IMG/VR virus record: IMGVR_UViG_3300029908_000017
Coordinates: 1-64,000 of that record
Reading direction: 5' to 3' (one strand)
DNA from: a virus
Length of the DNA stretch: 64,000 bases
The notes below the pieces were generated by a model. The model was not told the DNA's origin, made no database searches, and saw only the letters and a program-made list of their open reading frames with translations. The translations under genes and the position numbers were made by a program. Positions 1-64,000 of this stretch are shown piece by piece (position 1 is the first letter of the stretch; the number at the start of each line of letters is the position of its first letter).

Positions 1-572
1 ACATAATTATAAGCTGTTACTTGGCTATTTCCCCAAGCTGTTACTTGGCTATTTTCCCAAGCTGTTACTTGGCTATTTTCCCAAGCTGTTACTTGGCTAT
101 TTTCCCTAGCTGTTACTTGGCTATTTCCCCAAGCTGTTACTTGGCTATTTCCCCAAGCTGTTACTTGGCTATTTCCCCAAGCTGTTACTTGGCTATTTCC
201 CCAAGCTGTTACTTGGCTATTTTCCCTAGCTGTTACTTGGCTATTTCCCCAAGCTGTTACTTGGCTATTTTCCCTAGCTGTTACTTGGCTATTTTCCCTA
301 GCTGTTACTTGGCTATTTTCCCAAGCTGTTACTTGGCTATTTCCCCTAGCTGTTACTTGGCTATTTTCCCTAGCTGTTACTTGGCTATTTTCCCTAGCTG
401 TTACTTGGCTATTTCCCCTAGCTGTTACTTGGCTATTTTCCCTAGCTGTTACTTGGCTATTTTTAGGAATACGGCTTACTTCAATAAACCCCTTTAAATA
501 AATATATGTAAATGTTGTATATTCAACAGGTAAAGCATCAAACTCCGATTGTGTCTTGATTTCAATTTCCAT
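1..572 (-). CDS. Octapeptide-repeat (beta-solenoid-like) protein, 3'-truncated by window edge
   Basis: Own translation from ATG at 572: MEIEIKTQSEFDALPVEYTTFTYIYLKGFIEVSRIPK then (G/E)NSQVTA(W/R) x19, open to position 1. Same strand as neighbours; absent from the ORF track because it has no stop in the window. Confidence 0.8.
   Translation of the reverse strand, partial: MEIEIKTQSEFDALPVEYTTFTYIYLKGFIEVSRIPKNSQVTARENSQVTARGNSQVTARENSQVTARENSQVTARGNSQVTAWENSQVTARENSQVTARENSQVTAWGNSQVTARENSQVTAWGNSQVTAWGNSQVTAWGNSQVTAWGNSQVTARENSQVTAWENSQVTAWENSQVTAWGNSQVTAYNY
12..463. repeat. 24-bp tandem repeat, 19 copies (coding)
   Basis: agctgttacttggctattt(t/c)ccc(a/t) repeats with exact 24-nt period from 12 to 444; no unique spacers. 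Confidence 0.97.
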
Positions 573-690
573 AAATTATATTATTTTTTATTTTATTACT
601 TTCAATATTATTCCAGTGCAATAGATATAAATTGTTAACATCATTACAGACATAATTTCTTTCTTACAATGTATTTACTGGCTACACTGT

Positions 691-727
691 ATTATACCTA
701 AAGAATAATGATTATTCTTTAGGGGAT
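691..727 (-). promoter_or_regulatory. C-box/extended -10 promoter copy 1 (one mismatch), with perfect 13-bp palindrome in the spacer
   Basis: Minus strand ATCCCC-N23-GGTATAAT, same spacing as the five other copies; cctaaagaataat-g-attattctttagg at 697-723. Confidence 0.6.
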
Positions 728-930
728 GAATCCATTTTTTCAGCATTAATAAATGATTCTTCCCATGCGGCTAATTCTGAAAAACGGGCATAATTTGAGA
801 GCTTTAAAAACTCTTGGTATGCTAGTTTTAGATTTACCCCCAACGGGGTGTTTCTAGAAATAATAGCGTCTAATTTAGGAAAATTAATTAGTAGGTTATC
901 TTTTAAATTTTTATTTACCAAACTAGACAT
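712..930 (-). CDS. Hypothetical protein
   Basis: ORF overlapping neighbours in a minus-strand run. Confidence 0.6.
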   Translation of the reverse strand: MSSLVNKNLKDNLLINFPKLDAIISRNTPLGVNLKLAYQEFLKLSNYARFSELAAWEESFINAEKMDSSPKE

Positions 931-1243
931 AATCTAATGCTTTCTTATAATAATCTATTTCTTGTTTATTTGTCGAATGGTTCAACGCATATTCTACCGC
1001 TTCAATTAACATTTCTTCTTTTGTTTTTCTACTTTGAAAGTTTATGTGTTTATCATATATCATCTCTGCCTTCTTTTTTGCAGATGACAAAGTTTTGAAA
1101 GTTCTTTGCAATTCATAATTTAGAAAAAGAAAATAACGATTTTTTTCTAGCTTAATGATTTCCAAAATTTGCTTTCCATCCTCAAAAATGGCATATTGCC
1201 GATTGTGGGTTTCACTACTCGTTATCCAAAATAGTTTATTCAT
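923..1243 (-). CDS. Hypothetical protein
   Basis: ORF with ATGA-type overlap to the upstream gene. Confidence 0.65.
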   Translation of the reverse strand: MNKLFWITSSETHNRQYAIFEDGKQILEIIKLEKNRYFLFLNYELQRTFKTLSSAKKKAEMIYDKHINFQSRKTKEEMLIEAVEYALNHSTNKQEIDYYKKALDYV

Positions 1244-1575
1244 ACTTCTACTAATTCTTGTTCTTCTATTAAATTCTCTTCCAACTTTTCTTCTTTAGTT
1301 TTTGGAGGTTCGACTTCACGAAATCTTTCAGCATTGAACCCCAGTTCACGAGCTTTAATTTCAGAAAATCCCGGAGGTTGTATCACTTTATTTTTGACAC
1401 CCATTAGTGTAACGGCAACTTCTTGAAAATCACCATACGGTTGATTTAATTTATTTCCCAGAAATACATCTCTTACAGTGTATATTTGGTCTTTTTTAAT
1501 CCAATGATCATAAAGACTGCGAGTATATGAGTCAACCTTATCATCCACACAAATAACCTTTGCACCAGTTTGCAT
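1240..1575 (-). CDS. Hypothetical phage protein (possible SH3-like; G-x-K-V-I-C-V-D-D...IYTV...F-x-AERF)
   Basis: Motif pattern familiar from small phage proteins; coupled ORF. Confidence 0.6.
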   Translation of the reverse strand: MQTGAKVICVDDKVDSYTRSLYDHWIKKDQIYTVRDVFLGNKLNQPYGDFQEVAVTLMGVKNKVIQPPGFSEIKARELGFNAERFREVEPPKTKEEKLEENLIEEQELVEV

Positions 1576-1576
1576 A

Positions 1577-1840
1577 TTAATCTATTGGTAATTCAAATTC
1601 AAATTCTTCAAGTTTGTAACCGTTATCATAATTATATAACATGTTGCTAATCAGTTCAGGGAGAAATACAACTATACAATTTTGAGAAGTAATATCAAAG
1701 TATATATATCCATTTTTTCGCCTTGGATATACTCCACATCTCTTACCTGTTAAGGATTCAATAGCTTTCGCTACACAACAGTTATTAAGGTCTCCCCTTT
1801 CACTTTTATCAATATGTTCTTTTGTTACTTTGATTAGCAT
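1577..1840 (-). CDS. Hypothetical protein, paralog of 25202..25474
   Basis: Shared M-x-I-x-VTK-x-x-I, C-x-(V/I)-x-x-A and FEFE pattern. Confidence 0.7.
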   Translation of the reverse strand: MLIKVTKEHIDKSERGDLNNCCVAKAIESLTGKRCGVYPRRKNGYIYFDITSQNCIVVFLPELISNMLYNYDNGYKLEEFEFELPID

Positions 1841-1873
1841 AATGGTTTATATTTATTAGTTTCTACAAAGGAG

Positions 1874-1944
1874 TGCCCCCGACAGGAGTTGAACCTGTAA
1901 AAAGCGATTATGAGTCGCACGGTATACCGTTTACCTACAAGGGC
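1874..1944 (-). tRNA. tRNA with CAT anticodon, probably tRNA-Ile2 (lysidine type) rather than Met
   Basis: Cloverleaf GCCCTTG / GGTA-TACC D arm / GCGA-CTCATAA-TCGC anticodon arm / ACAGG-TTCAACT-CCTGT / CGGGGGC-A. The arm GCGACTCATAATCGCT matches my recollection of bacterial tRNA-Ile2. No encoded CCA. Confidence 0.9.
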
Positions 1945-1979
1945 GTTAAATTATTTAATGATTATCAGCGGAATTTTAC

Positions 1980-2381
1980 TTACCTTACAACAGACTCCTC
2001 AGCTTTCATCAGTAGTTCTCTAATTGCTTGCCATTCATAATTGCGATATCCAGATTCAACGTATATTCGAGTTTCTCCAAGATTATGTCCGTTTACAGTT
2101 ATATAATCCTTACATCCTCGTTCAGTAAAGCAGGAAGTTACGAATTCCCAAATCTCGATGTACCCTATTTGTTCAGAATCTGTATCATTTTGATAACTTT
2201 CATCATATTCGAATGATCCATCATATTTACTTACCCATTCAAATTGTTCGGTGTAACGTTTGTCCACTCCATATATTTTACGTTTACGTTGAACAATAAA
2301 AATAGGATGTGAGGTTATACGGTTATCTTGCAGCAGCAGGTTTTTTTTAATACTACTAATAGGTGGTAAATCGTTTTGCAT
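1980..2381 (-). CDS. Ead/Ea22-like phage protein
   Basis: QDNRITSHPIFIVQ, FVTSCFTE-x-GCKDYI-x-x-NGHNL and RIYVES motifs. Confidence 0.6.
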   Translation of the reverse strand: MQNDLPPISSIKKNLLLQDNRITSHPIFIVQRKRKIYGVDKRYTEQFEWVSKYDGSFEYDESYQNDTDSEQIGYIEIWEFVTSCFTERGCKDYITVNGHNLGETRIYVESGYRNYEWQAIRELLMKAEESVVR

Positions 2382-2382
2382 A

Positions 2383-2634
2383 TTATTTTATCACTGCAAT
2401 GTAATTTTCATCATCCACAGCATATACTTTCATTCCTTGAAATTCTAACCGGTTATCTCCAGTACCTGGAAACGGTTCTTCTGGAAAATACATTATCGAG
2501 GAAGGCACTACTTCTCTTAATATAGTTAATTGTAATTGCCCTAATAAAAGTTTTTTAGGGCGTTCATTAGCATGATGAACTTTATACTGTTGAGTTTCAA
2601 AACAAACCGAAAAATTTAAGTCAGCAAATTGCAT
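2383..2634 (-). CDS. Hypothetical protein
   Basis: First ORF downstream of C-box promoter copy 2. Confidence 0.65.
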   Translation of the reverse strand: MQFADLNFSVCFETQQYKVHHANERPKKLLLGQLQLTILREVVPSSIMYFPEEPFPGTGDNRLEFQGMKVYAVDDENYIAVIK

Positions 2635-2675
2635 AATTTTCTTATATATTACAAACGTTAAATCGTTCGTAATAT

Positions 2676-2712
2676 ATTATACCAAAAATTAGGCTTTATA
2701 CTGGGAGGGGGT
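2676..2712 (-). promoter_or_regulatory. C-box/extended -10 promoter copy 2
   Basis: ACCCCC-N23-GGTATAAT in an intergenic gap, followed by stem atattacgaacg/cgtttgtaatat. Confidence 0.75.
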
Positions 2713-2716
2713 ATGC

Positions 2717-3100
2717 CTAATTTATATCTTCTGTAACATAAGTTGTTGTAACAGAAGAAGTTATAACAACTTTTTGAATCTTAGGAAGCAATAATTTCGT
2801 TACCATACTCTGTGCTTCAGGAGCTTTCAAAAAAGCTTGGGCGATAGCTGAATCTTGAAATGACAATGCTTGGCTAATTTGAGCGGTGGTGCCCTGAGGA
2901 GATAAATAATACTCGTTGTCATTGATTACATAACAAGTATTTTTAAACTTTTTCTTTTCTTTAAATGCAGGTTTTTTAATTTTTATCTCACTTGCTTTAT
3001 CAACATGAAAAGTTTTATTTTGTTGTGCAATAGTCGCTTTATCAATGGTAGACAATTCTTCAGGTTGATAATCCGGTAGTTCAATAGCTTCGTTGTTCAT
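2717..3100 (-). CDS. Hypothetical protein
   Basis: 127-aa ORF in an operon. Confidence 0.65.
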   Translation of the reverse strand: MNNEAIELPDYQPEELSTIDKATIAQQNKTFHVDKASEIKIKKPAFKEKKKFKNTCYVINDNEYYLSPQGTTAQISQALSFQDSAIAQAFLKAPEAQSMVTKLLLPKIQKVVITSSVTTTYVTEDIN

Positions 3101-3103
3101 AAT

Positions 3104-4408
3104 TTATAGATTAAAATAGTACTGTGCTTCTAGCCCTTTGTCAAAGTGATATAAAAACGCTTTTGCGCCTCGTGTTTGGCCTACATAACCCTTTGAAGCA
3201 TGCCAAGAGTCTGCCGAACATAAGGAGGGAAGGGTGCGAATTTTTACACCCATAATCTCATCATCTAACTCTGCATGTAAATGACCGGTATGCCATTCTT
3301 TATACGTGGTAGCAGCCCATTCATCCTTTTGCTCAGTAGCCATTAATAAGGGTAGATTTTTTTTAATTTCTTTATCGCCGTGAGTAAATCCTAACAATGT
3401 TTGTCCGTACCTATAATATTTACGCAGAGTAGGTGAATTATTAATTGAAACATTTGGATGGCCTTTAAAGAAAGCAGCTAAATATTCCCCTAAATAAAAC
3501 GATCTCTCCATATCGTGATTACCTACACAAATAACAACATCGACAGGTATTTCAATAGCCAGTCCTGCAATAGTTTCTTGAATTACTTTACAACCTTTTC
3601 GAAATGTATTTTGCCAGCGGCTATCTTCTACTTGTGGAGTTCCTGCTGTTGTCGATTCATCCGAACCATCGGAATTGAATAAATCATTACCAATTGGTAA
3701 TAATATTCTTTCCACTAAATTAATTGGTGCTTTTTCAATTAAATCACCAACCGCATATTTAAATAATCGCACTGCTTCATTGGAATCGTAGTTTTCTCCA
3801 CCTGTTTCTTCTCCCCAGCTTAATTTACCAATATGTAGATCAGCGATATTGATTTCCAAACAATACTTTTTTTCAGGGTTAGCTGGAATTTCATCAAGTT
3901 CATTCCACTTCAGAGTATTGATATTTGAATTTAACTCATTTTTAAAATACTCCAATAGTTCTTTTGTTGTATCAATTGCTTTGATGCGTTCCAACTTTAC
4001 AGCTACTCGAAATAATTCTTTGACGTTGGCTTTTCCACTATCTTTTGCAATACCTTCTACTCTACCATTTTTATAAACAAGGTCTTTATTCACATCTTTT
4101 CGTGCCATGTCCCATTTTGTTACTTCGTATGTTTTTACACGCCAGATGGTTAGATCCACTTTTGCCGCAATTAATAATTCTTCCAATGTGCGAATTGAAC
4201 CAGACGATTGCAGCAGTCCTTCAGTATCATTGGATTTAAACTCGATTTTGCTATCTGTTTTTTCTGGAGTGGAACGTAATGGTGAAATGATTTCTGATGC
4301 TTCTGTGTTAGTAAACCCGTTATTTAATAAGGATTGAAAAATATTTCGTTTATTTTTTCGAGCTTTTGTAATAATTACCAGTCCTTCGTTTATGCGTTCT
4401 TGAGTCAT
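3104..4408 (-). CDS. Calcineurin-like metallophosphoesterase
   Basis: DLHIG, GND, GNHD, HGD and GHLH motifs. Confidence 0.85.
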   Translation of the reverse strand: MTQERINEGLVIITKARKNKRNIFQSLLNNGFTNTEASEIISPLRSTPEKTDSKIEFKSNDTEGLLQSSGSIRTLEELLIAAKVDLTIWRVKTYEVTKWDMARKDVNKDLVYKNGRVEGIAKDSGKANVKELFRVAVKLERIKAIDTTKELLEYFKNELNSNINTLKWNELDEIPANPEKKYCLEINIADLHIGKLSWGEETGGENYDSNEAVRLFKYAVGDLIEKAPINLVERILLPIGNDLFNSDGSDESTTAGTPQVEDSRWQNTFRKGCKVIQETIAGLAIEIPVDVVICVGNHDMERSFYLGEYLAAFFKGHPNVSINNSPTLRKYYRYGQTLLGFTHGDKEIKKNLPLLMATEQKDEWAATTYKEWHTGHLHAELDDEIMGVKIRTLPSLCSADSWHASKGYVGQTRGAKAFLYHFDKGLEAQYYFNL

Positions 4409-4699
4409 ATTTGATTTTATTGTATATGCCGACAGAAAATTTACGATTCGAAGTATATAATATCGTAGTTAAAACCTTGATTATCAGTTACTTCAACCTT
4501 AAAAAATTTTTTAAACTTATTTTTGTATTTATATACCAACAACTTACATAAGTAGTTGGGAAACAATAATTTAAAATAATACAAGTTAAAAAGAATATTT
4601 TTAACAAAAATTTCTGAAAATTTTACTGATTCTTTTTCTGTAAGCCATTTGGATTTGTGAATCACAGTGTACATTACGAAGGAATCATCGTTTGTCAAA

Positions 4700-5518
4700 T
4701 TAAACTACGATACTTAGAATCAATATTACAGATGTTGTACCCGTCGCGCCACCTGGATTAGAGGGAGAAACATAGTCACTAGGCCAAGGAGTATTTCCAA
4801 AGAGATTAGTGTTCCAAAAAATACCTGTATCTGTAAACAGTACAGTTTTATCATCTAGAATTACACCATTCTTTTCAATGTATGCCAAATTCAATTTCGG
4901 TACAGCTGCTGGATAAATCAATGGTAAATTTGGATCGGTAGCAATATTATATTTAAAGTAGTAGCCTGCAGGATCTGCTCCAGAAGTAGGAAGCCATCCC
5001 CTTTCTGATGTGTTTGGACTAGGAATGGTAATCATTCCACCAGTATTAACAGGAATACCGCATGGTAACGCAAAAAGAGGAAGACGATAAAGAGTATTGC
5101 TAACATATGTGTTCACATTGATATCTCCTGAAGTAATGCTATAAACTGATCCTTGCGCCAAATTCTGTATTAACTCAAAATCGGTTACGAGACTTTGAAT
5201 TTCTTGCAAAATAGTATCCAGCACACTATTTAGATACTCTACTGTGTTGGCGACTAAACAAACCTGATAGTCTAAAAAGTATGAAGTATCGGAAGTGGGT
5301 ACTCCTTGTCCAAGTGTTTCCAGTTGATTGGGTGTGCCTACAGCTGCAAAAATATCGGTTACACCTCCATTAATATTTCTAGTTCTTTGTTTGACAAAGA
5401 TGTACTTAGTGATATTTTGAGCAGAAGTAATCTCCAACGTCATTTGATAGCTACTTAAGTTTGGTATATAAACCGTCGCTGATTGTAGCAAGGTTACTTG
5501 CGCAGATTGAATAGCCAT
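4700..5518 (-). CDS. Putative virion structural protein (start revised to ATG 5518)
   Basis: T/S/N/P-rich, charge-poor composition; promoter-like element ends 7 nt before ATG 5518. Confidence 0.5.
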   Translation of the reverse strand: MAIQSAQVTLLQSATVYIPNLSSYQMTLEITSAQNITKYIFVKQRTRNINGGVTDIFAAVGTPNQLETLGQGVPTSDTSYFLDYQVCLVANTVEYLNSVLDTILQEIQSLVTDFELIQNLAQGSVYSITSGDINVNTYVSNTLYRLPLFALPCGIPVNTGGMITIPSPNTSERGWLPTSGADPAGYYFKYNIATDPNLPLIYPAAVPKLNLAYIEKNGVILDDKTVLFTDTGIFWNTNLFGNTPWPSDYVSPSNPGGATGTTSVILILSIVV

Positions 5519-5525
5519 TGAAAAA

Positions 5526-5554
5526 AGGATAACCGATAATGAATGAAGAAGCAA
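5526..5554 (-). promoter_or_regulatory. sigma70-like promoter, near-leaderless
   Basis: TTGCTT-N17-TATCCT-N7-ATG(5518). Confidence 0.45.
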
Positions 5555-5835
5555 GACCAGAGGTAAACGAACAAATTGAATTAATTACAACCAAATTACA
5601 AAAAGCTTTAGATGGGTTTGTTTTTAATTATGATTCTGGTAATTCGTTAAAATTATTAAGGGAAAAAGTGAGTTACGAGTTGGAGACACACGGTTATTGT
5701 GGGTTTCCTGTTATTTCTTATGAACTACGCGAAATTGATAAAGATTTATTAGAAGGTCATGTGATTATCGAATTACCTAAATTAGTTCAACTCAACTTTT
5801 TTTGTAATGAAAGTGGTTGCACAGTTGTAAAATAA
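5539..5835 (+). CDS. Hypothetical protein
   Basis: 98-aa ORF starting the plus-strand island. Confidence 0.6.
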   Translation: MNEEARPEVNEQIELITTKLQKALDGFVFNYDSGNSLKLLREKVSYELETHGYCGFPVISYELREIDKDLLEGHVIIELPKLVQLNFFCNESGCTVVK

Positions 5836-5845
5836 CCCGTATATT
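5817..5845 (+). promoter_or_regulatory. sigma70-like promoter, near-leaderless
   Basis: TTGCAC-N17-TATATT-N8-ATG(5854). Confidence 0.55.
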
Positions 5846-5853
5846 GTTCGACC

Positions 5854-6585
5854 ATGGATGTATATGATAATTTAAAAGATGGTGAGGGGGCAGGTACATT
5901 GATTGTGGGACGTTACAATAAAGAAGGTAAAGTCCAACAGAAATCCACATTTTCAGGCTCACCCGAAGATCTTGCCGATCTAGCGGAAAAATATAAAAAC
6001 TCCATGTCTGTTGCACGGGCTGAATTTCTTCCTTCATTAGCTAAGATACCATTTTCATTATCATCAAATACTCCCAAACCCAAGATACAAAAAAAACGTG
6101 GTCCTAAACCTAAAATAAAAGTAGTACAAGAAATACAACCACCTACTAATGTAGCAAAAGTTAATCCTAATAAGGTTTTTGATTTAGATACAAACGATTA
6201 CTTTAACGAAGATTCTACAAAAACAACGGGTACTATTAATTTTGAAGAACCCGAAGAATATGGGCATAATGAAGAACCCTCTACAGCACAACAGATTACA
6301 CAAAAGCGAATTGCATTCCAAAATCAATTTGGAAAGATATTCACAGAAGTAGAGGATGTAATTTATCAGGAAAATGGATTTTCTATCATGTTGGTGTACA
6401 CTAATATCAATAAATTAACATTTATTCCAAAAGAAGGTGAGACTTTAGAATTCTCAGAAGATCAAAGAACGTTTAAAAATGTGTTTTTTCCAGGGACGAT
6501 ATTCGACTACCATGGTAAAATTATAATGATATTATATGTTGAAGTTGATAATATTGAAGAAACGGAGAATACTGATAATGAATAA
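5854..6585 (+). CDS. Hypothetical protein upstream of portal (basic KKRGPKPK patch)
   Basis: 243-aa ORF. Confidence 0.7.
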   Translation: MDVYDNLKDGEGAGTLIVGRYNKEGKVQQKSTFSGSPEDLADLAEKYKNSMSVARAEFLPSLAKIPFSLSSNTPKPKIQKKRGPKPKIKVVQEIQPPTNVAKVNPNKVFDLDTNDYFNEDSTKTTGTINFEEPEEYGHNEEPSTAQQITQKRIAFQNQFGKIFTEVEDVIYQENGFSIMLVYTNINKLTFIPKEGETLEFSEDQRTFKNVFFPGTIFDYHGKIIMILYVEVDNIEETENTDNE

Positions 6586-6730
6586 ATTTGGAAATATAAC
6601 AGAAGAAACAAGATCGGACTTTGATTCTACAAAGAAAGTAGAATTTATTGATAAGGAAGGTTTTGAAGTAGCAGATAAAAAAAATAAGAATAAGTTGAAG
6701 AATCCTGTAGCCATCAAAGAAACTAAATAA
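6578..6730 (+). CDS. Small hypothetical protein (start revised to ATG 6578)
   Basis: MNKFGNIT..., overlaps the upstream stop and ends 2 nt before the portal ATG. Confidence 0.5.
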   Translation: MNKFGNITEETRSDFDSTKKVEFIDKEGFEVADKKNKNKLKNPVAIKETK

Positions 6731-6732
6731 TC

Positions 6733-8514
6733 ATGCCTGTTTACGATGGAAGTTCTGGTCCTTCCGGTTTTTTTAATGGAGGAGGATTACCAAATAATCA
6801 ATATCCAAATCCATATTATAATGTAGCACAGCAGTATTTACCAATTTCCGTAGAGTCCCAATTATGGTGGATGGACTATTTATTGTTGCGTAATGGATTT
6901 TTAAAGTCTGCCCTGGCTCGTGTAGTTAATTATTTCATTAATACATTGATTATTGAAGATGCTAGTGAAGATGTGAAAAAGAAATATGAGGAAATATTTC
7001 GTACTCTAAAATATAAAGTATTACTAAATACGTCAGGGTTAAATCTGACGGCAATGAGTAACGAAGTGGTATCTGTTACTCAAGGATTTGATAGATTTTT
7101 AAAATGCTTAGATTGTAATAATACAATCAATATTGAAAAAACTAATAATTATGAGTTTAATAAAGGTAAGTACACCCATACATGCCCTAGTTGTAAGAGC
7201 AGAAAATCTGAAATTATAGACATTCCATCCAAGGATATTAAGAAGCTCTCGATTATTCACTGGCCAATTAGACAGTTGATTACACGACATGACAAGATTA
7301 GTGGGCAGACAGATTACTATTGGCAGATACCTCAAGAATATGTACGTAATGTTAGTAAGAAAAATAATAAATTTTTTTCCAAGGTCACTCCAAAGTATGT
7401 AATGGATTGTATATTTACGTCTGGAGGCCCAAAACTTTTAAAGCTTAACAAGGCCAATTTATTACACTTAAAATTACCTCATCCTTCTTCGATTGAAACG
7501 GATGGCAAGGCCATTCCTCTAGGGATGTTTATGTTTGATGACTTTTTTAGCTATCAGACTGTAAAAAGATTTAATGAAGTTATTATGTATGAACATATTG
7601 TACCGTTTAATCTTTTTTCGATGGCTAGTGATAATAGCCCTGCATCTAGTCCAGTATTCAACCAAAATGGTGGTGTATGGAAGTCAGCAATTGAAGAAAT
7701 GGTTCTCGCACATAAACGAGATCCTGGGTCTTATCAAACTTTCCCATTCCCAGTAAACTTTCAACAATTAGGAGGACAAGGTAAGGAACTGGCTCCTGTT
7801 GAATTAATGCAGCAATACAAGTCAGATATTCTTGGAAACTATAATATTCCTCAAGAGTTATATAATATGAACTTTGCTACTGCAAATGCCCCTGCTCCAA
7901 TGTTAAGGTTATTTGAAAATGCATGGAGTATCATACCCGACAGTCTGAATGAAGTACTCCAACATATAGCAGATATTGTTAGCAAGATTTATGGTTACGA
8001 AAAAATTAAAGTAAGTATGTTAGCTTCGACAATTAGTGATGATATTGAAAAGAAATCAATTATAAATTCGCTTGTTCAAGCAAATGTATTAGCTAAATCA
8101 ACTCTTACCGAGATTTATGGAATTAATTACATGGATCAAGTACGTAAGAAAATTAAAGAAGACGATGAGACATCTCGTATTCAACGAGAAGAACAAGAAA
8201 AGTCTGAAATTGAGCAATCTACGGAAGCTAATGTACTTAATCAGCCATCTGCTCAGACTGCACCTGGTCAACCAGCTGCGAGTTATAATACAGCAGGATC
8301 GAATCCTAACGATGTATTACAACAAGCCCAAGAGATTGCTCAAAAACTTTTACCCCTGGAAGCAGGACAAATACGTACAGAATTACAAACAATCAAAAGC
8401 ACCAACCCTACTCTTTATGCTGCTGTAAAAACGGCTTTGGGAGAATTACGTGCTTCTGGTAAGTCACAAGGTAACCAACAAATCAAACAAGAAGCAGCCC
8501 AAGCCAATCAATAA
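6733..8514 (+). CDS. Portal protein with CxxC...CxxC insertion
   Basis: 593 aa; FQQLGGQGKELAP-x-EL...ILGNYNIPQELY stem pattern, Q-rich tail and NPTLYAAV C-terminal helix resemble large-phage portals. Confidence 0.65.
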   Translation: MPVYDGSSGPSGFFNGGGLPNNQYPNPYYNVAQQYLPISVESQLWWMDYLLLRNGFLKSALARVVNYFINTLIIEDASEDVKKKYEEIFRTLKYKVLLNTSGLNLTAMSNEVVSVTQGFDRFLKCLDCNNTINIEKTNNYEFNKGKYTHTCPSCKSRKSEIIDIPSKDIKKLSIIHWPIRQLITRHDKISGQTDYYWQIPQEYVRNVSKKNNKFFSKVTPKYVMDCIFTSGGPKLLKLNKANLLHLKLPHPSSIETDGKAIPLGMFMFDDFFSYQTVKRFNEVIMYEHIVPFNLFSMASDNSPASSPVFNQNGGVWKSAIEEMVLAHKRDPGSYQTFPFPVNFQQLGGQGKELAPVELMQQYKSDILGNYNIPQELYNMNFATANAPAPMLRLFENAWSIIPDSLNEVLQHIADIVSKIYGYEKIKVSMLASTISDDIEKKSIINSLVQANVLAKSTLTEIYGINYMDQVRKKIKEDDETSRIQREEQEKSEIEQSTEANVLNQPSAQTAPGQPAASYNTAGSNPNDVLQQAQEIAQKLLPLEAGQIRTELQTIKSTNPTLYAAVKTALGELRASGKSQGNQQIKQEAAQANQ

Positions 8515-8646
8515 AATGAAAAAGTTATTTAAACGATTCGATGATTTATGTGATAATCATTTGACAGATTATGAACATTGGATATTCTTACGTAGTTTAT
8601 CTAGGTCTAATCCTGTAGTTTTTCAAAAATACTTACACGCAAAATA

Positions 8647-8955
8647 ATGAATAATATCTACTACTGTTCAATATCTGGCAAAGTTATTCCTGATGCCCGA
8701 GTTGAATACCTGCTTGAATCTGGCTTACCCATTGAAAAATGGACAGTCAAAGAACATTCTTCTGTTACAAAGGTTAAAGGTATCTTTCTGCAACCTGGCG
8801 ATTTGGGAGAAGGTGAAGTAGACACAAGCTCTTTGATTATCGTAAATAAGGTTTATAACGATACGGTAAGATCTATCATGGGGGATGCTGCTACGGACGC
8901 TGACCCGGATGGTGAAGAAGCAGATACATCGTTAGATGTTGTAAAGGACGAATAA
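8647..8955 (+). CDS. Hypothetical protein with degenerate TraR/DksA-like N-terminus
   Basis: YCSISGKVIPDARVE resembles C-x-x-CG-x-x-IP-x-x-RL but lacks three Cys. Confidence 0.35.
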   Translation: MNNIYYCSISGKVIPDARVEYLLESGLPIEKWTVKEHSSVTKVKGIFLQPGDLGEGEVDTSSLIIVNKVYNDTVRSIMGDAATDADPDGEEADTSLDVVKDE

Positions 8956-8960
8956 TATTA

Positions 8961-8989
8961 TTGTTTTTTATTAGAAGTTAATCTAGTAT
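8961..8989 (+). promoter_or_regulatory. sigma70-like promoter of lysis cassette, near-leaderless
   Basis: TTGTTT-N17-TAGTAT-N6-ATG(8996). Confidence 0.5.
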
Positions 8990-8995
8990 TAGCGC

Positions 8996-9733
8996 ATGAA
9001 GCCTTTTACACCTTTACACTTAATTTCTACTATTTGTCTTTCGTTATTTTTAATGTCATGTTCAGCATCATTTATTGAAAAACAATCGGAAACAGCCGAT
9101 CAAGGTATTTATGCAATTCCTGCGGCTATTGACGCAGGACGAATTGATCAAGCAGATACTATTTCTAACGATTTAAAGACGCTTTATCCTACCCCCAAAA
9201 ATCCTTTGAACATTAAACCAATCGTTGATCCCTTAACAGGAATAAATGATATAATCTTACCTTCGAGGTTGATTGGTAAAGTCATTGTTATAGGATCTCC
9301 TGCTTATAAGGATTTAATAAAAAATAAAACAATCAACGATCAATTAGTCATAGAAAATAAAAATTTAACGGACTATAAGACAGAAGCAGAAAAACAAAAA
9401 ATTGCTGATCAACAAGCATTGAACCAATTGTTAATCGCTTATAATAAAGACGAAGATTCTTTAAAAGAATGGAAAGCCTCAATTTTTTATAAAGCTTATG
9501 AACTTTACCAGTTTATAGGAGTATTATTGACATCTTTATGGGTGGTAATTCCACTGGGTATTGTTGGTGCAATTGTACTTTGTGTATTTTGTCCTGCGGT
9601 AGCTCCAGTTATACTTTCTGCAGCAGGTACAGTCGTAGGTTTTATAATTCGTGTTGCATTAAATCTAATCAATAGTATATTTTCAATATCGACCAAGTTA
9701 TTAACCCCAACAACCCCCACAACTAAAAGCTAA
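8996..9733 (+). CDS. Putative unimolecular spanin (N-terminal lipoprotein, C-terminal TM helices)
   Basis: Lipobox LMS-C, coiled-coil middle, long hydrophobic C-terminal region; in lysis cassette. Confidence 0.55.
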   Translation: MKPFTPLHLISTICLSLFLMSCSASFIEKQSETADQGIYAIPAAIDAGRIDQADTISNDLKTLYPTPKNPLNIKPIVDPLTGINDIILPSRLIGKVIVIGSPAYKDLIKNKTINDQLVIENKNLTDYKTEAEKQKIADQQALNQLLIAYNKDEDSLKEWKASIFYKAYELYQFIGVLLTSLWVVIPLGIVGAIVLCVFCPAVAPVILSAAGTVVGFIIRVALNLINSIFSISTKLLTPTTPTTKS

Positions 9734-9734
9734 T

Positions 9735-10133
9735 ATGTCTACATCCTCAACCTTTATTGAAGCAATCAAAACACAACTGTCAAAAATTAAAACTACAGTT
9801 GAAGCAGACTTGAAGCCAATCGCTTCGCACATTGAAACAGCCGTAGAAAATGAAATCAAGGTAATTGAAAAAGATATTATCTATGATGCAGATAAAGCTA
9901 TCCTTAACGTGGAATCGGAAATCACTAAATTGAAGTCCCTGGCTACTGCAAAGTTAGAGGCTCTTGTAAAAAATAATGCCACAATCACATCACTTCAGGC
10001 ACTAGGGGCTACTCTCGAAGCAGACGCTAAGAAAGCGGCTGATTTTGCAGAAAAATTGCTGAATGTTACTACTGCCGTAAAACCCGTTACAACAACTCCG
10101 GTTGTTTCATCTATAACTACCCCAACTACGTAA
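9735..10133 (+). CDS. Coiled-coil protein in lysis cassette
   Basis: A/E/K-rich heptads; 1-nt gaps to neighbours. Confidence 0.6.
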   Translation: MSTSSTFIEAIKTQLSKIKTTVEADLKPIASHIETAVENEIKVIEKDIIYDADKAILNVESEITKLKSLATAKLEALVKNNATITSLQALGATLEADAKKAADFAEKLLNVTTAVKPVTTTPVVSSITTPTT

Positions 10134-10134
10134 T

Positions 10135-10470
10135 ATGCTTAAATCGTTGTTGCAACACATTGCTAATTACCGCCATTATTACCTATGGCCGGTAATTGGT
10201 GTGTTTGTTGTTCTAGGCTCATTTAAAAATGCATCATGGTTAAATCATGGTAAACCTATTTTAGATGATCCTAACGCCATTGCTGCGTATGGTATTCAAT
10301 CCTGGCCTGTGCTACTTGCGTTATTCTGGACAGCTGTTTATTCGGCTTTTTTGAATAATTCACTTACACAAGACCAGTATGCTAAGATTACTCCATTAGG
10401 CCAGTTTGTAGATAATCTACCAGAAATAGTTATTTTTTTAGCAATTCTGGCTCACTACCATTTTCAATAA
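10135..10470 (+). CDS. Putative holin (3 TM segments)
   Basis: 111 aa with three hydrophobic stretches, translationally coupled to the endolysin. Confidence 0.55.
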   Translation: MLKSLLQHIANYRHYYLWPVIGVFVVLGSFKNASWLNHGKPILDDPNAIAAYGIQSWPVLLALFWTAVYSAFLNNSLTQDQYAKITPLGQFVDNLPEIVIFLAILAHYHFQ

Positions 10471-11282
10471 TGCAAAAAGATATTTATAAAATAATCACGG
10501 TTACTTTGGCTGTGTTATTTTTAGTATCTTGTGATAGCACAAAAGATAATCAACCCACTACATCGGTTATACAAGAAGTAACAAATGTAGTAGCTTCAAA
10601 AATAAATCCACCACCGGTAGAGTCACCATCGTTTCAAATGTCTCAGATAGCGGAAGACATGGTGACTGACGCAGAAGTATCTGCTACATCAAAAGATGGT
10701 ATCGATGGTGGTCATGCTTACTACGATAAGCATTATCAAACAGCTACTTTTGCAGGTGATGGAAGTGGGGCCACTATCGCGATAGGAGTAGATCTTGGGC
10801 AGAACACCGCAGAATGGACAACAACTTCTTGGACACCATATTTTGATAACACCATTGTTAAACAGCTAGCTGCTTGTTCAGGAGATACAACTTCTTCATT
10901 AGCTAAACGTGATGTGACCAATCTACAGAATATTATTATTGTTTGGAATACTGCTTTAAATGAATTCAACACTCAAGAAGTACCTAATTATTATGCTACC
11001 GCTCTTCGAGTATTTCCAGGTTTGAGTGATTTGAGTATTAACGCGCAATCAGGCGTCCTTGCTACAGCCTACAATAGAGGGTTTAGTATGGTTGGGGCCT
11101 CCAGAGTAGATATGCGTAACCTACGAACAGCTGTGGCCAATAAAGATTATCAAGGAATGGCTAACGCTTGCTTACATATGAAGATAACCATGCGTGATTC
11201 ATGGAATAATGCAGGTATTTATGAAGGATTGGCTGCTAGGTATGATGCTACGGCCAAATTGATTTTGACACCTGATAACTAA
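10470..11282 (+). CDS. Endolysin, pesticin/lysozyme-like muramidase with lipoprotein signal
   Basis: SGATIAIGVDLGQ and YNRG motifs; N-terminal LVS-C lipobox. Confidence 0.75.
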   Translation: MQKDIYKIITVTLAVLFLVSCDSTKDNQPTTSVIQEVTNVVASKINPPPVESPSFQMSQIAEDMVTDAEVSATSKDGIDGGHAYYDKHYQTATFAGDGSGATIAIGVDLGQNTAEWTTTSWTPYFDNTIVKQLAACSGDTTSSLAKRDVTNLQNIIIVWNTALNEFNTQEVPNYYATALRVFPGLSDLSINAQSGVLATAYNRGFSMVGASRVDMRNLRTAVANKDYQGMANACLHMKITMRDSWNNAGIYEGLAARYDATAKLILTPDN

Positions 11283-11317
11283 AAAAATCCAACCCCCGAA
11301 GGAATTGGATTTTTTTT
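11281..11317. terminator. Bidirectional intrinsic terminator
   Basis: aaaaaaatccaa...ttggattttttt between convergent genes. Confidence 0.8.
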
Positions 11318-11320
11318 AAA

Positions 11321-11662
11321 TTACGCTACAACCTTTTCCTGCTCTTGACGTAGAATTTGACTCTTTTCTCGTTTGATTCTACGTTCAAGAATAGTATTCT
11401 CTGCTTCTGCTAACTCTTGAGACAAATCACTGATGCGTTGTTGCTCTTCTTCCGTGGCCTCATACTTCAAATCCAACTCGTTGATACCTGTGACGACAGG
11501 TTTCTCAACTGGTTGGAAAAGCGGAATAATCGCACCCACCACAAGTATTCCATTCAACGCAATTGAAATTCCAACTGTCAATGGCATTAAGGCAGGATAA
11601 CCTAATGAAGTTATTCCTAGAATTAATGACACTACCGCTAGCACAATAATATTCGTTCGCAT
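11321..11662 (-). CDS. Membrane protein (2 TM + coiled coil)
   Basis: Hydrophobic N-terminal half. Confidence 0.7.
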   Translation of the reverse strand: MRTNIIVLAVVSLILGITSLGYPALMPLTVGISIALNGILVVGAIIPLFQPVEKPVVTGINELDLKYEATEEEQQRISDLSQELAEAENTILERRIKREKSQILRQEQEKVVA

Positions 11663-11663
11663 A

Positions 11664-12386
11664 TCATTTCGGATGACCCAACATTACAAACCGATCTTCG
11701 TCATTGAATATCGTTTGACTATTCTTATTCAACCCAGTATCCCAGCTGTTGATTATACCATTCTCTCCTTCTTCATAGAGATTAACGTTGAAGGTTACGC
11801 AATGATACTTTCTTAAGCTGTCGGTTGAAAGTACTTCAAACTGTAAATCGTTATTCTTATCATGATAAACATATTTCATCTCCTTTAAAGGATTAAAAGG
11901 ATGAATTGCCTTACAATAATAGTTATATTCGATTTTTCCTTCTTCGTTACGTTCTTTAACTACATCGATATGCCCGTCCAGACTGGCTTCGACAGGGATA
12001 TCACGTAGGCGCAGATAAGCTACACGGATTTCATAATCAATTGGAAGGATACCCCTAATCAATTGTGAATTATTTGGGCTTTCTGTAACTGGTTCAACAA
12101 ACCATTGCGTGATACTACCAATCATTTCTTCAACAGCTTCCAATGAATCCACTCGTTGTTTGAACGGACCTTGAACAGGTCGAATAACTCTAACGTGTGC
12201 TCTACGTTTTTGGGAAGCAGGTAAAGAAAGATTTGTTTTCTTCTTTAGCTGCTCCTCTTCTGACAGTGTATTGATAAAGGCAATCGTGTCTTTCCAATAC
12301 GACAACATATTCTCCGTAGTAATGATGTCCTGTTTATATTCTACCAATATTTGTTCTGATGTTTGGGGAGCTTCTTGAGTTAACAT
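11664..12386 (-). CDS. Hypothetical protein
   Basis: 240-aa ORF downstream of C-box promoter copy 3. Confidence 0.75.
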   Translation of the reverse strand: MLTQEAPQTSEQILVEYKQDIITTENMLSYWKDTIAFINTLSEEEQLKKKTNLSLPASQKRRAHVRVIRPVQGPFKQRVDSLEAVEEMIGSITQWFVEPVTESPNNSQLIRGILPIDYEIRVAYLRLRDIPVEASLDGHIDVVKERNEEGKIEYNYYCKAIHPFNPLKEMKYVYHDKNNDLQFEVLSTDSLRKYHCVTFNVNLYEEGENGIINSWDTGLNKNSQTIFNDEDRFVMLGHPK

Positions 12387-12454
12387 GTTTAATTAATAAA
12401 GGTTACTGACATTGTGTGGTTGAATACTATATGTAACGGAACATCCGTTATTTT

Positions 12455-12491
12455 ACTATACCAGAATATATCAAATTATATGGGAGGGGGT
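12455..12491 (-). promoter_or_regulatory. C-box/extended -10 promoter copy 3
   Basis: ACCCCC-N23-GGTATAGT followed by the taacgga/tccgtta hairpin. Confidence 0.75.
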
Positions 12492-12493
12492 AC

Positions 12494-12925
12494 CTATACT
12501 GAAAGATATTCTTCCAATTTGATAAACATAAATAGACTAGATTCCAAGTTCAAATAAATACCTGACCAGTAGATATTTGATAATGACCCAAAATCATCTC
12601 TAGTTGTTTTCTTACCAATCATCCACCAATTACGAATTTTAAAAGCAGTTACACCATTATATTTTTCGTTTGCAGCTGTCCAATTGATAGAATCGAATAA
12701 TGCATGGTTTTGAAATTTAAGCTTATCAAAAAGAATATCAGCAGATTTCAAAACAATATTCGAATGTACGAAAGTGGACTCCCGGTTGGGAGTTGCAAAA
12801 CATATAGGGTAATGTTCTTTCCAACCATTGCCATTTAAATCTTCGATCTTAGCGAGATAATCTTTTTTTGCTTCTCCGGTGATACTTGCGATTCGATAAA
12901 TTAATTCAATCTGCAGTTTTGTCAT
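12494..12925 (-). CDS. Hypothetical protein
   Basis: Last ORF of the long minus-strand block; 12906..13187, 13159..13380 and 13382..13618 are similar coupled small ORFs. Confidence 0.6.
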   Translation of the reverse strand: MTKLQIELIYRIASITGEAKKDYLAKIEDLNGNGWKEHYPICFATPNRESTFVHSNIVLKSADILFDKLKFQNHALFDSINWTAANEKYNGVTAFKIRNWWMIGKKTTRDDFGSLSNIYWSGIYLNLESSLFMFIKLEEYLSV

Positions 12926-13614
12926 TATCGTCGTAAATTATTTTTTCAAATTCTAATACTAGCTTACCTTTATAATCAGGTCTATTTTCTTCCAGTACTT
13001 CATCGATTTCTTCATAGCTACCAACATCATATAAAAGCAATGGCTCATCTTGATAAAACGGGGGAATAAGTGATGATGGGTCTTGTGCGACATCTTCAGC
13101 AGTACAATCTACCAAAACCGCAATTACTTCATTATCTACATTTGTTACAACGGTCATTTTATTTTTTACCCTTCTTGTTTTTCTCAATTTCGTATTCTAC
13201 ATACTCCATCAAACCTTTGGATATTCTATGGATATCCGTCAATGTTATTAATAATTCATTAGCACCAACATCTGGTTGCACATCGATTCTATCAAAAATC
13301 TGCCTTAACGCTGAATACGACGCATCAAAGTTTAAATGTGGATCTTTTATTTCGATTTTCTTTTTCTTTTTATTACCCATATCAATCGCGCATTTCTAAT
13401 ATTTTTTCTACGGCTAAAAGGTTATCCGGAATTTCATGATCGTTGAGTTTTCTAATTTCACCATATAGTTCAAGAGATTCTCTGTCTATCATTTCAGCGA
13501 TCATGTCTATATCCTTATAAAGTTCATAATCGATAATAAACTTTTTTAGTAATAGCCGATCTTCGTGTAACAAATTATTTTGTAATTTTAACCAGGCATA
13601 ATCAGGTTTTTCAT

Positions 13615-14160
13615 TCATAGTGTTTTCGGATTTAAATCCTTATCTCTCATATATTCTGCAATAAATAAGCCATCAGCATCTTTTTTTAGTTTAGCTATTA
13701 AATGAGGGTACTTACGTATACCAATATCCAAACTAGCTTTTTTTAATTCTACACTGCCTTTTATACCTTTAGGTAGAAATCGATTTTGCCATTCTCCACT
13801 ATCAATGAACTCATGACTTAATTTTAGCTGCTCTACGGCTATTAACTGCGCTTCATGGATTCTTGCTCCAATAATCATTGCTTTCTTATGTTGAGGCAAA
13901 TGAGAAGTAAAGGGTCGTTCAATACCTACACGGATATACGAGTGATTTTCATCCGTATATAAACTTGGTATCCAACCTAGCATTAACTCTTTAAATTTTT
14001 TAACATCAAACCTCGAAATATAATTCTTTTTCTTGGTATACGATAGACATTTTTTTATAGGTGTAGAGGATGTATCTGAACGACCGTCATTCCAAATTAT
14101 ACCAACACCTGAACCTTTATTTACACCGTTGTCTAATCCAATGTATATTTTGTTTATCAT
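13615..14160 (-). CDS. RuvC-like Holliday junction resolvase
   Basis: YIGLDNG, IERP, W and DADGLFIA RNase H-fold motifs. Confidence 0.8.
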   Translation of the reverse strand: MINKIYIGLDNGVNKGSGVGIIWNDGRSDTSSTPIKKCLSYTKKKNYISRFDVKKFKELMLGWIPSLYTDENHSYIRVGIERPFTSHLPQHKKAMIIGARIHEAQLIAVEQLKLSHEFIDSGEWQNRFLPKGIKGSVELKKASLDIGIRKYPHLIAKLKKDADGLFIAEYMRDKDLNPKTL

Positions 14161-14671
14161 TGTGATTTGATTTGCATATTTATTTCCTGTATTAATTTGG
14201 TGATTTCTTTATTATTAACTTTTCCGGCTAACTTACTTTCCATTGTAAGGTCACATAAATATTTGGTACGCCAGTGATGTTTATAACTTATCATTTCATA
14301 ACAATATTTTTTTCGAAGCTTATCTTTCTTATTACGTAAATCCAAATATTCAAGCACATGATTTTTATTTTCTTGTAAATATTTAAATTTAGTTGGAAGG
14401 TTATCAGTCATTAATACCTTCAAGTTTCATTGTTATATTGCCAATCAATTGGTCGATCTCATTACTGGATACATAACCGCTCAATAATTTTATATTACGC
14501 ATATCTTGGTAGTAAATTTTTCTATTACGATATCCTGCCCAACTACTTTTACAATAACGCCATACAACAGTATAACAAACAGCTTTCTTACTTTTCCGAT
14601 AAAGTTGACATAATTCTGCTTTAGAATGTTGTAATCTATAAACTTCTTTATTCGGGAGTGATACAAGATTT

Positions 14672-15217
14672 TTAGCTTTTATACATTGAACCATCGAAAG
14701 CTCCATTCAACAAAGCCTGTGCATAACTATCACTTACTTTATTCAATGCGTTAGTAACCCCCAACTTATAGCAAAAAAGATCAGGAGGCAGGCAATAAGA
14801 AGTGTAATAATAGGTTGGTCCGAAATAATCTGTTCGCTGTTCAACCTCGTCATCGTTAATACGTGTGTTATACACTTCCTTAAACTCAGCAAAATCTTGA
14901 TATTCTTCTTTTAGCAATGGGCTGATTGCAATACGGGTATACCCACCTTCTGGTAAAAGCGTAATACATGGATCATGTAAAAACCGAGTACTACTAGGCA
15001 GATAAATAAAATTATTAACATCATCAGACCAATATGTACGATAATGATGAACAGATATTTTATGTCCAATTTCTCTAAGCTTCTTTACACTTAATCCGTT
15101 TTCAGCGATACTGGATATTTTCGGAGTTTTTACTTTATTGATTTTATCAAATTTGAGGTTAACAATTTCGGCAACTACAGGAACACGACGGCTGATTGTA
15201 TTATTACTATTTGTCAT
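14672..15217 (-). CDS. Hypothetical phage protein
   Basis: V-x-H-x-R...GG-x-T...C-x-x-x-D-x-F-x-x-K-x-G pattern; coupled to 14404..14706 and 14157..14423. Confidence 0.6.
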   Translation of the reverse strand: MTNSNNTISRRVPVVAEIVNLKFDKINKVKTPKISSIAENGLSVKKLREIGHKISVHHYRTYWSDDVNNFIYLPSSTRFLHDPCITLLPEGGYTRIAISPLLKEEYQDFAEFKEVYNTRINDDEVEQRTDYFGPTYYYTSYCLPPDLFCYKLGVTNALNKVSDSYAQALLNGAFDGSMYKS

Positions 15218-15396
15218 ATTTTATTCTTTATATCTCCCATGTTTTACACTGGGATTTAATTCGATGAAGATATTTTTTAAATCTTCTTTTTTAATTTTTT
15301 CCAATTCAATAATTAGATTTTCAGGATGACTGCTATAATTCTTTATAGCTTTGTCCATCAATCTTCTGGCTTTTTCGCTTGGCTTATATCTATGAC

Positions 15397-16599
15397 TCAC
15401 AACGTTTTTGGCTCTGAAACTTTTTTCTTTCGTTTCTTTTTATTTTCATTCTCCACTTTTACTACTTCCTCATAAGATGGCAATGGAGGTACATGATAGG
15501 CTTCTCGAATCAATTCCTTGGCTTGTTCACTATTAGCAATAATTGTAGCCATATCTCTTACCAAGTAAGATTGTTCTATATTAATCACTTCTTCTTGTTG
15601 GGAGTTAGGATTAAGGAACTTAGTATTCGGAATATTCCAACGATAATAACCGCCTGCTTTGGTCATTAACTTTTCGTAGTTTTTCCCCAAATCTTCTACA
15701 CAAGATTCAAACCATGTATACCCTCCCTGTACTCTAGAGTCTACTTGAATAAATTGATTATTCCCCTCAATACCTAACTTATTTCGTTTACAAGTAATCT
15801 TATGGCTTGATCCTACTTTTATCTTAACCTTATCATGCTCTGGGTCTACTTCGAGAATATCTCCTGTTCGCGCAAACTTTAATTGGTAAGTAGAGTGGAA
15901 TCTAGGTGCCCTGCCACCAATCATGGCTTCAGGTTTTTCTTCACCAAATCCTCCAAACGAACCAATCTGCTCTCTTAACTGATTAATAGTTAATACAATA
16001 CACTTTTCATGCGATAAAGGATTAGTAATTTTCCGATAAAACTCTGATAATAGTTTTGCGTGATTACCAGGCTTTGTTTCACCAATAATATTTTGATCAG
16101 ACTCATACTCCGTCATCGTTCCTGCAATGGAATCCAGACAAATTAAAACAGGTGTTTCACCCTCCGGAAAAGCCTTTGGCAAATTAAGAATGATACCTTC
16201 AATCGATGTTAAAGCTTCTTCCAAAGTTTGAGGATGACTTAATTTTACTTCATCGATATTTAAGCCCTGCTGAAAAGCATAAACCTTGCTTGCTGCATTC
16301 TCTGTCTCTAACCAAAAAACAAGTCCTCCAGCTTTTTGGAACCGCTTTGCCATGTCATAGAAGAAGCTAGTTTTACCATCAGCTTTATTTCCATAAATAA
16401 GATAGCAACGACCATAAATCAAAAATCGACTAGATAATAGCTTTTCCAACAATGGACAATCCAGTAGCAATCCAGTTGGGTCTAATTCATCTTTTCCGTC
16501 AATAAACTCAGTCTCTGAGTCCTTAAAAGCTTTTTTAAAATCCTTTTGTACTAATGTTAATAGCTTATCAATCTGTTCTTTTTTCTTATCGTCGCTCAT
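15397..16599 (-). CDS. RecA/UvsX-like recombinase
   Basis: Walker A GNKADGKTS, ETE, LDSIA, INQLR, GGRA-x-x-FHS. Confidence 0.9.
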   Translation of the reverse strand: MSDDKKKEQIDKLLTLVQKDFKKAFKDSETEFIDGKDELDPTGLLLDCPLLEKLLSSRFLIYGRCYLIYGNKADGKTSFFYDMAKRFQKAGGLVFWLETENAASKVYAFQQGLNIDEVKLSHPQTLEEALTSIEGIILNLPKAFPEGETPVLICLDSIAGTMTEYESDQNIIGETKPGNHAKLLSEFYRKITNPLSHEKCIVLTINQLREQIGSFGGFGEEKPEAMIGGRAPRFHSTYQLKFARTGDILEVDPEHDKVKIKVGSSHKITCKRNKLGIEGNNQFIQVDSRVQGGYTWFESCVEDLGKNYEKLMTKAGGYYRWNIPNTKFLNPNSQQEEVINIEQSYLVRDMATIIANSEQAKELIREAYHVPPLPSYEEVVKVENENKKKRKKKVSEPKTL

Positions 16600-16600
16600 A

Positions 16601-16768
16601 TTATATTTCCAACGCCCTTTCGTCTTTTAAATATATATCATTTTTATTTGGTTTATCTTTGATAATAATAATTGTTTCTTTTTTCATCTCTCGATTACCA
16701 TATCTTGAATGCTTGCCTTTATGTTGCCGGAAAGGCATTATGGCTTTTTCCTCAATTTCGAATGGCAT
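16601..16768 (-). CDS. 55-aa unannotated protein ending IYLKDERALEI
   Basis: Own translation MPFEIEEKAIMPFRQHKGKHSRYGNREMKKETIIIIKDKPNKNDIYLKDERALEI; stop 1 nt before the recombinase ATG; alternative starts at 16738 and 16687. Confidence 0.7.
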   Translation of the reverse strand: MPFEIEEKAIMPFRQHKGKHSRYGNREMKKETIIIIKDKPNKNDIYLKDERALEI

Positions 16769-16810
16769 TTTCTTCAATTTCGAATTGTTCCTGTAATGTC
16801 ATAATAAATC

Positions 16811-16835
16811 TGTCGAACGGGTTGGACGTTCGACA
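16811..16835 (-). terminator. Hairpin downstream of SSB (terminator or stabiliser)
   Basis: tgtcgaacg-N7-cgttcgaca; weak U tract. Confidence 0.5.
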
Positions 16836-16842
16836 ATCCTAA

Positions 16843-17931
16843 TTATTTCTTAGCTTCTAGAAAAGCACGAAGATCATCCTTATTGACGACCTTTCCACCG
16901 ACAATAACCTCATTGGTTGCTGCTGGTGTTACTGAAATCACCGATGCTACAGGCGCGGGCGGGACAGGAGGATTGAATGCTATTGCTGGGGCTACTGTTG
17001 GAGAAGCCGCAGGAGGTGCAGGAATAGTATAGGCTCCTGTATTTGTTGGTGTGGAGGCAGGTAAAGGCAGGGGTACACTTACAGTAGGCGCAGGAGGTGT
17101 AGGCAATGGATTAGTTGGAAAAGCTGCCACTGTTTTAAATCCTGCATAACCCTCCATACAAATATCGAAAACATTAGCTGGAAACATCTGGCGTAAGTCT
17201 CCAATAATTTCTTCTTTCATCTTTATCACAAATATTTCGTCGAGATTATAAAGATTTTCCGACAATGCGTATTGTTCGGGAATTACATATTTATAAGCAA
17301 TATTTGGAGAAATCTGCCATCCCCCATCCTTACCTACATCTGAATTTAACTTTAGAAATGTTCCAATCGCTGCGTTTACATCATTAAGCAACGGACTTTG
17401 TGACCCATCAGGTTGGGGTTGGTCCATCCATTTCGTTAATTGATCTGCACCTTTGTAAGCAGGTAAGTCCAATACATGGATTACCTCTTTTAAAGGTGCA
17501 GCGGCCTGCAACAACTTTAAAGGAGCTACATTAAAAGCAACTCGTTGTGTTACATGTCCGTAATTTGGATAAATAGTAAACTTTGTTGAATTATTTCCTT
17601 CTCCAGGTTTGACAGGTTTTGCTTGCTCTGGATACCTTGCACGAAACGCTCGTTCAAAATAACTAGCAGGATCGTCATTTAAATTATGTACATAATAATT
17701 TTTCTTCGCCTTGTCCAGACCAAACGCCTTACGAACAGAAAATGACTTGAACCATACTCCTTCTCCATTGCTATCGGCTTTGTAAGCAGGTAAAAATAAC
17801 ACGTACAGTCCTTCACGGTTATTGTCCTTATCAAATACTAGTTGTTTAACATCTGTGCGAATATAATTGAATAACGATGCTTGATCGATATTCGATCCTT
17901 CAAATTTTCGGCTTCCTTGTATAATTGGCAT
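16843..17931 (-). CDS. Probable single-stranded DNA-binding protein with Pro/Ala-rich linker
   Basis: V-x-FLPAY start, aromatic-rich core, next to the recombinase; assignment is largely by context. Confidence 0.55.
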   Translation of the reverse strand: MPIIQGSRKFEGSNIDQASLFNYIRTDVKQLVFDKDNNREGLYVLFLPAYKADSNGEGVWFKSFSVRKAFGLDKAKKNYYVHNLNDDPASYFERAFRARYPEQAKPVKPGEGNNSTKFTIYPNYGHVTQRVAFNVAPLKLLQAAAPLKEVIHVLDLPAYKGADQLTKWMDQPQPDGSQSPLLNDVNAAIGTFLKLNSDVGKDGGWQISPNIAYKYVIPEQYALSENLYNLDEIFVIKMKEEIIGDLRQMFPANVFDICMEGYAGFKTVAAFPTNPLPTPPAPTVSVPLPLPASTPTNTGAYTIPAPPAASPTVAPAIAFNPPVPPAPVASVISVTPAATNEVIVGGKVVNKDDLRAFLEAKK

Positions 17932-17938
17932 ATTTTAT

Positions 17939-18220
17939 TTATTGATTGGCTTCAAAAAGATTCTGAAACCATATATATTTTGGGTTTATTTTTTTACGTA
18001 TGTTTAATGACTCAGCTACTTTAAAATAATTATCGTATTCAATACTTAATTTTTTTAGTGTTTTTAATTTTGGTGATTTTTTAACTTTTTCGAATGAAAC
18101 ACGGTTAATATCCCATTCTTCATAGTGTAAGTCAACCTTTGAGAAAATCTTTTTTAAAGTTTTATCCAACAAAGCTTCTACGGCTCTTACATTATGCTTT
18201 GATAGATTTTTTATGTTCAC
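17939..18220 (-). CDS. Hypothetical protein
   Basis: Coupled to the ThiF gene. Confidence 0.6.
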   Translation of the reverse strand: MNIKNLSKHNVRAVEALLDKTLKKIFSKVDLHYEEWDINRVSFEKVKKSPKLKTLKKLSIEYDNYFKVAESLNIRKKINPKYIWFQNLFEANQ

Positions 18221-18825
18221 AAATGAAAGACCTTTTCCTTCGTAACAAGATTTCCTCTTACGGCCTGTAAAAACACTTGAACCATTGCAGCACCCACAAT
18301 GACAGGCATAGCATGCGAAATATTATTTTGTTTTTCATAATCAAGCAGACAACTTCCTCGTTCTGTTGAATCATCCAAATAAGAATTTCGAATGTCTGCT
18401 GGTACCTTGGAGTTGAAAATCAATCCTAGATTGGAACTACTTCGTCCATCAATCCAAAATAACTCAGGATGACTATCACCATATTCATAAAGTTTTTTAC
18501 GAATTTCCATACCATCGGGACCACTAAGGATTACATCATAATTCTTGAAATCTTTCTTTTCCATGAACCTGTCAATTGCAGTAATGGCGTACTTGTCTTC
18601 CATCACTTTGACTTTCTTTTTACCGAGATCTTCGAATTTATAATTTTGGTGCAATAAATTCTTGTCCGTAACTGACGCTTCATCGAAAACTGTGATTTCA
18701 GTATTCAAATAATCGAATTGCTTGCGATTATAACCAAAGTCATAAAGAAAATGAATGACCCATCCTGAAACACCACCCGCCCCAATAATACCGATTCTTT
18801 TATAATTCAATTTTTCAATGCTCAT
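18217..18825 (-). CDS. ThiF/MoeB/E1-like adenylating enzyme
   Basis: IIGAGGVSG, D-x-x-x-V-x-x-KNL-x-x-Q, GKKKV, D-x-x-x-x-R, WIDGR, and a lone Cys in RGSC. Confidence 0.9.
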   Translation of the reverse strand: MSIEKLNYKRIGIIGAGGVSGWVIHFLYDFGYNRKQFDYLNTEITVFDEASVTDKNLLHQNYKFEDLGKKKVKVMEDKYAITAIDRFMEKKDFKNYDVILSGPDGMEIRKKLYEYGDSHPELFWIDGRSSSNLGLIFNSKVPADIRNSYLDDSTERGSCLLDYEKQNNISHAMPVIVGAAMVQVFLQAVRGNLVTKEKVFHL

Positions 18826-19270
18826 TTTTTCTCCAGATTACTTCACTTTGAATTGTATCGTTGTCTAACCAAGTATATTTAATTATTTCTCCGTACTTAA
18901 TACTCTTAATATAATTGTATTTAAAATTCTGAAATAAATTTGCATAGTCAATTCCAGAATACCTAGCAGAGAATGATGGGTGTGTATGGAATGAACCGAA
19001 TAATTGCCAACCTCTACTAAGAAATGGTCCTACTAATTTGGCGAATTCATTATCATTTGGCTCATATAAAGCGTGTCCAATACTTTGGTTATGAAACTTA
19101 TTAGGAATTCTCACAAAGGCAAACACGTCGTCATCGTCAACTTTACCTTTAACGAGTAGTCCACCTGCTTCGTATTCCAAATCATTAAAGTCCGTTAAAT
19201 TAATAATTGTTGTGTCAGGGCTGTCCCACACGTCCATAACATGAGGTAATTTGTTAAATTGTGAGATCAT
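18815..19270 (-). CDS. JAB/MPN+ metallo-isopeptidase
   Basis: EAGGLL plus complete H-x-H-x7-S-x2-D (HTHPSFSARYSGID). Confidence 0.9.
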   Translation of the reverse strand: MISQFNKLPHVMDVWDSPDTTIINLTDFNDLEYEAGGLLVKGKVDDDDVFAFVRIPNKFHNQSIGHALYEPNDNEFAKLVGPFLSRGWQLFGSFHTHPSFSARYSGIDYANLFQNFKYNYIKSIKYGEIIKYTWLDNDTIQSEVIWRKNEH

Positions 19271-19823
19271 GTATTATTGCAACGATGTTAGCATCAATAA
19301 AATCAGATTCAATATTGTTTGGTACTTTGATGTCGAAGTATTTTTCCAAATTTTCTAATAGAATATTTTTACCCAAATTATTAAAGCTGGTCTTATCGTT
19401 GAATAATACTTCTTCAAACTGAATTATTCTTTTCAACTGATATTTTATCGATAACAACTGTAGTCGAAGATTGTATTTATCAACATTATGCCAAATCAGT
19501 TTAGTAATATTGTGCTCATTTATTTTACTCAACAATTCTACATAAACACGTTCCTCATTATCATCAGTGATTGAAATGCGAGACCATGTAAGTAGTCCGG
19601 TTCTTTGATCAATAATTTTTACAAAGCCTTTTACACCCTTCAACTTGGTTGTAAATGTATGGTTGCCCACGTCGGCCAACCATTTTTCTTCTTTGTCTTT
19701 GATGTCTTTTTCTTTTTTAATTGGATCAGTAAGCCTACCATCGGCTTTAAAGTCAGGTATCCATTTTAACAATTCTTCCCCTTGAAGGGGAGTAAACTCT
19801 AATTTTATAGCAGCTATACTCAT
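19254..19823 (-). CDS. Hypothetical protein in Ubl cassette
   Basis: Overlaps the JAB start. Confidence 0.7.
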   Translation of the reverse strand: MSIAAIKLEFTPLQGEELLKWIPDFKADGRLTDPIKKEKDIKDKEEKWLADVGNHTFTTKLKGVKGFVKIIDQRTGLLTWSRISITDDNEERVYVELLSKINEHNITKLIWHNVDKYNLRLQLLSIKYQLKRIIQFEEVLFNDKTSFNNLGKNILLENLEKYFDIKVPNNIESDFIDANIVAIIHDLTI

Positions 19824-19825
19824 AA

Positions 19826-20032
19826 TTAATCTAATTCAGTTGTTTTTTCGTATCCTCGAAGAATTGCAGTCTGTACATAATAATCGTAAAATCTGACAGT
19901 CTGATCCTCATATAATTGGTCTGCCACATCTAATGCATCATCTTCATTTCGCCACGCTTCTTTGACTATAATTTCACCCTCACTATCTTCTTGCAGCACC
20001 AGATAAATATATGTTTCGTTATTTATACTCAT
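19826..20032 (-). CDS. Small acidic hypothetical protein
   Basis: ATGA-coupled to the 729-aa gene. Confidence 0.6.
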   Translation of the reverse strand: MSINNETYIYLVLQEDSEGEIIVKEAWRNEDDALDVADQLYEDQTVRFYDYYVQTAILRGYEKTTELD

Positions 20033-22218
20033 GCAACGGCTACCTCTTGAATTTCTGGAATATTAGCAACTTCTTGTGCGATATCTTTTAATTCTTGATC
20101 AAGATTATCATTGATAACCGGTTCATTTGTATCTTCTACATCAACAGTTTCAAAATCCTGGTCAATAGGAGTTTCTTTGACATAATGCTTTAGGGTATAA
20201 ATTTCGTCAACCAATACCGAGTCATTATGCAACGCATACAATCTAGCCGCGAGATCATCATAACCTACACCTGTATCATGGCTTGAATTGACAATGCAAA
20301 TATAACCCTGGCTAGCTTCGTCAAATACTTTGCAATTTTCTTTATTCACAATATAGGTTGTCAGCTTGCCTTTGATACGGTAAAACTCTTTACCATCTTT
20401 TTTGATCAACTCCGCGCCTGTAGCTTCTACAGCCATTTTTAAGAATTCTTTAGATTTCTCAACCGCTAATGCGTGCTTTAAGTCTAAATAATCAACAACC
20501 GCAATAAGATCAAAATCTGTCAAATGCTCGGTAACTACTTCTTTTTCGATTTCAACCCCATCAGCATTCTTTTCTTTAACAATCTTCTTAAAGGTAGACG
20601 CTTCTTTTAGAATTGGCTTTAATTTGCTTCTTGCCCATTTATCTGTTTTTGTCTCTCCGTTACACCAATTAGCATTTGCCGATTTATTTAAAGCATATAC
20701 TTTTTTGATTAAATAATTTAATCTAACAGGTACTGTCTTCTCGATATTATCAATAGAGTTAATAACAAGATGTGGCTTTCTATCCACAATTCTAAAGAAC
20801 AATTTAGTGCATTCAGGATGAGGTAAGGGATCTGCCCAACTACCAACATAATCCTTGTCAATTTTTACACCTAGTCCTGCACTAATTGCATCCGTGGCCT
20901 TTAAATTCAAGACTGAAGTTTGTTTAAGGAAATTTGTGTAATTCAACTCGTCTTGAAAACACGAACAACGATAAATAACTTCTTCTAACTCATTGGCATT
21001 GATACGAATACCATTGATCTTACGATGACCGCTTGCCAAGTGCTTAGTCAACGTTAATGTAATTCCATTAATCTTGAACGACTCCAATGTAATTACACCA
21101 TCCGTATACGCGGATTCGTCAGCAATTTCAAAAGTCTTAGGTACATTCACTTCTTCTTGGACCCTCGCGCTTCTCCTCCATCCATATCCGTACTTACGAA
21201 TTTTCTTAATCTGCCGTACTTCTTTCTTTAATCCCGCACTCTCAAGTTCAGCCGCTTTGGCTTTCGCAATTTCACGGACAACTGAATAGATATCAAATTG
21301 ATTATGAATATCATAAACACCCATAAATATTTCAAATAGCTTAGGATATTCGAGAGTAACAGTATGATAAACAGCCGAATTAGCTGTGAACTTAATATTG
21401 TTAAACTCACCAGATTCCACTTCACCAGACGCTAGTTTATTAGCATAGACTAATGTAGTATTAGCATTGTATTCTCCTTCAAGGACAGCTAACCGAGTTT
21501 TCCAAATAGTTTTCTGGTCTTTTGTCAGTCCCTTCTCCATCTTTAAGCGATACAATACACTCTTTTCAGGATTAATAAAGAATCCATGATCCAACATATC
21601 TACGAATCTTGAATTAAATCGTAGAAGATGAAAAACTAATAGAATTTCATAAGTAAAAACATTTGCAACGGCGTATTTACTAATCAATTTATTTTTCTCA
21701 TGATACTGGTATACCTGAAAAAGATTATATTGATCGAGATAATCATATACTTTGTCCATGTGTGAGGCCATGAACTTGATAAACCTTCGACCATTTACAA
21801 TACGATAAGTTGTACCATTTACAATTTTTTCGATAGGTGCCTGCATGATAACCAATGGCCCATCACTATCATCAACAGATTGTCGAGTGTAATATTTTGA
21901 ATTTGTGATCTTATCACGAATTGCTCCATAACTACTATCAGTTACTAACTCATAATTATCGTTGCAAAAAGAATCCTCAAAATCATTGTCAGGCCAATTT
22001 GAGGTACCGCGAATTGCTTGATAATTTAATTTAAACAACGAATGTAGCGTAGGTAAATTTTCTATATAAAAATCCTGTACTTTAAAATAGAAATTAATAT
22101 CCTTGTTCTGTTCTTCCCAAGCCAATTCAAAATCTATTTTAACCTTCTTTAACTTTAATAATAGATTTTTTAATTTTACCAAATATTGTTTATTTAACTG
22201 CGAGTGATAAAATGCCAT
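20029..22218 (-). CDS. Large protein of Ubl cassette; C-terminal GYICIV domain
   Basis: 729 aa; RIKGKLTTY...GYICIV...DDLAARLYALHND resembles the C-terminal domain seen after DUF4132. Confidence 0.6.
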   Translation of the reverse strand: MAFYHSQLNKQYLVKLKNLLLKLKKVKIDFELAWEEQNKDINFYFKVQDFYIENLPTLHSLFKLNYQAIRGTSNWPDNDFEDSFCNDNYELVTDSSYGAIRDKITNSKYYTRQSVDDSDGPLVIMQAPIEKIVNGTTYRIVNGRRFIKFMASHMDKVYDYLDQYNLFQVYQYHEKNKLISKYAVANVFTYEILLVFHLLRFNSRFVDMLDHGFFINPEKSVLYRLKMEKGLTKDQKTIWKTRLAVLEGEYNANTTLVYANKLASGEVESGEFNNIKFTANSAVYHTVTLEYPKLFEIFMGVYDIHNQFDIYSVVREIAKAKAAELESAGLKKEVRQIKKIRKYGYGWRRSARVQEEVNVPKTFEIADESAYTDGVITLESFKINGITLTLTKHLASGHRKINGIRINANELEEVIYRCSCFQDELNYTNFLKQTSVLNLKATDAISAGLGVKIDKDYVGSWADPLPHPECTKLFFRIVDRKPHLVINSIDNIEKTVPVRLNYLIKKVYALNKSANANWCNGETKTDKWARSKLKPILKEASTFKKIVKEKNADGVEIEKEVVTEHLTDFDLIAVVDYLDLKHALAVEKSKEFLKMAVEATGAELIKKDGKEFYRIKGKLTTYIVNKENCKVFDEASQGYICIVNSSHDTGVGYDDLAARLYALHNDSVLVDEIYTLKHYVKETPIDQDFETVDVEDTNEPVINDNLDQELKDIAQEVANIPEIQEVAVA

Positions 22219-22250
22219 AAAAAAGCCCGTTGGTGTTTAATCCAACGGGC
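22219..22250 (-). terminator. Intrinsic terminator between Ubl gene and 729-aa gene
   Basis: gcccgttgg-N8-ccaacgggc-tttttt directly followed by ATG. Confidence 0.8.
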
Positions 22251-22269
22251 ATCTCCGTTTATTGATTAA

Positions 22270-22623
22270 TTAACCACCGATGACTCGTCCAACGATTTGT
22301 ACAGGAGGAGTAATGAATTTACCTGGAAAGGCAATATCTACTTTTGTCAGAGAAGACAGCAAATCACGTAACCGTAACTTATCGCTTTCAATAATCTTGT
22401 TATCGTCATCCGTACCATTAAACTTAGCAGATGTCTTAAAGATTCCATCGTTAATCACAGCCCAAAGCTTGTTGGTCTGGAAATGACTAAAGATACGTTC
22501 AACGGCTCCTTCTAAGTTTAGTTTAAAAGTTTCATGTCCGGCTTTACCAGTAACATGCAAATCGTAAACAGGTGCGTTCAAATCTAAAGCTACTTCTGCA
22601 ATTGTATTTTTGATTTCTTCCAT
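22270..22623 (-). CDS. Ubiquitin-like (beta-grasp) protein with C-terminal GG
   Basis: Ends VQIVGRVIGG; beta-beta-alpha-beta pattern (VYDLHVT/ETFKL/AVERIFSHF/WAVIND); in an operon with E1 and JAB. Confidence 0.7.
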   Translation of the reverse strand: MEEIKNTIAEVALDLNAPVYDLHVTGKAGHETFKLNLEGAVERIFSHFQTNKLWAVINDGIFKTSAKFNGTDDDNKIIESDKLRLRDLLSSLTKVDIAFPGKFITPPVQIVGRVIGG

Positions 22624-22625
22624 AA

Positions 22626-23144
22626 TTAAACAGTTTGGGCTACCTCGTGATCTTCGTTGATAGCCAAAGAGAATCCAGACAAATCCTCGCTAGCGTTATT
22701 TAGATTCAATCTTGAATTAAACGTAATTTTTGCACCGGATTTCTGCAGAATCTTTACCAACGAGGCAAGAAAGAAACGAGGATGAGTAAGCTGCTTTACT
22801 CGTACTTCTGCCTTTACCTCGTAACCCTCGCTAATATTAACTACTAGCTCTTTGGGAGCTTCTACAGGTTGATTATCAACGACTACTTGAATTGGCTGTT
22901 TTGAATTTGCCTTTGTTTTAGTAGCAGTACCTTTCTTTGATTTTGCAGTTGTTGGTTTTGCAGTTGTAGTAGATTTAACAACATTCTTATCCGCTCCCTC
23001 TACTTCAAGGGTAGCCCAATTCTTGGAAATATTATTCGCATAAGTTGAGGAATAACCTTTCTTGATCAAATACGCAGACACACCTTTCTTCTGCCGCTTG
23101 ATCTTCAATAATTCGTCGTAAAGTGCTTTTTTAATTTTAGCCAT
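22626..23144 (-). CDS. Basic protein with Lys/Thr-rich linker
   Basis: N-terminal helical KKG-x-x-x-YL-x-x-x-GYS domain, then a K/T/A-rich tract. Confidence 0.7.
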   Translation of the reverse strand: MAKIKKALYDELLKIKRQKKGVSAYLIKKGYSSTYANNISKNWATLEVEGADKNVVKSTTTAKPTTAKSKKGTATKTKANSKQPIQVVVDNQPVEAPKELVVNISEGYEVKAEVRVKQLTHPRFFLASLVKILQKSGAKITFNSRLNLNNASEDLSGFSLAINEDHEVAQTV

Positions 23145-23150
23145 AATAGT

Positions 23151-23291
23151 TTAGTAAGTTTTCTTGTATGCTGCGAGTGTCTTTTCGATATTTTGCTGTG
23201 AATAACCCTGAAGAAGTAGATAAGACCGTAGACCCTTTTTTGCGAGACGTACTTTATCCAATTCTTTAACTAACGTTTTATTTATTTTCAT
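23151..23291 (-). CDS. 46-aa unannotated paralog of the N-terminus of 22626..23144
   Basis: MKINKTLVKELDKVRLAKKGLRSYLLLQGYSQQNIEKTLAAYKKTY aligns with MAKIKKALYDELLKIKRQKKGVSAYLIKKGYS. Confidence 0.75.
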   Translation of the reverse strand: MKINKTLVKELDKVRLAKKGLRSYLLLQGYSQQNIEKTLAAYKKTY

Positions 23292-23413
23292 ATGTTTATT
23301 TCTATTCTGTTACTACTACTGCCATGCACTTCAATCCCAAAAAGCTACCCAATAACAAAAGCGCAATTGCTGAAATTGTTTTTAGGGCTTTGATGGTTAT
23401 CAGTACATAATCT

Positions 23414-24352
23414 TTAAACTCCATCATATTCTTTAATTATTTTTTGTGAATAATCTTCTTTGTATTTGTTTATTATATTATTTATTTCTTCAGAATTTAC
23501 GATCTCGGGTGTATCAAAATCCTTGAAATACTTGTCTAACTCTTGTTTACTACCTATTTCTTCCAAGTTGTCCTGATCAACGATTATACATTTCACTGGG
23601 GAATCTGAATAAAGATATGAGACACATCCTCCAACCACTTCAATTATAATTGTAGGTATCTTATTGTTCATTATAGCAATCTTCTTGATAAGGTGTATCA
23701 GCCACTATCTCATATTCCCAATCTGGATTATTTTGATTGGCAACCCAATTTTCCAATGTTTCTAATGCTCCTGAATTGTCTTCTAAAAAACTAATTATCG
23801 CCCGTTCACCACTACAATCATCGGTATAACCAATCGTTTTTAATAGATCTTCGAACCTTACCAACCCAATCATTCCTTCATAACAAGGCCCAATATCATT
23901 AGCTTCTTTCCATCTTTGAATGACTTGTGGATTCATACTAAATGGGAGAGCGTCTCAGGGCTTACCCAAGTATAGCTATATGGGTCAGATGTATTCTCAG
24001 ATGACGTTATTTTAATAAGCATCTCCCTTGCGGAGGTTAGGCTTATTGCCAATATCTTAAATGTATTTGGAGATTTTCCCCAATGTACGATATCTCCAAC
24101 TTCAAAAGTACGTTTATTAATAGGTACAACTTCATAAATTGGTTCGGCAGGAGGAATCACCTTTACAAAATGAGTAGCTGCAAGAATGACAAAATTTGCA
24201 TTTGGAAATTTTTTAGCCAATCGTAAACCTTCAGTTTCTGCTTCTTCAAATGTAGAGTGACGAACACGAGGAAGTGTAACAACATCTTGAGGATTTGTTC
24301 GTGGTTGATACCTCATCACATACCAAAATTTATCGATTTTATCGACTTTCAT
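23414..24352 (-). CDS. Three coupled small hypothetical ORFs (23414..23671, 23661..23936, 23933..24352)
   Basis: Overlapping start/stop codons. Confidence 0.6.
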
Positions 24353-24354
24353 AA

Positions 24355-24939
24355 TTAAACACCAATAGGTATAAGAGGTACCGGAGCGAATTGATCAACT
24401 GCGTAAAGGTCATTCAATTGATTATCCGATAGCTTGGCAGGAGGAAGGTCTAAATGATTATTGATTTTCGCCACTGAAATTTCTTCAATTGGAGTAGTTA
24501 CTTCTTGTGGGGTTAAATCTTCATCAATAACCACTGTAATATTTTCGTCCTCCACTTTCCGGCTTACTACAGTCTTAGGATTTTTAATGTTCTTCAGACT
24601 ATTGAAAAGCCAAGAGATTTTATGCCCAACATTACGAAAATTATGCTGCTTGATTTCAGGCAACAATAATTCAATATCTTCATACCATGTTGAATCTTCG
24701 TCGTCATTACGAATTTCTGCCTGCCAATTGATCAGTTCATCTTCATCGGTGTTTGATATACTATTGGCAATCTTGATCGTTGTTTCTTCAAACAAATCAT
24801 TTAATGCCTGATAATAAAACTCTTCTGACCGACCTTCCGGACGACCTGCGTTTTCCCAATAGTAATAAGCTCGAACTTCTACTACTTGTGATTCAATTTC
24901 AATATATGTGTTCAAGGCAATGCCTTTTTCGATTTTCAT
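24355..24939 (-). CDS. DUF2934-domain protein (start revised to 24939)
   Basis: RAYYYWENAGRPEGRSEEFYYQA motif; ATGA overlap with 24936..25223. Confidence 0.7.
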   Translation of the reverse strand: MKIEKGIALNTYIEIESQVVEVRAYYYWENAGRPEGRSEEFYYQALNDLFEETTIKIANSISNTDEDELINWQAEIRNDDEDSTWYEDIELLLPEIKQHNFRNVGHKISWLFNSLKNIKNPKTVVSRKVEDENITVVIDEDLTPQEVTTPIEEISVAKINNHLDLPPAKLSDNQLNDLYAVDQFAPVPLIPIGV

Positions 24940-25201
24940 GTATTTTCTTTCTTTATGTTTGCTAACTCTTTTTCTAATGCGAGAATCTTGTCTTCTCGAC
25001 TCTTGTTGTACCAACTACCAATACTCTCTGCTTCTTTTAACTGGTCCTTCAGATCATCAATATCTTCAAGTTGTTCAAAGATATTTCCTGCTCCGATATG
25101 TGTAATACGCATACCGTGTGTGATCTTTTTATTCTTATGGGCTTTCCAAACCCAATCAGCCTTTGGTAAATCTTTCTTTTCCGGAATGACCGCTACAATG
25201 G

Positions 25202-25474
25202 TTATTGTTTTAGGGTAGGGCATATCTCAAATTCAAAAGGTTGAACTTTGACATCTTCACATTCCTCATCAAAACGTTCAATAAAAGTTGTTGCTTCATT
25301 AGGTAGTTGAATAATCTCTTTGATCTCCTCTTCTTTCATAAGAGTTATACAGAGTCTACCTACATATATACGATAATTCGGGAGTTCTCGGCTTGTTGCT
25401 AATGAAATAGGACAAAAATAACCTTTGTTAGGTCGCCCCAATTCAATATCTTGTTTAGTTACACGTATTTTCAT
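25202..25474 (-). CDS. Hypothetical protein, paralog of 1577..1840
   Basis: MKIRVTKQDIELG...CPISLA...PFEFEI. Confidence 0.7.
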   Translation of the reverse strand: MKIRVTKQDIELGRPNKGYFCPISLATSRELPNYRIYVGRLCITLMKEEEIKEIIQLPNEATTFIERFDEECEDVKVQPFEFEICPTLKQ

Positions 25475-26133
25475 AACATTGCGTAATCATGGTTACTAAC
25501 GTATGCATCAATAATACTCTCTGCTTCTTTGAAGACATAACCAAATTCATCATGTTGAGCGTGTTCAGGATAGAATCCATAACAAGAATCAATAATCTCA
25601 TCTTCTTCATTGTGTATTTCAAATCCACAAACATTACCCCGTAAATAATCATCGTAAATTTGAACTTCGTATTCTAATACCTCCAAAATTTGCTGCTTCA
25701 ATGATTTTCCGAAATTAACGGTTATTGCTTCCCAACCTTCTTCTTTATTAGTTACCGTAAATTCTTGTAGTGCCTTTTCCAATGTACAGTAAATGAATCC
25801 AACTTGCCCACTATCCCAAGGACAAGAAAAACCACATGTATTAATAGACAAACCGGAATGATCCATCAAATACAATGGTAATATAACAATATTTTCTTTA
25901 AGTATTGTTTCGGCTTTCTCAGTTGGTGTTTCTTCGTCAATATCACATAGGTTGTAGAAGTATTCTTGAAAACTTGAATTCTTTAATTGCTCATCCCCTA
26001 AATTATAATTACGATGACTGCATACCATTTTACCAAGATTACACCAATCTCTAGGAGATTCTGGGCAATCATCACTCACCAATTTAATTTTATAATCTTT
26101 ATAATCTCTTTCTTCAACCACGTAATTATTCAT
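25471..26133 (-). CDS. Conserved phage/mobile-element protein
   Basis: PLYLMDHSGLSI, WDSGQVGFIY and DSCYGFY motifs. Confidence 0.65.
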   Translation of the reverse strand: MNNYVVEERDYKDYKIKLVSDDCPESPRDWCNLGKMVCSHRNYNLGDEQLKNSSFQEYFYNLCDIDEETPTEKAETILKENIVILPLYLMDHSGLSINTCGFSCPWDSGQVGFIYCTLEKALQEFTVTNKEEGWEAITVNFGKSLKQQILEVLEYEVQIYDDYLRGNVCGFEIHNEEDEIIDSCYGFYPEHAQHDEFGYVFKEAESIIDAYVSNHDYAML

Positions 26134-26490
26134 TTAATTTTTGGATTAATCTCTTAAGTCCTGCTATAAACTTATCCGCCACATAGGCAGAAATACATCT
26201 ACCCTGAATATGATAACTTGTAGCATGGTGTTTCACCAGATCACCTCGATAATCATCGCCTTTGTGATGATCTTGTTCAACTTTATAAGTGTTACACAAC
26301 ACACCTGTTAATACACAATATTCAGATTTATCTGTATCGTCTTTATGTTGATAAGGTAATAACTGTACAAACTCTTCATTAAGCTTAGCTTCTTCAACAG
26401 CAATTTTTTTATTTTGTTCATATTCAATCGCTTCTGCCTCTGTATCGAATAATGAATCATCGAATGTCTTATATTTTTTTATTTCTGTAA

Positions 26491-26916
26491 TCATACATCT
26501 TCTATGAAAAATGATTTAATATCTTTACGGTTCGGTGACCATTGCCAATATATGTCAGCTTCATCGAAGATTTTTTCTACAGTACCTTCGTTGTCTTGTA
26601 TACCATGATACCTAAAGTTAAAAGAAGATTGACATAAAACTAAGTTCCAAGTTTCAGCTGCATAATTTCTAAACCACCAAACAGATGGAAATTCATCACT
26701 CCACATTGTCCGACACTTTGGTTTTGGTTTAATTCGGTATATATGATTTTCAAAATCCCAAATACCACTCTTTACTTCATACCAGTTGGACGCTCGTGTT
26801 ATATCTTCAATTTTCCAATGGGCTTCAATTGACTTTCCATCTTCAAAAGCTTGTATCACTTCTATTATTTCTTTGTTTGTCATATTTTTTATATTTAGGT
26901 AAATCTGGCCATGCAT
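26491..26916 (-). CDS. Hypothetical protein, paralog of 50023..50436
   Basis: IEV-x-QA-x-x-DGK-x-IE...W-x-x-x-x-x-x-YRIK...WSP. Confidence 0.7.
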   Translation of the reverse strand: MHGQIYLNIKNMTNKEIIEVIQAFEDGKSIEAHWKIEDITRASNWYEVKSGIWDFENHIYRIKPKPKCRTMWSDEFPSVWWFRNYAAETWNLVLCQSSFNFRYHGIQDNEGTVEKIFDEADIYWQWSPNRKDIKSFFIEDV

Positions 26917-27100
26917 CTACTAGATCATCGAACCGATAACCATCATCGATATTTAGTTCAAAGATTTTTGAAAAATCATTAACATTGAATTTTCGTAATT
27001 TTTCGTAGCGATGATATCCAATGTATAGATCTGCTACATAGTGGTCATCTCCATATGTATCTCTGACCATCAAAGATGATGTAAGGGTTTTCATAGAAAC

Positions 27101-27277
27101 TTACTCCGTGTCATGCCATTCCTTACCTCTCGATTCGTCGAGTCCCTGGATGTAGCCCTTGTTGTTTGCCCACTGTTGAAGCTTGTCGAGAATGGCTATG
27201 GCTTTCGGCATGTCGCCAAGGTACAAAGCCGTGGAAACCTCTTGAGCAATCGTCGCAAGTTGTTCCTTGTCCTTCAT
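27101..27277 (-). CDS. 58-aa unannotated ORF with elevated GC
   Basis: MKDKEQLATIAQEVSTALYLGDMPKAIAILDKLQQWANNKGYIQGLDESRGKEWHDTE; many G/C-ending codons. Confidence 0.65.
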   Translation of the reverse strand: MKDKEQLATIAQEVSTALYLGDMPKAIAILDKLQQWANNKGYIQGLDESRGKEWHDTE

Positions 27278-27936
27278 TGGTGATGATCCCCGTTTAATAT
27301 TGTGATTGTGTGCATTATTATACTCCTTTGCTATATCTCTTTAATGTTTCGAAAGAAACGATTTTGAATGGTCTGGAAAATAAGAAATTTGCATATCTCT
27401 CGGACTGTTCATCAGGTACATAATTTTTATTTCTAACGAGTTTTAAAACTATATCTTTTTCAGGTACCATGTATTCCATTTTGTAAATTATACTTTCTGT
27501 TTATGATGGTTTTTAAGCTATTCAGAAACTTTAGTTTGTGTATTGATAGGCTCTACTGCCTCTAGTTTATCTTCGTACCAATCCATATTGTATATAGTAA
27601 AAGGAAAGTCATGATCAATTATTCCTTCTTCTAACAACGTTTGCGCTTTGTCGTAAGCTGATTCTCCTGAATCTACTTCAACCTCAAACTCTATAACTTG
27701 CTCCCAACGCCTAGTTACAATTGCCTTGTATTTCATGTGATTACTATCGAGTTATATTTATTGTTACCTCACCAGTAGTATCATTAACATGACAATATTC
27801 TCCGTATAACAACAACAGGTAATGTGCATAACTATTATTATAAAGTATTTTTTCTACTTGGTCGTAAGGTAAGTTAAATTCAATTTTACCTTTGTTATTT
27901 ATATGTACATTTGAACTTCGTACAAGATATTCCATG

Positions 27937-30705
27937 CTAATTTTGCCACACCCATTCATTATTATGCCAAATAGTTTCTTTTGAATAGATAGGATTTTTA
28001 TCTTTCCAACAAGTACCTACATTTAATTCACAACCTAGATTATCCCCACTAGCTAATTTTACTTTATTAGTCATATAATATCTGATAACTTCTGGAAAAT
28101 AATTATCTTTCATTAAATCCTCTTTTAATAGAAATTGTAGATCATCGTGTACGATATTACATGGTTTGATATGCTTCATCCATAACCCATCTTTTATAAA
28201 CTGATTCTTAAGTTGAACAGCACAATCAAAAACAAATAAAGTCATCTCACTTCCAATTGGAAAACTTAAACTTTGATTTAAGTAACCTGCCTTAATAGCA
28301 AAATCATTAGTTTTATCAAATTTTAATACCATTCCCCTGGCATTAGTAATTTGGTCATACTCTAAAACTTCTTGTTTACATTTTTCTCTGTAATTAATGT
28401 AATCAGGATAACCATACCAAGTCTTCAAAGCATATTCTACTTCTTCTAACTGTAACATAAACCCACTCTCAGCAAAAATGATAGCTTGAATAGGTAATGC
28501 AGCTTGCTCTAATTCCGCAATATACGAGCAATTAAAACTAATTGCTTTCGCACTGGTATAGTAGTTGGTGTCATCTTTAGTTAATTTATCGTTCTGAAAA
28601 TACTCCTTCATTTTTTTCAAATGAAATCCCCCTGCACGTATGGCCGTTATAAATTTAGAATCTTTACTAAGAAAAGCTTGTACTCCTAAATCGGCGGAAG
28701 CCACGTCCGAACATGCATATAACCAGTTTGGTTGATTACGTGAATAAAACGAATTACGTATATTTGCAGGGATTATCTCCTTATCCGCTACTTTACGTTC
28801 TTCTTTTGGTAACTCATAATAATTTGGAACAAAAATAGGTGAAATAAATGCCAACACTTTGTTCGCAGGATTTTGACAATTCGGAGAGCTACTAGTTCTA
28901 AAATTTTTCAAACATTCGAAAAAGTCTACTCTCATTATTCCATCTTTATTGATAGCATTCCAATAACTTTGCTTAAGAGGATCGCTTTCTAAATCTTCAG
29001 GTGCTTCAAGTTCTACATCATCTAACAAATCTTCTAACTCGTCTAAAGTATTTACACCTTTTTTACTTAAAAATTTATTTGAAAAAACAGCTATTCTATT
29101 TAGATCTAATAGATTTTTTACGATGTCTATCTTTATGCTTATATCTTTTGCTATGTCGTCAGGAGCTATTTTTAAATGCCCTTGTAATTCAAAAAATATA
29201 GTGGAAAGACTTCTGCCATTTGTAGAAGGGGAATACTGCGCTTGAACTTGTTTACTTTTTTTTAACCACCAAGAACGAGGGCGAGGACTTTTTCCAGATT
29301 TTGTATAATATGCAGGTGTAAGATTTAATTTTTCAAACAATACATTTTTCTTTTGTATAGCTGAATTTGGGTTAAAGTCTTCTACACCTATTGCACTAAG
29401 TTTTTCATGTAGCGATTTTAATAAAGAATTATACTTTTCTTCATATTGTTTAGTTATTTTTTCCATTAAACCTATATCAATAGGTATGCCTGTCATCTCG
29501 ATGTCTAATAGATAATCGCCTAACGGCATATAAACTTCAAAAAAATAATTTTTTAAATTTTCCGGAAATTGTTTAAACATATTTAAACAAGCTTCTCTAT
29601 GAGAAACGGCATCACCTGCGCAATAATGGTAGAATAAATCAGGGTTACTAAACTTTACACACGACATTTCCGATTTGTTTATTTTATTTTCTCTTAAATA
29701 AACATTAAATGGAGTATAGTAGGACTCGTAATTAGTAAACCTTTTAATACCTGTTTCCAATCCTCTACCCCACCTACTGTCAAAAAAACCAACCGCTTTC
29801 ATTCCATCAAAGAAAAGATTTGCTTCTTTTAAATTAAATCCTCTATATCTTAAACGTTTATCATCTGCTCGTATATTCCAACCCATTCTTTTAATTTCAG
29901 GATGCTCTAAAAGAAGTTTAGCTGTATTTAACAAATCAAGATTTTCTTTGCCAGCAGGATCTTTTAAAAGATCAAAGATAATTGCTTTATCTTTTTCACA
30001 ACTAAATTGAAAGGTATAAACTTTTTCATTATCATGCCATTTTCCAGAAGGAGACAACCATTCCATATCATAACCGCAATAAAACATCTTATTGTCTACA
30101 TAATGATTTATCACGTATTCCGCGTCTGACACATTATCAATTACAACGTAATCGAATTTATCATAAGCTAATTGCTTGGTAATAAATCGTCTAGCTAAAT
30201 GAAAGTTTTCTTGAAATTCTCCACGGCGAGTTGGATCAACTGCTACAACCGTACCTGGACTGTGATTAGCCAATAATTTACAGTTATAAGGACAATCGAT
30301 CAACTCTCCAAGATAATCAGAGATCTTTACATTCTTCTTTAATACCCGTTTGAATACTTCTGCTCCTAGTGCAATAATCAGTTCAGGTTTTATTTCATTA
30401 ATCTCTTCTTCGAGATAAGGGTAAGATTCTGAAATATCGGAAGCTTTTGGTTTACTTTTACTACCCAACCCAGATTTGCAAATTGCTGTAATGTAGACGT
30501 TATCAAGATTTAAACCATTGACTTCCAACGCATCAAATAACTCTTGGGCGGCACCATTATCTTTTGATTGATGGAACAATTCATACTTTTGACAATCAAT
30601 TGATGAAGGATGGCTAGCAATGATCAATATTTTTGAAAGGGGATTTCCTCTTCCGGGAATGAGTAATTTTCCCGTTTCTAACGAACGACTGGGTACAGTA
30701 AGCAT
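27937..30705 (-). CDS. Family A DNA polymerase with N-terminal UDG-like domain and 3'-5' exonuclease
   Basis: VYITAICK...IIALG...HSP (UDG-like), DME and YCAGD (exo), RTSS-x-PN-x-QN-P, D-x4-DL, K-x3-F-x3-Y and VHDD. Confidence 0.9.
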   Translation of the reverse strand: MLTVPSRSLETGKLLIPGRGNPLSKILIIASHPSSIDCQKYELFHQSKDNGAAQELFDALEVNGLNLDNVYITAICKSGLGSKSKPKASDISESYPYLEEEINEIKPELIIALGAEVFKRVLKKNVKISDYLGELIDCPYNCKLLANHSPGTVVAVDPTRRGEFQENFHLARRFITKQLAYDKFDYVVIDNVSDAEYVINHYVDNKMFYCGYDMEWLSPSGKWHDNEKVYTFQFSCEKDKAIIFDLLKDPAGKENLDLLNTAKLLLEHPEIKRMGWNIRADDKRLRYRGFNLKEANLFFDGMKAVGFFDSRWGRGLETGIKRFTNYESYYTPFNVYLRENKINKSEMSCVKFSNPDLFYHYCAGDAVSHREACLNMFKQFPENLKNYFFEVYMPLGDYLLDIEMTGIPIDIGLMEKITKQYEEKYNSLLKSLHEKLSAIGVEDFNPNSAIQKKNVLFEKLNLTPAYYTKSGKSPRPRSWWLKKSKQVQAQYSPSTNGRSLSTIFFELQGHLKIAPDDIAKDISIKIDIVKNLLDLNRIAVFSNKFLSKKGVNTLDELEDLLDDVELEAPEDLESDPLKQSYWNAINKDGIMRVDFFECLKNFRTSSSPNCQNPANKVLAFISPIFVPNYYELPKEERKVADKEIIPANIRNSFYSRNQPNWLYACSDVASADLGVQAFLSKDSKFITAIRAGGFHLKKMKEYFQNDKLTKDDTNYYTSAKAISFNCSYIAELEQAALPIQAIIFAESGFMLQLEEVEYALKTWYGYPDYINYREKCKQEVLEYDQITNARGMVLKFDKTNDFAIKAGYLNQSLSFPIGSEMTLFVFDCAVQLKNQFIKDGLWMKHIKPCNIVHDDLQFLLKEDLMKDNYFPEVIRYYMTNKVKLASGDNLGCELNVGTCWKDKNPIYSKETIWHNNEWVWQN

Positions 30706-30775
30706 AATTTCATAAGGCCAGCAATTGGTTGATTGCTATCGCCGATGATAACTGTAAGTTATCGGTTAATACCTG

Positions 30776-31865
30776 TCAAACGGATTTCACATCCTCTATT
30801 AATTTCCGCTCTTCCAATTTATTAGCCAAAGAAGATAAAGCGATAACCAATTCGCGAGCTTCTTCAATATCCAAAAGAAGATCAGAAATAATGTTACCCT
30901 CTTTCATCTTTTTAACACTGACCAGATATTCGAAATCAACATCTTCTCGTATTATAAGTTTATTACCCGTACCCGTGTCTAAATTGATTACTTCGAAAAC
31001 AGTATCGGTTACATACTTCTTGCCCATATTCATAGATTAAATTTTTCTTGAAGAGTTTTAACTAATTCAGTCAACTCTTTCTTGTTTAGTGTTAGAATGT
31101 GAGTTAATTCAGCAGTTTCATCGATATGTTCAATTCGGTAACTAACAGCTTCAATCTCCTGATCGAAAAATTCAGTTACTCTTAACCCCGCTTCATTTTC
31201 ATCTAAAAAGCTATGATTGTTTTCAACGTTCATCTTTAAATTCCTTTAATGCTTTAATGAATTCATCAATCATTTCTTTTCTAATGTCCACACCTTGTTC
31301 ACCTTGGAAAATACGAATATACTTATAACAATCTTTATGTGTTCTTAAACTCACCATTGTATCGTCGTCTAACGATGGGTCAAAACAAGTTATATCAACC
31401 TGTTTGTTCACTATTATATTCATTAAATAGGTTCCAGTTCTTGATTATTTTTAATTGTAACTCCTACATCGGCATTTCCAAATTTTGCTGCCTTGTAATA
31501 CAAAACAATGGCATTTGGGTCTTCTATAAAATTATGCTTTTTCCTTCCAATAATCTTACGAAGTAATCCTAATCGTGGATGCTTAAACATTTGTCCGAAT
31601 TGTATATCATCAAAAATCATTTTTTACTATTTGTTAGATAAGGATTTGGTTCATCCCATATACTTGCGTCTTGTACAGGTGACAATACAATTTCATAATC
31701 TTTCGCATTATCAATATTTCTGAGCCGTGATTCTGCTACACGTAGGTCATAGAGATAATAGTGTTTATCCTTAAAGATATCAATTCGTTCATCCGCATCC
31801 CATCCTGCAAAAAATTTTCCTTCTTTATTACGAATGGCAAACATTTGTTTTTTTACTTGTGACAT
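30776..31865 (-). CDS. Five coupled small hypothetical ORFs
   Basis: 30776..31033, 31030..31233, 31223..31423, 31423..31620 and 31617..31865 overlap at start/stop. Confidence 0.6.
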
Positions 31866-31866
31866 A

Positions 31867-33288
31867 TTAATTGGTTATAGGGTTTGGTGGTAATGGCGAT
31901 CCTTCTACAGGAATAGCTGTTCTAACTAATTCATTGTTGGATGATACAACTGGTAAATGATCATTTGAAGAAAATCGTAATTGTCGTTGATTTCCATCAC
32001 CTAAGGGAGCTTCATCTTTGATATCCATTGTTTCAAATAAGGCTTCATGTTTTAATTCAAAGTTTGGAGAGTGCCGGGCTTTTAAAGAATGAATATTCAT
32101 TAACGGGTGATTAGCATTCTTACGTCCAATGACAATTACTAATCCACACTTACGCATGGCCCCTTTAAAACCAGCAATCTCCTTACTTGTATAGTTTAGC
32201 CGCATGTCGGTCAATTGATGAAGAATTATTAAAGCAAAAGCTTTCCTTCCTCCCAATAAACCAGACGTTAATTTAAATAACGCTAATAAAATACTTTCAT
32301 ACATCTCCCAATTGGATTTTGTTTCATTATCTGCCTTCATGAATTCTAACTGATCGATTACAATTTCGTCAGGCCAGAAATCATTTTCCTCGCAATATTT
32401 AAGTAGTAATTCATTTAACGTTGAGGGAGCTAGAGGTGTTACATCTCGAAGATCGAAAATTCGTAAATTATTGATTAAAGCGTTATGTAAATCACTATCT
32501 AGTTCATCAAGCTTTCTTTGTAAAAACTCTTGTTCTACCACCCCTCGATAAAGGTTGGTATAAGATATCTGTAAAACGTTGGCGTAAAATCTCTGTGTCA
32601 CATTAATGGCAGGTTCTTCCAGACTTAAATATAGTACTTTTTTACCAGATGTAGCTGCATTTTTACTGAATACAGTAGCAGCGGTTGTCTTACCCCCTCC
32701 AGAAGCTGCCATAACTAACGCCATCTCTTGTACACCAAATCCTTGAATGATTGCGTCGATTCTAGTCAGCCCTGTAGGAATGAAGTCAATGTGGCTACGC
32801 CTGACAATACTTTCAAATGGGTTGATGACTTGAACATGTTCATGAGCATCCGAAATAGTAATGTCATCTACCAATTTTGCATATTCTTTGGCTAATGTAT
32901 CTAAATCGGATTTATGTGTCATCTGCAACCGTTGTCCACGTTTCAATTTAAAGAAACTAGGAAGATTACTGACTACATATTCCGAACTTAATTCAGTGTT
33001 ATATATCTGAGCAATGAATTCTGTTAATTGACCAATATCTGTACCAGTAAACTTATTATCATTTAATCTTGTACCTACCGCATTAATAAATACATCGTAG
33101 GCAATCGGTGAATTATTTATTTCCAGAACAATGCCAACAAATTCACGATAAACTCGAATACCTGTTACTGGGTCACCAAAATCATCAACACTAATTTTTA
33201 AATCTTTGGCTTTTTGAAAAGTTGCGCGATCCATTATTAGATGTTTGATAACTATTTCAATAAACTCTGGAGAATCAATTGTTAGCAT
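31867..33288 (-). CDS. DnaB-like replicative helicase
   Basis: TGL-x-x-ID, AASGGGKTT, YLSLEE, IVIDQL, HQ and KARH. Confidence 0.9.
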   Translation of the reverse strand: MLTIDSPEFIEIVIKHLIMDRATFQKAKDLKISVDDFGDPVTGIRVYREFVGIVLEINNSPIAYDVFINAVGTRLNDNKFTGTDIGQLTEFIAQIYNTELSSEYVVSNLPSFFKLKRGQRLQMTHKSDLDTLAKEYAKLVDDITISDAHEHVQVINPFESIVRRSHIDFIPTGLTRIDAIIQGFGVQEMALVMAASGGGKTTAATVFSKNAATSGKKVLYLSLEEPAINVTQRFYANVLQISYTNLYRGVVEQEFLQRKLDELDSDLHNALINNLRIFDLRDVTPLAPSTLNELLLKYCEENDFWPDEIVIDQLEFMKADNETKSNWEMYESILLALFKLTSGLLGGRKAFALIILHQLTDMRLNYTSKEIAGFKGAMRKCGLVIVIGRKNANHPLMNIHSLKARHSPNFELKHEALFETMDIKDEAPLGDGNQRQLRFSSNDHLPVVSSNNELVRTAIPVEGSPLPPNPITN

Positions 33289-33836
33289 AATCTTGATAAG
33301 TCGAACTTTTTTTCTTTAAGAAAATGTAACAACGCTTCATCGATTGGAAATACCTTTGACTTATATTTATCGATTACTTCTTGTACAGGTTCTTTGGTGA
33401 TTAGAATACGAAACCAATTTTTCAGATTTACATAATCCTTCATTAACGCCTGTTCAACTGTAAGGCCAGATTGTATCAGATTACGTAGATAGGATAATTG
33501 TGTTTGGTATAAATCTTCGTAAGCAATGGGTGTTTCATTAATGCAATTCTTTTGTACATATTCTCTATATTTACTCTCTGCATATTGGGTATGAAGAAAT
33601 GAAGATTGAAAATGATCAATGTTCTTAATATTATTAAACTGAGCTTTGACGAACAATACAGGATCAGCATCAATACGGTAGCAAATTTCTGCCGCTTTTT
33701 CAAACGCAGTAATATCTTTACTACCGTATTTATACCAGGGTAATAACTTTCTGGCTTCTTCCTTAAAAGATTCGGCAATACTTTCTTTTAATCCATTAAA
33801 AACATGAATATCCATTATTGCGGAATAGTTGGACAA
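33282..33836 (-). CDS. Hypothetical protein, possible helicase loader
   Basis: Helical protein between primase and helicase; context only. Confidence 0.35.
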   Translation of the reverse strand: MSNYSAIMDIHVFNGLKESIAESFKEEARKLLPWYKYGSKDITAFEKAAEICYRIDADPVLFVKAQFNNIKNIDHFQSSFLHTQYAESKYREYVQKNCINETPIAYEDLYQTQLSYLRNLIQSGLTVEQALMKDYVNLKNWFRILITKEPVQEVIDKYKSKVFPIDEALLHFLKEKKFDLSRLC

Positions 33837-34507
33837 TCTGAATAATTAGGATTATGAATTAGTGGATTTACCTCACCAAAAGATAATTCTGCTTTAGTTA
33901 CAACCGGTACTGTATAAAACTCGTAATTTGTATCTAGCTTAACAATCATGTTATGTCCAATTGCTTGATCAGGTTGTTTATCAAAACTTCTTTGATAAAT
34001 AATATGGTCTTTCTTATCATCAGGTAGCTTATCCCTTAATACACTATCCCATATAAATATGTCATTATGTTCATATTTTTTACCATCAATAAAATAACTA
34101 AATTTGCTTTCATGTTTAGTTTCAATAACTTCCAAATTTTCTTTCTTTACTACTTCTTCAAAAGTAATAGGGTCTAGTATCTTTGGAACCGAAGACTGTT
34201 CAATAATCGGTTCATCCACAACCTTCGCTACTTGCCCTTCTTTGATATCTGAAGCTGCGATATATATGATTGTATTATTCGATGAACAATTTTTCAGTTC
34301 ATTCAACAATCGGTTATTTTCTTTGATAAGTTCATAAATAATAATACTTAGTTCAATTCCAGTAAGCCCTTTTTGTTTTACCAGGTTTTTAGCATTCCGG
34401 TAAATGAAATGATTATTAACGGCCCATTTATGGAAGTTATCTAGGTCATCATAAATTTCATAATCTGGTTTGTCTAGATTGATACTTGGAAATTCTGGTT
34501 CGTTCAT
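33815..34507 (-). CDS. Hypothetical protein
   Basis: ATGA-coupled to primase. Confidence 0.65.
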   Translation of the reverse strand: MNEPEFPSINLDKPDYEIYDDLDNFHKWAVNNHFIYRNAKNLVKQKGLTGIELSIIIYELIKENNRLLNELKNCSSNNTIIYIAASDIKEGQVAKVVDEPIIEQSSVPKILDPITFEEVVKKENLEVIETKHESKFSYFIDGKKYEHNDIFIWDSVLRDKLPDDKKDHIIYQRSFDKQPDQAIGHNMIVKLDTNYEFYTVPVVTKAELSFGEVNPLIHNPNYSDCPTIPQ

Positions 34508-35430
34508 AATTTGCTTTCTATAATTTTCTGTACTTGTTTGTGAGTTAGTTCGTCAGGACTTTTAACTCCATAATCTTCTGGATTAATGTTTATTGTTTCT
34601 CGCCCATTAAACCGAAGTTGTGTTAAGTGGATATCCGCTTCTTCTTGTGCATCGGAATCGAGGAAGAATATAATTCGCTTCCAGTTGTTTTGCAACAACT
34701 GTATTTGCTGTGAAGATATTCCCTTACCCAACGTCGCCACACCTGCTGAAGGATGTTTCCACGATTTTTTTATGCCCTCAAAAGTTACGACGTATTCTGA
34801 TTTTTTTGCATTATCAAAGTTGTATAAATAATTTCCTTTATTAAATACATGAAAATATTTCATTTTTTTGAATCGTTCACCATTAGGTGTACCGGGTATA
34901 AACCTACACTGCCATCCAACCAATTCTTGATTAAAGAAAACGGGAAATACGAGGCTGTCAAATGGTCGAATGATTGTTGGTTTGTCTTCACCTTTATCAA
35001 ACTTTATTTCTTTTTCACAACCCTCAGGAATAAAGTAGACCCAGTACTTTTCGAATAATTCATCAAAGTTATAAAAATGATCTTTTTTCAGAAATTCAAT
35101 AGCTGGATGATTAATGGCTAGTTTATTAATCGGTATAGCTGTAGAAAATGGAAACTCACGCGCTTGAGGATGTTCATAGTTTTCATAGTCGTCAGTCTTA
35201 CCTGTGAATTCTATTTTCTCACCCAATAGATCATCCAGGAAAATATACTCATTACATATAAAACAATGGCTGCTACTTACATTCGGATGTACGTATCTCC
35301 TCATTTTTTTACCGTGTGCTACATCACAAGTTAAACAGTTGATGCGCATCCATCCCTGATTACCCTCTCGGTATTTAAACCCTTTTTGTCTTAATAATGC
35401 TTTGAATTCCTTGGATGATCCAATATTCAC
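34504..35430 (-). CDS. DNA primase (Zn finger + TOPRIM)
   Basis: CLTC...HCFIC, GWQCR, FEG, ATLG and LDSDA. Confidence 0.88.
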   Translation of the reverse strand: MNIGSSKEFKALLRQKGFKYREGNQGWMRINCLTCDVAHGKKMRRYVHPNVSSSHCFICNEYIFLDDLLGEKIEFTGKTDDYENYEHPQAREFPFSTAIPINKLAINHPAIEFLKKDHFYNFDELFEKYWVYFIPEGCEKEIKFDKGEDKPTIIRPFDSLVFPVFFNQELVGWQCRFIPGTPNGERFKKMKYFHVFNKGNYLYNFDNAKKSEYVVTFEGIKKSWKHPSAGVATLGKGISSQQIQLLQNNWKRIIFFLDSDAQEEADIHLTQLRFNGRETININPEDYGVKSPDELTHKQVQKIIESKL

Positions 35431-35555
35431 AATTATTAAAGGTTAGTCTGCCCGTAAAATACGAAGAAAATAATGCCTATCAGACACAAGGCACAAACGA
35501 AGACAATTAAATCGGTTCTGCCTGTATAATACAAATGATCTTTTTCCATAATTTT

Positions 35556-37028
35556 TTAAGCTCCATCAATCGGATTATAAATATTCCAATCAATATCTTG
35601 CACTTTATTCACGATTACTACTTTCCATCCTTGAGACAGATAATGTTCTTTTCGTTTTTCTGACATATTTAATAACGCCTCGTCATGTTCATCCCAAAAA
35701 TCAATAACGTTAAAATGATGTTTTGGGGGTACATTCAAGGCTAATCGTCGATCTTCTGTTAGTACACGGCTTCCTCGTAATGCTTCCTGCAGTACTTCAA
35801 TTACACTCGAACCACCTGTGGCCTGAATGACTACACGACAATTTGGATTATCAAAACCTGCTCGTAAAACATCCGAAGAACAAAGGAATTGTACTTCGTT
35901 GTCCACAAACTGTTGAATATTCCTGGATTGCTCTTTTGGTGTCAATGCCAGTTCTTTAATTTCAGACTTATTAGAATTACGATGAATAATTTTTGTTTCA
36001 GGAGGTAAAAAGGTTATCAAATTCTTTAAATGATTTTTTACCTGATCGATGAAAATCAATGTCTGCCGACTTTCTGGAATTACCTTACAAACATCTCCAA
36101 TCAGTTTATTACGAACGGTATTTTTCAGGATACCTTCTCGTAATTTCTTTTCCATGCTTCCTCCAATAGGCATCTGCTTACCTGCAGGTACTTTGATAAA
36201 GTAAACTACACATGGAACAACCGCACCCATTTTAATGGCTTCTGGATAATTAATAGTAATTAAAGGCTCTCCAAAAAACCCTTTCAATACTTTATCTGCT
36301 TTCGAAAACAAACCTTGATCAGTGGCAGTATAACCAAATATTCGTATTGGCTCAATCCCTCCAATGATTTCTTGAATTTTGTCACCCGCTGTTCCTTGAA
36401 GTTCATCAATCAATAATAGCTGTGTTTTTTCTAACGAACAATTTTTCAAAGATGAAAATGTAGTTATAGTAACATCGTTACTTACATCGTTAGCTCCCCC
36501 ACCGATACGACCAACATGCTTGTGAGGAAAAAGTTCTTTGAACAGTTTATAAAGCTGCTCAACTACTTCTTTATAAGGAACAGCAACTACGGTATTTAAT
36601 GAATTCCAAGCTGCGTATGTACTAGCTATACAACGACTTTTACCAAATCCTCCACAACCTTTAAACATTCCACTTTCAGATTTGCCTGCGTTTAAAAAGT
36701 TAATTAATGGAAGAATCTGGTAATCTCGTAATCCTACGTTTCTAACTGCCATCCAATCAATTTCCGGCATCGGTGTACGGCGGTCTTCAACTTTAGGTGT
36801 ATCTAAATTCTTTTGGATTAGCTTTATGACTTTAGTATAAAACCCTCGAAGAGTAAATATACCCCCACTACCATCCAGAGAATATAACAATAATTTTTGA
36901 TAATCGTCTACTTTCTGCCAATTCTGTGTTTTGAATGAACGTTTAGTGTATTGTAAATAACTAAGTAAATAAGGGGGAGCAGGGGTTATCCATAATCCTT
37001 TGTCTCCCCTTATTATGTTAATTTCCAT
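35556..37028 (-). CDS. Superfamily 2 helicase (UvsW-like)
   Basis: LRDYQ, GFGKS, LIDE, TAT, GFD-x-P and Q-x3-R-x-x-R. Confidence 0.85.
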   Translation of the reverse strand: MEINIIRGDKGLWITPAPPYLLSYLQYTKRSFKTQNWQKVDDYQKLLLYSLDGSGGIFTLRGFYTKVIKLIQKNLDTPKVEDRRTPMPEIDWMAVRNVGLRDYQILPLINFLNAGKSESGMFKGCGGFGKSRCIASTYAAWNSLNTVVAVPYKEVVEQLYKLFKELFPHKHVGRIGGGANDVSNDVTITTFSSLKNCSLEKTQLLLIDELQGTAGDKIQEIIGGIEPIRIFGYTATDQGLFSKADKVLKGFFGEPLITINYPEAIKMGAVVPCVVYFIKVPAGKQMPIGGSMEKKLREGILKNTVRNKLIGDVCKVIPESRQTLIFIDQVKNHLKNLITFLPPETKIIHRNSNKSEIKELALTPKEQSRNIQQFVDNEVQFLCSSDVLRAGFDNPNCRVVIQATGGSSVIEVLQEALRGSRVLTEDRRLALNVPPKHHFNVIDFWDEHDEALLNMSEKRKEHYLSQGWKVVIVNKVQDIDWNIYNPIDGA

Positions 37029-37599
37029 TTTTTGAAGATTGTTCGATTATTTCATGATAAACCCTAAAAGAATCACTTGAATATTTTCGCCAATGCTCTC
37101 TACCTGGGATATCCCCACTCAAGCACATTTCCGAAATATTATAGTAATATTCTTTTGCTAAAGACAAGGCATCCAATGTAACTGCGAGATCACTATCTGT
37201 CAAGATTACGTTAACGCTTTTAATGTCGTTACTCATTACTCTTATAACATAGGTTACTGTTTAACGCTCCTGGCAATTTACATGTATTTAAATACCAAAG
37301 TAGTGACTTGGCAAGCTCATCAGCAGGTAATCGGAGAATCTCTTTATATAAATCGCTATATTCCCAATTTTTGAAATTCACGGATACTAAGCCCAGACTT
37401 ATCTCTTTATTGACCCACTTTTCCAGTTTACTAATATTATTAATGTTTTTCATATATCTCTACTATATCTACCACTGTTTCAAATATTCTACTCCACTTC
37501 GTCATGAATCCTTCAGGCTTATTCGGTTTAGGTTGCTCCGATAATTCTGCAATTTTCTTTACACCTTTACTTGTCGCTCGTAACTTTTTGACTAGATTT

Positions 37600-39675
37600 T
37601 TATTCATACTCCTTGTCCAAGTCTATAACATGGTCAACAACATCTGCCAACTTTTCAGAATGATCGATAATGAACACTTGTTCGAATTGATTTCTAGGAA
37701 ATTGCCGAATCATATCAAAATATATTTCTTGATTGATTTTGTGTAATCCAGTAGAACCTTCATCGATGATTATGAAACTGAAGTTCTGCGCAAAAAGTTG
37801 TAGCAACGCCAGTCGTAAACACAACCCGATAATCATGGCTTGCCCTCCCGAAACAATAGGAAGCCTATGTCCTTCGACATTAATTACATCAATACCAAAA
37901 TCGTCATTAACATTTGCCGTATAAGGAATATTGAACTTTACCAAATTTTGAAGTAAGTAATCTGTAACAACATATGAGTATTTTTGAATGACCTTTTTCG
38001 CAAACTGATTAGCGTGAAAGGCATCGTACAAAGCAAGTAACGATTTTTCTAAAATATTCCGTTGTTGATTTCGTTTAATATTCGTTTCCGAATTTACAAT
38101 ACGTTGATTGAGATTACTAATCTCTGCATTCAATACAGAAACGGCTTTATCAATCTCCTGTTTTTCAAGTATCTTTACTTTATATACCGAAGCGTCATAA
38201 CTAGCTTGTTGCAATAGCTTATGTAACTCTTCTTTACCCAAACTTGTAAATTCAGTATTTAAACTATTTCTAAGGGCCTCGCTGGCTTTAATATCTTGTT
38301 CAATTAACATAATGTTATGTACAAAAATATTAATATCCTTCGATAGCTTATCTAGTTTACTATAAGCAGCAATATACAGTTGATGTGAACTTTCGTCATA
38401 TTCAACATGAGTATATTTCAATAACTCAGTTTGAATAAACTGATAATTATTAGACAGTTTATCATATGTTTCTTTATGCTTAAGATAAGGAGTGATCTTG
38501 TCCCTCTGCAAAGTTAAATCGATATTTGAACGAAGAACCACATCTTGGTAACCTGCTAACTCTTCACGAAGGATCTTTATCAGATTCGCGATTACATGAA
38601 TATCCTGCCCACACGTTGGACAGACTGCTTTATCCGTTAATGAGGAATATTTACGTAACTTAGCATTTGCCTCAACAATATTCTTCTCCGCTAAATTTAT
38701 TGTTGTGTGGAGGGCTTCAATTTGAATTCTTAACGCATTAATATTCTCATTAATATTGTTAATATCAAATTCTTTTAGTCTTTTTTCAACATCAGCAGAT
38801 TGATTACTTAATGCATTACGGCTCTCCATTCGAATTTTACATTCTTCGAATTTCGCCAACTGTTCGGAAAGTTGGCTTAAACTAAACGGTGCGTTCTTTA
38901 GTTCTGCTTCAAACCCTTCTTTGATCTTTTGCTCGCTGTTTAATTTATTGAGTAACTGCGTGAGCTTAAGATTAATCTCTTCTTGCTTAACAATATTAGC
39001 CAAAGTGAATTGAATATCCCGAATTTGATTTTCCAAAACACGATAACCATCCAATGTTACAAGCGTATAATCAGCAGATTTGATCTTCTGTAATACAAGA
39101 CTCTCGTTTTTGATAAGCAATTCTGCCTCGATTGCCTGTACATCGTCCACAGGAAAAGGAGGAGGAAGCGTTTTGATATAATCCTTCCAGATGATATCTC
39201 GTAACTTCTCGGTATTGGGTACAAGAAATATCTTTTGAAAGATACTCGTTCGTTCTGCTTTACTTCCTAGAAATAATTTAGGAATCTCTCCCTGTCTGGC
39301 AATAATGATATTATTGAATATCTCAGAATTAATGTTTAGTAGCTTGTCCCAGAATTCTTTGACTTCACTAGATTTCTTATATTCCTTACCTGCATATTTT
39401 AAAATGACCTTAGACGTGTCTAAATGCCTTTCTAAGTAAACTTCCTTACCTTCGTGTGTGAACTTACCAGAGACATAACCTGTCACCTCCCCGACAGTTA
39501 TAGCCTCCTCTTTGGTGCCTTCAATGTCACCTGTACATAAAAAGGATATACCTTCAACAATTCTTGATTTTCCTTTACCGTTTGATCCAATAATACCAAT
39601 AATCCCTTTTGAAAAATCAAAACATCTATTTTTAAAGACTCGAAAATTCTTAAAATAAAGTTTTTCTAGAATCAT
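37600..39675 (-). CDS. SbcC/Rad50-like ATPase (start revised to 39675)
   Basis: GSNGKGKS, Q-loop, coiled coil, CPTC hook, SGGQ, IIDEG and H-loop. Confidence 0.92.
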   Translation of the reverse strand: MILEKLYFKNFRVFKNRCFDFSKGIIGIIGSNGKGKSRIVEGISFLCTGDIEGTKEEAITVGEVTGYVSGKFTHEGKEVYLERHLDTSKVILKYAGKEYKKSSEVKEFWDKLLNINSEIFNNIIIARQGEIPKLFLGSKAERTSIFQKIFLVPNTEKLRDIIWKDYIKTLPPPFPVDDVQAIEAELLIKNESLVLQKIKSADYTLVTLDGYRVLENQIRDIQFTLANIVKQEEINLKLTQLLNKLNSEQKIKEGFEAELKNAPFSLSQLSEQLAKFEECKIRMESRNALSNQSADVEKRLKEFDINNINENINALRIQIEALHTTINLAEKNIVEANAKLRKYSSLTDKAVCPTCGQDIHVIANLIKILREELAGYQDVVLRSNIDLTLQRDKITPYLKHKETYDKLSNNYQFIQTELLKYTHVEYDESSHQLYIAAYSKLDKLSKDINIFVHNIMLIEQDIKASEALRNSLNTEFTSLGKEELHKLLQQASYDASVYKVKILEKQEIDKAVSVLNAEISNLNQRIVNSETNIKRNQQRNILEKSLLALYDAFHANQFAKKVIQKYSYVVTDYLLQNLVKFNIPYTANVNDDFGIDVINVEGHRLPIVSGGQAMIIGLCLRLALLQLFAQNFSFIIIDEGSTGLHKINQEIYFDMIRQFPRNQFEQVFIIDHSEKLADVVDHVIDLDKEYE

Positions 39676-39679
39676 TTTT

Positions 39680-39856
39680 TTATTTAATTGTTTTACCCAA
39701 TGAAGGCAATGATTGAATAGTCGATTCGATAATATTACGCACAGTAGCTTCAATTCGATTAACAAATTCGGGAGATACTCTGGTAAACTCATGATGCCGT
39801 TTTTGGGCTAATTCTAACGCCAGCTGTTTTACAGCCTTCTTATTTAATAGACTCAT
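39680..39856 (-). CDS. 58-aa histone-fold-like protein (unannotated)
   Basis: MSLLNKKAVKQLALELAQKRHHEFTRVSPEFVNRIEATVRNIIESTIQSLPSLGKTIK; RVS and KTI loop motifs; ATGA-coupled upstream. Confidence 0.65.
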   Translation of the reverse strand: MSLLNKKAVKQLALELAQKRHHEFTRVSPEFVNRIEATVRNIIESTIQSLPSLGKTIK

Positions 39857-40109
39857 TCTAACTCCTTGATTTTCTGGTAATCGTTTACAATTTCGTCATG
39901 AGATGCCTTTACCCAAAAATACCGTAAAATATTCTTAACATCTGATTCGGTGAGTCTTGCAGCCTGATGTTCAATAATATATTCTATCATTTCATCACGG
40001 TCTAATTCAAAACAGGTAGATATATCCATTTTAACTTAACCAATTATATTTTGTTACCAATCCCGCGATAAGAAACAGCAAGACCATACCAATCGCAAAA
40101 AGTTCAATT

Positions 40110-40670
40110 TTATTCATTTTTATTACAATCCTTACATAAACATCTTAACCAATTTGTCCCTACAATTTTTCCGTCTCTGCCACAACTTTCACAAGTTATG
40201 CTAGATAGACGTTCCGCGAAATTCACTAATCCACAAATAAACTCATCACCTCCGTAATAGTAAAAACGCAATCCACCAAATTTTTCTTTTACTTGTTGGG
40301 CTACTACTTGTTTTACGGCTTCTGGTTCTTCTCCGAGAATAATAGAAGAATCAATTATCGCATTTGAAATTCTTTTTTCTTTTTCCTCTTCTGTACTGAC
40401 GTATTTATAATAATTTTCCAAATATTCTTGAAAAGTATTATTTTTCTGCATTTCTGCAATTTTACGTTTTCGCTGTAAATAGGAGTAACGATTTTCTCTT
40501 GAATATTTAATATGGCTTTGAATACCTTCACACAATAGGTCTAAAATTCTAAACCACCCATCATTATGCTCAAAACCCCGATACATACATGAATACCGTT
40601 CAGTAGCATAACAGTATTTAAATATTTTAGGATATTTTTCACATAATTGCTTTTCAAGTTCAGGACGCAT
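40110..40670 (-). CDS. Conserved phage protein (QVKEKFGGLRFY family)
   Basis: GW...QVKEKFGGLRFY...CESCG...W-x-x-CLC; ATG at 40670 likely. Confidence 0.7.
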   Translation of the reverse strand: MRPELEKQLCEKYPKIFKYCYATERYSCMYRGFEHNDGWFRILDLLCEGIQSHIKYSRENRYSYLQRKRKIAEMQKNNTFQEYLENYYKYVSTEEEKEKRISNAIIDSSIILGEEPEAVKQVVAQQVKEKFGGLRFYYYGGDEFICGLVNFAERLSSITCESCGRDGKIVGTNWLRCLCKDCNKNE

Positions 40671-41124
40671 AATCGTCGCCCCTATCTTCATCAAAATCAC
40701 TGGTTATTACAATATAATCTCCAATTTGAAAATCGCCATTACCTTGAGCTAAAACGACTCCACCTTCAATAATTTGAACTAGATTATAGCATGTAAAATC
40801 ACTAATACTCCTGACTAATTCTTCTGGAATAACTGATAGAAGACCGGCATCTACAGGCAGATATCCAATAGTTTTTCCATTCCTGTCGATCAATGGATAA
40901 CGTCCATCTCCATAACAAGTGTTACAAATAAATACTACATGACTATCAATTGTTACGAATAAACCCTCTTCTTTTATATCAACACCCTGATCCTCGTATT
41001 CAAAAAGGATGCTACAAAACGTATCCCAAAAACCAGGAATACCTCCAAAAACATAACAAGGGTCCGTGATAACTACATTACCTTCAAACTTATACTTAGT
41101 AATATTTAATTTTTCAATTTTCAT
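40660..41124 (-). CDS. Conserved phage protein (DPCY...GDG-x-Y...VDAG)
   Basis: Motifs reminiscent of DUF4241-like proteins; start revised to ATG 41124. Confidence 0.6.
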   Translation of the reverse strand: MKIEKLNITKYKFEGNVVITDPCYVFGGIPGFWDTFCSILFEYEDQGVDIKEEGLFVTIDSHVVFICNTCYGDGRYPLIDRNGKTIGYLPVDAGLLSVIPEELVRSISDFTCYNLVQIIEGGVVLAQGNGDFQIGDYIVITSDFDEDRGDDYAS

Positions 41125-41270
41125 TTCGCTTTTCCACAATACGGACAATACCCTGTTCCATACGCATTAAAATTTAAAGTTGTCTTACAATCCGGACAAA
41201 TTCCTAAAAGAACAATAATTAACTTTCTGAACCAATAACGACTACGACAATACACTTTTCTAAAAATCAT
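41121..41270 (-). CDS. 49-aa zinc-ribbon protein (unannotated)
   Basis: ...CPDC...CPYCG; ATGA overlaps at both ends. Confidence 0.6.
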   Translation of the reverse strand: MIFRKVYCRSRYWFRKLIIVLLGICPDCKTTLNFNAYGTGYCPYCGKAK

Positions 41271-42382
41271 AAATAATTAGCTTTAAACTTATTCAAAACA
41301 TCTTTAGTTGTACCTGAATTCAAACTATCTAGACATTCAATACCTAGCTGATAATTTTCATCTGTAAAAGTTCCTGACTCTACTAACGTAGCCTTAAAGA
41401 TATCAGAAAGATTATTGTTAGTTATTTCCGAACGAATATTCACGTTTTCAATAACTTGGTTATTCTCCTTCAATAATGTGGTTTTAACAATGGCATGTTC
41501 ATAAAGAAATACAAATTCAGGCAACTTGTTAAACATTCCTTTACTGTATTTTAAGATATATACAGGACGTTTACCTGTAGTACTTAAACTATGTTGAAGT
41601 TCTTTAATTTCTTTATTTTTGAAACTCTGTTTGTCTTTTTCAAATTCCTTATAGCTATCATCTGTAAGATCGAAATAATGAAAGTTACGAATCAATGGAT
41701 ATTCAATAAAGTTTAGTTTATTACCATTCCAATGAATATATCGTTTTTGATTAATCTCGTCTAACTTGGTTACACCTAGAGAGCCACAATAACCTAGAAA
41801 CTGTCCACTCGATAAATACTTATAAGCTCCTGAATGAATATCCCCTGCAATAATACCTTTAAGAGTAGGATGATTAATGACAGTTTCTTCCCAGTTAATA
41901 TGTAATGTTTTTTTCTCTTCGCAATAACCAAACAACAGTGGTTCTTGGTAATGTAAGAATATAAATTCAACAATATCTTTTTTTAGGTTTAGCTGTTCGG
42001 TTAGTTTTTGCAAAACTGCTTCAGAATTATCGCTATAGTCTACTCCTACAAATGTAGACTCAATATTTACAGATTCAAAATCACAGATGTTTTCCCAGTC
42101 CTTATTATCAATTTGTTTTGAATGATCGCCTGAGATAGCTACAGGAGTTATGTTATTTGATTTAAGTTTTTTATTTAGTGTCTTAACAAAATCTATTGAA
42201 TAGGCAGTGGGTTTATTTGTGTCGAATAAATCTCCACAAGAAATAAAATATTTAACCTTTAACTGTATGGCCTTCAATACAGCTAATTCAAGATAGTCGT
42301 AAAGGTCTTTCTTAAGCTCTTCATTGTTAAGTAGTGCTCTCTCTAAATGTACATCGGATACAACTAAAAAACTATTTGTCAT
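41267..42382 (-). CDS. SbcD/Mre11-like nuclease
   Basis: SDVH, GDLFD, GDH, H, GDIH and YCGS. Confidence 0.9.
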   Translation of the reverse strand: MTNSFLVVSDVHLERALLNNEELKKDLYDYLELAVLKAIQLKVKYFISCGDLFDTNKPTAYSIDFVKTLNKKLKSNNITPVAISGDHSKQIDNKDWENICDFESVNIESTFVGVDYSDNSEAVLQKLTEQLNLKKDIVEFIFLHYQEPLLFGYCEEKKTLHINWEETVINHPTLKGIIAGDIHSGAYKYLSSGQFLGYCGSLGVTKLDEINQKRYIHWNGNKLNFIEYPLIRNFHYFDLTDDSYKEFEKDKQSFKNKEIKELQHSLSTTGKRPVYILKYSKGMFNKLPEFVFLYEHAIVKTTLLKENNQVIENVNIRSEITNNNLSDIFKATLVESGTFTDENYQLGIECLDSLNSGTTKDVLNKFKANYL

Positions 42383-42648
42383 ATTACTCCTCTTCGAATT
42401 AAGTCATTAATATACTTTTCTTCCATTTCTAGAACTTCACTTCGAATATCACTAAAAAATTGCTTACCATCATAATTGATAGTCGCAACCCATGTCTGAA
42501 GGTTATTATCGAATTCTATTGTAGAAGCGCGTTCCACAGTAGCATTACCAGCTTTCGATTTTAATTTATCTACAAGATTCGAATGCAGAGCTTTGATTGT
42601 ACCGGAAGAATTTATAAATATGCTTTTATAATTCTTGATGAAGCTCAT
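42379..42648 (-). CDS. Conserved partner of the DUF1257/DUF2997 module
   Basis: I-x-x-x-G-x-I...RAS-x-IEF...W pattern; context. Confidence 0.5.
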   Translation of the reverse strand: MSFIKNYKSIFINSSGTIKALHSNLVDKLKSKAGNATVERASTIEFDNNLQTWVATINYDGKQFFSDIRSEVLEMEEKYINDLIRRGVI

Positions 42649-42832
42649 TTATTGTTTCTTCTTCGTATTCATCTGTATACAAACGAGTATTCTCTTTTGC
42701 ACCACCTAAAAACTTCTCCAACCGAGATGTCGCTTCTGCACAAGTAGGCCCAAACCCTTGTACATCCCCTATGGAAATATCTCCATTTTTTGCAATTTTA
42801 ACTTTATAAGATTGTTTTGACATATTATTCAC
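42626..42832 (-). CDS. DUF2997-like protein
   Basis: I-x-x-NG...VQGFG-x-x-C-x-EAT-x-x-LE-x-x-LG...T-x-EY. Confidence 0.7.
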   Translation of the reverse strand: MNNMSKQSYKVKIAKNGDISIGDVQGFGPTCAEATSRLEKFLGGAKENTRLYTDEYEEETINELHQEL

Positions 42833-43282
42833 TAATTTTTAATACTTTAGCAGGTATATTAATACTTACATGACTAGGGTTAATTACATCGATAAACGCA
42901 GCATCATGATCAGCACTAAGTTGAGGCTTTAATACTTTATTCGTAGAAACTCTAAGTAACGTACAGCCACTCTCATCATCCACATAAATATTATTACCTA
43001 CAATTCGCAATTGACTAACTTTAATATTCATCTTTTATATATTCATAATTGGTATCAAAATCAATTTTATCCAATCGTGAAGCATCAAATCGTATTTTTG
43101 CTTTATGTACTCTATCTGTATTGCCTTTGTAAATATAAATCAATACAGCTGTTGCAATATCACCTGATTCAAAAATAATTTTATCTTCCGGAACCAACAA
43201 TCGGTCAGATGGTGGTTCATCTAGCCCAATAAAATAGTCATGGAGAAATTTACGTATCACTGCTTTACTTTGCATAAATTAC

Positions 43283-43663
43283 TTAGTTAAGACAAAATTC
43301 AATAATTCCTTCATCCGTAGTATTGATTTCGTATTCCAATTCCTCTTCTTCAAAATATGCCTTGGTCAATTCAAAACTATATCGTTGTTTCAAACTATCC
43401 AGATTTTCACCAAGTTGTTGCGCAATTGAAGAATCATAAAAATCCCCATAAATTTTATATTCACCATCAATAAGGTTGATACCCAAATCGTAACCATCCT
43501 GAGGATTGACTGCTACGTAATCATAAATCGTTTCTCTAGCTGGATCATTACGATATGTACGTGCTTTAGTTTTTTCTACAATTCGCCAGCCGAAATTTTC
43601 CAATGATTTATCCAATAATTGGAAATTACTAATATTTGTTTTTATTTCAACGGTGTGACTCAT
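43283..43663 (-). CDS. DUF1257 (Ycf35-like) protein
   Basis: MSH-x-x-x-IKT...L-x-x-x-L-x-x-x-G...YDLG...D-x-Y...L-x-QRY. Confidence 0.75.
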   Translation of the reverse strand: MSHTVEIKTNISNFQLLDKSLENFGWRIVEKTKARTYRNDPARETIYDYVAVNPQDGYDLGINLIDGEYKIYGDFYDSSIAQQLGENLDSLKQRYSFELTKAYFEEEELEYEINTTDEGIIEFCLN

Positions 43664-44227
43664 TTTTTTATATTTTAATTTTTGTTAAATCTTTTGTAAT
43701 AATCTCAACATATTCAATATTGAGTTTATCAAAAGCATCTTGAATACATAAAAGTATATCATATTTTGAATAAGTGGATATTTCATTATTCTCAAATGAT
43801 TGCATTTTAATTAAATCATTTTCAACATTAATAATATCTCCCTTTATTACTTCACATAAAGGGAGATTATCAATCAGTACTACATCATTCTTATCATAGA
43901 TTCGAAGGATGTCAAATTGGTTAGGGTAAGCACAGTCAACAGACATATCAGGATAATTTAATTTCAACTTGTTTATTATAAACCCTAGTAAAGCTTGCAT
44001 CGTCCAACGCGCTATACATAGCTTCACTTACACATAACAATTTCTCTGAGGCTACCTCAAGCAATAACAAATTATTACCATCATTATTCTCCCTATCCGG
44101 ATAAGATAAAGATATATAATAGTGCTCAGAATTACCATCAACTTGTTGATATATACCCGGTTCACTTAATACATCATTTAAATCAATAAAAGATTTATCT
44201 TCTTTTACAATAATTTCTATATTCATA

Positions 44228-45340
44228 TTATATTTCCAATGCTCGAAGATATTCTCCAGTAATTGAAGATATATCTGAAGTATTTTCAGCTACAGTTTTA
44301 ACATCTAACAAGAATTCTTTTAAAGCATTTCGGTCATCGACATTATCTTTACTTTTCAGATCTCGGTTTTCTGCAAGAAACGTCTGTACTTCTGTGATAC
44401 GTTCTTCTAACACTTTGTCACCAAAGATATTCAATTTTTCAAAATCTTGTATCTTTTTTAACAACGTGTTCTTATTAACATCAGAAACAACGTCGCCTTT
44501 ATTAATTTTATTAATAATTACAGCAAAAACACTATTTACACTTTCACGCAATTCTTTGATTGAGTTATCGACAAAATTGGTAATTTGTTCCAACTGTTTT
44601 GCAGCTTGTTGGTTATAATGTTCCTTGGCTTCGTTAACAGTGGCAGCAACTTGAGCTTCTTCTTCCAATAATACCCGAATATTAACCTCTTGTAGCTCGT
44701 TAGGCATATTAATACGGAATTCGGAATATTCGAAATTAAACTTTCCACGTATCTCATTTACTGATGGGTATGCCGGTCGTAGAACATCTGCATATTCTGG
44801 ATAAGCCGCAAGTGCTTCTGTTTTATATTGCTCGTAATTCTCTACAAACGAATCAACAAGAATATTAAATTCTTCCTTATAGGTCTCTAATTGTTTACGT
44901 ACCTCTTCCAGATTATGAAAAGCTACAAAATGTGCTTCCGCAATAGGAAAGCGATTACTCATTCGCTTAAGATACAATCTAGCACGTTGTTCAATTTGAG
45001 CAAATTGATTAAACAATACTGGTTTAACCAGCATCTTTTTGCCAAGTTTAATAATATCTGGGACTTTTTCAATTTCCAGGTCCGATTCTTTTAATGAAGT
45101 AGACATACTCCACCTTGAAATATGAATAGATATTAGTACACCTGTACTAAACAACTTATCATAGTAACGATCAAGAACTCGGATTTGATTGTGATTTTCC
45201 AATTCCTCAACTAATTGTTGCCCTCGTTGGTTTACAGGGGTGTCCAGAACCTCTGTAACACTTATTGATTCTTCCGATTGTTCCAATATATCAATATTAG
45301 AATCCACTAACTCTTCGATAACTTTCTTATGTCTTCCCAT
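44228..45340 (-). CDS. DUF3150-like protein
   Basis: I-x-I-x-x-W...LG-x-K...FV...YP...KF-x-F pattern; usual neighbour of DUF1257/AAA. Confidence 0.65.
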   Translation of the reverse strand: MGRHKKVIEELVDSNIDILEQSEESISVTEVLDTPVNQRGQQLVEELENHNQIRVLDRYYDKLFSTGVLISIHISRWSMSTSLKESDLEIEKVPDIIKLGKKMLVKPVLFNQFAQIEQRARLYLKRMSNRFPIAEAHFVAFHNLEEVRKQLETYKEEFNILVDSFVENYEQYKTEALAAYPEYADVLRPAYPSVNEIRGKFNFEYSEFRINMPNELQEVNIRVLLEEEAQVAATVNEAKEHYNQQAAKQLEQITNFVDNSIKELRESVNSVFAVIINKINKGDVVSDVNKNTLLKKIQDFEKLNIFGDKVLEERITEVQTFLAENRDLKSKDNVDDRNALKEFLLDVKTVAENTSDISSITGEYLRALEI

Positions 45341-45342
45341 AT

Positions 45343-46911
45343 TTATTTAACCTCAATTAATTCACCTTTGTTATTCAATGTATACCAAGTATTAGCTTTA
45401 ATACCATCTTCTCCTGCATAACCGACAACTATACGATTACGGTTACCGTCATCCCAAACCAAAGATAAGCAACCATTTTCTCCGACTTTTGTTTTTCCAT
45501 ACAATCCTGCCACAACTGCAATAGTATCTTTACCAACAGCTGCTGCTGTGCTGTAATATCCTGAACTCGCTGCTTTGCTGGAATTACCTGAACTCTCTGC
45601 TTTGCTGTAATCTCCTGAACTCGCTGCTGTGCTGTAATCTCCTGAACTCGCTGCTGTGCTGGAATCTCCTGAACTCGCTGCTTTGCTGTAATCTCCTGAA
45701 CTCGCTGCTGTGCTGTAATCTCCTGAACTCGCTGCTTTGCTGGAATTACCTGAACTCACTGCTGTGCTGGAATCTCCTGAACTCGCTGCTTTGCTGGAAT
45801 CTCCTGAACTCGCTGTTTTGCTGTAATATCCTGAACTCACTGCTTTGCTGGAATATCCTGAACTCGCTGCTTTGCTGTAATCTCCTGAACTCGCTGTTTT
45901 GCTGGAATTACCTGAACTCACTGCTTTGCTGTAATCTCCTGAACTCGCTGCTGTGCTGGAATTACCTGAACTCGCTGCTTTGCTGTAATCTCCTGAACTC
46001 GCTGCTGTGCTGTAATATCCTGAACTCGCTGCTTTGCTGTAATCTCCTGAACTCGCTGTTTTGCTGGAATCTCCTGAACTCGCTGCTGTGCTGGAATTAC
46101 CTGAACTCACTGCTTTGCTGTAATCTCCTGAACTCGCTGCTGTGCTGGAATTACCTGAACTCGCTGCTTTGCTGTAATCTCCTGAACTCGCTGCTTTGCT
46201 GTAATCTCCTGAACTCGCTGCTTTGCTGTAATCTCCTGAACTCGCTGCTGTGCTGGAATCTCCTGAACTCGCTGCTGTGCTGGAATCTCCTGAACTCGCT
46301 GTTTTGCTGGAATCTCCTGAACTCGCTGCTGTGCTGGAATTACCTGAACTCACTGCTTTGCTGTAATCTCCTGAACTCGCTGCTTTGCTGTAATCTCCTG
46401 AACTCGCTGCTGTGCTGTAATATCCTGAACTCGCTGCTTTGCTGTAATCTCCTGAACTCGCTGTTTTGCTGGAATCAAGTTTTTTAACTTTTAAAATTAA
46501 ATCGTTAACCTGTTTATCAATTTTTGTTTTATTGCAAAACAAGCGAGCAATTAATTCTGGTGTTGCGTCGTTTAATTCCCAAACTTTATTCAATACATCT
46601 GAATACTGTGGTTCGGAAAAATAATCTAAGGCTACCTCCTTACCCTTTAAAGCGTTCATTAAACTTGTATAATGTGACGTAATGGAAGAAACTTGGTGTT
46701 GTGTTAATGTAGAAATATCATCGTTCTTAACAACATTTTCCAAAACGAAATCACCAATCCCATTCCATTCGCATTCAACAAATCTTTTTTGTTTATGAAC
46801 ACTATCGTTTTCTGTCCATTTAAACAATTCAACAGCCTTACTATGGCTATTACCAGGTTCATGGGCTATAACTCCATCACGTCTAACAACAATACTATGA
46901 AAATCACACAT
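45343..46911 (-). CDS. Nonapeptide-repeat (SSGDYSKAA) beta-solenoid phage protein
   Basis: 34 repeats plus conserved C-terminal GEDGIKANTWY cap; ATG 46911 (MCDFHS) is the likely start. Confidence 0.8.
   Translation of the reverse strand: MCDFHSIVVRRDGVIAHEPGNSHSKAVELFKWTENDSVHKQKRFVECEWNGIGDFVLENVVKNDDISTLTQHQVSSITSHYTSLMNALKGKEVALDYFSEPQYSDVLNKVWELNDATPELIARLFCNKTKIDKQVNDLILKVKKLDSSKTASSGDYSKAASSGYYSTAASSGDYSKAASSGDYSKAVSSGNSSTAASSGDSSKTASSGDSSTAASSGDSSTAASSGDYSKAASSGDYSKAASSGDYSKAASSGNSSTAASSGDYSKAVSSGNSSTAASSGDSSKTASSGDYSKAASSGYYSTAASSGDYSKAASSGNSSTAASSGDYSKAVSSGNSSKTASSGDYSKAASSGYSSKAVSSGYYSKTASSGDSSKAASSGDSSTAVSSGNSSKAASSGDYSTAASSGDYSKAASSGDSSTAASSGDYSTAASSGDYSKAESSGNSSKAASSGYYSTAAAVGKDTIAVVAGLYGKTKVGENGCLSLVWDDGNRNRIVVGYAGEDGIKANTWYTLNNKGELIEVK
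45541..46476. repeat. 27-bp tandem repeat, 34 full copies plus a partial (coding)
   Basis: Unit cctgaactcgctgctttgctgtaatct with six variable positions. Confidence 0.97.
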
Positions 46912-47317
46912 AATTTTAATATTCCAATTCAATAACTATTTCACCACTAGGTCTTGTCCATTCCAGATTACTGTACCTAACCAAATTTGCGCAGCGATAT
47001 TCAATTTCAGCTTCTCTCGCTACGAATACAACGTCTTTATCAAGTATATCTTTGCGATTTTCCAATATTTGAATTATTAATTCTCTATAAGTCATAATTT
47101 TATAGATCAATATCTTTTTTAAAATCGTAAACAATAACATTGTCAGGTAATGATTCTTCCTGAAAATAACCTACTTCTATCAATGTATGCTGTGCTTTTT
47201 GCAGTACACGTGATTCTACATTTGTAGGATCTTTCACCTTTAAAACTAATGTATAGATATCAAACAAAGCATATAGCATTTCTGAATATTCACGACTTCT
47301 CAATTTTTCAAAATAAC

Positions 47318-48913
47318 TCATATCTCCATACTTCTTAAAATAGTTTCCGAGTTTTCAATAATTTCACCATCTTTTCCAGCAATTTGTAACTTACCTTTTG
47401 CGGAATCTCTCATACTTTTTAAACGTTCTGGATACATCTCAGCGTTAGGCTTGAATCTTTTAATCTCTGCTAACAAATCTTCTTCTAATACTTCTCGGCT
47501 ATCATGATAGAAAGCACGAAACAAAGCAGATTTGATTAGTTCTTCAATCTCCGAGCCAATATAATTGTTTGTTAATTTAGCTAATTTTTTTAAACTAAAC
47601 TTTTCAGGATCACGATTATATTTTATCAATAGCTTTTTAAATATATCCTCACGTTCTTCTAAATCAGGCAGGTCTACCCAAAAAGCAGCATCGAATCGAC
47701 CCGGACGTAATAAGGCAGGAGGTAGAATTAAATGATTGTTACAGGTACCGATAAAGAATGGTGCAGAATCATTCCCACGATCTGCCAAATACGTCAGAAA
47801 CGCTCCAAGCATTCGTGAGCCTACACCCGAATCACCAATACCCGATGTAGCGTTTGAACTCAATGACTTTTCAATTTCATCAATCAAAACCACACATTTG
47901 CCTATCGATTCAATGGTCTGTAAGACTTGTCGTAAGTTGCGTTCAGAATCTCCTACATGAGAAGAAAACAACTTCCCAATATCCAATAAAAATAAAGGTA
48001 CTTTAAATTCTGTAGAAATAGCACGAGCGGTAATGCTCTTACCACCACCAGGAATACCACAAAGAATTATACCACGAGGAGTACAAAGACCATATTCTTT
48101 TGCTTCTTTACTAAATGCCCGTTTTCTAAGATTGACCCAATTCTTTAGACCTTCAAATCCACCAATATTATCAAAACTAATGCCCGTTTCAATGTATTCT
48201 AATAAACTATTCTTTTTAATTTGAGTTATCTTTTCATTAAAAACAATCTTTATAAACTCGTCATTGAACTCACCCTTCGTACAAACAAAGGCAAAGGCCA
48301 AAGCAGACTCTACTTCGTTATTAGCCATACCTTTACAGGCTTCAATAACGTTCTCAATAAAATCTTCGTCTAATTTTGCTTCTGGTTTATTTTTGGCTTT
48401 TCTAGAAACGTTGGCACTGATTAATGTGTCATTAAACTTTTCACGTATTGCTTTTTTATCAGGTAACTCATATTCCACTATCTGAATTTCCTTTTCTAAC
48501 TCCAAAGGGATATTGAAATTTGGAGAAATAAAAATCAAGGTGTTGCCATCTCTTCGTAAATAACTACTGAGATTACGTAAACACCGAATATAATCTTTTG
48601 ATTTCATCTTACTATCCATCTCTAGATGGAAGTCAAGAAGAACGTAAGCACTTCGTTTTTCGTTACGGCCTGCTGAGTTAAGAAGAAATTCAAATAACTT
48701 ATTTGGGTCATCCGTACCTTTAATTATATTGCCGTCTTTATTCAAGTCTACTAAACCAGTAATACAATCCCAGCGATAAAAGGTGCCGAACTTCTCACGT
48801 TTAGGCAATATCGTTAGTAGGTCATTGGTAACACGTTTTTCTTCATGTGTATTGATTACCAGCATTGGATAACTGGCTTTTGCGTAATTTAATATTTTAT
48901 CGTTAAAATTCAT
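47318..48913 (-). CDS. Ycf46-like AAA+ ATPase
   Basis: GIPGGGKS, IDEIEK, CN, LPPALLRPGRFD; inactive N-terminal AAA-like domain (T-x-EE-x-R, LLDFH). Confidence 0.9.
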   Translation of the reverse strand: MNFNDKILNYAKASYPMLVINTHEEKRVTNDLLTILPKREKFGTFYRWDCITGLVDLNKDGNIIKGTDDPNKLFEFLLNSAGRNEKRSAYVLLDFHLEMDSKMKSKDYIRCLRNLSSYLRRDGNTLIFISPNFNIPLELEKEIQIVEYELPDKKAIREKFNDTLISANVSRKAKNKPEAKLDEDFIENVIEACKGMANNEVESALAFAFVCTKGEFNDEFIKIVFNEKITQIKKNSLLEYIETGISFDNIGGFEGLKNWVNLRKRAFSKEAKEYGLCTPRGIILCGIPGGGKSITARAISTEFKVPLFLLDIGKLFSSHVGDSERNLRQVLQTIESIGKCVVLIDEIEKSLSSNATSGIGDSGVGSRMLGAFLTYLADRGNDSAPFFIGTCNNHLILPPALLRPGRFDAAFWVDLPDLEEREDIFKKLLIKYNRDPEKFSLKKLAKLTNNYIGSEIEELIKSALFRAFYHDSREVLEEDLLAEIKRFKPNAEMYPERLKSMRDSAKGKLQIAGKDGEIIENSETILRSMEI

Positions 48914-49293
48914 AATTGTTTGTCAATAATATTTGCGATTTCTACAAATGATGTATCCTGATCGTTAAGTTCAACTAATAATTTACGAGTAGAAAGTGGA
49001 TTGCCACATTTATAATCTACACTAGGGCAATTACTTTTAAGTCCTGCCCAATTTTTTACACTTTCAGAAAGAACCGAGAGAGTACCTTCAAATTCATAAA
49101 CATTATAATAATCACTATTGTCATCTACTCGCGAATGTTTGTCTGTCCATTCCCGGTTATTAGATTTGATATATAAATCGGTCAATACGCCCAAACAACA
49201 ATATTTATCATTAAATCTAAGCGTACCTTTTCCTTGCTTATATTTTCCAGACCTTAATGCATCTACCCACTTCTTCTTAATCTCTTGATTCAT
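48910..49293 (-). CDS. Conserved phage protein
   Basis: WVDALRSGKYKQG...CCLGV...LND...F-x-EIA. Confidence 0.7.
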   Translation of the reverse strand: MNQEIKKKWVDALRSGKYKQGKGTLRFNDKYCCLGVLTDLYIKSNNREWTDKHSRVDDNSDYYNVYEFEGTLSVLSESVKNWAGLKSNCPSVDYKCGNPLSTRKLLVELNDQDTSFVEIANIIDKQL

Positions 49294-49326
49294 TTCTAGA
49301 GGCTTCTATAAAGTTTTGATAACCAC

Positions 49327-49707
49327 TCATTTCAAAGTTTCTCCATCAAATGACTTATCATCGATATTAAAAAAATTTATTAAATTTAAATAAATATAAT
49401 AACGAGGGCTAATTTTCCTTAAAGCAGCTTGTGCTAAAATATGTGATTTAGCTGATTTATTAGAATACTTATCGATATAGTCAACAATTGATTCCAAAGT
49501 ATGCCTTGGAGACGAATTACCTATTCTTACAACACTACTATTAAATAATTTAATAGCTGTAGATGTGGAAGAATCAATAATCCCACCTATTTTATTTGGA
49601 TCATTCTTTTTACATTTTGTAATCTTACCGTCAGCAGTTGGTTTTACAGTATCACCAGCTTGTAAAGCTTTTGGAGGTCTTCCCCTTTTTCTTTTAATTT
49701 CTTCCAT
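49327..49707 (-). CDS. AT-hook-containing protein
   Basis: KRKRGRPPK at the N-terminus. Confidence 0.6.
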   Translation of the reverse strand: MEEIKRKRGRPPKALQAGDTVKPTADGKITKCKKNDPNKIGGIIDSSTSTAIKLFNSSVVRIGNSSPRHTLESIVDYIDKYSNKSAKSHILAQAALRKISPRYYIYLNLINFFNIDDKSFDGETLK

Positions 49708-50022
49708 ATTATGATTGTTTTATCGAATTGGTTAATACTTCCAATTCTTCCTTCGTTAATTTCGATTTTGCTTGTTCAGCAATTTTTTCAAGCCTTAAAT
49801 TTTCAGCATTATTCAAGCTCCACTCTTCCATTACGTTATAAATGGAATTAATATCTGCGTCTACAAAATCATCAGTTCTAACTTGCGTATACTCACCATC
49901 TCCTAAAATATTACGAAATTGAATAAGCCTTACATTATCTTTTGAAAAAAATGATGTAACTGCTATCTTGTTATCCAACGCATAACAAAACAAATCAAAT
50001 AACTTAATCTTAAACTCTTCAC

Positions 50023-50436
50023 TCATACGTTTACTTTAATAAATTCATCAGGGTTAATATACTTTTCAAAGGAATAAATATCACCTTTTCTAGAAGGCGA
50101 CCAGAAATAACCCAAATTATGCCAAATAGCTACGTCGTGAAAAGCCTCATCAAATACCGAGAATCCATTTCCTTTAAAAAATGCGGGCAGTCGTCTTACA
50201 CATTTATCAGAAGAAACAACATAAAAATATTCAGGTAGCTCATCTAATGTGATAAAACGCTTTTCTTTTGTTTTTTCCACTTTGATACGGTAATCATAAT
50301 ATGACCAATTCCATAACATTAAAGCAGTACTAGACCTAGACCAGCTACTCTCCTTTGTAAGTATATCTATGTATTCAATAATTTTTCCATCCAACGCTGC
50401 TTGCATTACTTCAATTTTTTCTTTTAACGTTTTCAT
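50023..50436 (-). CDS. Hypothetical protein, paralog of 26491..26916
   Basis: IEVMQAALDGKIIE...WNW...YRIK...WSP. Confidence 0.7.
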   Translation of the reverse strand: MKTLKEKIEVMQAALDGKIIEYIDILTKESSWSRSSTALMLWNWSYYDYRIKVEKTKEKRFITLDELPEYFYVVSSDKCVRRLPAFFKGNGFSVFDEAFHDVAIWHNLGYFWSPSRKGDIYSFEKYINPDEFIKVNV

Positions 50437-50900
50437 ACTAATTCGAAATCCTTTATGGATTGTGTAACTGCTTGGTTATAATAAGGATAGTAAACAGTTA
50501 TTTCGTGGTTATTCATATCCACGTCTTCTACTATTCCTTCCTGCCCATAATAATTATTAAAATCTAAATCTTTAAATAAATATTTTTGGGAATTAATTAC
50601 TCGATCCCCCTTCTTTATTCGGGGGTATCGCGTTCTGGATCGTTTCATCAATTGGGATTTCTGGATCGGGTAACAAGGTCAATGACTTTAACGCTGAAGG
50701 TTGGAAGGTTGTGGTTGGAGCCAGTTTTGGCTTTTTAATTTTTGGTGTATAATATTTTAATGTTTTTGAGTTCATGATTTAAGTATGAGTTGTGATTCTC
50801 TAATTTTATTATTCTCTTTAATAATACTTCGGTCGATTAAACTTTTTTTAACATGCGTGGCGTGCTTTAACGGTTGTCAGTTAGCTAAACTCCAACATTC

Positions 50901-50929
50901 TTTACAATTCATAACTGTTATCATAGTAT
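50901..50929 (+). promoter_or_regulatory. sigma70-like promoter of terminase, near-leaderless
   Basis: TTTACA-N17-TAGTAT-N9-ATG(50939). Confidence 0.55.
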
Positions 50930-50938
50930 GTAACGTAC

Positions 50939-52654
50939 ATGGAATTTTCGTTAGATCAAATTAAAAGCTTTCTGGATAGCTCAAATACTGCTACGAGATT
51001 TGCAGCTAAACAACTTTTATTTCACAAACTTCCTGTTTCTTTTTTTGTAGAAAACTATTTATATGATAATGAAAACAGGCAGCAAAGTTTAGAATTGTTC
51101 CCAATGTTTCGGTCTTTGTACGATAACATACCAGATAGATTAATTTTAAAATGCAGTAGAAAAACTTTAAAAAGCAGTTGTTTAAGCAATATATTATGTA
51201 TCAATATGATACGTAATAATAACTACCGTCAGTTATATTGTGGTAATTTAGATTCTACCGCTAAAGCGTTTAGTAATAATTATTTTGTACCGAGATTCAA
51301 CTCTCCTAAAATTAAGCAGTTAGTTCCTAAAGGATTCATTAAAGAGGATGTTTATGAAAAAATATTAGAAGCCACAAATTCTTCTATTTTATTCAGATTC
51401 TTCTCCGAAGATGCATCTCGTATACGCGGGCCATCTACGTTTGAAAATGCATATGACGAAACACAGGAGATGGCATTAGAACAAATAGATATTGCTAACG
51501 AAACGATGTCTATTTTACCTACTAAACGAGAACGTTATGCGGGTACTCCATTATCGACTTCTAATACTCTACATATTTTGTGGAAACGTTCTAATCAATC
51601 AGAATGGATGACAAAATGTGGTTGTGGGCATTGGAATTGGTTAGGTGAAGGTAATGACCCATTATCAATGTTACAAGAAAAAGGTTATTGTTGTTCTAAA
51701 TGTAGTAGAATATTAAATACTTTGAATGGTGAATGGGTAGCCTTTAATCCTTCTGAAAAGGAGTTTATAGGGTTTCATCTCGCTCAACCAATGCTTCCAT
51801 ACTTTGCGCAAGACGAACGACAATGGAAAAAAATATATCATAAAGTACAGACATTAAACGAAATGACATTGTTTAATGAGGTACTGGGACTTGCTTACAA
51901 TGCTGCGAGTACTAGACCTATTACTTTAGAAGAATTACAAGGGGCGTGCGTTTTAGGGCCAATGTACCATAGTGAAGATAAGAATAGACTTATCATTTTA
52001 GAAAACAATAAGCGCAGTTATTTTTCCCACCACAATGGTACCGATTGGGGAGTGAATATGAAAACCAGTAGAACGGTTACTGTGCAAGGAGCTATGACGC
52101 CTAATGGAGTATTTCATATATATTACATGAAGCAGTTTAAGAACTACGAATATCAACAACATATTCAAGAAATTGCAAGCATGGCTACCTCAGTGAATGC
52201 AAAATGCGCTTGTGATAGTGGTCCAGACGCAGCTAGAGGAGTATTATTAGCTGAAATGGTAGGTGGTCCTACTAAATGTAATCTTGTCAGATACGAACAT
52301 GGAAAGTTAATACAACACTATGATTGGATACCAGGGACTCCCTGGCAAACCGGAAGGTGGTGTTTGCACCGATCAGATGTACTAGGTTGGTGCTTACGAA
52401 TGATCAAACAAAAAAAGATTCTATTCCCAAGATGGGAAGATGTTTCGGGTTATATGCAGGATATACTAAATGTATTTACTGAGATACATGAAGGTACATG
52501 CAGGCAAGAAATATTCTATCGTCATTTACCTGACGAACCTGATGATTTCCTTCATGCCATCACTTTTGCTGCTGCTTCCGCTTTCTGTGAAGTAGGTGGA
52601 AGCGAACTCACAGGAGCATCGTCATCTGCGAGCAGTGGGACTATAATTTATTAA
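50939..52654 (+). CDS. Terminase large subunit (GpA-like)
   Basis: K-x-SRK-x-x-KS Walker A, IRG, YDETQ Walker B, GTP, Cys cluster, GFH-x-x-Q, GTDWG nuclease and PDD-x-x-HA. Confidence 0.85.
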   Translation: MEFSLDQIKSFLDSSNTATRFAAKQLLFHKLPVSFFVENYLYDNENRQQSLELFPMFRSLYDNIPDRLILKCSRKTLKSSCLSNILCINMIRNNNYRQLYCGNLDSTAKAFSNNYFVPRFNSPKIKQLVPKGFIKEDVYEKILEATNSSILFRFFSEDASRIRGPSTFENAYDETQEMALEQIDIANETMSILPTKRERYAGTPLSTSNTLHILWKRSNQSEWMTKCGCGHWNWLGEGNDPLSMLQEKGYCCSKCSRILNTLNGEWVAFNPSEKEFIGFHLAQPMLPYFAQDERQWKKIYHKVQTLNEMTLFNEVLGLAYNAASTRPITLEELQGACVLGPMYHSEDKNRLIILENNKRSYFSHHNGTDWGVNMKTSRTVTVQGAMTPNGVFHIYYMKQFKNYEYQQHIQEIASMATSVNAKCACDSGPDAARGVLLAEMVGGPTKCNLVRYEHGKLIQHYDWIPGTPWQTGRWCLHRSDVLGWCLRMIKQKKILFPRWEDVSGYMQDILNVFTEIHEGTCRQEIFYRHLPDEPDDFLHAITFAAASAFCEVGGSELTGASSSASSGTIIY

Positions 52655-52657
52655 TCA

Positions 52658-52963
52658 TTATTTATTCTCCAATACTGTTAACCATGCAGAAGTATGGCCA
52701 TACTTCTTACCATGTTTCAACATCCAGTTAATTAGACTATCTGCGTTACCATTAGCCCTTGTAGCAACCCAACTAGTCAGCACATGAGAGGAATTACAAT
52801 CTTTAGGAATATAATAAGTACTTCCCCAGCTATAATTTTCAATCTTTTCACTCCAATCATAGAAAACTGTCGCAACAAATGGAATATCATGTTCTTTGCA
52901 TTTGTTAACAGCTTCTAATAATAAAGGAGCAATTTCCTTATCGTATATCTCTTCTTTACTCAT
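52658..52963 (-). CDS. Hypothetical phage protein
   Basis: KE-x-IYD-x-EIAPL...C-x-EH-x-IPF pattern. Confidence 0.65.
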   Translation of the reverse strand: MSKEEIYDKEIAPLLLEAVNKCKEHDIPFVATVFYDWSEKIENYSWGSTYYIPKDCNSSHVLTSWVATRANGNADSLINWMLKHGKKYGHTSAWLTVLENK

Positions 52964-53097
52964 AATCTAAATGCAATCTTTGTGAGTATTATTAATACTC
53001 CGATGATTTCTAACCCTGCAATAGCCAGTAATGTATAAATTGTGATTATTTTACTTTTTGATAATTTTCGTTTTCTCATAATTTTATTAACTAATGA

Positions 53098-53121
53098 CTG
53101 GCGACTATTTATAATCGCCAG
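53098..53121 (-). terminator. Hairpin downstream of 3D-domain gene
   Basis: Minus strand ctggcgattat-aa-atagtcgccag; no strong U tract. Confidence 0.4.
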
Positions 53122-53135
53122 AGAATTAATCAATG

Positions 53136-53609
53136 TTAATTACATGCTAATTCTATCTGAGTACTTCGGATACTGTGTTCGTTGATTCGTTTACTTGAAT
53201 AACAGGCAAACGGCTTATATTTGTTTAGTATTGTATACATTTCTTTGTTATCAGTTTTTTGTTTTACGGTTTTTACTTCTTTGTACTTTACGCCGAATTC
53301 ACGCACAGCCTTCATTGACGATACGTAAATATCGTAACGATTTGGTCCTTTGATTTTACTGCCGCAATCGGAAACAATAAATACACCCATATCTTGAATA
53401 TATATCTTTTCTCCCAATTGGTGATACCGTAAATCAGCCGCACATTGACCTACTTCTAATCGTTGACTCTGGCAATTTAAGGCTCCATATGGTTGACTGT
53501 CCCTTTCATTTTCGTTGTAAGCAGTCAGTTTGGCAATTTCGCCAAACGAAGATACTGCTGTGATTAATAATAATACACTCGCTATCGCGAATGTTTTCAA
53601 CTTTCCCAT
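53136..53609 (-). CDS. Secreted 3D-domain (MltA-like) peptidoglycan hydrolase
   Basis: Signal peptide, TAY, AAD and D-x-G-x-x-IKG-x-x-R-x-DIY. Confidence 0.8.
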   Translation of the reverse strand: MGKLKTFAIASVLLLITAVSSFGEIAKLTAYNENERDSQPYGALNCQSQRLEVGQCAADLRYHQLGEKIYIQDMGVFIVSDCGSKIKGPNRYDIYVSSMKAVREFGVKYKEVKTVKQKTDNKEMYTILNKYKPFACYSSKRINEHSIRSTQIELACN

Positions 53610-53624
53610 TTTGTCTCCTTTGTT

Positions 53625-54173
53625 TTAGGGTTCCATTTTACCAACATATTCGATCACATAATTGATATGATAATCGAATAATTCCTGTAAAGCTTGATTC
53701 TTGTCCGTGTCATCCGAAGGATTACATTTTGGTAGAATCGCCGAAGAAAACAATTCGGGAGCTTTACTAAAACCAAAATCATAGAAAATTTTACCAACGT
53801 ATAAATTAATATCGGATGAAAACTCTAGAGCTTCATGTCTTATTAAATAATATTCAGCCAAAGATTTGATAATTTCTTCTATCTGTAAAGGAGAAACTAT
53901 ATCACCATCGGCAGGAACATTAGAAAGAATATGCCCACATGTCTCGTAGACATTCCAATTCGTCGCGAAATTATTAGATGTTAATACTTCTATCGCTGCA
54001 TTTAATTTATCGACTTGTAAATCTTCCAAGGTTATAGCGTAATCCCGTTCAATTTCATCCCTAATCAATTGGTTGTCCCATTCCAAAGCTTCGGGGCCGT
54101 AATTACGTAGAAAAGCTATTAACAACGCAATTGGAGGAGCATTGATATCTGTATATATTTGAGCAGTAAGCAT
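53625..54173 (-). CDS. Conserved phage protein, probably virion-associated
   Basis: YGPEALEWD...DKL-x-AA pattern; has its own promoter. Confidence 0.5.
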   Translation of the reverse strand: MLTAQIYTDINAPPIALLIAFLRNYGPEALEWDNQLIRDEIERDYAITLEDLQVDKLNAAIEVLTSNNFATNWNVYETCGHILSNVPADGDIVSPLQIEEIIKSLAEYYLIRHEALEFSSDINLYVGKIFYDFGFSKAPELFSSAILPKCNPSDDTDKNQALQELFDYHINYVIEYVGKMEP

Positions 54174-54179
54174 TAATTA

Positions 54180-54208
54180 ATTTTAGTTATTAAAATGATG
54201 ATTGTCTA
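54180..54208 (-). promoter_or_regulatory. sigma70-like promoter, near-leaderless
   Basis: TAGACA-N17-TAAAAT-N6-ATG(54173). Confidence 0.65.
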
Positions 54209-54463
54209 GTTTACTGTTGATTCATTCAAACTAAGACCACTAGGCAAATCAGGTAACTCTCTCCAATATATAGGATCTTCTCCTGAGTCCGTATAACGGG
54301 TGTTATCAGGTGTCACCCATCCTTTATAAGATGGATCACATTGACCTGTCATAAATTCAAATGGAGTGGAGTAATGTCCACTATCACGCACGGTTAGAAC
54401 CCATTTTTTAAGGTCAGGTAATTTTACTTTAACGCTTATCCACCCGTATTGAATGTCAGTCAT
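54206..54463 (-). CDS. DUF551-like protein
   Basis: WISVK-x-x-LP...VL...YW-x-x-LP. Confidence 0.7.
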   Translation of the reverse strand: MTDIQYGWISVKVKLPDLKKWVLTVRDSGHYSTPFEFMTGQCDPSYKGWVTPDNTRYTDSGEDPIYWRELPDLPSGLSLNESTVN

Positions 54464-55153
54464 TTACACTTCTCCTCTTCCATCAGCCCTTCGCCTTCGG
54501 TGATGGTAATTTCCTTAACGGCGGTTACTTTATAACCAGGAAATGAAAATTTCAAAGCTTCTTCTCGTGAAGCATATGGTCCGTGGATTTCAATATTTCC
54601 TAATCCCCTACCAATAATCTCGATAATCCAACAAGTTCGCTTCACCGGCTCTTTTTTGAGTAGAAATAAATCTAACGTGCTTTCAACATTCTTCCAAAGA
54701 ATCCCTTCCTCAGATACAAACTTGGGCGAGATTTCATTTTCAGGTAAAAAAACAACACGAAAATATTCTAGGGCTTTAGTAAAATGTGCCATTTGCATGA
54801 CCTTCCCTCCATCTCTAGTCCTCACCCATTCAGGATGTTTGAGGACTTCTTCAAGTGGCTCGTCTGTGAAGGGGCGCAGACCGTATGGTATATCTTTTAA
54901 TTTATTTTTGTTCATATCAATTCTCGTCTTCAATTCCTAATAAAGCACGTACAACTTCTTCATGTTCTCCCCAATTATCGAAACGCTCATGACCCATGCA
55001 ATTATCTCCTGAATCTCTTTGAGGGGCTATTCCCGATCCCTTGCATACACAGCATTTCCGAGTTTTCCATTTTCCTCCACAGGTTGGACAAAGTTTGCTG
55101 CTCATTGAGGTGGAGTAACCGGAGCTATTTTCTTCGTTCATAGTTATAACCAT
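54460..55153 (-). CDS. Two hypothetical ORFs (54460..54933; 54917..55153 with CxxCxG motifs)
   Basis: Coupled ORFs. Confidence 0.55.
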
Positions 55154-55557
55154 TCCTGAAATTGGCTCTGCATATTTGAATAAAACAATTTTTTAAACCC
55201 TAACTTTTGTAATAATGAAGCACAACCTGAACACGGCTTACTATTATTCAACTTTCCATTTCGATCAATACGAATATTTACAAAAGTAATATCCGAACAA
55301 TCTTCTCTACCATATTTTAATACACACGACATTTCACTATGCGTACCAGTGGTGTTACCAATATGTACATTTTGACGGTTTACATACCTATATTTTAAGT
55401 TCTTAGTATTAGTTTTTGAAGAGTTGACTCCAATCGAAACAACTCTGTTTTTTCGTAACATGAATGTTACATGGTGATTCCGAATATCTTCTCTAGGATT
55501 TGGAGCCAACGCCCTGGCGATTTCCACAAGTTTATTAAATTTCGAGTGCCCGTTCAT
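55144..55557 (-). CDS. Zn-dependent cytidine/dCMP deaminase-fold protein
   Basis: HSE and SKPCSGC motifs. Confidence 0.8.
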   Translation of the reverse strand: MNGHSKFNKLVEIARALAPNPREDIRNHHVTFMLRKNRVVSIGVNSSKTNTKNLKYRYVNRQNVHIGNTTGTHSEMSCVLKYGREDCSDITFVNIRIDRNGKLNNSKPCSGCASLLQKLGFKKLFYSNMQSQFQEWL

Positions 55558-55876
55558 CTTTTAGATATATATTTTTATCGGTTTTTATAGGTATAGAATT
55601 TTCAGCTTGTTCAGGAATTTCTTGTAATGTAGACATTAACTTTTTATAAATACTGGCAACCTGCTTTTGAGTAAGTCCCAGACTTACCGAATCGGCTATA
55701 TTCGCTCGACTAAATGCACCAAAATTAGAATATTGGCGTAAATTGCTGGCTAACCCTGTCCCTGTGTATGCAATGGTTGTTTGATCTTTATCTAACCCTT
55801 GGTCTGCCCCAATAAATAAAGGATCATCATCAAAATATTGATTCCCTCTTACTCCAATGGGGTAGGAGATGGTCAT
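55535..55876 (-). CDS. Hypothetical protein ending IYLKDERALEI
   Basis: ORF track; shared C-terminal tag. Confidence 0.75.
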   Translation of the reverse strand: MTISYPIGVRGNQYFDDDPLFIGADQGLDKDQTTIAYTGTGLASNLRQYSNFGAFSRANIADSVSLGLTQKQVASIYKKLMSTLQEIPEQAENSIPIKTDKNIYLKDERALEI

Positions 55877-56325
55877 ATTTCCAAGTCCCTTTCATACTTT
55901 AAATACAACGACTTATCTACTTTTTTTGTAATAGTTTTTACATTAATAGCAGTAGGTAACGAAGGAGAAACATTAAGAGAAGTTATAGGAGATGTATTCT
56001 CCGAAGTATTATGACCCAATAAACGCAAAAAATTATTGTCCATAGTGGCACGTATTTGATCTGAATATGCATTTCCAATAATCCGTTGTGCCTCAACATT
56101 GGCTAATGCCAACTGATTGATTATAGATATACGCTCTCCATATTCTCGATCAATTACTTCAAGATCATTGCTTGAAAATTGTGATCTCGCGTAGTCTATT
56201 AAATCTGGCTGATTTTCTCGATAATCGTCGTTATAAAGAAAATCACGTAACGTAGATTTCGGTACATGAACAAGCTTCGTACCTTTAAACGGTTTTACCG
56301 GGCATCTAGAAAGACCTGTTAGCAT
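55873..56325 (-). CDS. Hypothetical protein ending LYLKYERDLEI
   Basis: ORF track; shared C-terminal tag. Confidence 0.75.
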   Translation of the reverse strand: MLTGLSRCPVKPFKGTKLVHVPKSTLRDFLYNDDYRENQPDLIDYARSQFSSNDLEVIDREYGERISIINQLALANVEAQRIIGNAYSDQIRATMDNNFLRLLGHNTSENTSPITSLNVSPSLPTAINVKTITKKVDKSLYLKYERDLEI

Positions 56326-56331
56326 CTTTCC

Positions 56332-56359
56332 AATCTACTCCATGTAACTATATCGTCAA
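56332..56359 (-). promoter_or_regulatory. sigma70-like promoter, near-leaderless
   Basis: TTGACG-N16-TAGATT-GGAAAG-ATG(56325). Confidence 0.65.
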
Positions 56360-57406
56360 CTAGTTTATTGGTTGTAAACCAGACAATTCTTTGAACAACG
56401 CAACATCAGAATAAGGCATTGTTGGAAGTACCTCAACCAGACTATATTTATCGTTGTTATCTACATCAATACCAAACGCCTGTTTATATATTTCAGGTTT
56501 AATATTTTGTAAATCATTTAAGCTATAATATTCATTACCTAACTTTACAGAATTCAATTCATCTGCAACTTTTTCAATAGATAAACTGAAGATACGGTCA
56601 ACGGGATCACCATAACGAGCAGCAGTTTTAACGTTATCATAAACACCTTCTTGTCGTTCCATCCAATAGCAGACTTCTGCAATTTTCATGAAATCTTCAA
56701 TAGACTCCAAGCCCTCTACACTCTCAGCAAGTTTTGCATATACGTCTTTATTAACTGCTTCTTTTGAATAATGTGCACGAGCGAATAACTCATTTTTTAC
56801 TTCTCCAACAGACGGATAAAATAAGCCTGCATATTTACAAACGATATCAGGTAGTTCTTCCAATCCTGCTTCCTTAGCATGACTAACGAAACTTTCACAA
56901 ATATCCTTACGCCATTCAAAAGGTATATTACGGTAATCTTTAGCAAATTGCTCAGAAGCTAATTTCAACTCTTCCGCTGTTTTATAAGTAAATAAAGGCA
57001 GATTAGTGCCATTTAATTCTGCTTCATAAACAACCTTTTCAGAATAATCGTTAGCCTCTTTAGTATTAAGCGATTGATTATAAGCTTTGATGTCTTCGGT
57101 AATACCGAATAGTTCAGCTGATTTATTTAACCTATCCGATACTTCGGAGATATATGATTTATTATATTTTTTCTCTAATTCAGCTTTTTTATTAACAAAA
57201 TGGACATTACTTAAATACGTAGCTTCTTTTGTGTGCTTTGGAAAAGCCCGATTATACTGATCGGCAAATGCTTCTTTCGGTAATGAAGTATAATCTGTTT
57301 TGTCCGAATATTCCTTTACATACTCAGGTATGACCGAAGCTTTTTTTAGAAATTTATGGAGTTCTCTAAAGGAATAATCGGTAGTTTGATCGAAAGATAA
57401 TTTCAT
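56360..57406 (-). CDS. KxA-motif-rich protein, putative internal head protein
   Basis: 16 K-x-A tripeptides in 348 aa. Confidence 0.5.
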   Translation of the reverse strand: MKLSFDQTTDYSFRELHKFLKKASVIPEYVKEYSDKTDYTSLPKEAFADQYNRAFPKHTKEATYLSNVHFVNKKAELEKKYNKSYISEVSDRLNKSAELFGITEDIKAYNQSLNTKEANDYSEKVVYEAELNGTNLPLFTYKTAEELKLASEQFAKDYRNIPFEWRKDICESFVSHAKEAGLEELPDIVCKYAGLFYPSVGEVKNELFARAHYSKEAVNKDVYAKLAESVEGLESIEDFMKIAEVCYWMERQEGVYDNVKTAARYGDPVDRIFSLSIEKVADELNSVKLGNEYYSLNDLQNIKPEIYKQAFGIDVDNNDKYSLVEVLPTMPYSDVALFKELSGLQPIN

Positions 57407-57411
57407 TTTTA

Positions 57412-57439
57412 TTGCAATTTATTGAAGCTAAAGTAAGTT
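57412..57439 (+). promoter_or_regulatory. sigma70-like promoter, near-leaderless
   Basis: TTGCAA-N16-TAAGTT-N6-ATG(57446). Confidence 0.5.
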
Positions 57440-57445
57440 ATCGGT

Positions 57446-58747
57446 ATGTCTCTTAATCTAAATGATTTTAATACGAAAGTCAATCTCTCGAAAATCGTGG
57501 AAAAGGTTGCAGAACCAAATACATATTTCATAAAATCGGTTTTTCCATTTGGCGAATTTGCCTGTAACCATGACTTTAGTAACGTTTTTAATGTTTTCGA
57601 TTTAATGGGTACGATTTATAACCCTGAACAACTATATACGCAGATCATCAATAATTGGCCTCAAGTATTGAGACAACCGATTGTTTGGCGTGAGTATTCC
57701 AGAGATAAAATTCATAAAGAATGTATTCTTCAGCAGAGTTGGGCAAATATCGTCATGGAGGCTCAAAAAGAAATAATTAATCATACTTACGTAATTCGTA
57801 AAGAAATAACTACAATTGCCAAACAATTTGAAGAAATGGGTTACTTTGGAGCAGTGATTAATGGAATGGGTCATATATCTCAAGATGTAATCAATAAACA
57901 TTCTGAGATAGCGTGGAATAATACAATCATTAATAACTATCGTTATCCCGTTATTGTACCTTACTACCATACACCTAATAAAACGCATATATCATATATT
58001 GAAGTATTTGATGCGCTGGATTCTAAATTAACTCGAAAAAAGATATATGCCCCCAACTACCACGGGTTTACTGGAAAATTAACGAATGTCCTTCCTGACT
58101 TTACGGCCTTAATGCATCGAGAAGGATGTTTATGGGATTACACACTAGATTACTGGAACAACACTCCTTTACTAATCGATAATGAATGTGGTATCGGTAC
58201 ATTACTAACTATTTTCAAAACCAATAAGACTACAAAATTTATTATTGACCCATTATCGATTATTAAAGAACGTAATCTATCTTCACAAATTTACGAAAAT
58301 CTACACATGCTTAGTCGAGAAGATATAACAATCATTCAAAATAAGTTGAATTTACAGGATATATATGACGATTGGTTAAAAATTCAGAATTATCAATATC
58401 TAGATGGAAGAACGATGTACTTCAAAAGTCCCGAAGGTTATTTTATGTCTAAATATGGAGAAGATAAGATTTATTTAACTAATTTTAGTCTAACTCGTAA
58501 AGGGCAAGAACTTCGAGAAGTGGGTAAACGTAAAATTGTGTTCTTTATTATCGAGGCTACTATGCATGATAAATCGATTATATTAGAAGTACCTGAACAT
58601 GTAATTAATTCCAAATCACGATTAAAATTATTTTTGATCAAGGAGTTTCATCGGCAGAATATGAATCCTCCTCGTTATTACAAAAGAATAACGGCAAACT
58701 TATTGGAAAACTTTATTTTCGACTGGTTTGAGTGTCAAAATGCTTAA
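57446..58747 (+). CDS. Hypothetical protein
   Basis: Isolated 433-aa plus-strand ORF; no catalytic motif recognised. Confidence 0.75.
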   Translation: MSLNLNDFNTKVNLSKIVEKVAEPNTYFIKSVFPFGEFACNHDFSNVFNVFDLMGTIYNPEQLYTQIINNWPQVLRQPIVWREYSRDKIHKECILQQSWANIVMEAQKEIINHTYVIRKEITTIAKQFEEMGYFGAVINGMGHISQDVINKHSEIAWNNTIINNYRYPVIVPYYHTPNKTHISYIEVFDALDSKLTRKKIYAPNYHGFTGKLTNVLPDFTALMHREGCLWDYTLDYWNNTPLLIDNECGIGTLLTIFKTNKTTKFIIDPLSIIKERNLSSQIYENLHMLSREDITIIQNKLNLQDIYDDWLKIQNYQYLDGRTMYFKSPEGYFMSKYGEDKIYLTNFSLTRKGQELREVGKRKIVFFIIEATMHDKSIILEVPEHVINSKSRLKLFLIKEFHRQNMNPPRYYKRITANLLENFIFDWFECQNA

Positions 58748-58949
58748 AGTATATCGGTTCGAACTCTTCATCCCATTCAGCATATACCACATCATGAATG
58801 GTAATAACTAAAATATTGCCAACTTTATAAAGCACATATCTGCCTTTTGTAGTATCAGTAGAACTTACGAGTTCTACTTCGGGTACTTTTAAATTCATGA
58901 CCAACCGCTGTAACTGTTTATTTACTATATTTCGTTGTTTGATTTGCAT
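58713..58949 (-). CDS. Hypothetical protein (start revised to ATG 58949)
   Basis: The track's TTG start lies inside the terminator hairpin. Confidence 0.55.
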   Translation of the reverse strand: MQIKQRNIVNKQLQRLVMNLKVPEVELVSSTDTTKGRYVLYKVGNILVITIHDVVYAEWDEEFEPIYFKHFDTQTSRK

Positions 58950-58962
58950 ATTTTTATAAATT

Positions 58963-59005
58963 AAAAAACACACACTCGCCAAGGATCGAGAAGTCGAGTG
59001 TGTGT
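58963..59005 (-). terminator. Intrinsic terminator closing the structured RNA
   Basis: acacacactcg-N16-cgagtgtgtgt followed by a U run. Confidence 0.8.
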
Positions 59006-59271
59006 AAAACTGAATATTCGTATCCGAATACCCATGTTTTAAGTTTACTTACAAAAGTGGTTCTCGTGTTGCATCAAGTCTACGCTCCGTTAACACACGG
59101 TCTACTTGATGCAGAAGGTCTATACGACCATCACGAGGCGCAATAGAGTCCAGGAATATTGCGCTAAACTCTCTTACCTGAGAGAACAGGTTTTGTTTAT
59201 CGAGGTAACGATAAGGTTGTAACTGTTTTTTTATTGTAACGATTCAGGACAGATAATCCCTCTTCGTTACA
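58963..59271 (-). ncRNA. Candidate ~310-nt structured non-coding RNA (family unknown)
   Basis: No convincing ORF; at least nine helices; bounded by a C-box promoter and a terminator; G-U pairs fix the minus strand. Confidence 0.75.
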
Positions 59272-59275
59272 TATT

Positions 59276-59312
59276 ACTATACCAAATTATATCCGAATAT
59301 TCGGAGGGGGGT
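59276..59312 (-). promoter_or_regulatory. C-box/extended -10 promoter copy 4
   Basis: ACCCCC-N23-GGTATAGT; palindrome tccgaatattcgga in the spacer. Confidence 0.75.
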
Positions 59313-59321
59313 GGGGTGAGC

Positions 59322-60008
59322 TTAAATATAAGGTATCACTTGAAAATCCGTATCCGCGTTAGAAGTAGTGGATACAAATGGAGGCCAAGAGGGTTTCAAT
59401 GTTCCACGATTTAATCCTCCTTGTAGCGATTCAGGATTAGGACTAAACGCAGCATACTGAAAATCAAAATATGTTTTACCAACTAATAAAGTCCTGGGCT
59501 TAATATCGTTTAGTTGACTGACTCGCTCAACCGCCCAAATATCCAGTTCAAAACTTCCTGCAATCAAACAATCCGTACTGGCATTGGGAATGAATACAAC
59601 AAAATGATTAGGTACTTTATCATCTATGTAAATACCATTACCCAGACTTCCTTGCCACACAACTACAAGGTTATAAACATTCGATTTTACAATCGCTTGT
59701 AGATTATATCTCTTAACGTCAATACTTTGAGTATTAATGAATAAAAATGTATCAAAAATAATGTCTTCTCCCTGATAAAATACACCTGTCGATAAATCGC
59801 TACCTATATAGTTTGTTCCGGGTATCCCTGCTGTATTAATAGGATTTGGAGAAGGGGATGTATTATTGACTCGGGGAATAAACGTAGTTTTATTATATTG
59901 CAAACTACCTGCGTAATTATTTAAATTTATTGGAACAGATATATTTTGCGTACTAGCCTGACTTGGTTCAAAATTAGTTGGTTGATTTAAAGGTACAATT
60001 ATAGACAT
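59322..60008 (-). CDS. Putative virion structural protein
   Basis: Beta-rich, N/T/P-rich, FYQGE-x-I-x-F and G-x-F-x-LD pattern. Confidence 0.45.
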   Translation of the reverse strand: MSIIVPLNQPTNFEPSQASTQNISVPINLNNYAGSLQYNKTTFIPRVNNTSPSPNPINTAGIPGTNYIGSDLSTGVFYQGEDIIFDTFLFINTQSIDVKRYNLQAIVKSNVYNLVVVWQGSLGNGIYIDDKVPNHFVVFIPNASTDCLIAGSFELDIWAVERVSQLNDIKPRTLLVGKTYFDFQYAAFSPNPESLQGGLNRGTLKPSWPPFVSTTSNADTDFQVIPYI

Positions 60009-60313
60009 ACTTGAATAAGTTTTTTGGTAACTTGATCTTGTCTATAATAACATATCTGTTCAACATTCAACATACTTTTCATTGTCAAAAAATCCTGGTC
60101 GGTCATTGATGTCAAGGCTGTCTCCAATTGTGGACGTATTTGAGCATAGGGATTTGTTTTTCCTCCACAAGACGAACAACCCGTTTTCGGTTGAGTATTT
60201 AAATGATTAATTAATGTACTCAACCGACTGAATGCTGGAATGGTCAGTAAACTTGGATTGTTATTCAACAGATGACTAAGCTGAGAAGCGGAAGTGATAG
60301 ATAACTTGCTCAT
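59999..60313 (-). CDS. Hypothetical protein with GCSSCG motif
   Basis: 104-aa ORF with its own promoter. Confidence 0.65.
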   Translation of the reverse strand: MSKLSITSASQLSHLLNNNPSLLTIPAFSRLSTLINHLNTQPKTGCSSCGGKTNPYAQIRPQLETALTSMTDQDFLTMKSMLNVEQICYYRQDQVTKKLIQVCL

Positions 60314-60319
60314 CCTTCC

Positions 60320-60347
60320 AATATACTGATTAATAACTAAAAAACAA
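60320..60347 (-). promoter_or_regulatory. sigma70-like promoter, near-leaderless
   Basis: TTGTTT-N16-TATATT-GGAAGG-ATG(60313). Confidence 0.55.
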
Positions 60348-60370
60348 ATGAGAATATCTCAAATGTTTCC

Positions 60371-60417
60371 GAGACAGGGGAATTTACCCCTGTCTCTATA
60401 TTTCGCTTGCGCGAAAT
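60371..60417 (-). terminator. Tandem 3' hairpins after 60417..60764
   Basis: atttcgc-GCAA-gcgaaat and gagacagggg-N6-cccctgtctc. Confidence 0.6.
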
Positions 60418-60764
60418 TACCGGCTCTTGGAAAGAACCGCAGTTGCCTGCTCTTCTTCCACTTCAGCTTCGGTGGGTACCTGAATTTCCTCAACAATGAC
60501 CGGAACTTCCGGAATATTGTCATGGACCTTTTGTACTGTGTTCTTGACCTTCTTCACACCCAGTCCAACAAAGCCAAGCATGCGAGTCTTGACGCTGGTG
60601 GCCTTGGCTTTGACGAGTGGCCAATAAGCCACGCTAAAGCCTCCAATAACTGCTCCAGCTGCCGCTGATGCTGCTACAACAGTAGCCACACCAGTTTTGG
60701 TCAGAACAATGTTAGTCGAGGGGGTGTTGACATTGATCGTCAATGTATCGGTAGGGGTTTCCAT
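60417..60764 (-). CDS. Single-TM protein with elevated GC and strong SD
   Basis: AAAGAVIGG TM segment, aagga upstream, dedicated promoter and 3' hairpins. Confidence 0.75.
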   Translation of the reverse strand: METPTDTLTINVNTPSTNIVLTKTGVATVVAASAAAGAVIGGFSVAYWPLVKAKATSVKTRMLGFVGLGVKKVKNTVQKVHDNIPEVPVIVEEIQVPTEAEVEEEQATAVLSKSR

Positions 60765-60835
60765 ATAATGATCCTTTCGTTATTTTTGTTTACAAGAATT
60801 CACCTCACAAGAGATAAACCCTTCTTTGATATACT

Positions 60836-60872
60836 ACTATACCAATATACCCTCTATTCACCCAAGGGGGGT
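60836..60872 (-). promoter_or_regulatory. C-box/extended -10 promoter copy 5
   Basis: ACCCCC-N23-GGTATAGT followed by a 13-bp G-U-rich hairpin. Confidence 0.75.
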
Positions 60873-60966
60873 GGGGAGGGGTTAAATGATACTTAATATC
60901 GCAAGTAATACAATACTGAGTATCAAACCAATTACTAATGTGCCAAACCATGATATTTTGTCCACG

Positions 60967-61865
60967 TTATTCCTTTGGGAAGTTGTTAGCTACACGGAAA
61001 GCAAATTCCATAGTCTGACGATTGAATGTAGCATAGCGAGCTCCTGCCTCAAATTGTGATTTCGCCTGATCGGTTAGTATCCAAAGTTCTGTTAACAACA
61101 AACGTTCATAGTCTGTTAAATCACTAAACTTGGGTGCGCGATAATTATGCTCATATTCTGATGGGTTCATATTATTTCTCCTTTAATATATCTTGTTGAA
61201 GACATTTCAAATCTCGAATTACTCCTTCCAAAGTCTCTCTTCTGGAAACACAATGGAAGTAGTATTTAGAGTCTGTCGTATAGTTCAAATTCTGTTGTAT
61301 ATCCAGAAGTTTTGTTACACTCTTTTCATAATCTATGATTAATTCATTTAAAGTCATATTTTATTCTTGGATGTATCTAGATCTATTCCATTCAGAAAGC
61401 TGCATTAGTTTATATATAATCGGTACACAATTGTTTGTGTGATATAATTCTTTTCTACCTTGTACGTTAGCTATACCCCTTCCTAAAGTTTTTTTACAAA
61501 AGAAGCATTTTTCTTTTTCATGCGCATTAATAAATTTTTCTGTATTCAAAACATTAAACCAATTCCATATATAGTTCTTCCGCATCTCTATATCTGGTTC
61601 CCATTCAAATTGTTTAAAAGTCCCGTTGATATCTTCTTTTGTTAAAAAAGGATAAGATTCTTTTATATCAGATGTTTTCATTTTTTACCCAACGAAATTT
61701 TTGTTTATTAAATACATAGCTATTACCAGATAAAGATAATATACAAACATTATCTTCCGTGTCATAATATTCTGCACCAATTTGCTCATCAGGATATTGA
61801 GTTTTAAATGTTTCAAATTGCGTTAAAGAAAGTAAAATCGATTTTTTATAATTATGATTAGCCAT
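60967..61865 (-). CDS. Four small hypothetical ORFs
   Basis: 60967..61170, 61172..61357, 61361..61681 and 61668..61865, downstream of promoter copy 6. Confidence 0.6.
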
Positions 61866-61907
61866 ATTTGATCCTTGTTCTTGAGAACATAAGTATTCCC
61901 ATTACTT

Positions 61908-61944
61908 ATTATACCGATAAATACCCAATACACCTAAGGGGGGT
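61908..61944 (-). promoter_or_regulatory. C-box/extended -10 promoter copy 6
   Basis: ACCCCC-N23-GGTATAAT. Confidence 0.75.
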
Positions 61945-61948
61945 AGAA

Positions 61949-62833
61949 TTAGAAGCTAGCGGGAAGTGCTGCCAATGGGGCACATAAGTCGCTGGGTAAT
62001 AGCGACAATCCAATAAACAAGCTATGCGTGTTAGCAGGCTCTCCAACGTTTATGCTGTCATAAAATGGTGAGAGAGTACTGCCCAATATTAAATTGATAT
62101 TTACCCCTCCCGAAATATTATAAGTACCTGTACTATCGGGAGGAACACCATTAATAAACGAAACAATCTCTGAACAATCCGTTAATTCAGGGTCAATGAA
62201 CTGATCACTGCAACTTAAGGGTATTCCGTAAGAATTACCTATAGAAAGATCAATTTTATTGTTTGTTGTATCAAAATCGATACCAAAATTATAACCTTCA
62301 TAAAATTCGATATTACCTACTAAATTTGGTGAGACTTGTGTACTTAATGGTAATTGTGGTGAGTAAAAGAACAATCCGTCGCTTATATAGTTGGTTTCTA
62401 CACTCAAACTCGTTACACCCTGCCAATCATTGGAAAATTCATGTACTAATGACGGTTCTACATATAAATTTGTAAAATTACTGACTCCCGTAGGTATACC
62501 ACTCAAAAAATCTGCGTTTATCGTAATCTGACTGCCATTTGTACCTGAAATGTATTGTATACCTGTTAATGACAAATTTACTGAAAAAGTGATGGAATCC
62601 GAGAAAACAAATGAGATAATGCCACCAGAACTTGATGTATACATCAAGTTTGTAGGAAAAACGCTTAAAGTTGAGGTATACATCAAGTTTAAATCCAAAA
62701 TCAACGAATTTGGTAGCACATACCCCGAATCAGCAGTTTTATTGGTATTCGTTAGAAACGGATAACTCCGAAAGCCATTTTCATCAAGAAATTCAAGTAC
62801 AGAAGGCATATTAAAATCCTGAAGTATCCACAA
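61949..62833 (-). CDS. Putative tail/baseplate protein (likely start MPSVLE)
   Basis: EN-x-x-R-x-YPF N-terminus and INGVPPD-x-x-G motif; S/T/N-rich. Confidence 0.55.
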   Translation of the reverse strand: MWILQDFNMPSVLEFLDENGFRSYPFLTNTNKTADSGYVLPNSLILDLNLMYTSTLSVFPTNLMYTSSSGGIISFVFSDSITFSVNLSLTGIQYISGTNGSQITINADFLSGIPTGVSNFTNLYVEPSLVHEFSNDWQGVTSLSVETNYISDGLFFYSPQLPLSTQVSPNLVGNIEFYEGYNFGIDFDTTNNKIDLSIGNSYGIPLSCSDQFIDPELTDCSEIVSFINGVPPDSTGTYNISGGVNINLILGSTLSPFYDSINVGEPANTHSLFIGLSLLPSDLCAPLAALPASF

Positions 62834-63551
62834 TCTTTGATGGATTGGAATTGGGTTGTGAACCTACGAGCGTAACATTCAGACTACCAATACCATCACC
62901 ACTAATCTGTATTACGTCACTACTAGCTATGAAAATATTATTATTCACGGGTGACATCAAGTTTATCTTTTTCAACGCCTGAAAACTGGTAGTTAATGGA
63001 AATTTATGATTACCGACGGCGTTAAAGGTTATAAAATTCTTATATATATCATTATTGGTATTAAAAAATACTGTTTCATCTGTACTTGAAGAGGATAACA
63101 CGATATTACCAAATAAATTGTTCAAATAGAAAACACCTGCTTGTTCATTGATCGATCTTACAGTAGAAGCAACAAACAGTAAGTTATAAATTACTTTTTC
63201 ACCTACATAGTTATTCCATAATGTATTAACGCCATCTGCAAAAGTAATTCGACCAATATACCTCGTACCTACCGTTAAGCGTATATAATTAAGTCCTGCT
63301 AAATAATCCGCTTGTTGTAAAACGAAATTGGATGTGCCTGTATCGTAAGTCAGGTTTATCGTCAAAAATGTCGAACTAACCTCGATATAGTTGATTAAGG
63401 GGACAAAGTTGGCGAATTGTTGGAAACTTGCATCCACAATTACGTTGTTCAAAGGCGCGTCTACAGTAAATGGATAAGCGGATAACGCATGCTCATTTTC
63501 CCATTCAATAACTTTTGCACTCATATTAGTATTGTTGAGAATAGAAAACAA
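62811..63551 (-). CDS. Putative tail/baseplate protein, paralog of 61949..62833
   Basis: WENE-x-x-x-x-x-YPF...I-x-D and IN-x-x-x-P motifs; likely start MSAKVIE. Confidence 0.55.
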   Translation of the reverse strand: MFSILNNTNMSAKVIEWENEHALSAYPFTVDAPLNNVIVDASFQQFANFVPLINYIEVSSTFLTINLTYDTGTSNFVLQQADYLAGLNYIRLTVGTRYIGRITFADGVNTLWNNYVGEKVIYNLLFVASTVRSINEQAGVFYLNNLFGNIVLSSSSTDETVFFNTNNDIYKNFITFNAVGNHKFPLTTSFQALKKINLMSPVNNNIFIASSDVIQISGDGIGSLNVTLVGSQPNSNPSKIVDTSGF

Positions 63552-64000
63552 CTAGTTGAAAACTATTTGGAGCACCTGAGGTACCAGTAATATTAAAATT
63601 AATCGTATCCGTTATTCCAAACGTATTTGTCGTAGTAGATAATACCACCAATCCATTACTTGTGGCATTTAAACCAATTAATCCTCCTATATTCGTACTT
63701 GTAATCCTCACAGTAAAAGTCACAGTACCTGTATCTGTAATCGCATAAATTTTATTAATCGTTCCATTGATACCCGTTGGATTTACTAACACATAATTGC
63801 CATTGGTAGGAGTTAATAAAATATCACTATATGTTGTTACGAAATATGGCCAAGAGAGATATTCAGGAGCAGTTTCGGCAATAAAATTAACAACTGGAGT
63901 CTGAGACTTTGAATAATAGTTATTATACCCATGATTGTCACCAATCACTAACCCTGATAACTCATTGACCAGATAATTTGGATTTACAGGAGCCAGAGGT
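63526..64000 (-). CDS. C-terminal part of a putative tail/baseplate protein (begins outside window)
   Basis: T/N/G-rich beta composition; frame appears open to the window edge. Confidence 0.5.
   Translation of the reverse strand, partial: PLAPVNPNYLVNELSGLVIGDNHGYNNYYSKSQTPVVNFIAETAPEYLSWPYFVTTYSDILLTPTNGNYVLVNPTGINGTINKIYAITDTGTVTFTVRITSTNIGGLIGLNATSNGLVVLSTTTNTFGITDTINFNITGTSGAPNSFQLVVFYSQQY

Follow-up and report, generated by a model that had tools for sequence, protein, structure and literature searches.

A C-terminal peptide shared by five phage proteins as a putative docking motif of a Cdc48/Ycf46-like AAA+ machine

Five tails in one genome

Why should an AAA+ ATPase, a helical protein and three small proteins of one phage end in nearly the same residues? 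The window, i.e. the whole stretch of 64,000 nucleotides analysed here, holds five minus-strand genes whose sequences read R-x-[LM]-E-I at the C-terminus. The initial annotation gave these ends as IYLKDERALEI (twice), LYLKYERDLEI, EYLRALEI and ILRSMEI, and all five are as it claimed. The tagged genes lie inside or beside the replication/recombination gene region. They are given here with two tail-less members of the ATPase module:

16601..16768, minus strand: ORF of 55 aa ending IYLKDERALEI (tail codons 16604-16618), directly upstream of a RecA-like gene, its stop 1 nt ahead of the ATG of the latter
42626..42832, minus strand: DUF2997-like protein of 68 aa, no tail (PF11211 at 42665-42802, E 4e-5, below the curated cut-off)
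43283..43663, minus strand: DUF1257-like protein of 126 aa, no tail (Pfam DUF1257, E 0.0087; E 5e-4 in the genome search, below the curated cut-off)
44228..45340, minus strand: DUF3150-like helical protein of 370 aa ending GEYLRALEI (tail codons 44231-44245)
47318..48913, minus strand: Cdc48/Ycf46-like AAA+ ATPase of 531 aa ending ILRSMEI (tail codons 47321-47335)
55535..55876, minus strand: protein of 113 aa ending IYLKDERALEI (tail codons 55538-55552), its start overlapping the stop of the next gene (ATGA)
55873..56325, minus strand: protein of 150 aa ending LYLKYERDLEI (tail codons 55876-55890)

A six-frame scan of the entire 74,376-bp contig for R.[LM]E[ILV] followed by a stop returned exactly these five matches. 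Among the 24,246 residues of the called genes the strict motif is found five times at a terminus and never internally, whereas 0.0024 terminal hits would be expected from composition (Poisson P about 6e-16). Independently of how the motif is defined, four of the proteins have a C-terminal 3-mer in common, a degree of sharing that 2 of 2000 tail shuffles attain. CheckV puts the completeness of the contig at 36%, so five tagged proteins is a lower bound. The excess over chance extends to 30 related IMG/VR loci, where 40 of 850 ORFs carry the motif and about two are expected.

The five proteins had been described as unrelated. This was an overstatement, because the three small ones are related over their C-terminal 20 residues or so; the tag is nevertheless carried by proteins that are otherwise unrelated. 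The last 20 residues of the 113-aa and 150-aa proteins align with 60% identity, and a MAFFT alignment reveals a short N-terminal P-F-x-x-x-K-G-K stretch common to the 55-aa ORF and the 150-aa family. The 150-aa protein consists of a conserved N-domain of about 70 aa, a variable linker and the tail. Its family has only seven members in a profile search of 1.8 billion representatives, and all seven show the N-domain, a hypervariable linker and a tail of the form [DEN][DEH]R.[LI][ED][IL]. The N-domain matches no Pfam family, a resemblance to DUF3820 being unsupported, and the 113-aa protein matches no Pfam or PHROG family. In IMG/VR, loci of the small-protein family were found only in the related genome G004.

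Selection acts on the peptide and not on the DNA, as the initial annotation had proposed. The identical 11-mers of the 55-aa and 113-aa proteins differ at 6 of 11 codons, all synonymously and exactly as it had listed. Shine-Dalgarno-like motifs are absent upstream of this phage's genes and the string TGGA[AG]A is common all over the genome, and on these grounds, with the synonymous codons, ribosome binding or translational coupling is rejected as the cause of the tail. Orthologs at 29-50% identity, from genomes of 33-65% GC, keep R-x-Φ-x-Φ (where Φ is hydrophobic) at or near the C-terminus, so the conservation on which the claim depended is there.

The ATPase and its neighbours

The ATPase has a degenerate D1-like N-domain (residues 1-235), then an active AAA domain, then a disordered C-terminal extension. 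It matches Pfam AAA (8.3e-26) and AAA_lid_3 (2.5e-6), and in part the NCBIfam models of CDC48, FtsH and PAN. Its AF2 model has a mean pLDDT of 87.6, falling to about 50-64 in residues 511-531, and the best Foldseek matches, with E 1e-22 across about 550 columns spanning D1-D2, are p97, Cdc48, Rix7 and NVL. The protein is thus placed in the classic clade of AAA+ proteins (Cdc48/p97-like, Ycf46 group), with a predicted p97-like double-domain fold, presumably hexameric, and a disordered tail.

Orthologs of the ATPase retain [ML]R.[LMI].I. At 45% identity they end in MRKLSI with or without an acidic extension, and at 29-34% identity the tails are still recognisable: RVLDL in Corndog gp96, RQLDM in G007 and RTLDI in G006. 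When this phage is compared with Corndog, G007 or G006, the ATPase is also the sole shared protein that BLASTP detects. Ycf46-like proteins of cells are 20-30 residues shorter at the C-terminus and lack the motif-bearing extension. To judge from these alignments, the tail is a conserved C-terminal signature of the phage-type Cdc48/Ycf46-like ATPase family.

In many phages the same tail is found on the neighbour of the ATPase (DUF3150-like or Corndog gp95-like), on WGR-like proteins and on small proteins. Here the neighbour belongs to DUF3150 (PF11348, 68.7 bits for a gathering cut-off of 24.9, E 6.5e-19), and its closest ESM Atlas clusters are DUF3150 proteins, mostly viral. Its 21 orthologs end in GEY[FL]R[KRN][LI].[IVL], the final ten residues being among the best conserved of the protein (0.83, for a mean of 0.64). 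In the AF2 model the tail is a short terminal helix (357-367, pLDDT about 72-76). Foldseek gave no significant match for the fold, and VIA-align returned generic four-helix bundles only (Z 8-11.5). The gp95-like neighbours carry two to three tandem copies of the motif within an acidic tail, an arrangement that fits putative multivalent binding to an oligomer. Homology between the DUF3150-like and gp95-like proteins was not detected by HMM search, and hhalign gave E 0.15.

The initial annotation had suggested a machine of AAA, DUF1257 and DUF2997 proteins, or else a host chaperone or protease, as a possible receptor. A connection with the AAA+ module does exist, since the ATPase family has the tail as its conserved signature and in many phages the neighbours of the ATPase bear copies of it. 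DUF1257 and DUF2997 were detected neither in Corndog nor in the complete, 71-kb genome of G007, both of which have tailed ATPases, and are therefore unlikely as a universal receptor. The cluster of ATPase, DUF3150-, DUF1257- and DUF2997-like genes in this phage recalls the Ycf46 (AAA+), Ycf35 (DUF1257) and DUF2997 set and the DUF3150 genes of mobile elements, with the difference that the cellular ATPases lack the extension. A cultured Rhizobium phage is annotated with the same set. Close relatives among cultured phages were found neither by megablast nor by tblastn with the DUF3150-like protein; the related IMG/VR loci were retrieved by an alignment query, a single-protein query having returned nothing.

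The last residues of the tails tend to agree within a genome: LEI four times and MEI here, LEI three times in G004, LEV twice in G001, LDM twice in G007 and LD[IL] in G006. For DUF3150 and WGR-like tails this agreement has p about 0.006, by a statistic that ignores phylogeny, and it could partly stem from shared ancestry or gene conversion. The tailed WGR-like proteins of the relatives, of about 120 aa, gave a single weak Pfam match (E 0.019), and their gene lies directly upstream of Mre11.

What might read the tail

Across 42 distinct tails the Arg at -5 is invariant and the residue at -2 is E, S or D. Such tails have the properties of a short linear motif (SLiM): the tail of the ATPase is disordered, that of the 150-aa family follows a hypervariable linker, that of the DUF3150 orthologs is conserved, and generally a variable or disordered linker precedes the motif. 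Most likely, the shared tail addresses all five proteins to one putative binding site. We propose that the peptide R-x-[LM]-x-[ILV], located at the C-terminus or close to it, is a putative docking SLiM of the phage Cdc48/Ycf46-like AAA+ machine. Belief and doubt are evenly balanced in this reading, whose receptor was reached by elimination. All tails would plug into one site, for which the likeliest places are the ATPase ring (its D1-like pseudo-ATPase domain) and the obligate helical partner. This would tether to the unfoldase any protein that bears the tag, be it a client, an adaptor or a competitor; the tail of the ATPase itself would fill the same site, for auto-regulation or ring stacking. 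Because the tagged genes are in or beside the replication/recombination region, with RecA here and Mre11 in relatives, the machine may remodel DNA-repair or replication complexes. A wider version of this proposal, which we put forward tentatively and consider somewhat doubtful, is that these phages run a private system of address tags. In it, a C-terminal peptide specific to the lineage would co-evolve with its putative reader in the ATPase machine and mark a changing set of phage proteins for tethering and remodelling; here the set would comprise accessory proteins of recombination and repair close to RecA and Mre11/Rad50.

Some observations argue against docking on the AAA+ machine. It is unusual for an ATPase to bear the tag of its own clients. 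In the AF2 monomer model the tail of the ATPase docks nowhere in cis. Finally, some orthologs gain or lose a residue after the motif (ending RKLV, RKLNVR or MRKLSIAIGNDEE).

The tails might instead dock on a third party outside the AAA+ module, either a host hub such as the adaptor site of a protease or chaperone, of which the ClpX N-domain that reads SspB-type tails is an example, or a phage protein encoded beyond the sequenced 36% of the genome. We consider this unlikely. The missing cis docking and the incomplete contig would suit it, as would the resemblance of the Φ-R-x-Φ-x-Φ form to the LRVVK tether of SspB. Furthermore, phages that differ widely in host and GC content retain the motif, as would be expected of a conserved host target no less than of a co-inherited phage one. 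Yet, the variation of the last residues between lineages and their tendency to match within a genome are better accounted for by a fast-evolving phage receptor, and the tail always accompanies the ATPase family.

The initial annotation had also considered a degron. Such an unstructured tail would deliver its bearers to a pore, in the phage unfoldase or in an AAA+ protease of the host, and so time their removal. Disordered or linker-attached tails with hydrophobic ends recall ssrA-type tags, although they are not LAA-like in sequence, and the ATPase has a p97/Cdc48-like unfoldase fold. Yet, the ATPase and its conserved partner are themselves tagged, and general family scans matched no peptidase family besides JAB among the proteins scanned of this 36% complete contig. 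Moreover, the acidic extension beyond the motif or the internal tandem copies of some orthologs are more readily explained by docking than by a reader of free C-termini. A degron is an improbable reading.

We regard as very improbable that the tail is read by a phage ubiquitin-like system (ThiF-type E1 and JAB peptidase, 18217-19270) by mimicking the R-x-Φ-x-x end of the modifier. ThiF is present in this phage and in four of five close relatives, and the candidate modifier ends in GRVIGG, whose position -5 is Arg and position -3 hydrophobic. But E1 enzymes work on small C-terminal residues; with I, V or L as their last residue, the tags differ from the tail of a beta-grasp modifier, with its Gly-Gly or small end. 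JAB had no match in Corndog or in complete G007 despite their tailed ATPases, which rejects ThiF/JAB as a universal reader. Hence, the ubiquitin-like cassette, like DUF1257 and DUF2997, appears not to be a universal partner. It is scarcely credible, and refuted for the most part, that the tail has no peptide function and is a by-product of recent duplication or of DNA signals (translational coupling, ribosome binding sites or overlapping starts): the stops of four of the five genes do abut or overlap the next start and two junctions share the 17-nt string TTGGAAATATAATATGA, but the codons of the 11-mers, the lack of Shine-Dalgarno-like motifs, the ubiquity of TGGA[AG]A and the persistence of the peptide in orthologs that differ considerably in DNA and GC content all speak against it.

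Docking peptides in other systems

The closest parallels to our preferred reading, docking on the AAA+ machine, are the tails of proteasome activators, HbYX in PAN, Rpt and archaeal Cdc48 and GQYL in mycobacterial Mpa and Bpa, where the short C-terminal peptide of an AAA+ ring is also found on a structurally unrelated protein and both fit the same pockets in a single partner (PMC4254994, PMC8142254). The phage tails are not of this kind: Tyr never occupies the penultimate position in the 42 distinct tails and the Arg at -5 is invariant. In addition, neither a 20S ring nor another peptidase emerged here as a partner, and the tag is on five or more proteins, including small ones.

In p97/Cdc48 a disordered C-terminal tail (DDLYG) is bound by cofactors with PUB and PUL domains. 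The phage ATPase resembles it in its D1-D2-type AAA+ fold and disordered tail, with a putative docking role. There, only the ATPase is tailed and the cofactors hold the reader domain, whereas here the putative cofactors bear the tail of the ATPase. SspB offers another likeness, since its C-terminal XB tether LRVVK binds the N-domain of ClpX: a Φ-R-x-Φ-type peptide on a flexible linker, with similar tethers on several unrelated proteins. However, ClpX itself lacks the motif and the phage system lacks a zinc-binding N-domain.

The hubs of DNA metabolism are addressed in a comparable way by many unrelated replication and repair proteins through a short, often C-terminal motif, such as the beta-clamp-binding motif QL[SD]LF or the acidic tail of SSB, DDDIPF. 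The phage tails differ in their invariant Arg and in lacking Gln or the terminal Phe pattern, and no clamp or SSB partner was identified. They do not match QL[SD]LF or QLxLxL, having no Gln and another register of hydrophobic residues. Most tails fit the PDZ class II pattern (Φ-x-Φ-COOH), but many ATPase orthologs continue past it (AIGNDEE), some DUF3150 orthologs are a residue longer or shorter and the copies in gp95-like proteins are internal.

The literature on DUF3150, DUF1257/DUF2997, phage Ycf46 and the Corndog AAA protein yielded no publication on this tail. The module to which it belongs (AAA+, DUF3150-like or gp95-like, often with DUF1257 and DUF2997) occurs widely, in mycobacterial and rhizobial phages as well as in uncultured lineages. 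A shared tail under selection provides an experimental handle, since the peptide can serve as bait for its reader and the tag lists the likely partners of the machine in each genome. Should the ATPase prove to be the reader, these phages would encode a tag-and-unfoldase system acting on accessory proteins of DNA repair and replication, and the last five residues would allow dozens of orphan small proteins to be assigned to a single pathway. If the tail is moreover a private address tag, it would be an undescribed viral analogue of tag-directed unfoldase targeting.

Distribution of the C-terminal motif

Five minus-strand genes of this phage encode proteins ending in R-x-[LM]-E-I, and translation of the ORFs reproduced exactly the five C-termini of the initial annotation. 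When all six frames of the 74,376-bp contig, whose first 64 kb make up the window, were searched for R.[LM]E[ILV] directly before a stop codon, these five ORFs alone were returned. The strict motif has no internal occurrence in the called genes (24,246 residues), and its five terminal occurrences compare with 0.0024 predicted from composition, so that the scan proposed initially places it far above chance. When the last 30 residues were shuffled, four proteins with a common C-terminal tripeptide were reached in only 2 of 2000 shuffles. Since the contig is 36% complete (CheckV), this phage may encode further tagged proteins. The genes around the carriers are mainly devoted to DNA replication and recombination.

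Tail carriers and their neighbours
16601..16768, minus: 55-aa ORF, carrier
Directly downstream of the 55-aa ORF: RecA-like gene
Same gene region: Mre11/SbcD-like and SbcC-like genes
Same gene region: DnaB-like helicase, primase, second helicase, DNA polymerase
42379-42648: 89-aa ORF ending RRGVI, in the place of the relatives' ~120-aa WGR-like protein
44228..45340, minus: DUF3150 protein, carrier (Pfam DUF3150, 6.5e-19)
45343-46932, minus: 529-aa protein, collagen-like Gly-rich repeats and YdhT-like C-terminal domain (NCBIfam 6.7e-43, PHROG 4433)
47318..48913, minus: classic-clade AAA+ ATPase, carrier (Pfam AAA, 8e-26)
Just past the ATPase cluster, opposite strand: large terminase
55144-55557: dCMP-deaminase-like gene, directly downstream of the 113-aa gene
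55535..55876, minus: 113-aa protein, carrier
55873..56325, minus: 150-aa protein, carrier

The 529-aa protein and two ORFs of 73-74 aa sit between the ATPase and DUF3150-like genes (window 45343-46932, minus strand); most relatives have these two genes side by side.

The carriers had been described as five unrelated proteins. This holds for the ATPase and the DUF3150-like protein, neither of which is related to the other or to the small proteins, but the small proteins share sequence: the last 20 residues of the 113-aa and 150-aa proteins align, and a short N-terminal P-F-x-x-x-K-G-K stretch is common to the 55-aa ORF and the 150-aa family. Because of these aligned stretches, the carriers are better read as three lineages. 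In the AF2 model of the ATPase (pLDDT 87.6), the N-terminal alpha/beta domain is well folded and is followed by the AAA domain with its lid; confidence is low in the tail, which starts near residue 511. Foldseek aligned the entire chain to p97, Cdc48, Rix7 and NVL across their D1-D2 domains (E 1e-22), which makes the N-domain a degenerate D1. The DUF3150-like model consists largely of helices and has a C-terminal four-helix bundle of generic type; the tail forms its final short helix, at moderate confidence, and the last ten residues are among the best conserved positions of the family. The 150-aa family (7 representatives among 1.8 billion) has a conserved N-domain of ~70 residues and a conserved tail, [DEN][DEH]R.[LI][ED][IL], joined by a linker that varies freely in both length and sequence. 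This is the build of a short linear motif carried by a flexible tether.

Selection on the peptide

In four of the five tail genes the stop touches or overlaps the start codon that follows, and a 17-nt string is common to two of these junctions. We therefore considered translational coupling as the origin of the tail, and rejected it. Upstream regions of this phage's genes are A/T-rich and lack a Shine-Dalgarno motif, and TGGA[AG]A is common genome-wide. The two IYLKDERALEI tails differ at 6 of 11 codons, every change being synonymous, as first noticed, and the peptide is kept in relatives of 33%, 40%, 42%, 56%, 61% and 65% GC. Hence, it is the protein sequence that carries the signal, which bears out the original proposal of selection on the peptide rather than a DNA copy. 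The tail-coding end of the 113-aa gene contains the ATG of the dCMP-deaminase-like gene, and the two overlap by 23 nt in different frames (window 55535-55557); some synonymous differences in that copy of the tail may be due to this overlap.

Conservation among related phages

The motif is conserved in orthologs, as the initial annotation had asked: in ATPase homologs at 29-45% identity and in the DUF3150-like and 150-aa families. At about 45% identity, homologs of the ATPase have MRKLSI, LRTIDI, IRKLRI or similar, terminally or before a short acidic extension. Across 30 IMG/VR loci surrounding ATPases of this kind, R.[LMIV].[ILVM] is the C-terminus of 40 ORFs out of 850, where about 2 would be expected. 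These are the DUF3150-like neighbour (GEYFRKL[ES][VI]) and a ~120-aa protein directly upstream of Mre11 (EHRKL.[IVL]; L001 13997-14398, equivalents L003-L027). The latter has a weak WGR-like sequence pattern (one Pfam match, E 0.019) and no BLASTP homolog in the window. The closest relative, G004, also has two small tailed proteins, ending DR.LEI. Its ATPase gene (L019 10001-11922, plus strand) is split into ORFs of 300 and 222 aa about 350 nt apart; no intron family matched in Rfam, and the split could stem from an insertion, an intron of unknown type, or a frameshift or assembly error.

At greater distance, gp96 of mycobacteriophage Corndog (29% identity to the ATPase) ends RVLDL, and its neighbour gp95 carries GRAIDF and GYALDF within an acidic tail. 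In contig G006 the ATPase has RTLDI and the gp95-like neighbour an internal GRALDL and a terminal SRALDL. In G007, a complete phage of 61% GC, the ATPase has RQLDM, and a second ORF, coding by codon-position GC, ends RELDM. The gp95-like C-terminal tails are acidic and probably disordered, and Φ-L-D-Φ motifs occur in them as two or three tandem copies (Corndog 6664-7464; L057 10221-11012; G007 65240-66133) of the forms R[ST][AS]FLD[LFV], GRA[LI]D[LF] and [RY]ALD[LF]. Beside them lies a conserved gp93-like protein, rich in Cys/His and about 113 aa long. In the cultured Rhizobium phage RHph_I4 (L063 5674-8996), an ATPase, a 212-aa protein, DUF1257 and DUF2997 are annotated in a row; the 212-aa protein ends RRAVKL, which fits the motif, and the ATPase GKRAGMSLDS, a poorer fit. 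Cellular Ycf46-like ATPases end 20-30 residues before the phage ATPase, so the tail is a phage-type extension.

Taken together, 42 distinct tails give the consensus E(-8), R(-5, invariant by selection), K/A(-4), L(-3, 88%), E/S/D(-2), I/V/L(-1). Tails from one genome seem to resemble each other more than those from different genomes: LEI recurs in this phage and in G004, LEV in G001 and LDM in G007, while the G006/Corndog group has LD[IL] or LDF. Among ten distinct DUF3150/WGR-like pairs, agreement at the last two residues exceeds that of shuffled pairings (p about 0.006, kinship ignored). With phylogeny uncontrolled, this match is suggestive, short of proof, of a common, co-evolving reader.

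Candidate readers and probable docking

The ubiquitin-like genes of this phage comprise a ThiF-type E1, a JAB peptidase and a candidate Ubl ending VIGG.

Ubiquitin-like region
18217-18825, minus: ThiF-type E1 (Pfam 2.8e-9)
18815-19270, minus: Prok-JAB peptidase (1.7e-7)
Within 18217-22623, minus: 729-aa protein, no family match
22270-22623, minus: 117-aa protein ending VIGG

Four of five related contigs also encode ThiF; there it belongs to a conserved block together with JAB and a protein of ~220 aa that resembles a DEDD exonuclease at its N-terminus (IIDIET). Corndog and G007 gave no JAB match. DUF1257-like and DUF2997-like genes are present in this phage and close relatives, but none was detected in Corndog or G007. 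By BLASTP, the ATPase alone is common to this phage and Corndog, G007 or G006, which together share the trio ATPase, gp95-like and gp93-like. By elimination, the ATPase machine itself would be the most economical reader. Multivalent binding to its ring would suit the tandem motifs of gp95-like tails. The ATPase's own tail is not docked in the AF2 monomer.

The p97 C-tail is read by PUB and PUL domains, and the SspB XB tether binds ClpX. Both follow the same docking-tail logic as the phage tail, as do clamp-binding and SSB tails, but their sequences differ from it. The same is true of HbYX and of the GQYL common to Mpa and Bpa (PMC4254994, PMC8142254). It is unusual that one tag is borne by both the phage ATPase and its putative partners. 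Our literature search found no published account of this shared tail. A proteomics study of Corndog reports gp96 from infected cells only and not from virions (PMC4351075). The C-terminal motif is real, selected, lineage-wide and tied to an uncharacterised phage AAA+ module. It is most likely a docking tag, whose outcome might be tethering, competition or degradation.

Follow-up and report, generated by a model that had tools for sequence, protein, structure and literature searches.

Gene organization and distribution

The window analyzed here (64,000 nt) stems from an uncultured large phage of peat soil and carries six minus-strand open reading frames (ORFs) at 18217-22623, all of which were confirmed in the ORF list as a first-pass annotation had described them, including those of a 117-aa and a 729-aa protein (Table 1). 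Adjacent genes overlap by 11 nt (E1/JAB), 17 nt (JAB/g189) or 4 nt (g68/g729 and g93/E1), and the downstream neighbors (15397..18220) are translationally coupled to the gene for the E1.

Table 1. Features of the ubiquitin-like (Ubl) locus and its downstream neighbors, with positions in the window
Feature	Position	Strand	Basis or remark
Ubl, 117 aa, C-terminus VQIVGRVIGG followed by stop	22270..22623	-	mature form already in source phage
Hairpin + U-tract, intrinsic-terminator-like	22219..22250	-	9 bp stem, 7 G-C pairs
g729, 729-aa multidomain protein, phage-only family	20029..22218	-	family alignments, AF2 model
UBC/UEV/RWD-like C-terminal domain of g729, residues 577-672	20203..20490	-	weak fold matches
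g68, 68-aa ORF	19826..20032	-	no tblastn match at any related locus
g189, 189 aa, degenerate relative of DnaQ-like 3'-5' exonucleases	19254..19823	-	Pfam matches of relatives' copies
JAB/JAMM metallopeptidase, 151 aa	18815..19270	-	Pfam Prok-JAB, invariant motif
Minimal E1, 202 aa, single ThiF-type adenylation domain	18217..18825	-	Pfam ThiF
g93	17939-18220	-	conserved neighbor downstream of E1
g362, 362 aa	16843-17931	-	conserved neighbor downstream of E1
RecA/UvsX-like recombinase	15397-16599	-	Pfam RecA 8e-27; PHROG UvsX-like 4e-37

Two of the six ORFs had been listed as unknown, which holds for g68 but not for g189. Neither g68 nor g172 has a match in Pfam, NCBIfam, PHROGs or PADLOC, and g68 is probably a lineage-specific filler gene. 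In nine relatives a DnaQ-type exonuclease is encoded between g729 and JAB (Pfam DNA_pol_B_exo1, 1.4e-8; RNase_H_2 was also matched); g189 of the source phage is a degenerate copy of it in which the motifs DIET and FNGxxFD are no longer present, and it stands outside the Ubl system. Regarding the neighborhood, which had been described as SSB/RecA, the recombinase was recovered by Pfam and PHROG, whereas SSB remains a putative name for g362, which is without a detectable family in Pfam, NCBIfam, PHROGs, PADLOC and a PDB profile search. A second Ubl domain, proposed at 33815-34507, is without Pfam support.

The hairpin lies within the 51-nt gap between the stop codon of the Ubl gene and the ATG of g729. 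Of 19 relatives, 17 have a GC-rich hairpin with a U-tract, unrelated in sequence, at the equivalent position. Judged from its sequence, this element appears to be a terminator or attenuator directly after the Ubl gene; alternatively, it could mark the Ubl gene as a separate transcription unit. Rfam gave no match at 14-28 kb of the window or in the insert of relative L007, and a scan for sigma-70 promoters stayed at chance level (35 found, 36 expected).

About 27 relatives of the source phage are known, and the cassette is present in every known member of this clade of 180-200 kb phages. It was seen only in phage contigs, where it is located between polymerase and recombinase genes, i.e., within the replication/recombination module. 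Synteny across phage genomes had been named as a check on the original proposal and is borne out: in every related IMG/VR contig reaching far enough the four core genes occur together, in the order Ubl, g729, JAB, E1, g362 and RecA-like gene, and searches seeded with g729, g362 and E1 return the identical contig set. All examples belong to one collinear phage clade and no independent genomic context was found, so common ancestry rather than a functional tie may explain why the gene order is kept. Purifying selection acts on each of the four core genes, dN/dS being about 0.03-0.26 where dS was estimable (many pairs are saturated).

Searches of 185,579 species genomes turned up no relative of the cassette families, and neither the cassette region nor g729 matched any of 50,697 GenBank phage records, among which the E1 gave a weak match only, to the ThiF of Acinetobacter phage ME3. 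Scanning IMG/VR with the single g729 sequence returned nothing and the alignment-based scan recovered the relatives; when the C-terminal region of g729 served as query, just one further close relative emerged. An alignment of distant Ubl sequences had no match in IMG/VR, and a metagenome scan yielded a single 2.4-kb contig without useful context. A published description of such phage Ubl cassettes was not found.

The Ubl modifier, the E1 and the JAB peptidase

The terminal Gly-Gly of the Ubl is invariant in the 28 sequences of the family (mean identity 24%) and constitutes one of only three invariant positions, so that its conservation in homologs, on which the original proposal depended, is confirmed. 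It is followed by 0 to approximately 80 unconserved residues, and a Gly-Gly with a variable, unconserved tail is typical of Ubl precursors that undergo processing. The second property on which the proposal depended, a beta-grasp fold of the 117-aa protein, is supported by a model of low confidence (pLDDT 59) in which the elements follow the beta-grasp order ββαββαβ; its fold matches are nearly all ubiquitin-fold domains, each match being weak. The protein, as modeled, has the two features of the modifiers of prokaryotic Ubl conjugation systems, a small beta-grasp fold and a conserved C-terminal Gly or Gly-Gly. Searches of Pfam, NCBIfam, PHROGs and PADLOC and a PDB profile search returned no match for the Ubl; the family as a whole has no match to the ThiS/MoaD Pfam model, and ubiquitin (PF00240) is not among the matched families listed. 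In the ESM Atlas there were no feature matches, the Atlas's own models being poor. Two other explanations of the C-terminus were ruled out, namely a double-glycine bacteriocin leader, since several family members have nothing past the Gly-Gly, and an MccB-type peptide modification, which requires a C-terminal Asn.

The E1 scores 36.9 bits against Pfam ThiF (cut-off 28.1), and the E1s of the relatives (196-220 aa, likewise a single ThiF domain) reach 60-72 bits over almost the whole model. Like the E1s of prokaryotic Ubl conjugation systems, the protein is a ThiF-family member that has residues for ATP binding and a cysteine that may be catalytic: it contains GAGGxSG and the Mg-binding Asp104, and GAGG, D48, K71, D104 and C159 are invariant in the family. 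The one Cys of the source-phage enzyme (RGSC) is this Cys159 (18349-18351), and a CxxC pair is absent, in agreement with the nucleotide-binding loop, lone Cys and missing CxxC sites noted at first reading. The motif NLLHQN, also invariant, has a His where canonical E1s (NLxRQ) have an Arg. The best PDB profile match is UBA3, the catalytic subunit of the NEDD8 E1 (7e-4), and dN/dS is approximately 0.03.

The JAB protein is matched by Pfam Prok-JAB with 31.5 bits (cut-off 25; 1.7e-7) and by a profile of AfJAMM (1e-3), and is encoded by a single copy per genome. Its motif E...HTHPSFSARYSGID fits HxHx7Sx2D, the pattern expected of the JAB in prokaryotic Ubl conjugation systems, and is invariant in 26 sequences; the first-pass annotation had called it intact. 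It is also intact in those phages whose Ubl has no tail past the Gly-Gly (the source phage and relatives L002, L014 and L015), which suggests a role beyond the trimming of a precursor.

A masked Gly-Gly, a JAB and a small ThiF-type E1 are likewise combined in sulfur-carrier pathways such as QbsE/QbsD and CysO/Mec+, where the JAB unmasks the Gly-Gly. The phage E1 could accordingly thiocarboxylate the Ubl as a sulfur donor, the acceptor being a metabolite, a tRNA or a modified DNA base; among NCBIfam models, those closest to the E1 are in fact ThiF models, with scores far under their cut-offs. We regard this reading as improbable. It is opposed by the lack of a ThiS/MoaD match in the Ubl family and by an E1 devoid of both a rhodanese domain and a CxxC pair, and it leaves the always-linked g729 with its invariant Cys unexplained. 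Furthermore, ThiS, ThiG, MoaE, rhodanese, a TtuA/TilS-type PP-loop ATPase and cysteine desulfurase are all missing from the source record and from five relatives that are 93-100% complete (control genomes were positive), which extends an earlier remark that ThiG, MoaE, rhodanese and thiouridylase were not encoded nearby. No sulfur-relay partner is thus phage-encoded, but host sulfur enzymes could serve instead.

The 729-residue protein and its E2-like domain

In the related contigs g729 is always found between the Ubl and JAB genes. It has two invariant cysteines, C420 (20959-20961) and C641 (20296-20298). In the AF2 model (pLDDT 76) the C-terminal domain consists of a helix, a four-strand meander, a loop and two helices, which is the secondary structure of the UBC type; this E2-like domain makes up the final structured residues (about 100) and is followed by an acidic tail. 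The loop carries the invariant motif Y-x-C641-I-V-N-x-x-H647-x-x-G-x-G-Y-D-D, with the His six residues past the Cys. In operon type 6d, the E2 has been described as having a conserved His after its catalytic Cys instead of an HPN motif before it (Iyer et al. 2006), and Cys641/His647 show the same Cys-then-His pattern. Among 19 PDB matches covering residues 579-677, all of them weak fold matches, at least 10 are E2, UEV or RWD domains.

The whole protein has no Foldseek match in the PDB, the PDB profile search was empty, and Pfam, NCBIfam, PHROGs and PADLOC assign no family; in the ESM Atlas, whose own models are poor, there were no feature matches. BFVD yielded three unnamed viral proteins (E about 1e-7). 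Prok-E2_A and Prok-E2_B have no match in the five near-complete relatives; UQ_con has none either, which is uninformative because the control genomes gave none. The C-terminal domain is the sole E2 candidate found, and g729 probably supplies the E2; it is a candidate E2, or an E2/E3-like carrier that also selects the substrate.

The cassette might also operate without an E2, in the manner of the archaeal SAMP/UbaA/HvJAMM1 and Thermus TtuB/TtuC systems, which have none and double as sulfur carriers. These systems share with the cassette a small Gly-Gly beta-grasp modifier, a compact MoeB/ThiF-type E1 and a JAMM peptidase. The small E1 alone would then activate and transfer the Ubl, as in SAMP/UbaA/JAMM1 or TtuB/TtuC, leaving g729 as the principal substrate, as a scaffold or as a replication protein with no tie to the system. 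We consider this rather unlikely in view of the invariant Cys641/His647 at an E2-active-site-like position after the four-strand meander, the constant flanking of g729 by the Ubl and JAB genes, and the enrichment of E2, UEV and RWD domains among the fold matches. The phage cassette also differs from these systems in that a Cys-bearing UBC-like domain is linked to it and no sulfur-relay partner is encoded.

Regarding cellular relatives, all 23 of the 23 g729-family members match DUF7737 (PF24879) at the Cys-containing region, with 13.3-16.8 bits (Pfam threshold 27; best E 0.0023), and the nearest two structure clusters in the ESM Atlas are proteins of DUF4132 (PF13569) plus DUF7737, with a TM-score of 0.27. 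Although the scores stay below threshold and the TM-score is low, g729 is probably distantly related to DUF7737. No paper mentioning DUF7737 was found, and the C-terminal domain of g729 may help to explain this bacterial domain, to which no function is assigned.

Comparison with known systems and a candidate pathway

The closest parallel is Bil, in which the genes bilA-bilB-bilC-bilD encode Ubl, E2, JAB and E1 (PMC11601596). The phage cassette has counterparts of these four in identical order, that of the E2 being a candidate, as well as no E3 and a Ubl ending in Gly. It differs from Bil in its location (a bacterial defense island there, a phage replication module here), in its E1 (IAD-AAD-CYS in Bil, a single 202-aa adenylation domain in the phage), and in the E2, which stands alone in Bil, whereas the E2-like domain of the phage forms the end of a 729-aa protein; in addition, neither the Prok-E2 nor the ThiS/MoaD models of Pfam match any component of the cassette. 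The locus is best read as a Bil-like gene order made up of new families and a minimal E1. That the phage has a candidate Ubl modification system of its own, as proposed at first reading, is upheld by the Gly-Gly, the catalytic residues of E1 and JAB and the co-occurrence with g729. On the basis of sequence analysis, we judge it moderately probable that Ubl, the large E2-like protein, JAB and E1 are the four core genes of a phage-encoded ubiquitin-like protein conjugation system. On the other side, the E1 has a His for the canonical Arg of NLxRQ and has no separate Cys domain such as is found in the E1s of Bil and of eukaryotes.

A pathway can be proposed from the genes, family assignments, invariant residues, conserved synteny and conserved hairpin established here. 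The Ubl would be produced in excess, with the presumed terminator or attenuator directly past its gene, and in most relatives the precursor would be trimmed by the JAB, thereby exposing the Gly-Gly. Homology and conservation suggest that the E1 adenylates the C-terminus of the Ubl and holds the Ubl on Cys159 as a thioester, from which it would move to Cys641 in the UBC-like domain of g729. The approximately 570 residues preceding this domain may select the substrate, as proposed for the E3-less E2s of Bil, and in the replication phase of infection, lysines on proteins of the phage or the host would receive the Ubl; the JAB may also take the Ubl off its targets. Somewhat more tentatively, a lytic phage lineage may run a complete Ubl cascade of its own as core equipment of the replication phase, with a giant E2/E3-hybrid carrier (C420, C641) that tags host or phage proteins.

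Two further frames offered in the first-pass annotation, CBASS and PRTRC, did not stand up as memberships. In type II CBASS the E1/E2/JAB logic is the same, and PADLOC gave weak matches of the E1 to Cap2 (1e-4) and of the JAB to Cap3 (3.5e-5); there, however, E1 and E2 are fused in Cap2 and the C-terminus of a CD-NTase acts as the 'Ubl', whereas the phage has an unfused E1 and a dedicated Ubl gene. The PADLOC models of CD-NTases matched none of the eight cassette proteins scanned, and no effector was found. PRTRC elements resemble the cassette in combining ThiF-family and JAB-like proteins on a mobile element, and in the Acinetobacter jumbo phage ME3 the annotation includes a ThiF gene and one for PRTRC system protein A; the E1 of the present cassette, by contrast, scores 24.7 bits against TIGR03736 (cut-off 144.75), and no PRTRC A-F or ParB match occurs in the cassette.

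The bacterial kits for Ubl conjugation (CBASS Cap2/Cap3, Bil and Bub) have been described as anti-phage defenses, and the Cap3-type matches of the JAB could be taken to mean that it strips host Bil- or CBASS-type conjugates, or that Ubl and E1 serve as decoys that jam host Ubl immunity, with no productive conjugation. We consider such a counter-defense very improbable: stripping needs neither a private Gly-Gly Ubl nor a Cys-bearing E1 nor a linked g729, purifying selection acts on all four genes in every relative, and the cassette is a clade-wide core of the replication module rather than a variable accessory island. Bub (6E/DUF6527) has the components Ubl, E2, JAB and E1 and, like the conjugation pathway proposed here, a Ubl precursor cut by the JAB. 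It comprises an E1 and an E2 without catalytic cysteines, oxyester chemistry and a DUF6527 serine protease, whereas Cys159 of the phage E1 and Cys641 of g729 are invariant and the Pfam scan found no DUF6527 match in the cassette.

The cassette follows the logic of the bacterial Ubl defenses, but on the phage side and without cellular counterparts in the genomes searched. To our knowledge, bacterial Ubl conjugation has so far been characterized only as anti-phage defense. A complete phage cascade would be an offensive, viral counterpart of Bil immunity, and among prokaryotes it would parallel the way in which eukaryotic viruses exploit ubiquitin. If the system conjugates, protein tagging would serve phages in steering their own replication or in seizing control of the host, and Ubl systems could have been exchanged among cells and viruses. 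Of further interest are the very small E1 (about 200 aa, His for Arg) and the new E2-like domain; the four core proteins are small or modular enough for direct biochemistry.

A phage pair of Ubl and JAB is also present in the tail-assembly proteins I (Ubl) and K (JAB + NlpC/P60) of lambda and T1 (Iyer et al. 2006). That pair belongs to the tail module and has no E1 or E2, whereas the cassette described here includes an E1 and sits in the replication module.

Cassette and phage clade

The first-pass annotation had proposed a phage-borne cassette of a ubiquitin-like protein (Ubl) ending in Gly-Gly, an E1 and a JAB peptidase. Its existence was confirmed and all six minus-strand ORFs were reproduced by ORF calling; at the sequence level, the prediction of a prokaryotic Ubl conjugation system in a new form is supported. 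ORFs other than Ubl117, JAB and E1 are named by their length in aa.

Coordinates of the cassette, its neighbors and related loci (unprefixed positions are those of the window)
Feature	Position	Strand	Remark
Ubl117	22270-22623	minus	ORF call
g729	20029-22218	minus	ORF call
C420 codon of g729	20959-20961	minus	invariant Cys
g189	19254-19823	minus	degenerate DnaQ-like exonuclease copy
JAB	18815-19270	minus	ORF call
E1	18217-18825	minus	ORF call
g362	16843-17931	minus	next to recombinase
PolA-to-Ubl interval	22626-27936		small ORFs
230-aa ORF	33815-34507		between primase and helicase
PolA-to-Ubl interval, relative	L002:7270-9237		GP88-family protein and one other gene
Exonuclease, relative	L002:11710-12360		DnaQ/PolB-exo-like
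Interrupted E1, relative	L007:12824-14598		two exons
Distant Ubl-family members	P0011, P0012, P0013; L029:1935-2462		internal conserved Gly-Gly
Acinetobacter phage vB_AbaM_ME3 (L028)	KU935715.1, 135964-140101		ThiF and 'PRTRC system protein A'

The window spans the first 64 kb of an IMG/VR virus record that is 74 kb long; because this record is only 36% complete according to CheckV, the phage genome is probably about 200 kb in size. Near-identical DNA is present in peat metagenome runs of at least six further studies, which may represent one campaign, given their common year and habitat. When IMG/VR was scanned with a g729 alignment, 26 contigs of 25-204 kb were recovered, and one of these has terminal repeats. 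By tblastn, every contig reaching far enough shows the order g729, (exonuclease), JAB, E1, (g93), g362, RecA. Scans seeded with g362 and E1 recovered the same contigs (three extra short ones with g362, one of them also with E1), and from this convergence the cassette is regarded as core to the clade. Primase, helicase and PolA lie upstream of it within a collinear replication module. Since every example comes from a single clade, the conserved gene order cannot count as independent support for joint function. The E1 and g729 families are absent from 185,579 species genomes and from GenBank phages. All four genes (Ubl, g729, JAB, E1) are under purifying selection, with dN/dS near 0.03 for E1 and about 0.08-0.26 for g729, JAB and Ubl, many pairs being saturated.

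From g729 through g362, neighboring genes overlap or are separated by gaps of 2-7 nt and thus look translationally coupled. A 9-bp hairpin (7 G-C pairs) with a U-tract takes up the space from the Ubl stop codon to the g729 ATG; in 17 of 19 relatives, hairpins of 11-15 bp with U-tracts, unrelated in sequence, are present at this position. Such a hairpin would act as a terminator or attenuator, making the Ubl mRNA more abundant than that of the enzymes.

Two ORFs had been listed as unknown. One, g189, was identified as a degenerate copy of a DnaQ/PolB-exo-like 3'-5' exonuclease located between g729 and JAB in nine relatives (the N-terminal 60 residues are retained, the DIET and FNGxxFD catalytic motifs lost) and is therefore placed outside the Ubl system; the other, g68, is lineage-specific. 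Downstream of E1 follow g93, g362 and then a RecA/UvsX-like recombinase. Of the 'SSB/RecA' neighbors claimed, the recombinase was confirmed and the SSB is a putative assignment: g362 yielded no family match and no PDB sequence match. This protein has a linker rich in Pro and Ala as well as a C-terminal tail that is conserved, adjoins the UvsX-like recombinase in every relative and may be the ssDNA-binding protein of the clade.

The interval between PolA and Ubl measures about 2 kb in relatives (GP88-family protein, Pfam, 2.9e-30) versus about 5 kb with some 15 small unrelated ORFs in the window, which indicates a variable slot beside the conserved cassette. Pfam (E up to 0.1) gave no match for the ORF of 230 aa that lies between primase and helicase.

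The Ubl and its Gly-Gly

Word-indexed and exhaustive HMMER searches with Ubl117 retrieved only a handful of relatives, the two closest ending in GGRS and GGNS. In all 25 loci with upstream sequence, a small ORF (83-156 aa) just upstream of the g729 homologue has LLTGxLVGG at its C-terminus, either as the last residues or with 1-11 unconserved residues after it. In an alignment of 28 homologous sequences (mean identity 24%), invariance is limited to G29 and the terminal glycine pair, and the Gly-Gly of the 117-aa protein is thus conserved. Judged from these sequences, an invariant Gly-Gly with variable tails is what a Ubl precursor would show. More distant homologues of about 200 aa, in which an internal Gly-Gly is followed by 60-80 further residues, may be Ubl-fusion precursors.

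The Ubl might instead serve as a thiocarboxylated sulfur donor. Sulfur-relay partners had been reported missing nearby, and ThiG, MoaE and rhodanese, as well as ThiS, PP-loop ATPase and cysteine desulfurase, are absent even from five relatives that are 93-100% complete, the control genomes being matched. This only weakens the sulfur-carrier reading, because host enzymes could stand in for the missing partners. The protein-conjugation interpretation is supported, apart from the conjugation chemistry and the targets.

E1, JAB and a candidate E2

E1 matched Pfam ThiF above threshold (60-72 bits in its relatives, with nearly the whole model covered), and the best PDB match of the family profile was the adenylation domain of UBA3, the NEDD8 E1 (E 7e-4). 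Invariant across 25 sequences are the GAGG loop, D48, K71, the Mg-binding D104, FW-DGR and Cys159; the latter is the sole Cys of the window protein, as claimed. An insert of 9 residues (NRKQFDY) that follows the glycine loop is also invariant in the family, as is a His at residue 59 (NLLHQN), whereas ThiF, MoeB and eukaryotic E1s have a conserved Arg in this NLxRQ nucleotide-binding motif. JAB matched Prok-JAB above threshold, and its motif, E...HxHx7Sx2D, is intact in 26 of 26 sequences. ThiF and JAB genes are each present as a single copy in every near-complete relative.

In one relative (L007), the E1 gene is interrupted exactly at the ATP-binding motif (DDDTV/DVKNLLHQN) by an insert of about 1.17 kb encoding a LAGLIDADG endonuclease of 323 aa (Pfam LAGLIDADG_3, 4e-7). 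The exons on either side do not share a reading frame, and no group I intron was detected in the insert by Rfam.

No significant family match was obtained for g729, although DUF7737 (Pfam) matched below threshold at the same place in 23 of 23 members. An AF2 model from 23 sequences (pLDDT 76) had no Foldseek match in PDB and matched three unnamed viral proteins in BFVD. Comparison with 48,161 chains by VIA-align gave weak matches throughout, of which at least 10 of 19 over residues 579-677 were E2, UEV or RWD domains. The predicted C-terminal order (helix, four-strand meander, loop, two helices) agrees with the UBC core, and the loop carries the invariant Y-x-C641-I-V-N-x-x-H647-x-x-G-x-G-Y-D-D. 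The same Cys-then-His pattern is present in the E2 of operon type 6d, which lacks the classical His but has a fully invariant one on the C-terminal side of the Cys (Iyer et al. 2006). A second invariant Cys, C420 (R-x-S-C), is located mid-protein at a helix end. Prok-E2_A and Prok-E2_B had no match in the window record or the five near-complete relatives, which leaves g729 as the only E2 candidate; UQ_con also had none, which is uninformative because the control genomes likewise lacked matches.

Comparison with known systems

With g729 as the candidate E2, gene content and order (Ubl, E2, JAB, E1) are those of the bacterial Bil system. The Bil E1 is organized as IAD-AAD-CYS, whereas the phage E1 is a single 200-aa domain; further differences are that the E2-like domain forms the end of a 729-aa protein and that the carrier is a phage. 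PRTRC and CBASS, suggested earlier as frames, were discarded, as both fail their defining tests; identity with Bub was rejected likewise. No phage Ubl/E1/JAB/E2-like cassette is described in the literature searched. Known phage Ubl-plus-JAB pairs are located in tail modules (Iyer et al. 2006), and E1-like genes have been reported in Asgard viruses. The cultured jumbo phage ME3 carries ThiF (350 aa) and 'PRTRC system protein A' annotations about 3 kb apart, an E1/JAB-like pairing different from that of the cassette.

Follow-up and report, generated by a model that had tools for sequence, protein, structure and literature searches.

Short histones of the 'α3' type, recognised in bacteria and archaea only in 2023–2025, are now established in both groups (PMC11390915, PMC10627809, PMC11317129, PMC12701072). 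These α3-truncated histones have an α3 of 3–4 residues and an RxTxxxxD motif in L2/α3, and in other histones the Arg-Asp clamp positions L2 (PMC11390915). HTkC (PDB 9F2C) is the face-to-face (FtF) α3-truncated histone of Thermococcus kodakarensis (PMC11390915). In its crystal with DNA, HTkC makes contacts through K7, S8, K9 and K11 at the start of α1, through R22 and V23 in L1, and through R51, K52, T53 and Y55 in L2, with R22 inserted into the minor groove (bioRxiv 10.64898/2025.12.06.692711). Several of these contact positions are common to HBb, HLp and HMfB, and R22, K52 and T53 match DNA-binding residues of HMfB (bioRxiv 10.64898/2025.12.06.692711). HTkC R45 builds a toroidal tetramer together with the C-terminal carboxylate of its partner, and the R45A variant forms dimers whose behaviour resembles that of HBb, a DNA bender. 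HBb itself (Bd0055 of Bdellovibrio bacteriovorus; PDB 8CMP, 8FVX and 9F0E) is a cellular chromatin protein of the 'bacterial dimer' α3 type, whose dimer bends DNA (PMC11317129) and in which the RKTxxxD motif is retained along with a brief segment at the C-terminus (PMC11390915).

The phage counterparts of these proteins are known from computer catalogues only. They comprise the α3 histone-fold 'phage histones' of Schwab et al. (A0A2E7QIQ9; PMC11390915), which are also without the RxTxxxxD motif, and the clusters VTTHFP, VHHHFP, VFFHFP and BBVHFP (hLife 2025, PMC13681535). The 'phage histones' and VTTHFP have a long C-terminal tetramerisation helix, VHHHFP a seven-residue tail and conserved K8, K9, K47 and R48, VFFHFP a lysine-rich N-terminal tail of 5–40 residues, and BBVHFP a C-terminal helix.

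The gene described here lies in a 64,000-nucleotide stretch of viral DNA (the window), which belongs to an IMG/VR virus record of 74 kb (IMGVR_UViG_3300029908_000017) with a CheckV completeness of about 36%. It encodes 58 aa followed by a TAA (P0001; 39680..39856, minus strand), a size similar to the 59 aa of HTkC, and it is listed as a two-helix histone-fold gene on the basis of its ORF, its homologous clusters, a profile match to HTkC and an AlphaFold2 (AF2) model. The protein is distantly homologous to the short archaeal and bacterial 'α3' histones HTkC, HLp and HBb. In common with the catalogued phage clusters, its family is encoded by Caudoviricetes, has an α3-type fold without the full clamp, and is predicted to bind or bend DNA. 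The protein is probably a phage-made, sequence-unspecific architectural DNA protein that acts in replication or recombination. That it binds and bends DNA as a dimer within a replication/recombination programme is the prediction favoured here, and it is considered fairly likely.

The small gene and the start of SbcC

In the mechanical ORF list of the window, the downstream SbcC-like gene is called as a 730-aa frame from an ATG at 39792 and hides the small gene, which is read in a different frame. The original prediction that a 58-aa ORF is hidden by an over-extended SbcC start was therefore correct. As judged from the sequence, the true SbcC-like ATPase is the shorter, 691-aa form (37600..39675, minus strand), since the matches to Pfam SMC_N and AAA_23 and to PHROG 77 begin at residue 1–3 of this protein, and since the SbcC of a syntenic locus in a close relative (L003) begins at the homologous residue. 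For the annotation, this moves the SbcC start to 39675. The ATG of the small gene (39856–39854) overlaps the TGA of the upstream ORF (39855–39853) in an ATGA, while its TAA (39682–39680) is separated from the SbcC ATG at 39675 by the four nucleotides AAAA; both borders had been called in advance and are borne out on the sequence. In L003, SbcC starts 5 nt past the copy of the small gene.

The upstream ORF, linked to the small gene by the ATGA, is an acidic 58-aa reading frame (39853..40029, minus strand) that has no family match and is missing from the syntenic L003. Further upstream, an SbcD-like metallophosphoesterase gene (41267..42382, minus strand; Metallophos, E 4.5e-6) opens the block that runs from SbcD to SbcC, and its homologue is found in L003 at 3442–4551. 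A Shine-Dalgarno sequence, AAGGAG (39862..39867, minus strand), is located 5 nt to the 5′ side of the small-gene ATG, within the end of the upstream ORF. In a rough Shine-Dalgarno scan of the 53 long ORFs of the window, a 6-nt match was found for one and no motif for 42. The AAGGAG is absent from the L003 copy, and for this reason it is taken simply as a hint of strong translation. A scan of 37400–42800 for promoters and terminators yields no more than shuffled sequence does.

An exhaustive HMMER search of 1.84 billion representatives recovered at least 246 clusters of the family at 50% identity (E ≤ 1e-3), most of whose members are 57–65 aa long and align end to end. The L003 copy shares 63% identity with P0001 and occupies the same position directly before SbcC; between the two, pN is 0.26 and the synonymous sites are saturated. 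The small ORF is thus a real, conserved gene, since this number of clusters, the syntenic copy and the excess of synonymous change lie far beyond chance. The possibility that it is not a gene was rejected on the size of the family and the synteny with L003.

The family is large, yet invisible to Pfam, PHROGs and NCBIfam, none of which gives a meaningful match for P0001 or for any of 90 aligned members. A word-based search returns two close relatives of P0001 only. Among the 200 proteins listed by a family-profile search, all are unnamed or labelled 'hypothetical protein', and none has a Pfam domain. Searching 50,697 deposited phage records with three members by tblastn gave no relative, with chance matches at E ≥ 3 only; the 6-kb region, used as a megablast query against phages, was likewise without a match, and no second copy of the small gene is found within the 74-kb record. 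Small genes of this family are either labelled as hypothetical or overlooked, as happened here under the over-extended SbcC call.

Fold, relationship to short histones and DNA-contact positions

The AF2 model of P0001, computed with the family alignment (pLDDT 93.5), consists of helices at residues 6–17 and 29–49 and has no third helix. It contains the histone-fold core α1-L1-α2-L2, with the short α1 folded back on the long α2. Helix α1, assigned by DSSP on the model (residues 6–17; 39806..39841, minus strand), carries the basic residues K6, K7 and K10 at its N-terminal end. It is followed by the L1 motif F24-T25-R26-V27-S28 (39773..39787, minus strand), which aligns to R22-V23-S24 of HTkC, and then by α2 (residues 29–49; 39710..39772, minus strand), the presumed dimerisation helix according to the model and a covarying pair at positions 34 and 46. 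The conserved columns P51-S52-x-G54-K55-T56-I57-K58 (39683..39706, minus strand) form L2 and the C-terminus, after which the chain ends without an α3, two residues past T56; 70 of the 90 members end 1–2 residues past this threonine. The model agrees with the original prediction in the short basic helix, RVS loop, long helix and terminal GKT loop, and also in the absence of helix 3.

In a phmmer search of P0001 against all PDB sequences, the single match is HTkC (9f2c_A, E 0.031), and the hexapeptide RVSPEF at the L1/α2 junction is identical in the two proteins. Of three other single members, one gave 9f2c_A as its first match at E 0.035, one gave it as its third match at E 0.25, and one is without any match. 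The profile of 90 members, searched against the same sequences, matches HTkC at E 6.5e-7 with low bias over profile positions 2–56 and chain residues 2–50; this is the only significant match, the next best being not below E 0.2. Because single members reach only about 15–18 bits against HTkC, HMM surveys with cut-offs of E < 1e-5 have probably missed most of the family. The Pfam histone models PF00808 and PF09123 match none of the 90 members, while a language-model search, which is used as a lead only, places the family nearest to the named PF00808/DUF1931 histone-fold clusters (score 0.86).

HTkC is also the first match in a VIA-align search of 48,161 PDB representatives, with 53 aligned residues, an rmsd of 1.8 Å, 32% identity and a Z of 5.8, a value too low for a match between helical proteins to be relied on by itself. 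Next in the list are TAF4/TAF12, histone H3, HLp of Leptospira (Z 5.4), HBb (Z 5.0) and many nucleosome chains, and HPhA (1KU5) is found at Z 4.1. HTkC, TAF4/TAF12, H3, HLp and HBb superpose at 1.8–2.9 Å rmsd over 49–58 residues. A Foldseek search with the monomer, the check that had been proposed for the fold, returned mostly histone folds in its top rows, among them HBb over the whole length (TM 0.72/0.71, rmsd 2.0); all E-values are 1 or above, and these matches are used qualitatively. Taken together with the sequence result, the structural Z values make homology of the small protein to short histones well supported, and the histone fold put forward in the original prediction is upheld by both the profile match and the best structural match.

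Among solved structures, HTkC is thus the closest relative in both sequence and structure. HTkC has a short α3 and the RxTxxxxD clamp, whereas the family of P0001 is without both and ends 1–2 residues after the Thr. In addition, L1 of P0001 is about five residues longer than that of HTkC, and the near-invariant Pro-Ser before L2 is a feature of the family that HTkC does not share. HBb is likewise small and basic and resembles P0001 in fold over its whole length, but it has no sequence match at E ≤ 10 to either P0001 or the family profile; the RKTxxxD of HBb is absent from the family, and P0001 is a phage protein whereas HBb belongs to cellular chromatin. In comparison with the 'phage histones' and VTTHFP, P0001 ends at L2, where these have their long helix. 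The tails of VHHHFP and VFFHFP, the conserved lysines and arginine of VHHHFP, and the C-terminal helix of BBVHFP are not seen in the family, as compared by their published descriptions. By these descriptions, the family is set apart from the catalogued phage histones by its end at L2, its PSxGKT terminus and its longer L1. The paired RVS (L1) and KT (L2) loops of HMfB-type nucleosomal histones are common to P0001, but their full 10-residue α3, longer α2, RD clamp and hypernucleosome dimer-dimer contacts (PMC11390915) are not. The DUF1931 pseudodimeric histones contain two folds per chain and match PF09123, whereas P0001 is a single 58-aa fold.

The family is not a plain member of the published α3 histones, because two of their defining features fail. 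The α3 is not reduced to 3–4 residues but mostly to 0–2 residues after the L2 Thr, with no helix predicted; and of the RxTxxxxD motif only the Thr is present, where it is invariant, the Arg position being occupied by Gly and the Asp missing. Both partners of the Arg-Asp clamp are therefore absent, with G54 at the Arg position and a chain that ends before any Asp, and an L2 without the clamp may behave differently from that of other histones. The Arg of the FtF tetramer (HTkC R45) is also not found in P0001, which has S49 there; across the 90 members this column holds Ser in 22, Arg in 20 (22%) and Ala in 16.

The positions that contact DNA in HTkC are largely retained across the 90 members. 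At the start of α1, HTkC K7 corresponds to K6 (K/R in 79%) and K11 to K10 (K/R in 99%), and in L1, R22 corresponds to R26 (93%) and V23 to V27 (94%). In L2, K52 corresponds to K55 (K in 76%), T53 to T56 (100%) and the clamp residue R51 to G54 (Gly in 89 of 90 members, 99%); the profile alignment to HTkC ends at G54/G50, and these three L2 pairings rest on motif position and on the structural alignment, with a one-residue offset. The near-invariant residues are N5, L14, R20, R26, V27, P51, S52, G54 and T56, the last being invariant and P51, S52 and G54 reaching 94–99%. The strongest conservation of the family is therefore found in the two loops and the start of α1, the regions that touch DNA in HTkC, and the mean net charge of the members is +6.8. 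RVS in L1 and KT in L2 had been proposed as DNA-binding loops, and they align with the published HTkC contacts R22/V23 and K52/T53 and are conserved among the homologues. DNA binding by the small protein is inferred from this homology and charge.

The protein could instead be a genuine histone-fold homologue in which DNA binding has been lost and which serves as a small dimerisation or adaptor module, in the manner of TAFs, CENP-S/X or DUF1931 pseudodimers, with SbcCD or further proteins of replication as possible partners. The missing α3 and Arg-Asp clamp would suit such a module, the fold search gives TAF4/TAF12 chains scores equal to those of histones, and the stop 4 nt before the SbcC start suggests coupled translation; Schwab et al. 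have also cautioned that not every prokaryotic histone-fold protein need be a chromatin protein (PMC11390915). An adaptor is nevertheless judged unlikely, as the conservation is strongest at exactly the loops and α1 start that contact DNA in HTkC, the members are strongly basic, and the neighbouring genes change between loci so that no constant protein partner is evident.

Convergence on a histone-like shape by an unrelated small helix-loop-helix protein, for example a transcription regulator or an anti-defence protein, is improbable. Such an origin could account for non-significant Foldseek E-values in a protein this short, for the lack of any PF00808 or PF09123 match among the 90 members, and for the one of four single members tested that has no PDB match. 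It is harder to reconcile with a low-bias profile match of nearly full length, with the first place of the same protein, HTkC, at 32% identity in an independent all-against-all structure search, with the common RVSPEF at the L1/α2 junction, and with the lead towards the PF00808/DUF1931 clusters.

Possible helix pairing and proposed mode of action

Covariation in the family was analysed by mean-field direct coupling analysis (mfDCA) on 247 sequences (effective number 196), with 30 column shuffles, which ignore phylogeny, as the control (maximum 3.46). Two pairs exceed the shuffle maximum. The first, A13/F31 (4.03), is an α1-α2 core contact of the histone fold and shows size-compensating changes. 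The second, R34/T46 (3.78), joins two positions of α2 that are 12 residues and about 18 Å apart and are symmetric about the midpoint of the helix; the changes compensate in charge, with opposite charges at this pair in 58 cases, polarity swaps included, and like charges in 6. Residues 34 and 46 cannot touch inside one straight helix, and their covariation therefore fits an antiparallel α2-α2′ crossing, the core of the histone handshake. The covariation is thus supportive of an antiparallel handshake dimer formed through α2. The weaker pairs A17/I47, A13/I43, V9/I43, R26/T56 and F31/I57 are within the shuffle range and fit α1-α2′ and L1-L2′ contacts.

A natural tandem-repeat member of the family (P0151) was also modelled with AF2. 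The model is poor (pLDDT 74, pTM 0.45) and gives no clear pseudodimer match in either fold search, while its second half again matches HTkC. All singlets are aligned by MAFFT to this second half, and no more tandem relatives of P0151 were found in the protein database.

In the favoured reading, the gene product would be a histone-fold protein reduced to a minimum and strongly basic, in which α1, L1, α2 and L2 make up the whole chain. Two copies would pair through their long antiparallel α2 helices in a handshake-like manner, as the covariation suggests. By homology to the HTkC-DNA crystal, L1 of one copy would then lie beside L2 of its partner, creating two DNA-binding sites per dimer, at which R26 would enter the minor groove while K55/T56 and the start of α1 (K6 and K10) would hold the phosphate backbone. 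DNA bending by a dimer, as in HBb or HTkC R45A, would be likelier than wrapping by a tetramer, because the tetramer-forming Arg is replaced by S49. Its gene lies within a replication/recombination operon, and its ribosome site ranks among the strongest of the window. The coating or protection of replicating DNA that the original prediction offered as a role stands as a conjecture.

The histone fold can apparently be reduced to two helices and two loops with the DNA-contact residues kept. At 58 residues the protein is easily made and suited to asking whether pairing or bending needs α3 or the Arg-Asp clamp, and its location raises the question of how a phage would benefit from encoding an architectural DNA protein in a replication/recombination operon.

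Genomic context and distribution of the family

In the window, the small gene is part of a long minus-strand block. SbcC and SbcD are encoded in the same block, as are a DNA polymerase, a DnaB-like helicase, a primase and a helicase, and on the far side of SbcD comes a DUF3150/AAA-ATPase module. Twenty other loci of the family were compared, and no single neighbour is constant across them. SbcC is found as a neighbour only in the close relative L003. A functional link to SbcC as a trait of the family was rejected, since L003 is the only one of the 20 loci to share this neighbour; the adjacency is confined to this phage lineage and therefore carries little information on function.

In a Verrucomicrobiae MAG (L019), a PD-(D/E)XK nuclease gene is found two genes upstream of the family gene, a WGR-DNA ligase gene directly upstream and a DnaN-like clamp gene directly downstream, beyond which lies a DUF3150/AAA module as in the window. 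Ligase-like and clamp-like genes are also located downstream in L012 and L015. The upstream gene of L018 is nuclease-like and resembles by eye the PD-(D/E)XK nuclease of L019, and a downstream gene in L011 has a metallophosphoesterase-like N-terminal motif, likewise read by eye. Runs of small, early-looking genes surround the family gene in four loci (L007, L013, L014 and L017). The recurrence of DNA-metabolism neighbours in unrelated lineages fits a DNA-directed role.

In four further loci (L005, L006, L008 and L009), the family gene is flanked by capsid and portal genes and stands by itself on the strand opposite to theirs, a placement that is counted against the favoured reading.

In about 5 of 150 representatives the reading frame runs on directly past GKTI/GKTL, adding a hydrophobic segment that resembles a signal peptide. 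Four of these fusions then carry a cell-wall hydrolase domain (Hydrolase_2, DPBB_1 twice, and SLT), and in one other the added part resembles a lipoprotein signal; in L002, the gene directly downstream of the family gene is RlpA-like. The hydrolase fusions are a poor fit to a purely chromosomal role, although the basic C-terminus may merely have been reused to supply the charged residues with which a signal peptide begins. A role at the inner membrane, in lysis or in the cell wall, with the basic domain as a cytoplasmic head placed ahead of a secreted peptidoglycan hydrolase or controlling it, would account for these fusions, the lipoprotein-like signal and the RlpA-like neighbour, but it is very improbable for the family, given that such cases concern about 5 of 150 representatives, that they may reflect only this reuse of the C-terminus, that most members, P0001 included, are free-standing among DNA-metabolism or early genes, and that no hydrolase gene adjoins P0001.

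For the family as a whole, a more far-reaching proposal is put forward tentatively, and it may well prove too broad. The family could form a class of its own, nearly confined to phages, of two-helix histones in which the C-terminus is fixed as PSxGKT(I/L)(K/R) and both α3 and the clamp are missing. HMM-based catalogues would have missed this class, and its members would form DNA-bending dimers and regularly accompany replication/repair modules (ligase, clamp, SbcCD and PD-(D/E)XK nucleases) in phages that infect Verrucomicrobiota and other bacteria from soil and freshwater. Were this so, no smaller functional histone would be known, and the protein would offer a convenient system in which to define what histone-DNA binding minimally requires. 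The atlas clusters of the family are mainly viral, with some from Verrucomicrobiota. A pattern-limited scan of species genomes yielded four loci, in Chthoniobacterales, Verrucomicrobiae and Chthoniobacter MAGs and in one unclassified bacterial MAG, and one of these adjoins an integrase. Verrucomicrobiota are plausible hosts of the phages because family loci lie in Verrucomicrobiota MAGs.

The record itself occurs in many peat metagenomes. The sequence is contained in 24 sequencing runs, all of which are DNA runs of peat metagenomes, with no RNA run among them, and the four of these runs that were compared carry an identical sequence with no variants.

Gene neighbourhood in the peat-soil phage

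The SbcC-like ATPase gene lies directly downstream of the histone-fold gene, and its longest-ORF call (730 aa, ATG at 39792) is 39 codons too long (39676–39792, minus strand). The true SbcC start is the ATG at 39675, a position supported by the family matches and the SbcC start in the closely related, syntenic phage L003. Upstream, a 58-aa ORF (39853–40029, minus strand) shares an ATGA overlap with the histone-fold gene. Its predicted product is strongly acidic (charge approximately −7), in contrast to the basic histone-fold protein (+5); purely as speculation, the acidic product could be a partner or chaperone of the basic one. The acidic ORF had no family matches and no counterpart in phage L003.

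A module of DUF3150, DUF1257-like, small-protein and AAA-ATPase genes is located upstream of SbcD (42379–48913), and its DUF3150 and AAA components are confirmed by Pfam. The histone-fold gene and this module are again found no more than a few kb apart in L019, a locus from a Verrucomicrobiae MAG (module at 7959–11629), and in two other phage contigs, L003 (339–3463) and L007 (29–907).

Genomic contexts in other loci

In the Verrucomicrobiae locus, a gene for an ATP-dependent DNA ligase with a WGR domain (4926–6008) lies on one side of the histone-fold gene and one for a DnaN-like sliding clamp (6251–7744) on the other; at 497 aa, this protein is unusually long among clamps. A different context is found in L005 (1311–1559) and L006 (4998–5252), with the same arrangement in L008 and L009. 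In these four loci of one phage lineage, the family gene is the lone opposite-strand gene in a structural block, with scaffold/capsid genes on one side and portal/terminase genes on the other, and its protein carries a short C-terminal extension. It resembles a separately regulated insert within the block.

Fused and duplicated family members

In the family proteins P0005, P0019, P0024 and P0082 (also P0045), the reading frame continues past the usual GKTI/GKTL chain end into a signal-peptide-like hydrophobic stretch, followed in four of them by a peptidoglycan hydrolase domain (Hydrolase_2 in one, DPBB_1 in two and SLT in one). In locus L002 (4587–5131), an RlpA-like gene directly follows the family gene. 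An association with secreted cell-wall enzymes keeps recurring, both as in-frame fusions and as this neighbour.

Naturally duplicated members, which may be single-chain pseudodimers, include complete tandem doublets (P0151 and P0032) and the partial forms P0096, P0100, P0104, P0125, P0132 and P0144, where an additional LNRKA-like start leads into a second alpha2-L2. Some partially duplicated members have in common an N-terminal domain of approximately 90 residues.

Follow-up and report, generated by a model that had tools for sequence, protein, structure and literature searches.

A candidate stand-alone structured RNA at a phage locus where distant relatives carry tmRNA and tRNA genes

Introduction

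The locus described here raises the question of what a phage keeps in a gap of 372 nt between two of its reading frames, the gap extending on the minus strand from the stop codon of a gene encoding a 228-aa protein (59322) to the ATG of a 78-aa ORF (58949). Most of the gap is taken up by an ORF-free unit of ~305 nt (minus strand, ~59270 to 58963), reading from a predicted promoter to a predicted terminator. A sequence-only reading of the same DNA had seen in it a highly structured RNA of about 310 nt with complementary loops, either a new phage non-coding RNA or a riboswitch or attenuator of the gene that follows. The present analysis asks whether the unit could be a stable RNA in its own right, a leader of the 78-aa ORF, an element acting at the level of DNA, or a remnant. 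The window, i.e. the whole stretch of DNA that was analysed, covers 64 kb, and all the positions given refer to it unless a relative is named.

The source record and its phage

The window represents the first 64 kb of an IMG/VR virus record of 74,376 bp, for which the completeness estimated by CheckV is 36%. The record is typed as phage, has a G+C content of ~34% and carries nearly all of its genes on the minus strand; its gene products include a large terminase, a DNA polymerase of family A, a helicase resembling DnaB and a protein resembling SbcC. Concerning the host, the gene starts of the window are A/T-rich with Shine-Dalgarno boxes absent, and the contig of one distant relative was binned with a Saprospiraceae MAG; on these two grounds the phage probably infects a bacterium of the phylum Bacteroidota, which is a reasonable guess.

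The phage is a large one from peat soil. At least a part of the stretch is present in 21 sequencing runs, 20 of them labelled as peat metagenome and one, with a small share, as seawater, and near-identical DNA occurs in ~20 peat-metagenome runs, no RNA run being among those listed. The contigs from four peat runs are identical in sequence to the window and therefore yield no variants for covariation. The only tRNA detected by ARAGORN in the window, a tRNA-Met at 1873-1944, is situated 57 kb from the RNA locus, and the ORF at 55873-56325 shows a weak match to putAbiC, below the threshold.

Promoter and terminator

The signals found at both ends of the unit, together with the ORF behind it, are as follows:

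59276 to 59311, minus strand: predicted promoter, with a C-tract (59311-59303) and an extended −10 box TGGTATAGT (59284-59276)
59305 to 59292, minus strand: palindrome TCCGAATATTCGGA, 14 bp, inside the promoter spacer
690-725, 2675-2711, 12454-12490, 59275-59311, 60835-60871 and 61907-61943, minus strand: promoter-like motif copies from a pattern search
58963 to 59005, minus strand: predicted intrinsic terminator, with a perfect, G+C-containing 11-bp stem (59005-58995/58978-58968), a 16-nt loop and a U-run (58968-58963)
58713 to 58949, minus strand: 78-aa ORF, its last 35 nt overlapping a convergent 433-aa gene

The pattern CCCC-N22-26-GGTATARTA occurs in six copies in the window versus 0 expected, all of them intergenic and on the minus strand only, and the pattern TGGTATARTA in five copies versus 0.5 expected; no −35 box of the TTGACA type is found at the six promoter-like copies. 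The copy preceding the RNA, a promoter predicted by sequence pattern, possesses both the C-tract and the extended −10 box of the class. Since this copy ends at 59275, transcription would start near G59270, at the foot of the first hairpin of the RNA.

All six motif copies have a hairpin within ~15 nt downstream, the sequences of these hairpins being unrelated to each other, and for this reason the first hairpin of the RNA is probably a generic 5′ stabiliser belonging to the promoter class, which would leave 59235-58963 as the RNA-specific part. Five of the six promoters reach the ATG of a protein gene after 30-70 nt, the copy in front of the RNA being alone in having ~300 ORF-free bases behind it.

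As far as the terminator is concerned, its loop of 16 nt is atypically large, and a consensus terminator scan missed it because that scan admits no loops outside 3-8 nt; it is on the minus strand alone that the stem leads into a U-run. The earlier proposal that the RNA has a promoter and a terminator of its own is thus supported, at the level of sequence patterns, by the six-copy phage promoter motif upstream and by the predicted intrinsic terminator at the end.

Predicted fold of the RNA

The minus strand folds far better than its dinucleotide shuffles, as expected for the structured RNA of ~310 nt proposed earlier: for a 346-nt stretch, the minimum free energy (MFE) is −107 kcal/mol versus −75.6 ± 5.6 kcal/mol in the shuffles (z −5.67), with 0 of 100 as good. 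Each of five sub-stretches folded singly is an outlier as well (z −3.0 to −4.3), so that the signal does not come from the terminator alone, and in a GC-corrected scan of the 64 kb the segment with the RNA ranks top of 412 minus-strand segments of 310 nt (z −4.2). It should be kept in mind that a good fold score is insufficient on its own to show function. Second in the window by degree of structure is the region 60120-60620 (minus strand, z −8.3 over 501 nt); at 60350-60417, three consecutive intergenic hairpins, the last of them followed by a U-run, lie between a 115-aa and a 104-aa ORF.

The fold, a ViennaRNA prediction made on 59270-58958 of one sequence, consists of the following elements, given from the 5′ end:

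59236 to 59270, minus strand: 5′-terminal hairpin, outer stem 59270-64/59242-36 of 7-8 bp and inner stem 59260-56/59250-46 of 5 bp with two G.U pairs; pair probabilities 0.96-0.98, z −3.8
59215 to 59235, minus strand: A-rich linker, the A-run of which can pair with the 3′ U-run (helix probability 0.58)
59197 to 59214, minus strand: hairpin with a 6-bp stem (59214-09/59202-197) and the loop UUACCU (59208-59203), probability at least 0.79
59169 to 59191, minus strand: switch or pseudoknot segment, forming either the hairpin CUCUC/GAGAG (59184-80/59173-69) with the loop AGGUAA (59179-59174) or an alternative stem
59191-87/59180-76, minus strand: the alternative stem, ACCUG/CAGGU (ViennaRNA)
59138 to 59164, minus strand: hairpin with a perfect 8-bp stem (59164-57/59145-38) and an 11-nt loop, probability at least 0.86
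59063 to 59137, minus strand: three-way junction with a 6-bp closing stem (59137-32/59068-63); z −4.26, 0 of 200 shuffles as good
59129-26/59120-17, minus strand: short hairpin of the junction, 4 bp (ViennaRNA)
59113-04/59079-70, minus strand: long arm of the junction, 10 bp, with an asymmetric internal loop and a 4-bp hairpin 59100-97/59090-87 (ViennaRNA)
59005 to 59041, minus strand: hairpin of 10 bp (59034-25/59020-11) with two G.U pairs, a GAUA loop and an A-U stem extension, probability 0.99

The stems listed by the sequence-only reading were recovered by ViennaRNA, including the terminator stem as 59004-58995/58978-69 ahead of the U-run, the lowest pair probability within each helix being 0.59-1.0. 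The G.U pairs that it had described as valid on the minus strand only number four, two of them in the inner stem of the 5′-terminal hairpin and two in the hairpin 59034-59011; nearly all the helices are otherwise perfectly Watson-Crick paired. The helix 59049-54/59217-22, suggested there to close the structure, exists as a weak, A-U-rich option of 6 bp and is absent from the MFE structure.

The complementary loops are present as described: UUACCU (59208-03) and AGGUAA (59179-74), borne by neighbouring hairpins, are exact complements over 6 nt. When the loop letters were reshuffled, at least six complementary bases appeared in two neighbouring loops in 0.16% of trials and in any two loops in 2.5%, both values coming from a test picked after the loops had been seen. 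The competing pairing of ACCUG with CAGGU also proved to be real and of about equal energy, the two hairpins swapping as the MFE structure depending on the context. Both stems of the switch segment formed together would give an H-type pseudoknot, tightly built and joined by very short loops, a geometry obtained by reasoning and not by computation.

Coding potential and known RNA families

In agreement with the view that the RNA contains no long ORF, its region has no canonical-start ORF of at least 30 aa on the minus strand. There is a stop-free frame of 64 codons, with a codon score of 0.29 bits per codon, i.e. in the overlap zone of true and spurious frames. It offers no usable start codon (no ATG, GTG or TTG giving more than ~14 aa); Pfam gave nothing significant for it and PHROG nothing at all, a search of 5.8 billion proteins brought up no homologue, and it does not resemble the 78-aa ORF. 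A hidden protein gene in the RNA was rejected on account of the start codon, family match and homologue that it lacks. A 16-nt motif of the linker (59233-59218) recurs 309 nt downstream in the 78-aa ORF (58924-58909) in the same reading frame; it has just two copies in the 64 kb, and 4 of 500 shuffles score as high. A tandem duplication of the 78-aa ORF was rejected, this single motif being all that the two have in common.

Concerning the known classes of non-coding RNA, none of which the sequence-only reading had recognised, the covariance models of Rfam 15, including those of pRNA, ROOL, GOLLD, 6S, RNase P, SRP, ribozymes and riboswitches, gave no match in 58700-59500, even at E ≤ 10; what appears below the thresholds is restricted to chance-level snoRNA and t44 matches (12-22 bits versus thresholds of 38-50). 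The RNA is likewise not a tmRNA, as had been stated: RF00023 has no match at the locus (E ≤ 10) and ARAGORN finds no tmRNA in the window. Nor did RF00023 detect a tmRNA in the whole 74-kb record, which corresponds to ~36% of the genome, two thirds of it missing. A degenerate tmRNA was considered and rejected, since an nhmmer profile built from the tmRNAs of six relatives has no match in 58601-59500 at E ≤ 1000. Antisense pairing was rejected as well: the longest complement of the RNA in a Saprospiraceae rRNA operon measures 10 nt, at or below chance, and that in the phage's own transcripts at most 12 nt, which is at chance level.

Relatives of the RNA itself were sought in several ways. A blastn search of 50,697 INPHARED phage records returned no homologue; a covariance model (R1) built from the 152-nt core of this one sequence had no match in the whole records of four relatives or in 23 loci; and scans of IMG/VR seeded with three exact 17-18-mers yielded chance sites only, one of them in a DNA polymerase gene.

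The locus in distant relatives

When the proteins flanking the gap were searched against GTDB genomes, JGI metagenomes and IMG/VR, only relatives at 22-37% identity were obtained, in which the corresponding slot holds tmRNA or tRNAs; nearer protein relatives are found on short contigs of 2-3 kb (P0002, P0003 and P0004 with 60%, 56% and 46% identity, respectively). Profile searches with the proteins on either side of the gap brought up no solved structure. The slot is marked by the following gene:

59322 to 60008, minus strand: gene of the 228-aa protein, the homologues of which are followed by tmRNA in relatives

The homologues of the 228-aa protein exhibit ~30% identity and those of the 433-aa protein 22-27%, originating from phage records of 128-204 kb and from metagenome contigs. 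The gene order is conserved: genes for ~240, 305, 108 and 228 aa are succeeded by the gap, by the convergent gene for ~430 aa and then by a gene for ~350 aa. Among 16 distinct relatives with a readable slot, 14 have tmRNA and/or tRNA genes in it, 12 of them a tmRNA (Rfam 75-156 bits or ARAGORN), in several cases with a tRNA too, and the other two tRNAs only. The tmRNAs of the relatives have the box TGGTATAAT upstream and, in many cases, a tRNA-Met or a tRNA bearing a group I intron downstream.

The locus thus appears to be a slot for stable-RNA genes, since the relatives hold tmRNA, tRNAs or another folded RNA there, and the RNA of the window would be the occupant of this slot in the present phage. 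This is an argument by analogy, because at 22-30% protein identity the relatives in question are very remote. The sequence-only reading was right in not calling the RNA a tmRNA, but it missed that the slot is the position of tmRNA in relatives.

The content of the slot in the individual relatives is diverse. In most of the slot tmRNAs, ARAGORN reads an unusually long tag of ~30 aa; tags of ~30-33 aa are encoded by the tmRNAs of the loci L005 (6154-6552), L007 (5672-6078), L009 (5522-5950), L010 (5732-6145) and L027 (7043-7444); the tag of the E. coli tmRNA has 10 aa. The tags of the slot tmRNAs end mostly with LAA or MAA, that of L027 with SVL. Directly 3′ of the tmRNA, a group I intron (Rfam 68.7 bits) is present in L010 (6162-6371) and L012 (1146-1355), where, judged by eye, it splits the anticodon loop of a putative CAT tRNA. 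The slot of a metagenomic relative, L017, carries an array of six tRNAs, one of which (5110-5184) has the anticodon CTA and would read the TAG stop. The abiF RNA motif was found just past the conserved ~350-aa gene in L007 (8530-8567) and L018 (1754-1793), with 41-42 bits versus a threshold of 37.

Two further candidate RNAs were seen in the slot. The marine relative L024 (138 kb) contains at 5288-5771, on the minus strand, an ORF-free, strongly folded unit of 484 nt (z −4.65), bounded by a promoter-like box and a terminator-like hairpin, for which no Rfam family came up at E ≤ 1. Between the tRNAs and the convergent gene, L008 (7308-8016) and L009 (6250-6807) share a conserved stretch of ~500-560 nt devoid of ORFs, with a strong terminator-like hairpin at its end and no Rfam family matched (at E ≤ 1 for L008, at gathering thresholds for L009); it represents a second candidate RNA of the slot. 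Homology of the RNA of the window to either of them was rejected, no similarity being seen.

A stand-alone RNA and its alternatives

With its own signals and its position in a stable-RNA slot, the unit is read here, with a slight leaning in favour, as a stand-alone stable non-coding RNA carried by the phage in that slot. Direct support exists for the fold, as measured against shuffles, for the promoter family and the predicted terminator, for the missing coding signal and for the synteny of the slot. Transcription, the ends of the transcript, the action in trans and all functional roles of the RNA are what we infer. The phage-specific promoter, with its C-tract and extended −10 box, would initiate transcription near 59270, and the transcript of ~305 nt would begin with the protective 5′ hairpin and finish with the intrinsic terminator near 58963. 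Its body would be composed of near-perfect hairpins set on A-rich linkers, with a kissing or pseudoknot module and the three-way junction, and the complementary loops may lock the shape of the 5′ domain or join copies of the RNA. During infection the RNA would most likely work in trans, in the manner of a stable RNA, because it occupies the slot used by relatives for tmRNA and tRNAs.

There are points that speak against a stand-alone RNA: it is represented by a single sequence with no homologue found, the terminator loop is unusual, the relatives are very distant, and the other five promoters of the class lead into protein genes shortly downstream. The designation "new phage ncRNA" used previously is partly supported: the phage record, the absence of an Rfam match, the phage promoter, the terminator and the slot favour it, but the homologue search added no second member.

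The main rival, which we regard as rather doubtful, is a cis-acting leader of the 78-aa ORF, i.e. an attenuator, a riboswitch or a protein-controlled terminator. The promoter would then serve the ORF, and the RNA would sense a ligand, a protein or a phage antiterminator and gate the polymerase at the terminator. The layout fits this, because the ATG of the ORF lies 14 nt after the U-run, as had been observed before, the ORF itself lacks a C-tract promoter, and the five remaining members of the promoter class each drive a protein gene directly. Competing pairings are available too, CAGGUAA being able to pair with UUACCU or ACCUG, and 59107-59090 offering a possible, weak antiterminator in which 14 of 18 bases pair with the 5′ arm of the terminator; the 16-nt motif is, moreover, common to the leader and the ORF. 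The antiterminator strand is, however, locked in a perfect 10-bp helix ~90 nt upstream, and it would pair far less stably than the two arms of the 11-bp terminator stem do; no known aptamer or leader family was matched, and no sensor domain is visible. Some 300 nt of structure would also be much for one 78-aa gene of ambiguous coding status, the codon-usage score of the ORF being ambiguous, its homologue search returning itself alone, and no Pfam or PHROG match being found. Finally, terminators of the hairpin and U-run type precede promoter-less genes elsewhere in the phage (60350-60417), so this arrangement is not specific to regulation.

It is improbable that the region works as DNA, in the form of operator palindromes or an origin-like region, with the RNA fold being a by-product of inverted repeats. 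Such a view would explain the near-perfect Watson-Crick helices and the good fold on both strands (z −4.96 for the plus strand of the same region). It would also accommodate the 10-mer TATTCGGATA, present in exactly two copies in the 64 kb, one at 59290-99 in the spacer palindrome of the promoter and the other at 59021-30 in the hairpin 59034-59011; these copies, 269 bp apart, could be a pair of protein-binding (operator) sites. On the other hand, the hairpins differ in sequence and contain no iterons, only the minus strand has the promoter, the U-run and the G.U pairs, the GC skew has no turning point at the RNA locus, and the relatives keep RNA genes in the slot.

A decaying or functionless remnant (of a lost tmRNA/tRNA cluster or a duplicated gene start) or a hidden small protein gene is similarly improbable: the uniqueness of the RNA, the codon score of the 64-codon frame and the in-frame repetition of the ORF motif would suit it, but decay would not be expected to leave ~ten helices that are nearly perfect, nor a fold score unsurpassed in the 64 kb, tmRNA similarity is missing even at E ≤ 1000 with the profile of the relatives' tmRNAs, and the coding version would have to do without a usable start, a homologue or any resemblance to the 78-aa ORF.

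Returning to the stand-alone RNA, a bolder version of it can be formulated, according to which the RNA founds a new class of stable phage RNAs replacing the tmRNA/tRNA cargo, its loops pairing between molecules, in the way of phi29 pRNA, ROOL or GOLLD, so that a multimer of RNA alone would form and act on the translation apparatus of the host; we consider this a long shot.

Comparison with known systems

The pRNA of phage phi29 has a three-way junction and two mutually complementary loops, through which its copies pair into a ring. The RNA of the window resembles it in combining a three-way junction and two complementary loops in one molecule, but it differs in having no Rfam match and in coming from a phage of ~200 kb with a classical large terminase that is not phi29-like; its loops are, in addition, only 6 nt long and borne by adjacent hairpins 12 nt apart, so they could kiss within the molecule.

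The species 1 and 2 of phage T4 (rnaC and rnaD) are small stable RNAs without a known function, with genes lying among those of tRNAs, and are processed from a tRNA precursor. The present RNA, in contrast, has a predicted promoter and terminator of its own, and no relation to them in sequence or structure is expected. With the leaders that control terminators it shares the succession of promoter, folded leader, intrinsic terminator and ORF as well as the competing pairings, differing from them by lacking a known aptamer match or a convincing antiterminator.

With regard to tmRNA (RF00023), documented in huge phages (PMC7162821), the likeness concerns the same slot and strand logic, and an extended −10 box, TGGTATAAT in the relatives versus TGGTATAGT here. 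Both would be stable RNAs, in the size range of 300-470 nt and with pseudoknot-like elements, the stability of the RNA of the window being a proposal. It lacks, however, a tRNA-like domain, a CCA-type 3′ end and a tag frame, and neither Rfam nor ARAGORN nor the profile matches it.

The nearest known kind is that of the structured phage RNAs near tRNA islands, ROOL and GOLLD, the RNA of the window belonging to neither family. These are phage-borne RNAs of unknown function, located near tRNA islands and having kissing loops, including those between RNA copies (bioRxiv 10.1101/2024.12.08.627333). The phage origin, a position that relatives use for stable-RNA genes and the complementary loops are what the RNA described here has in common with them, which differs in its length of ~305 nt versus ~580-800 nt or more and in having no Rfam match to either; its oligomerisation is pure conjecture.

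Islands of translation-related RNA genes are a feature of large phages, and the big folded RNAs found there, with their striking structures, are growing in number. What the present locus adds is one conserved slot in which the cargo varies between tmRNA, tRNA arrays, intron-bearing tRNA and unrelated folded RNAs matching no family, so that the slot represents a natural experiment in the swapping of RNA cargo. At present the RNA has the value of a well-documented candidate known from a single sequence; if it is expressed and stable, its compact design of kissing loops and a three-way junction would make it a tractable new model beside ROOL and GOLLD.
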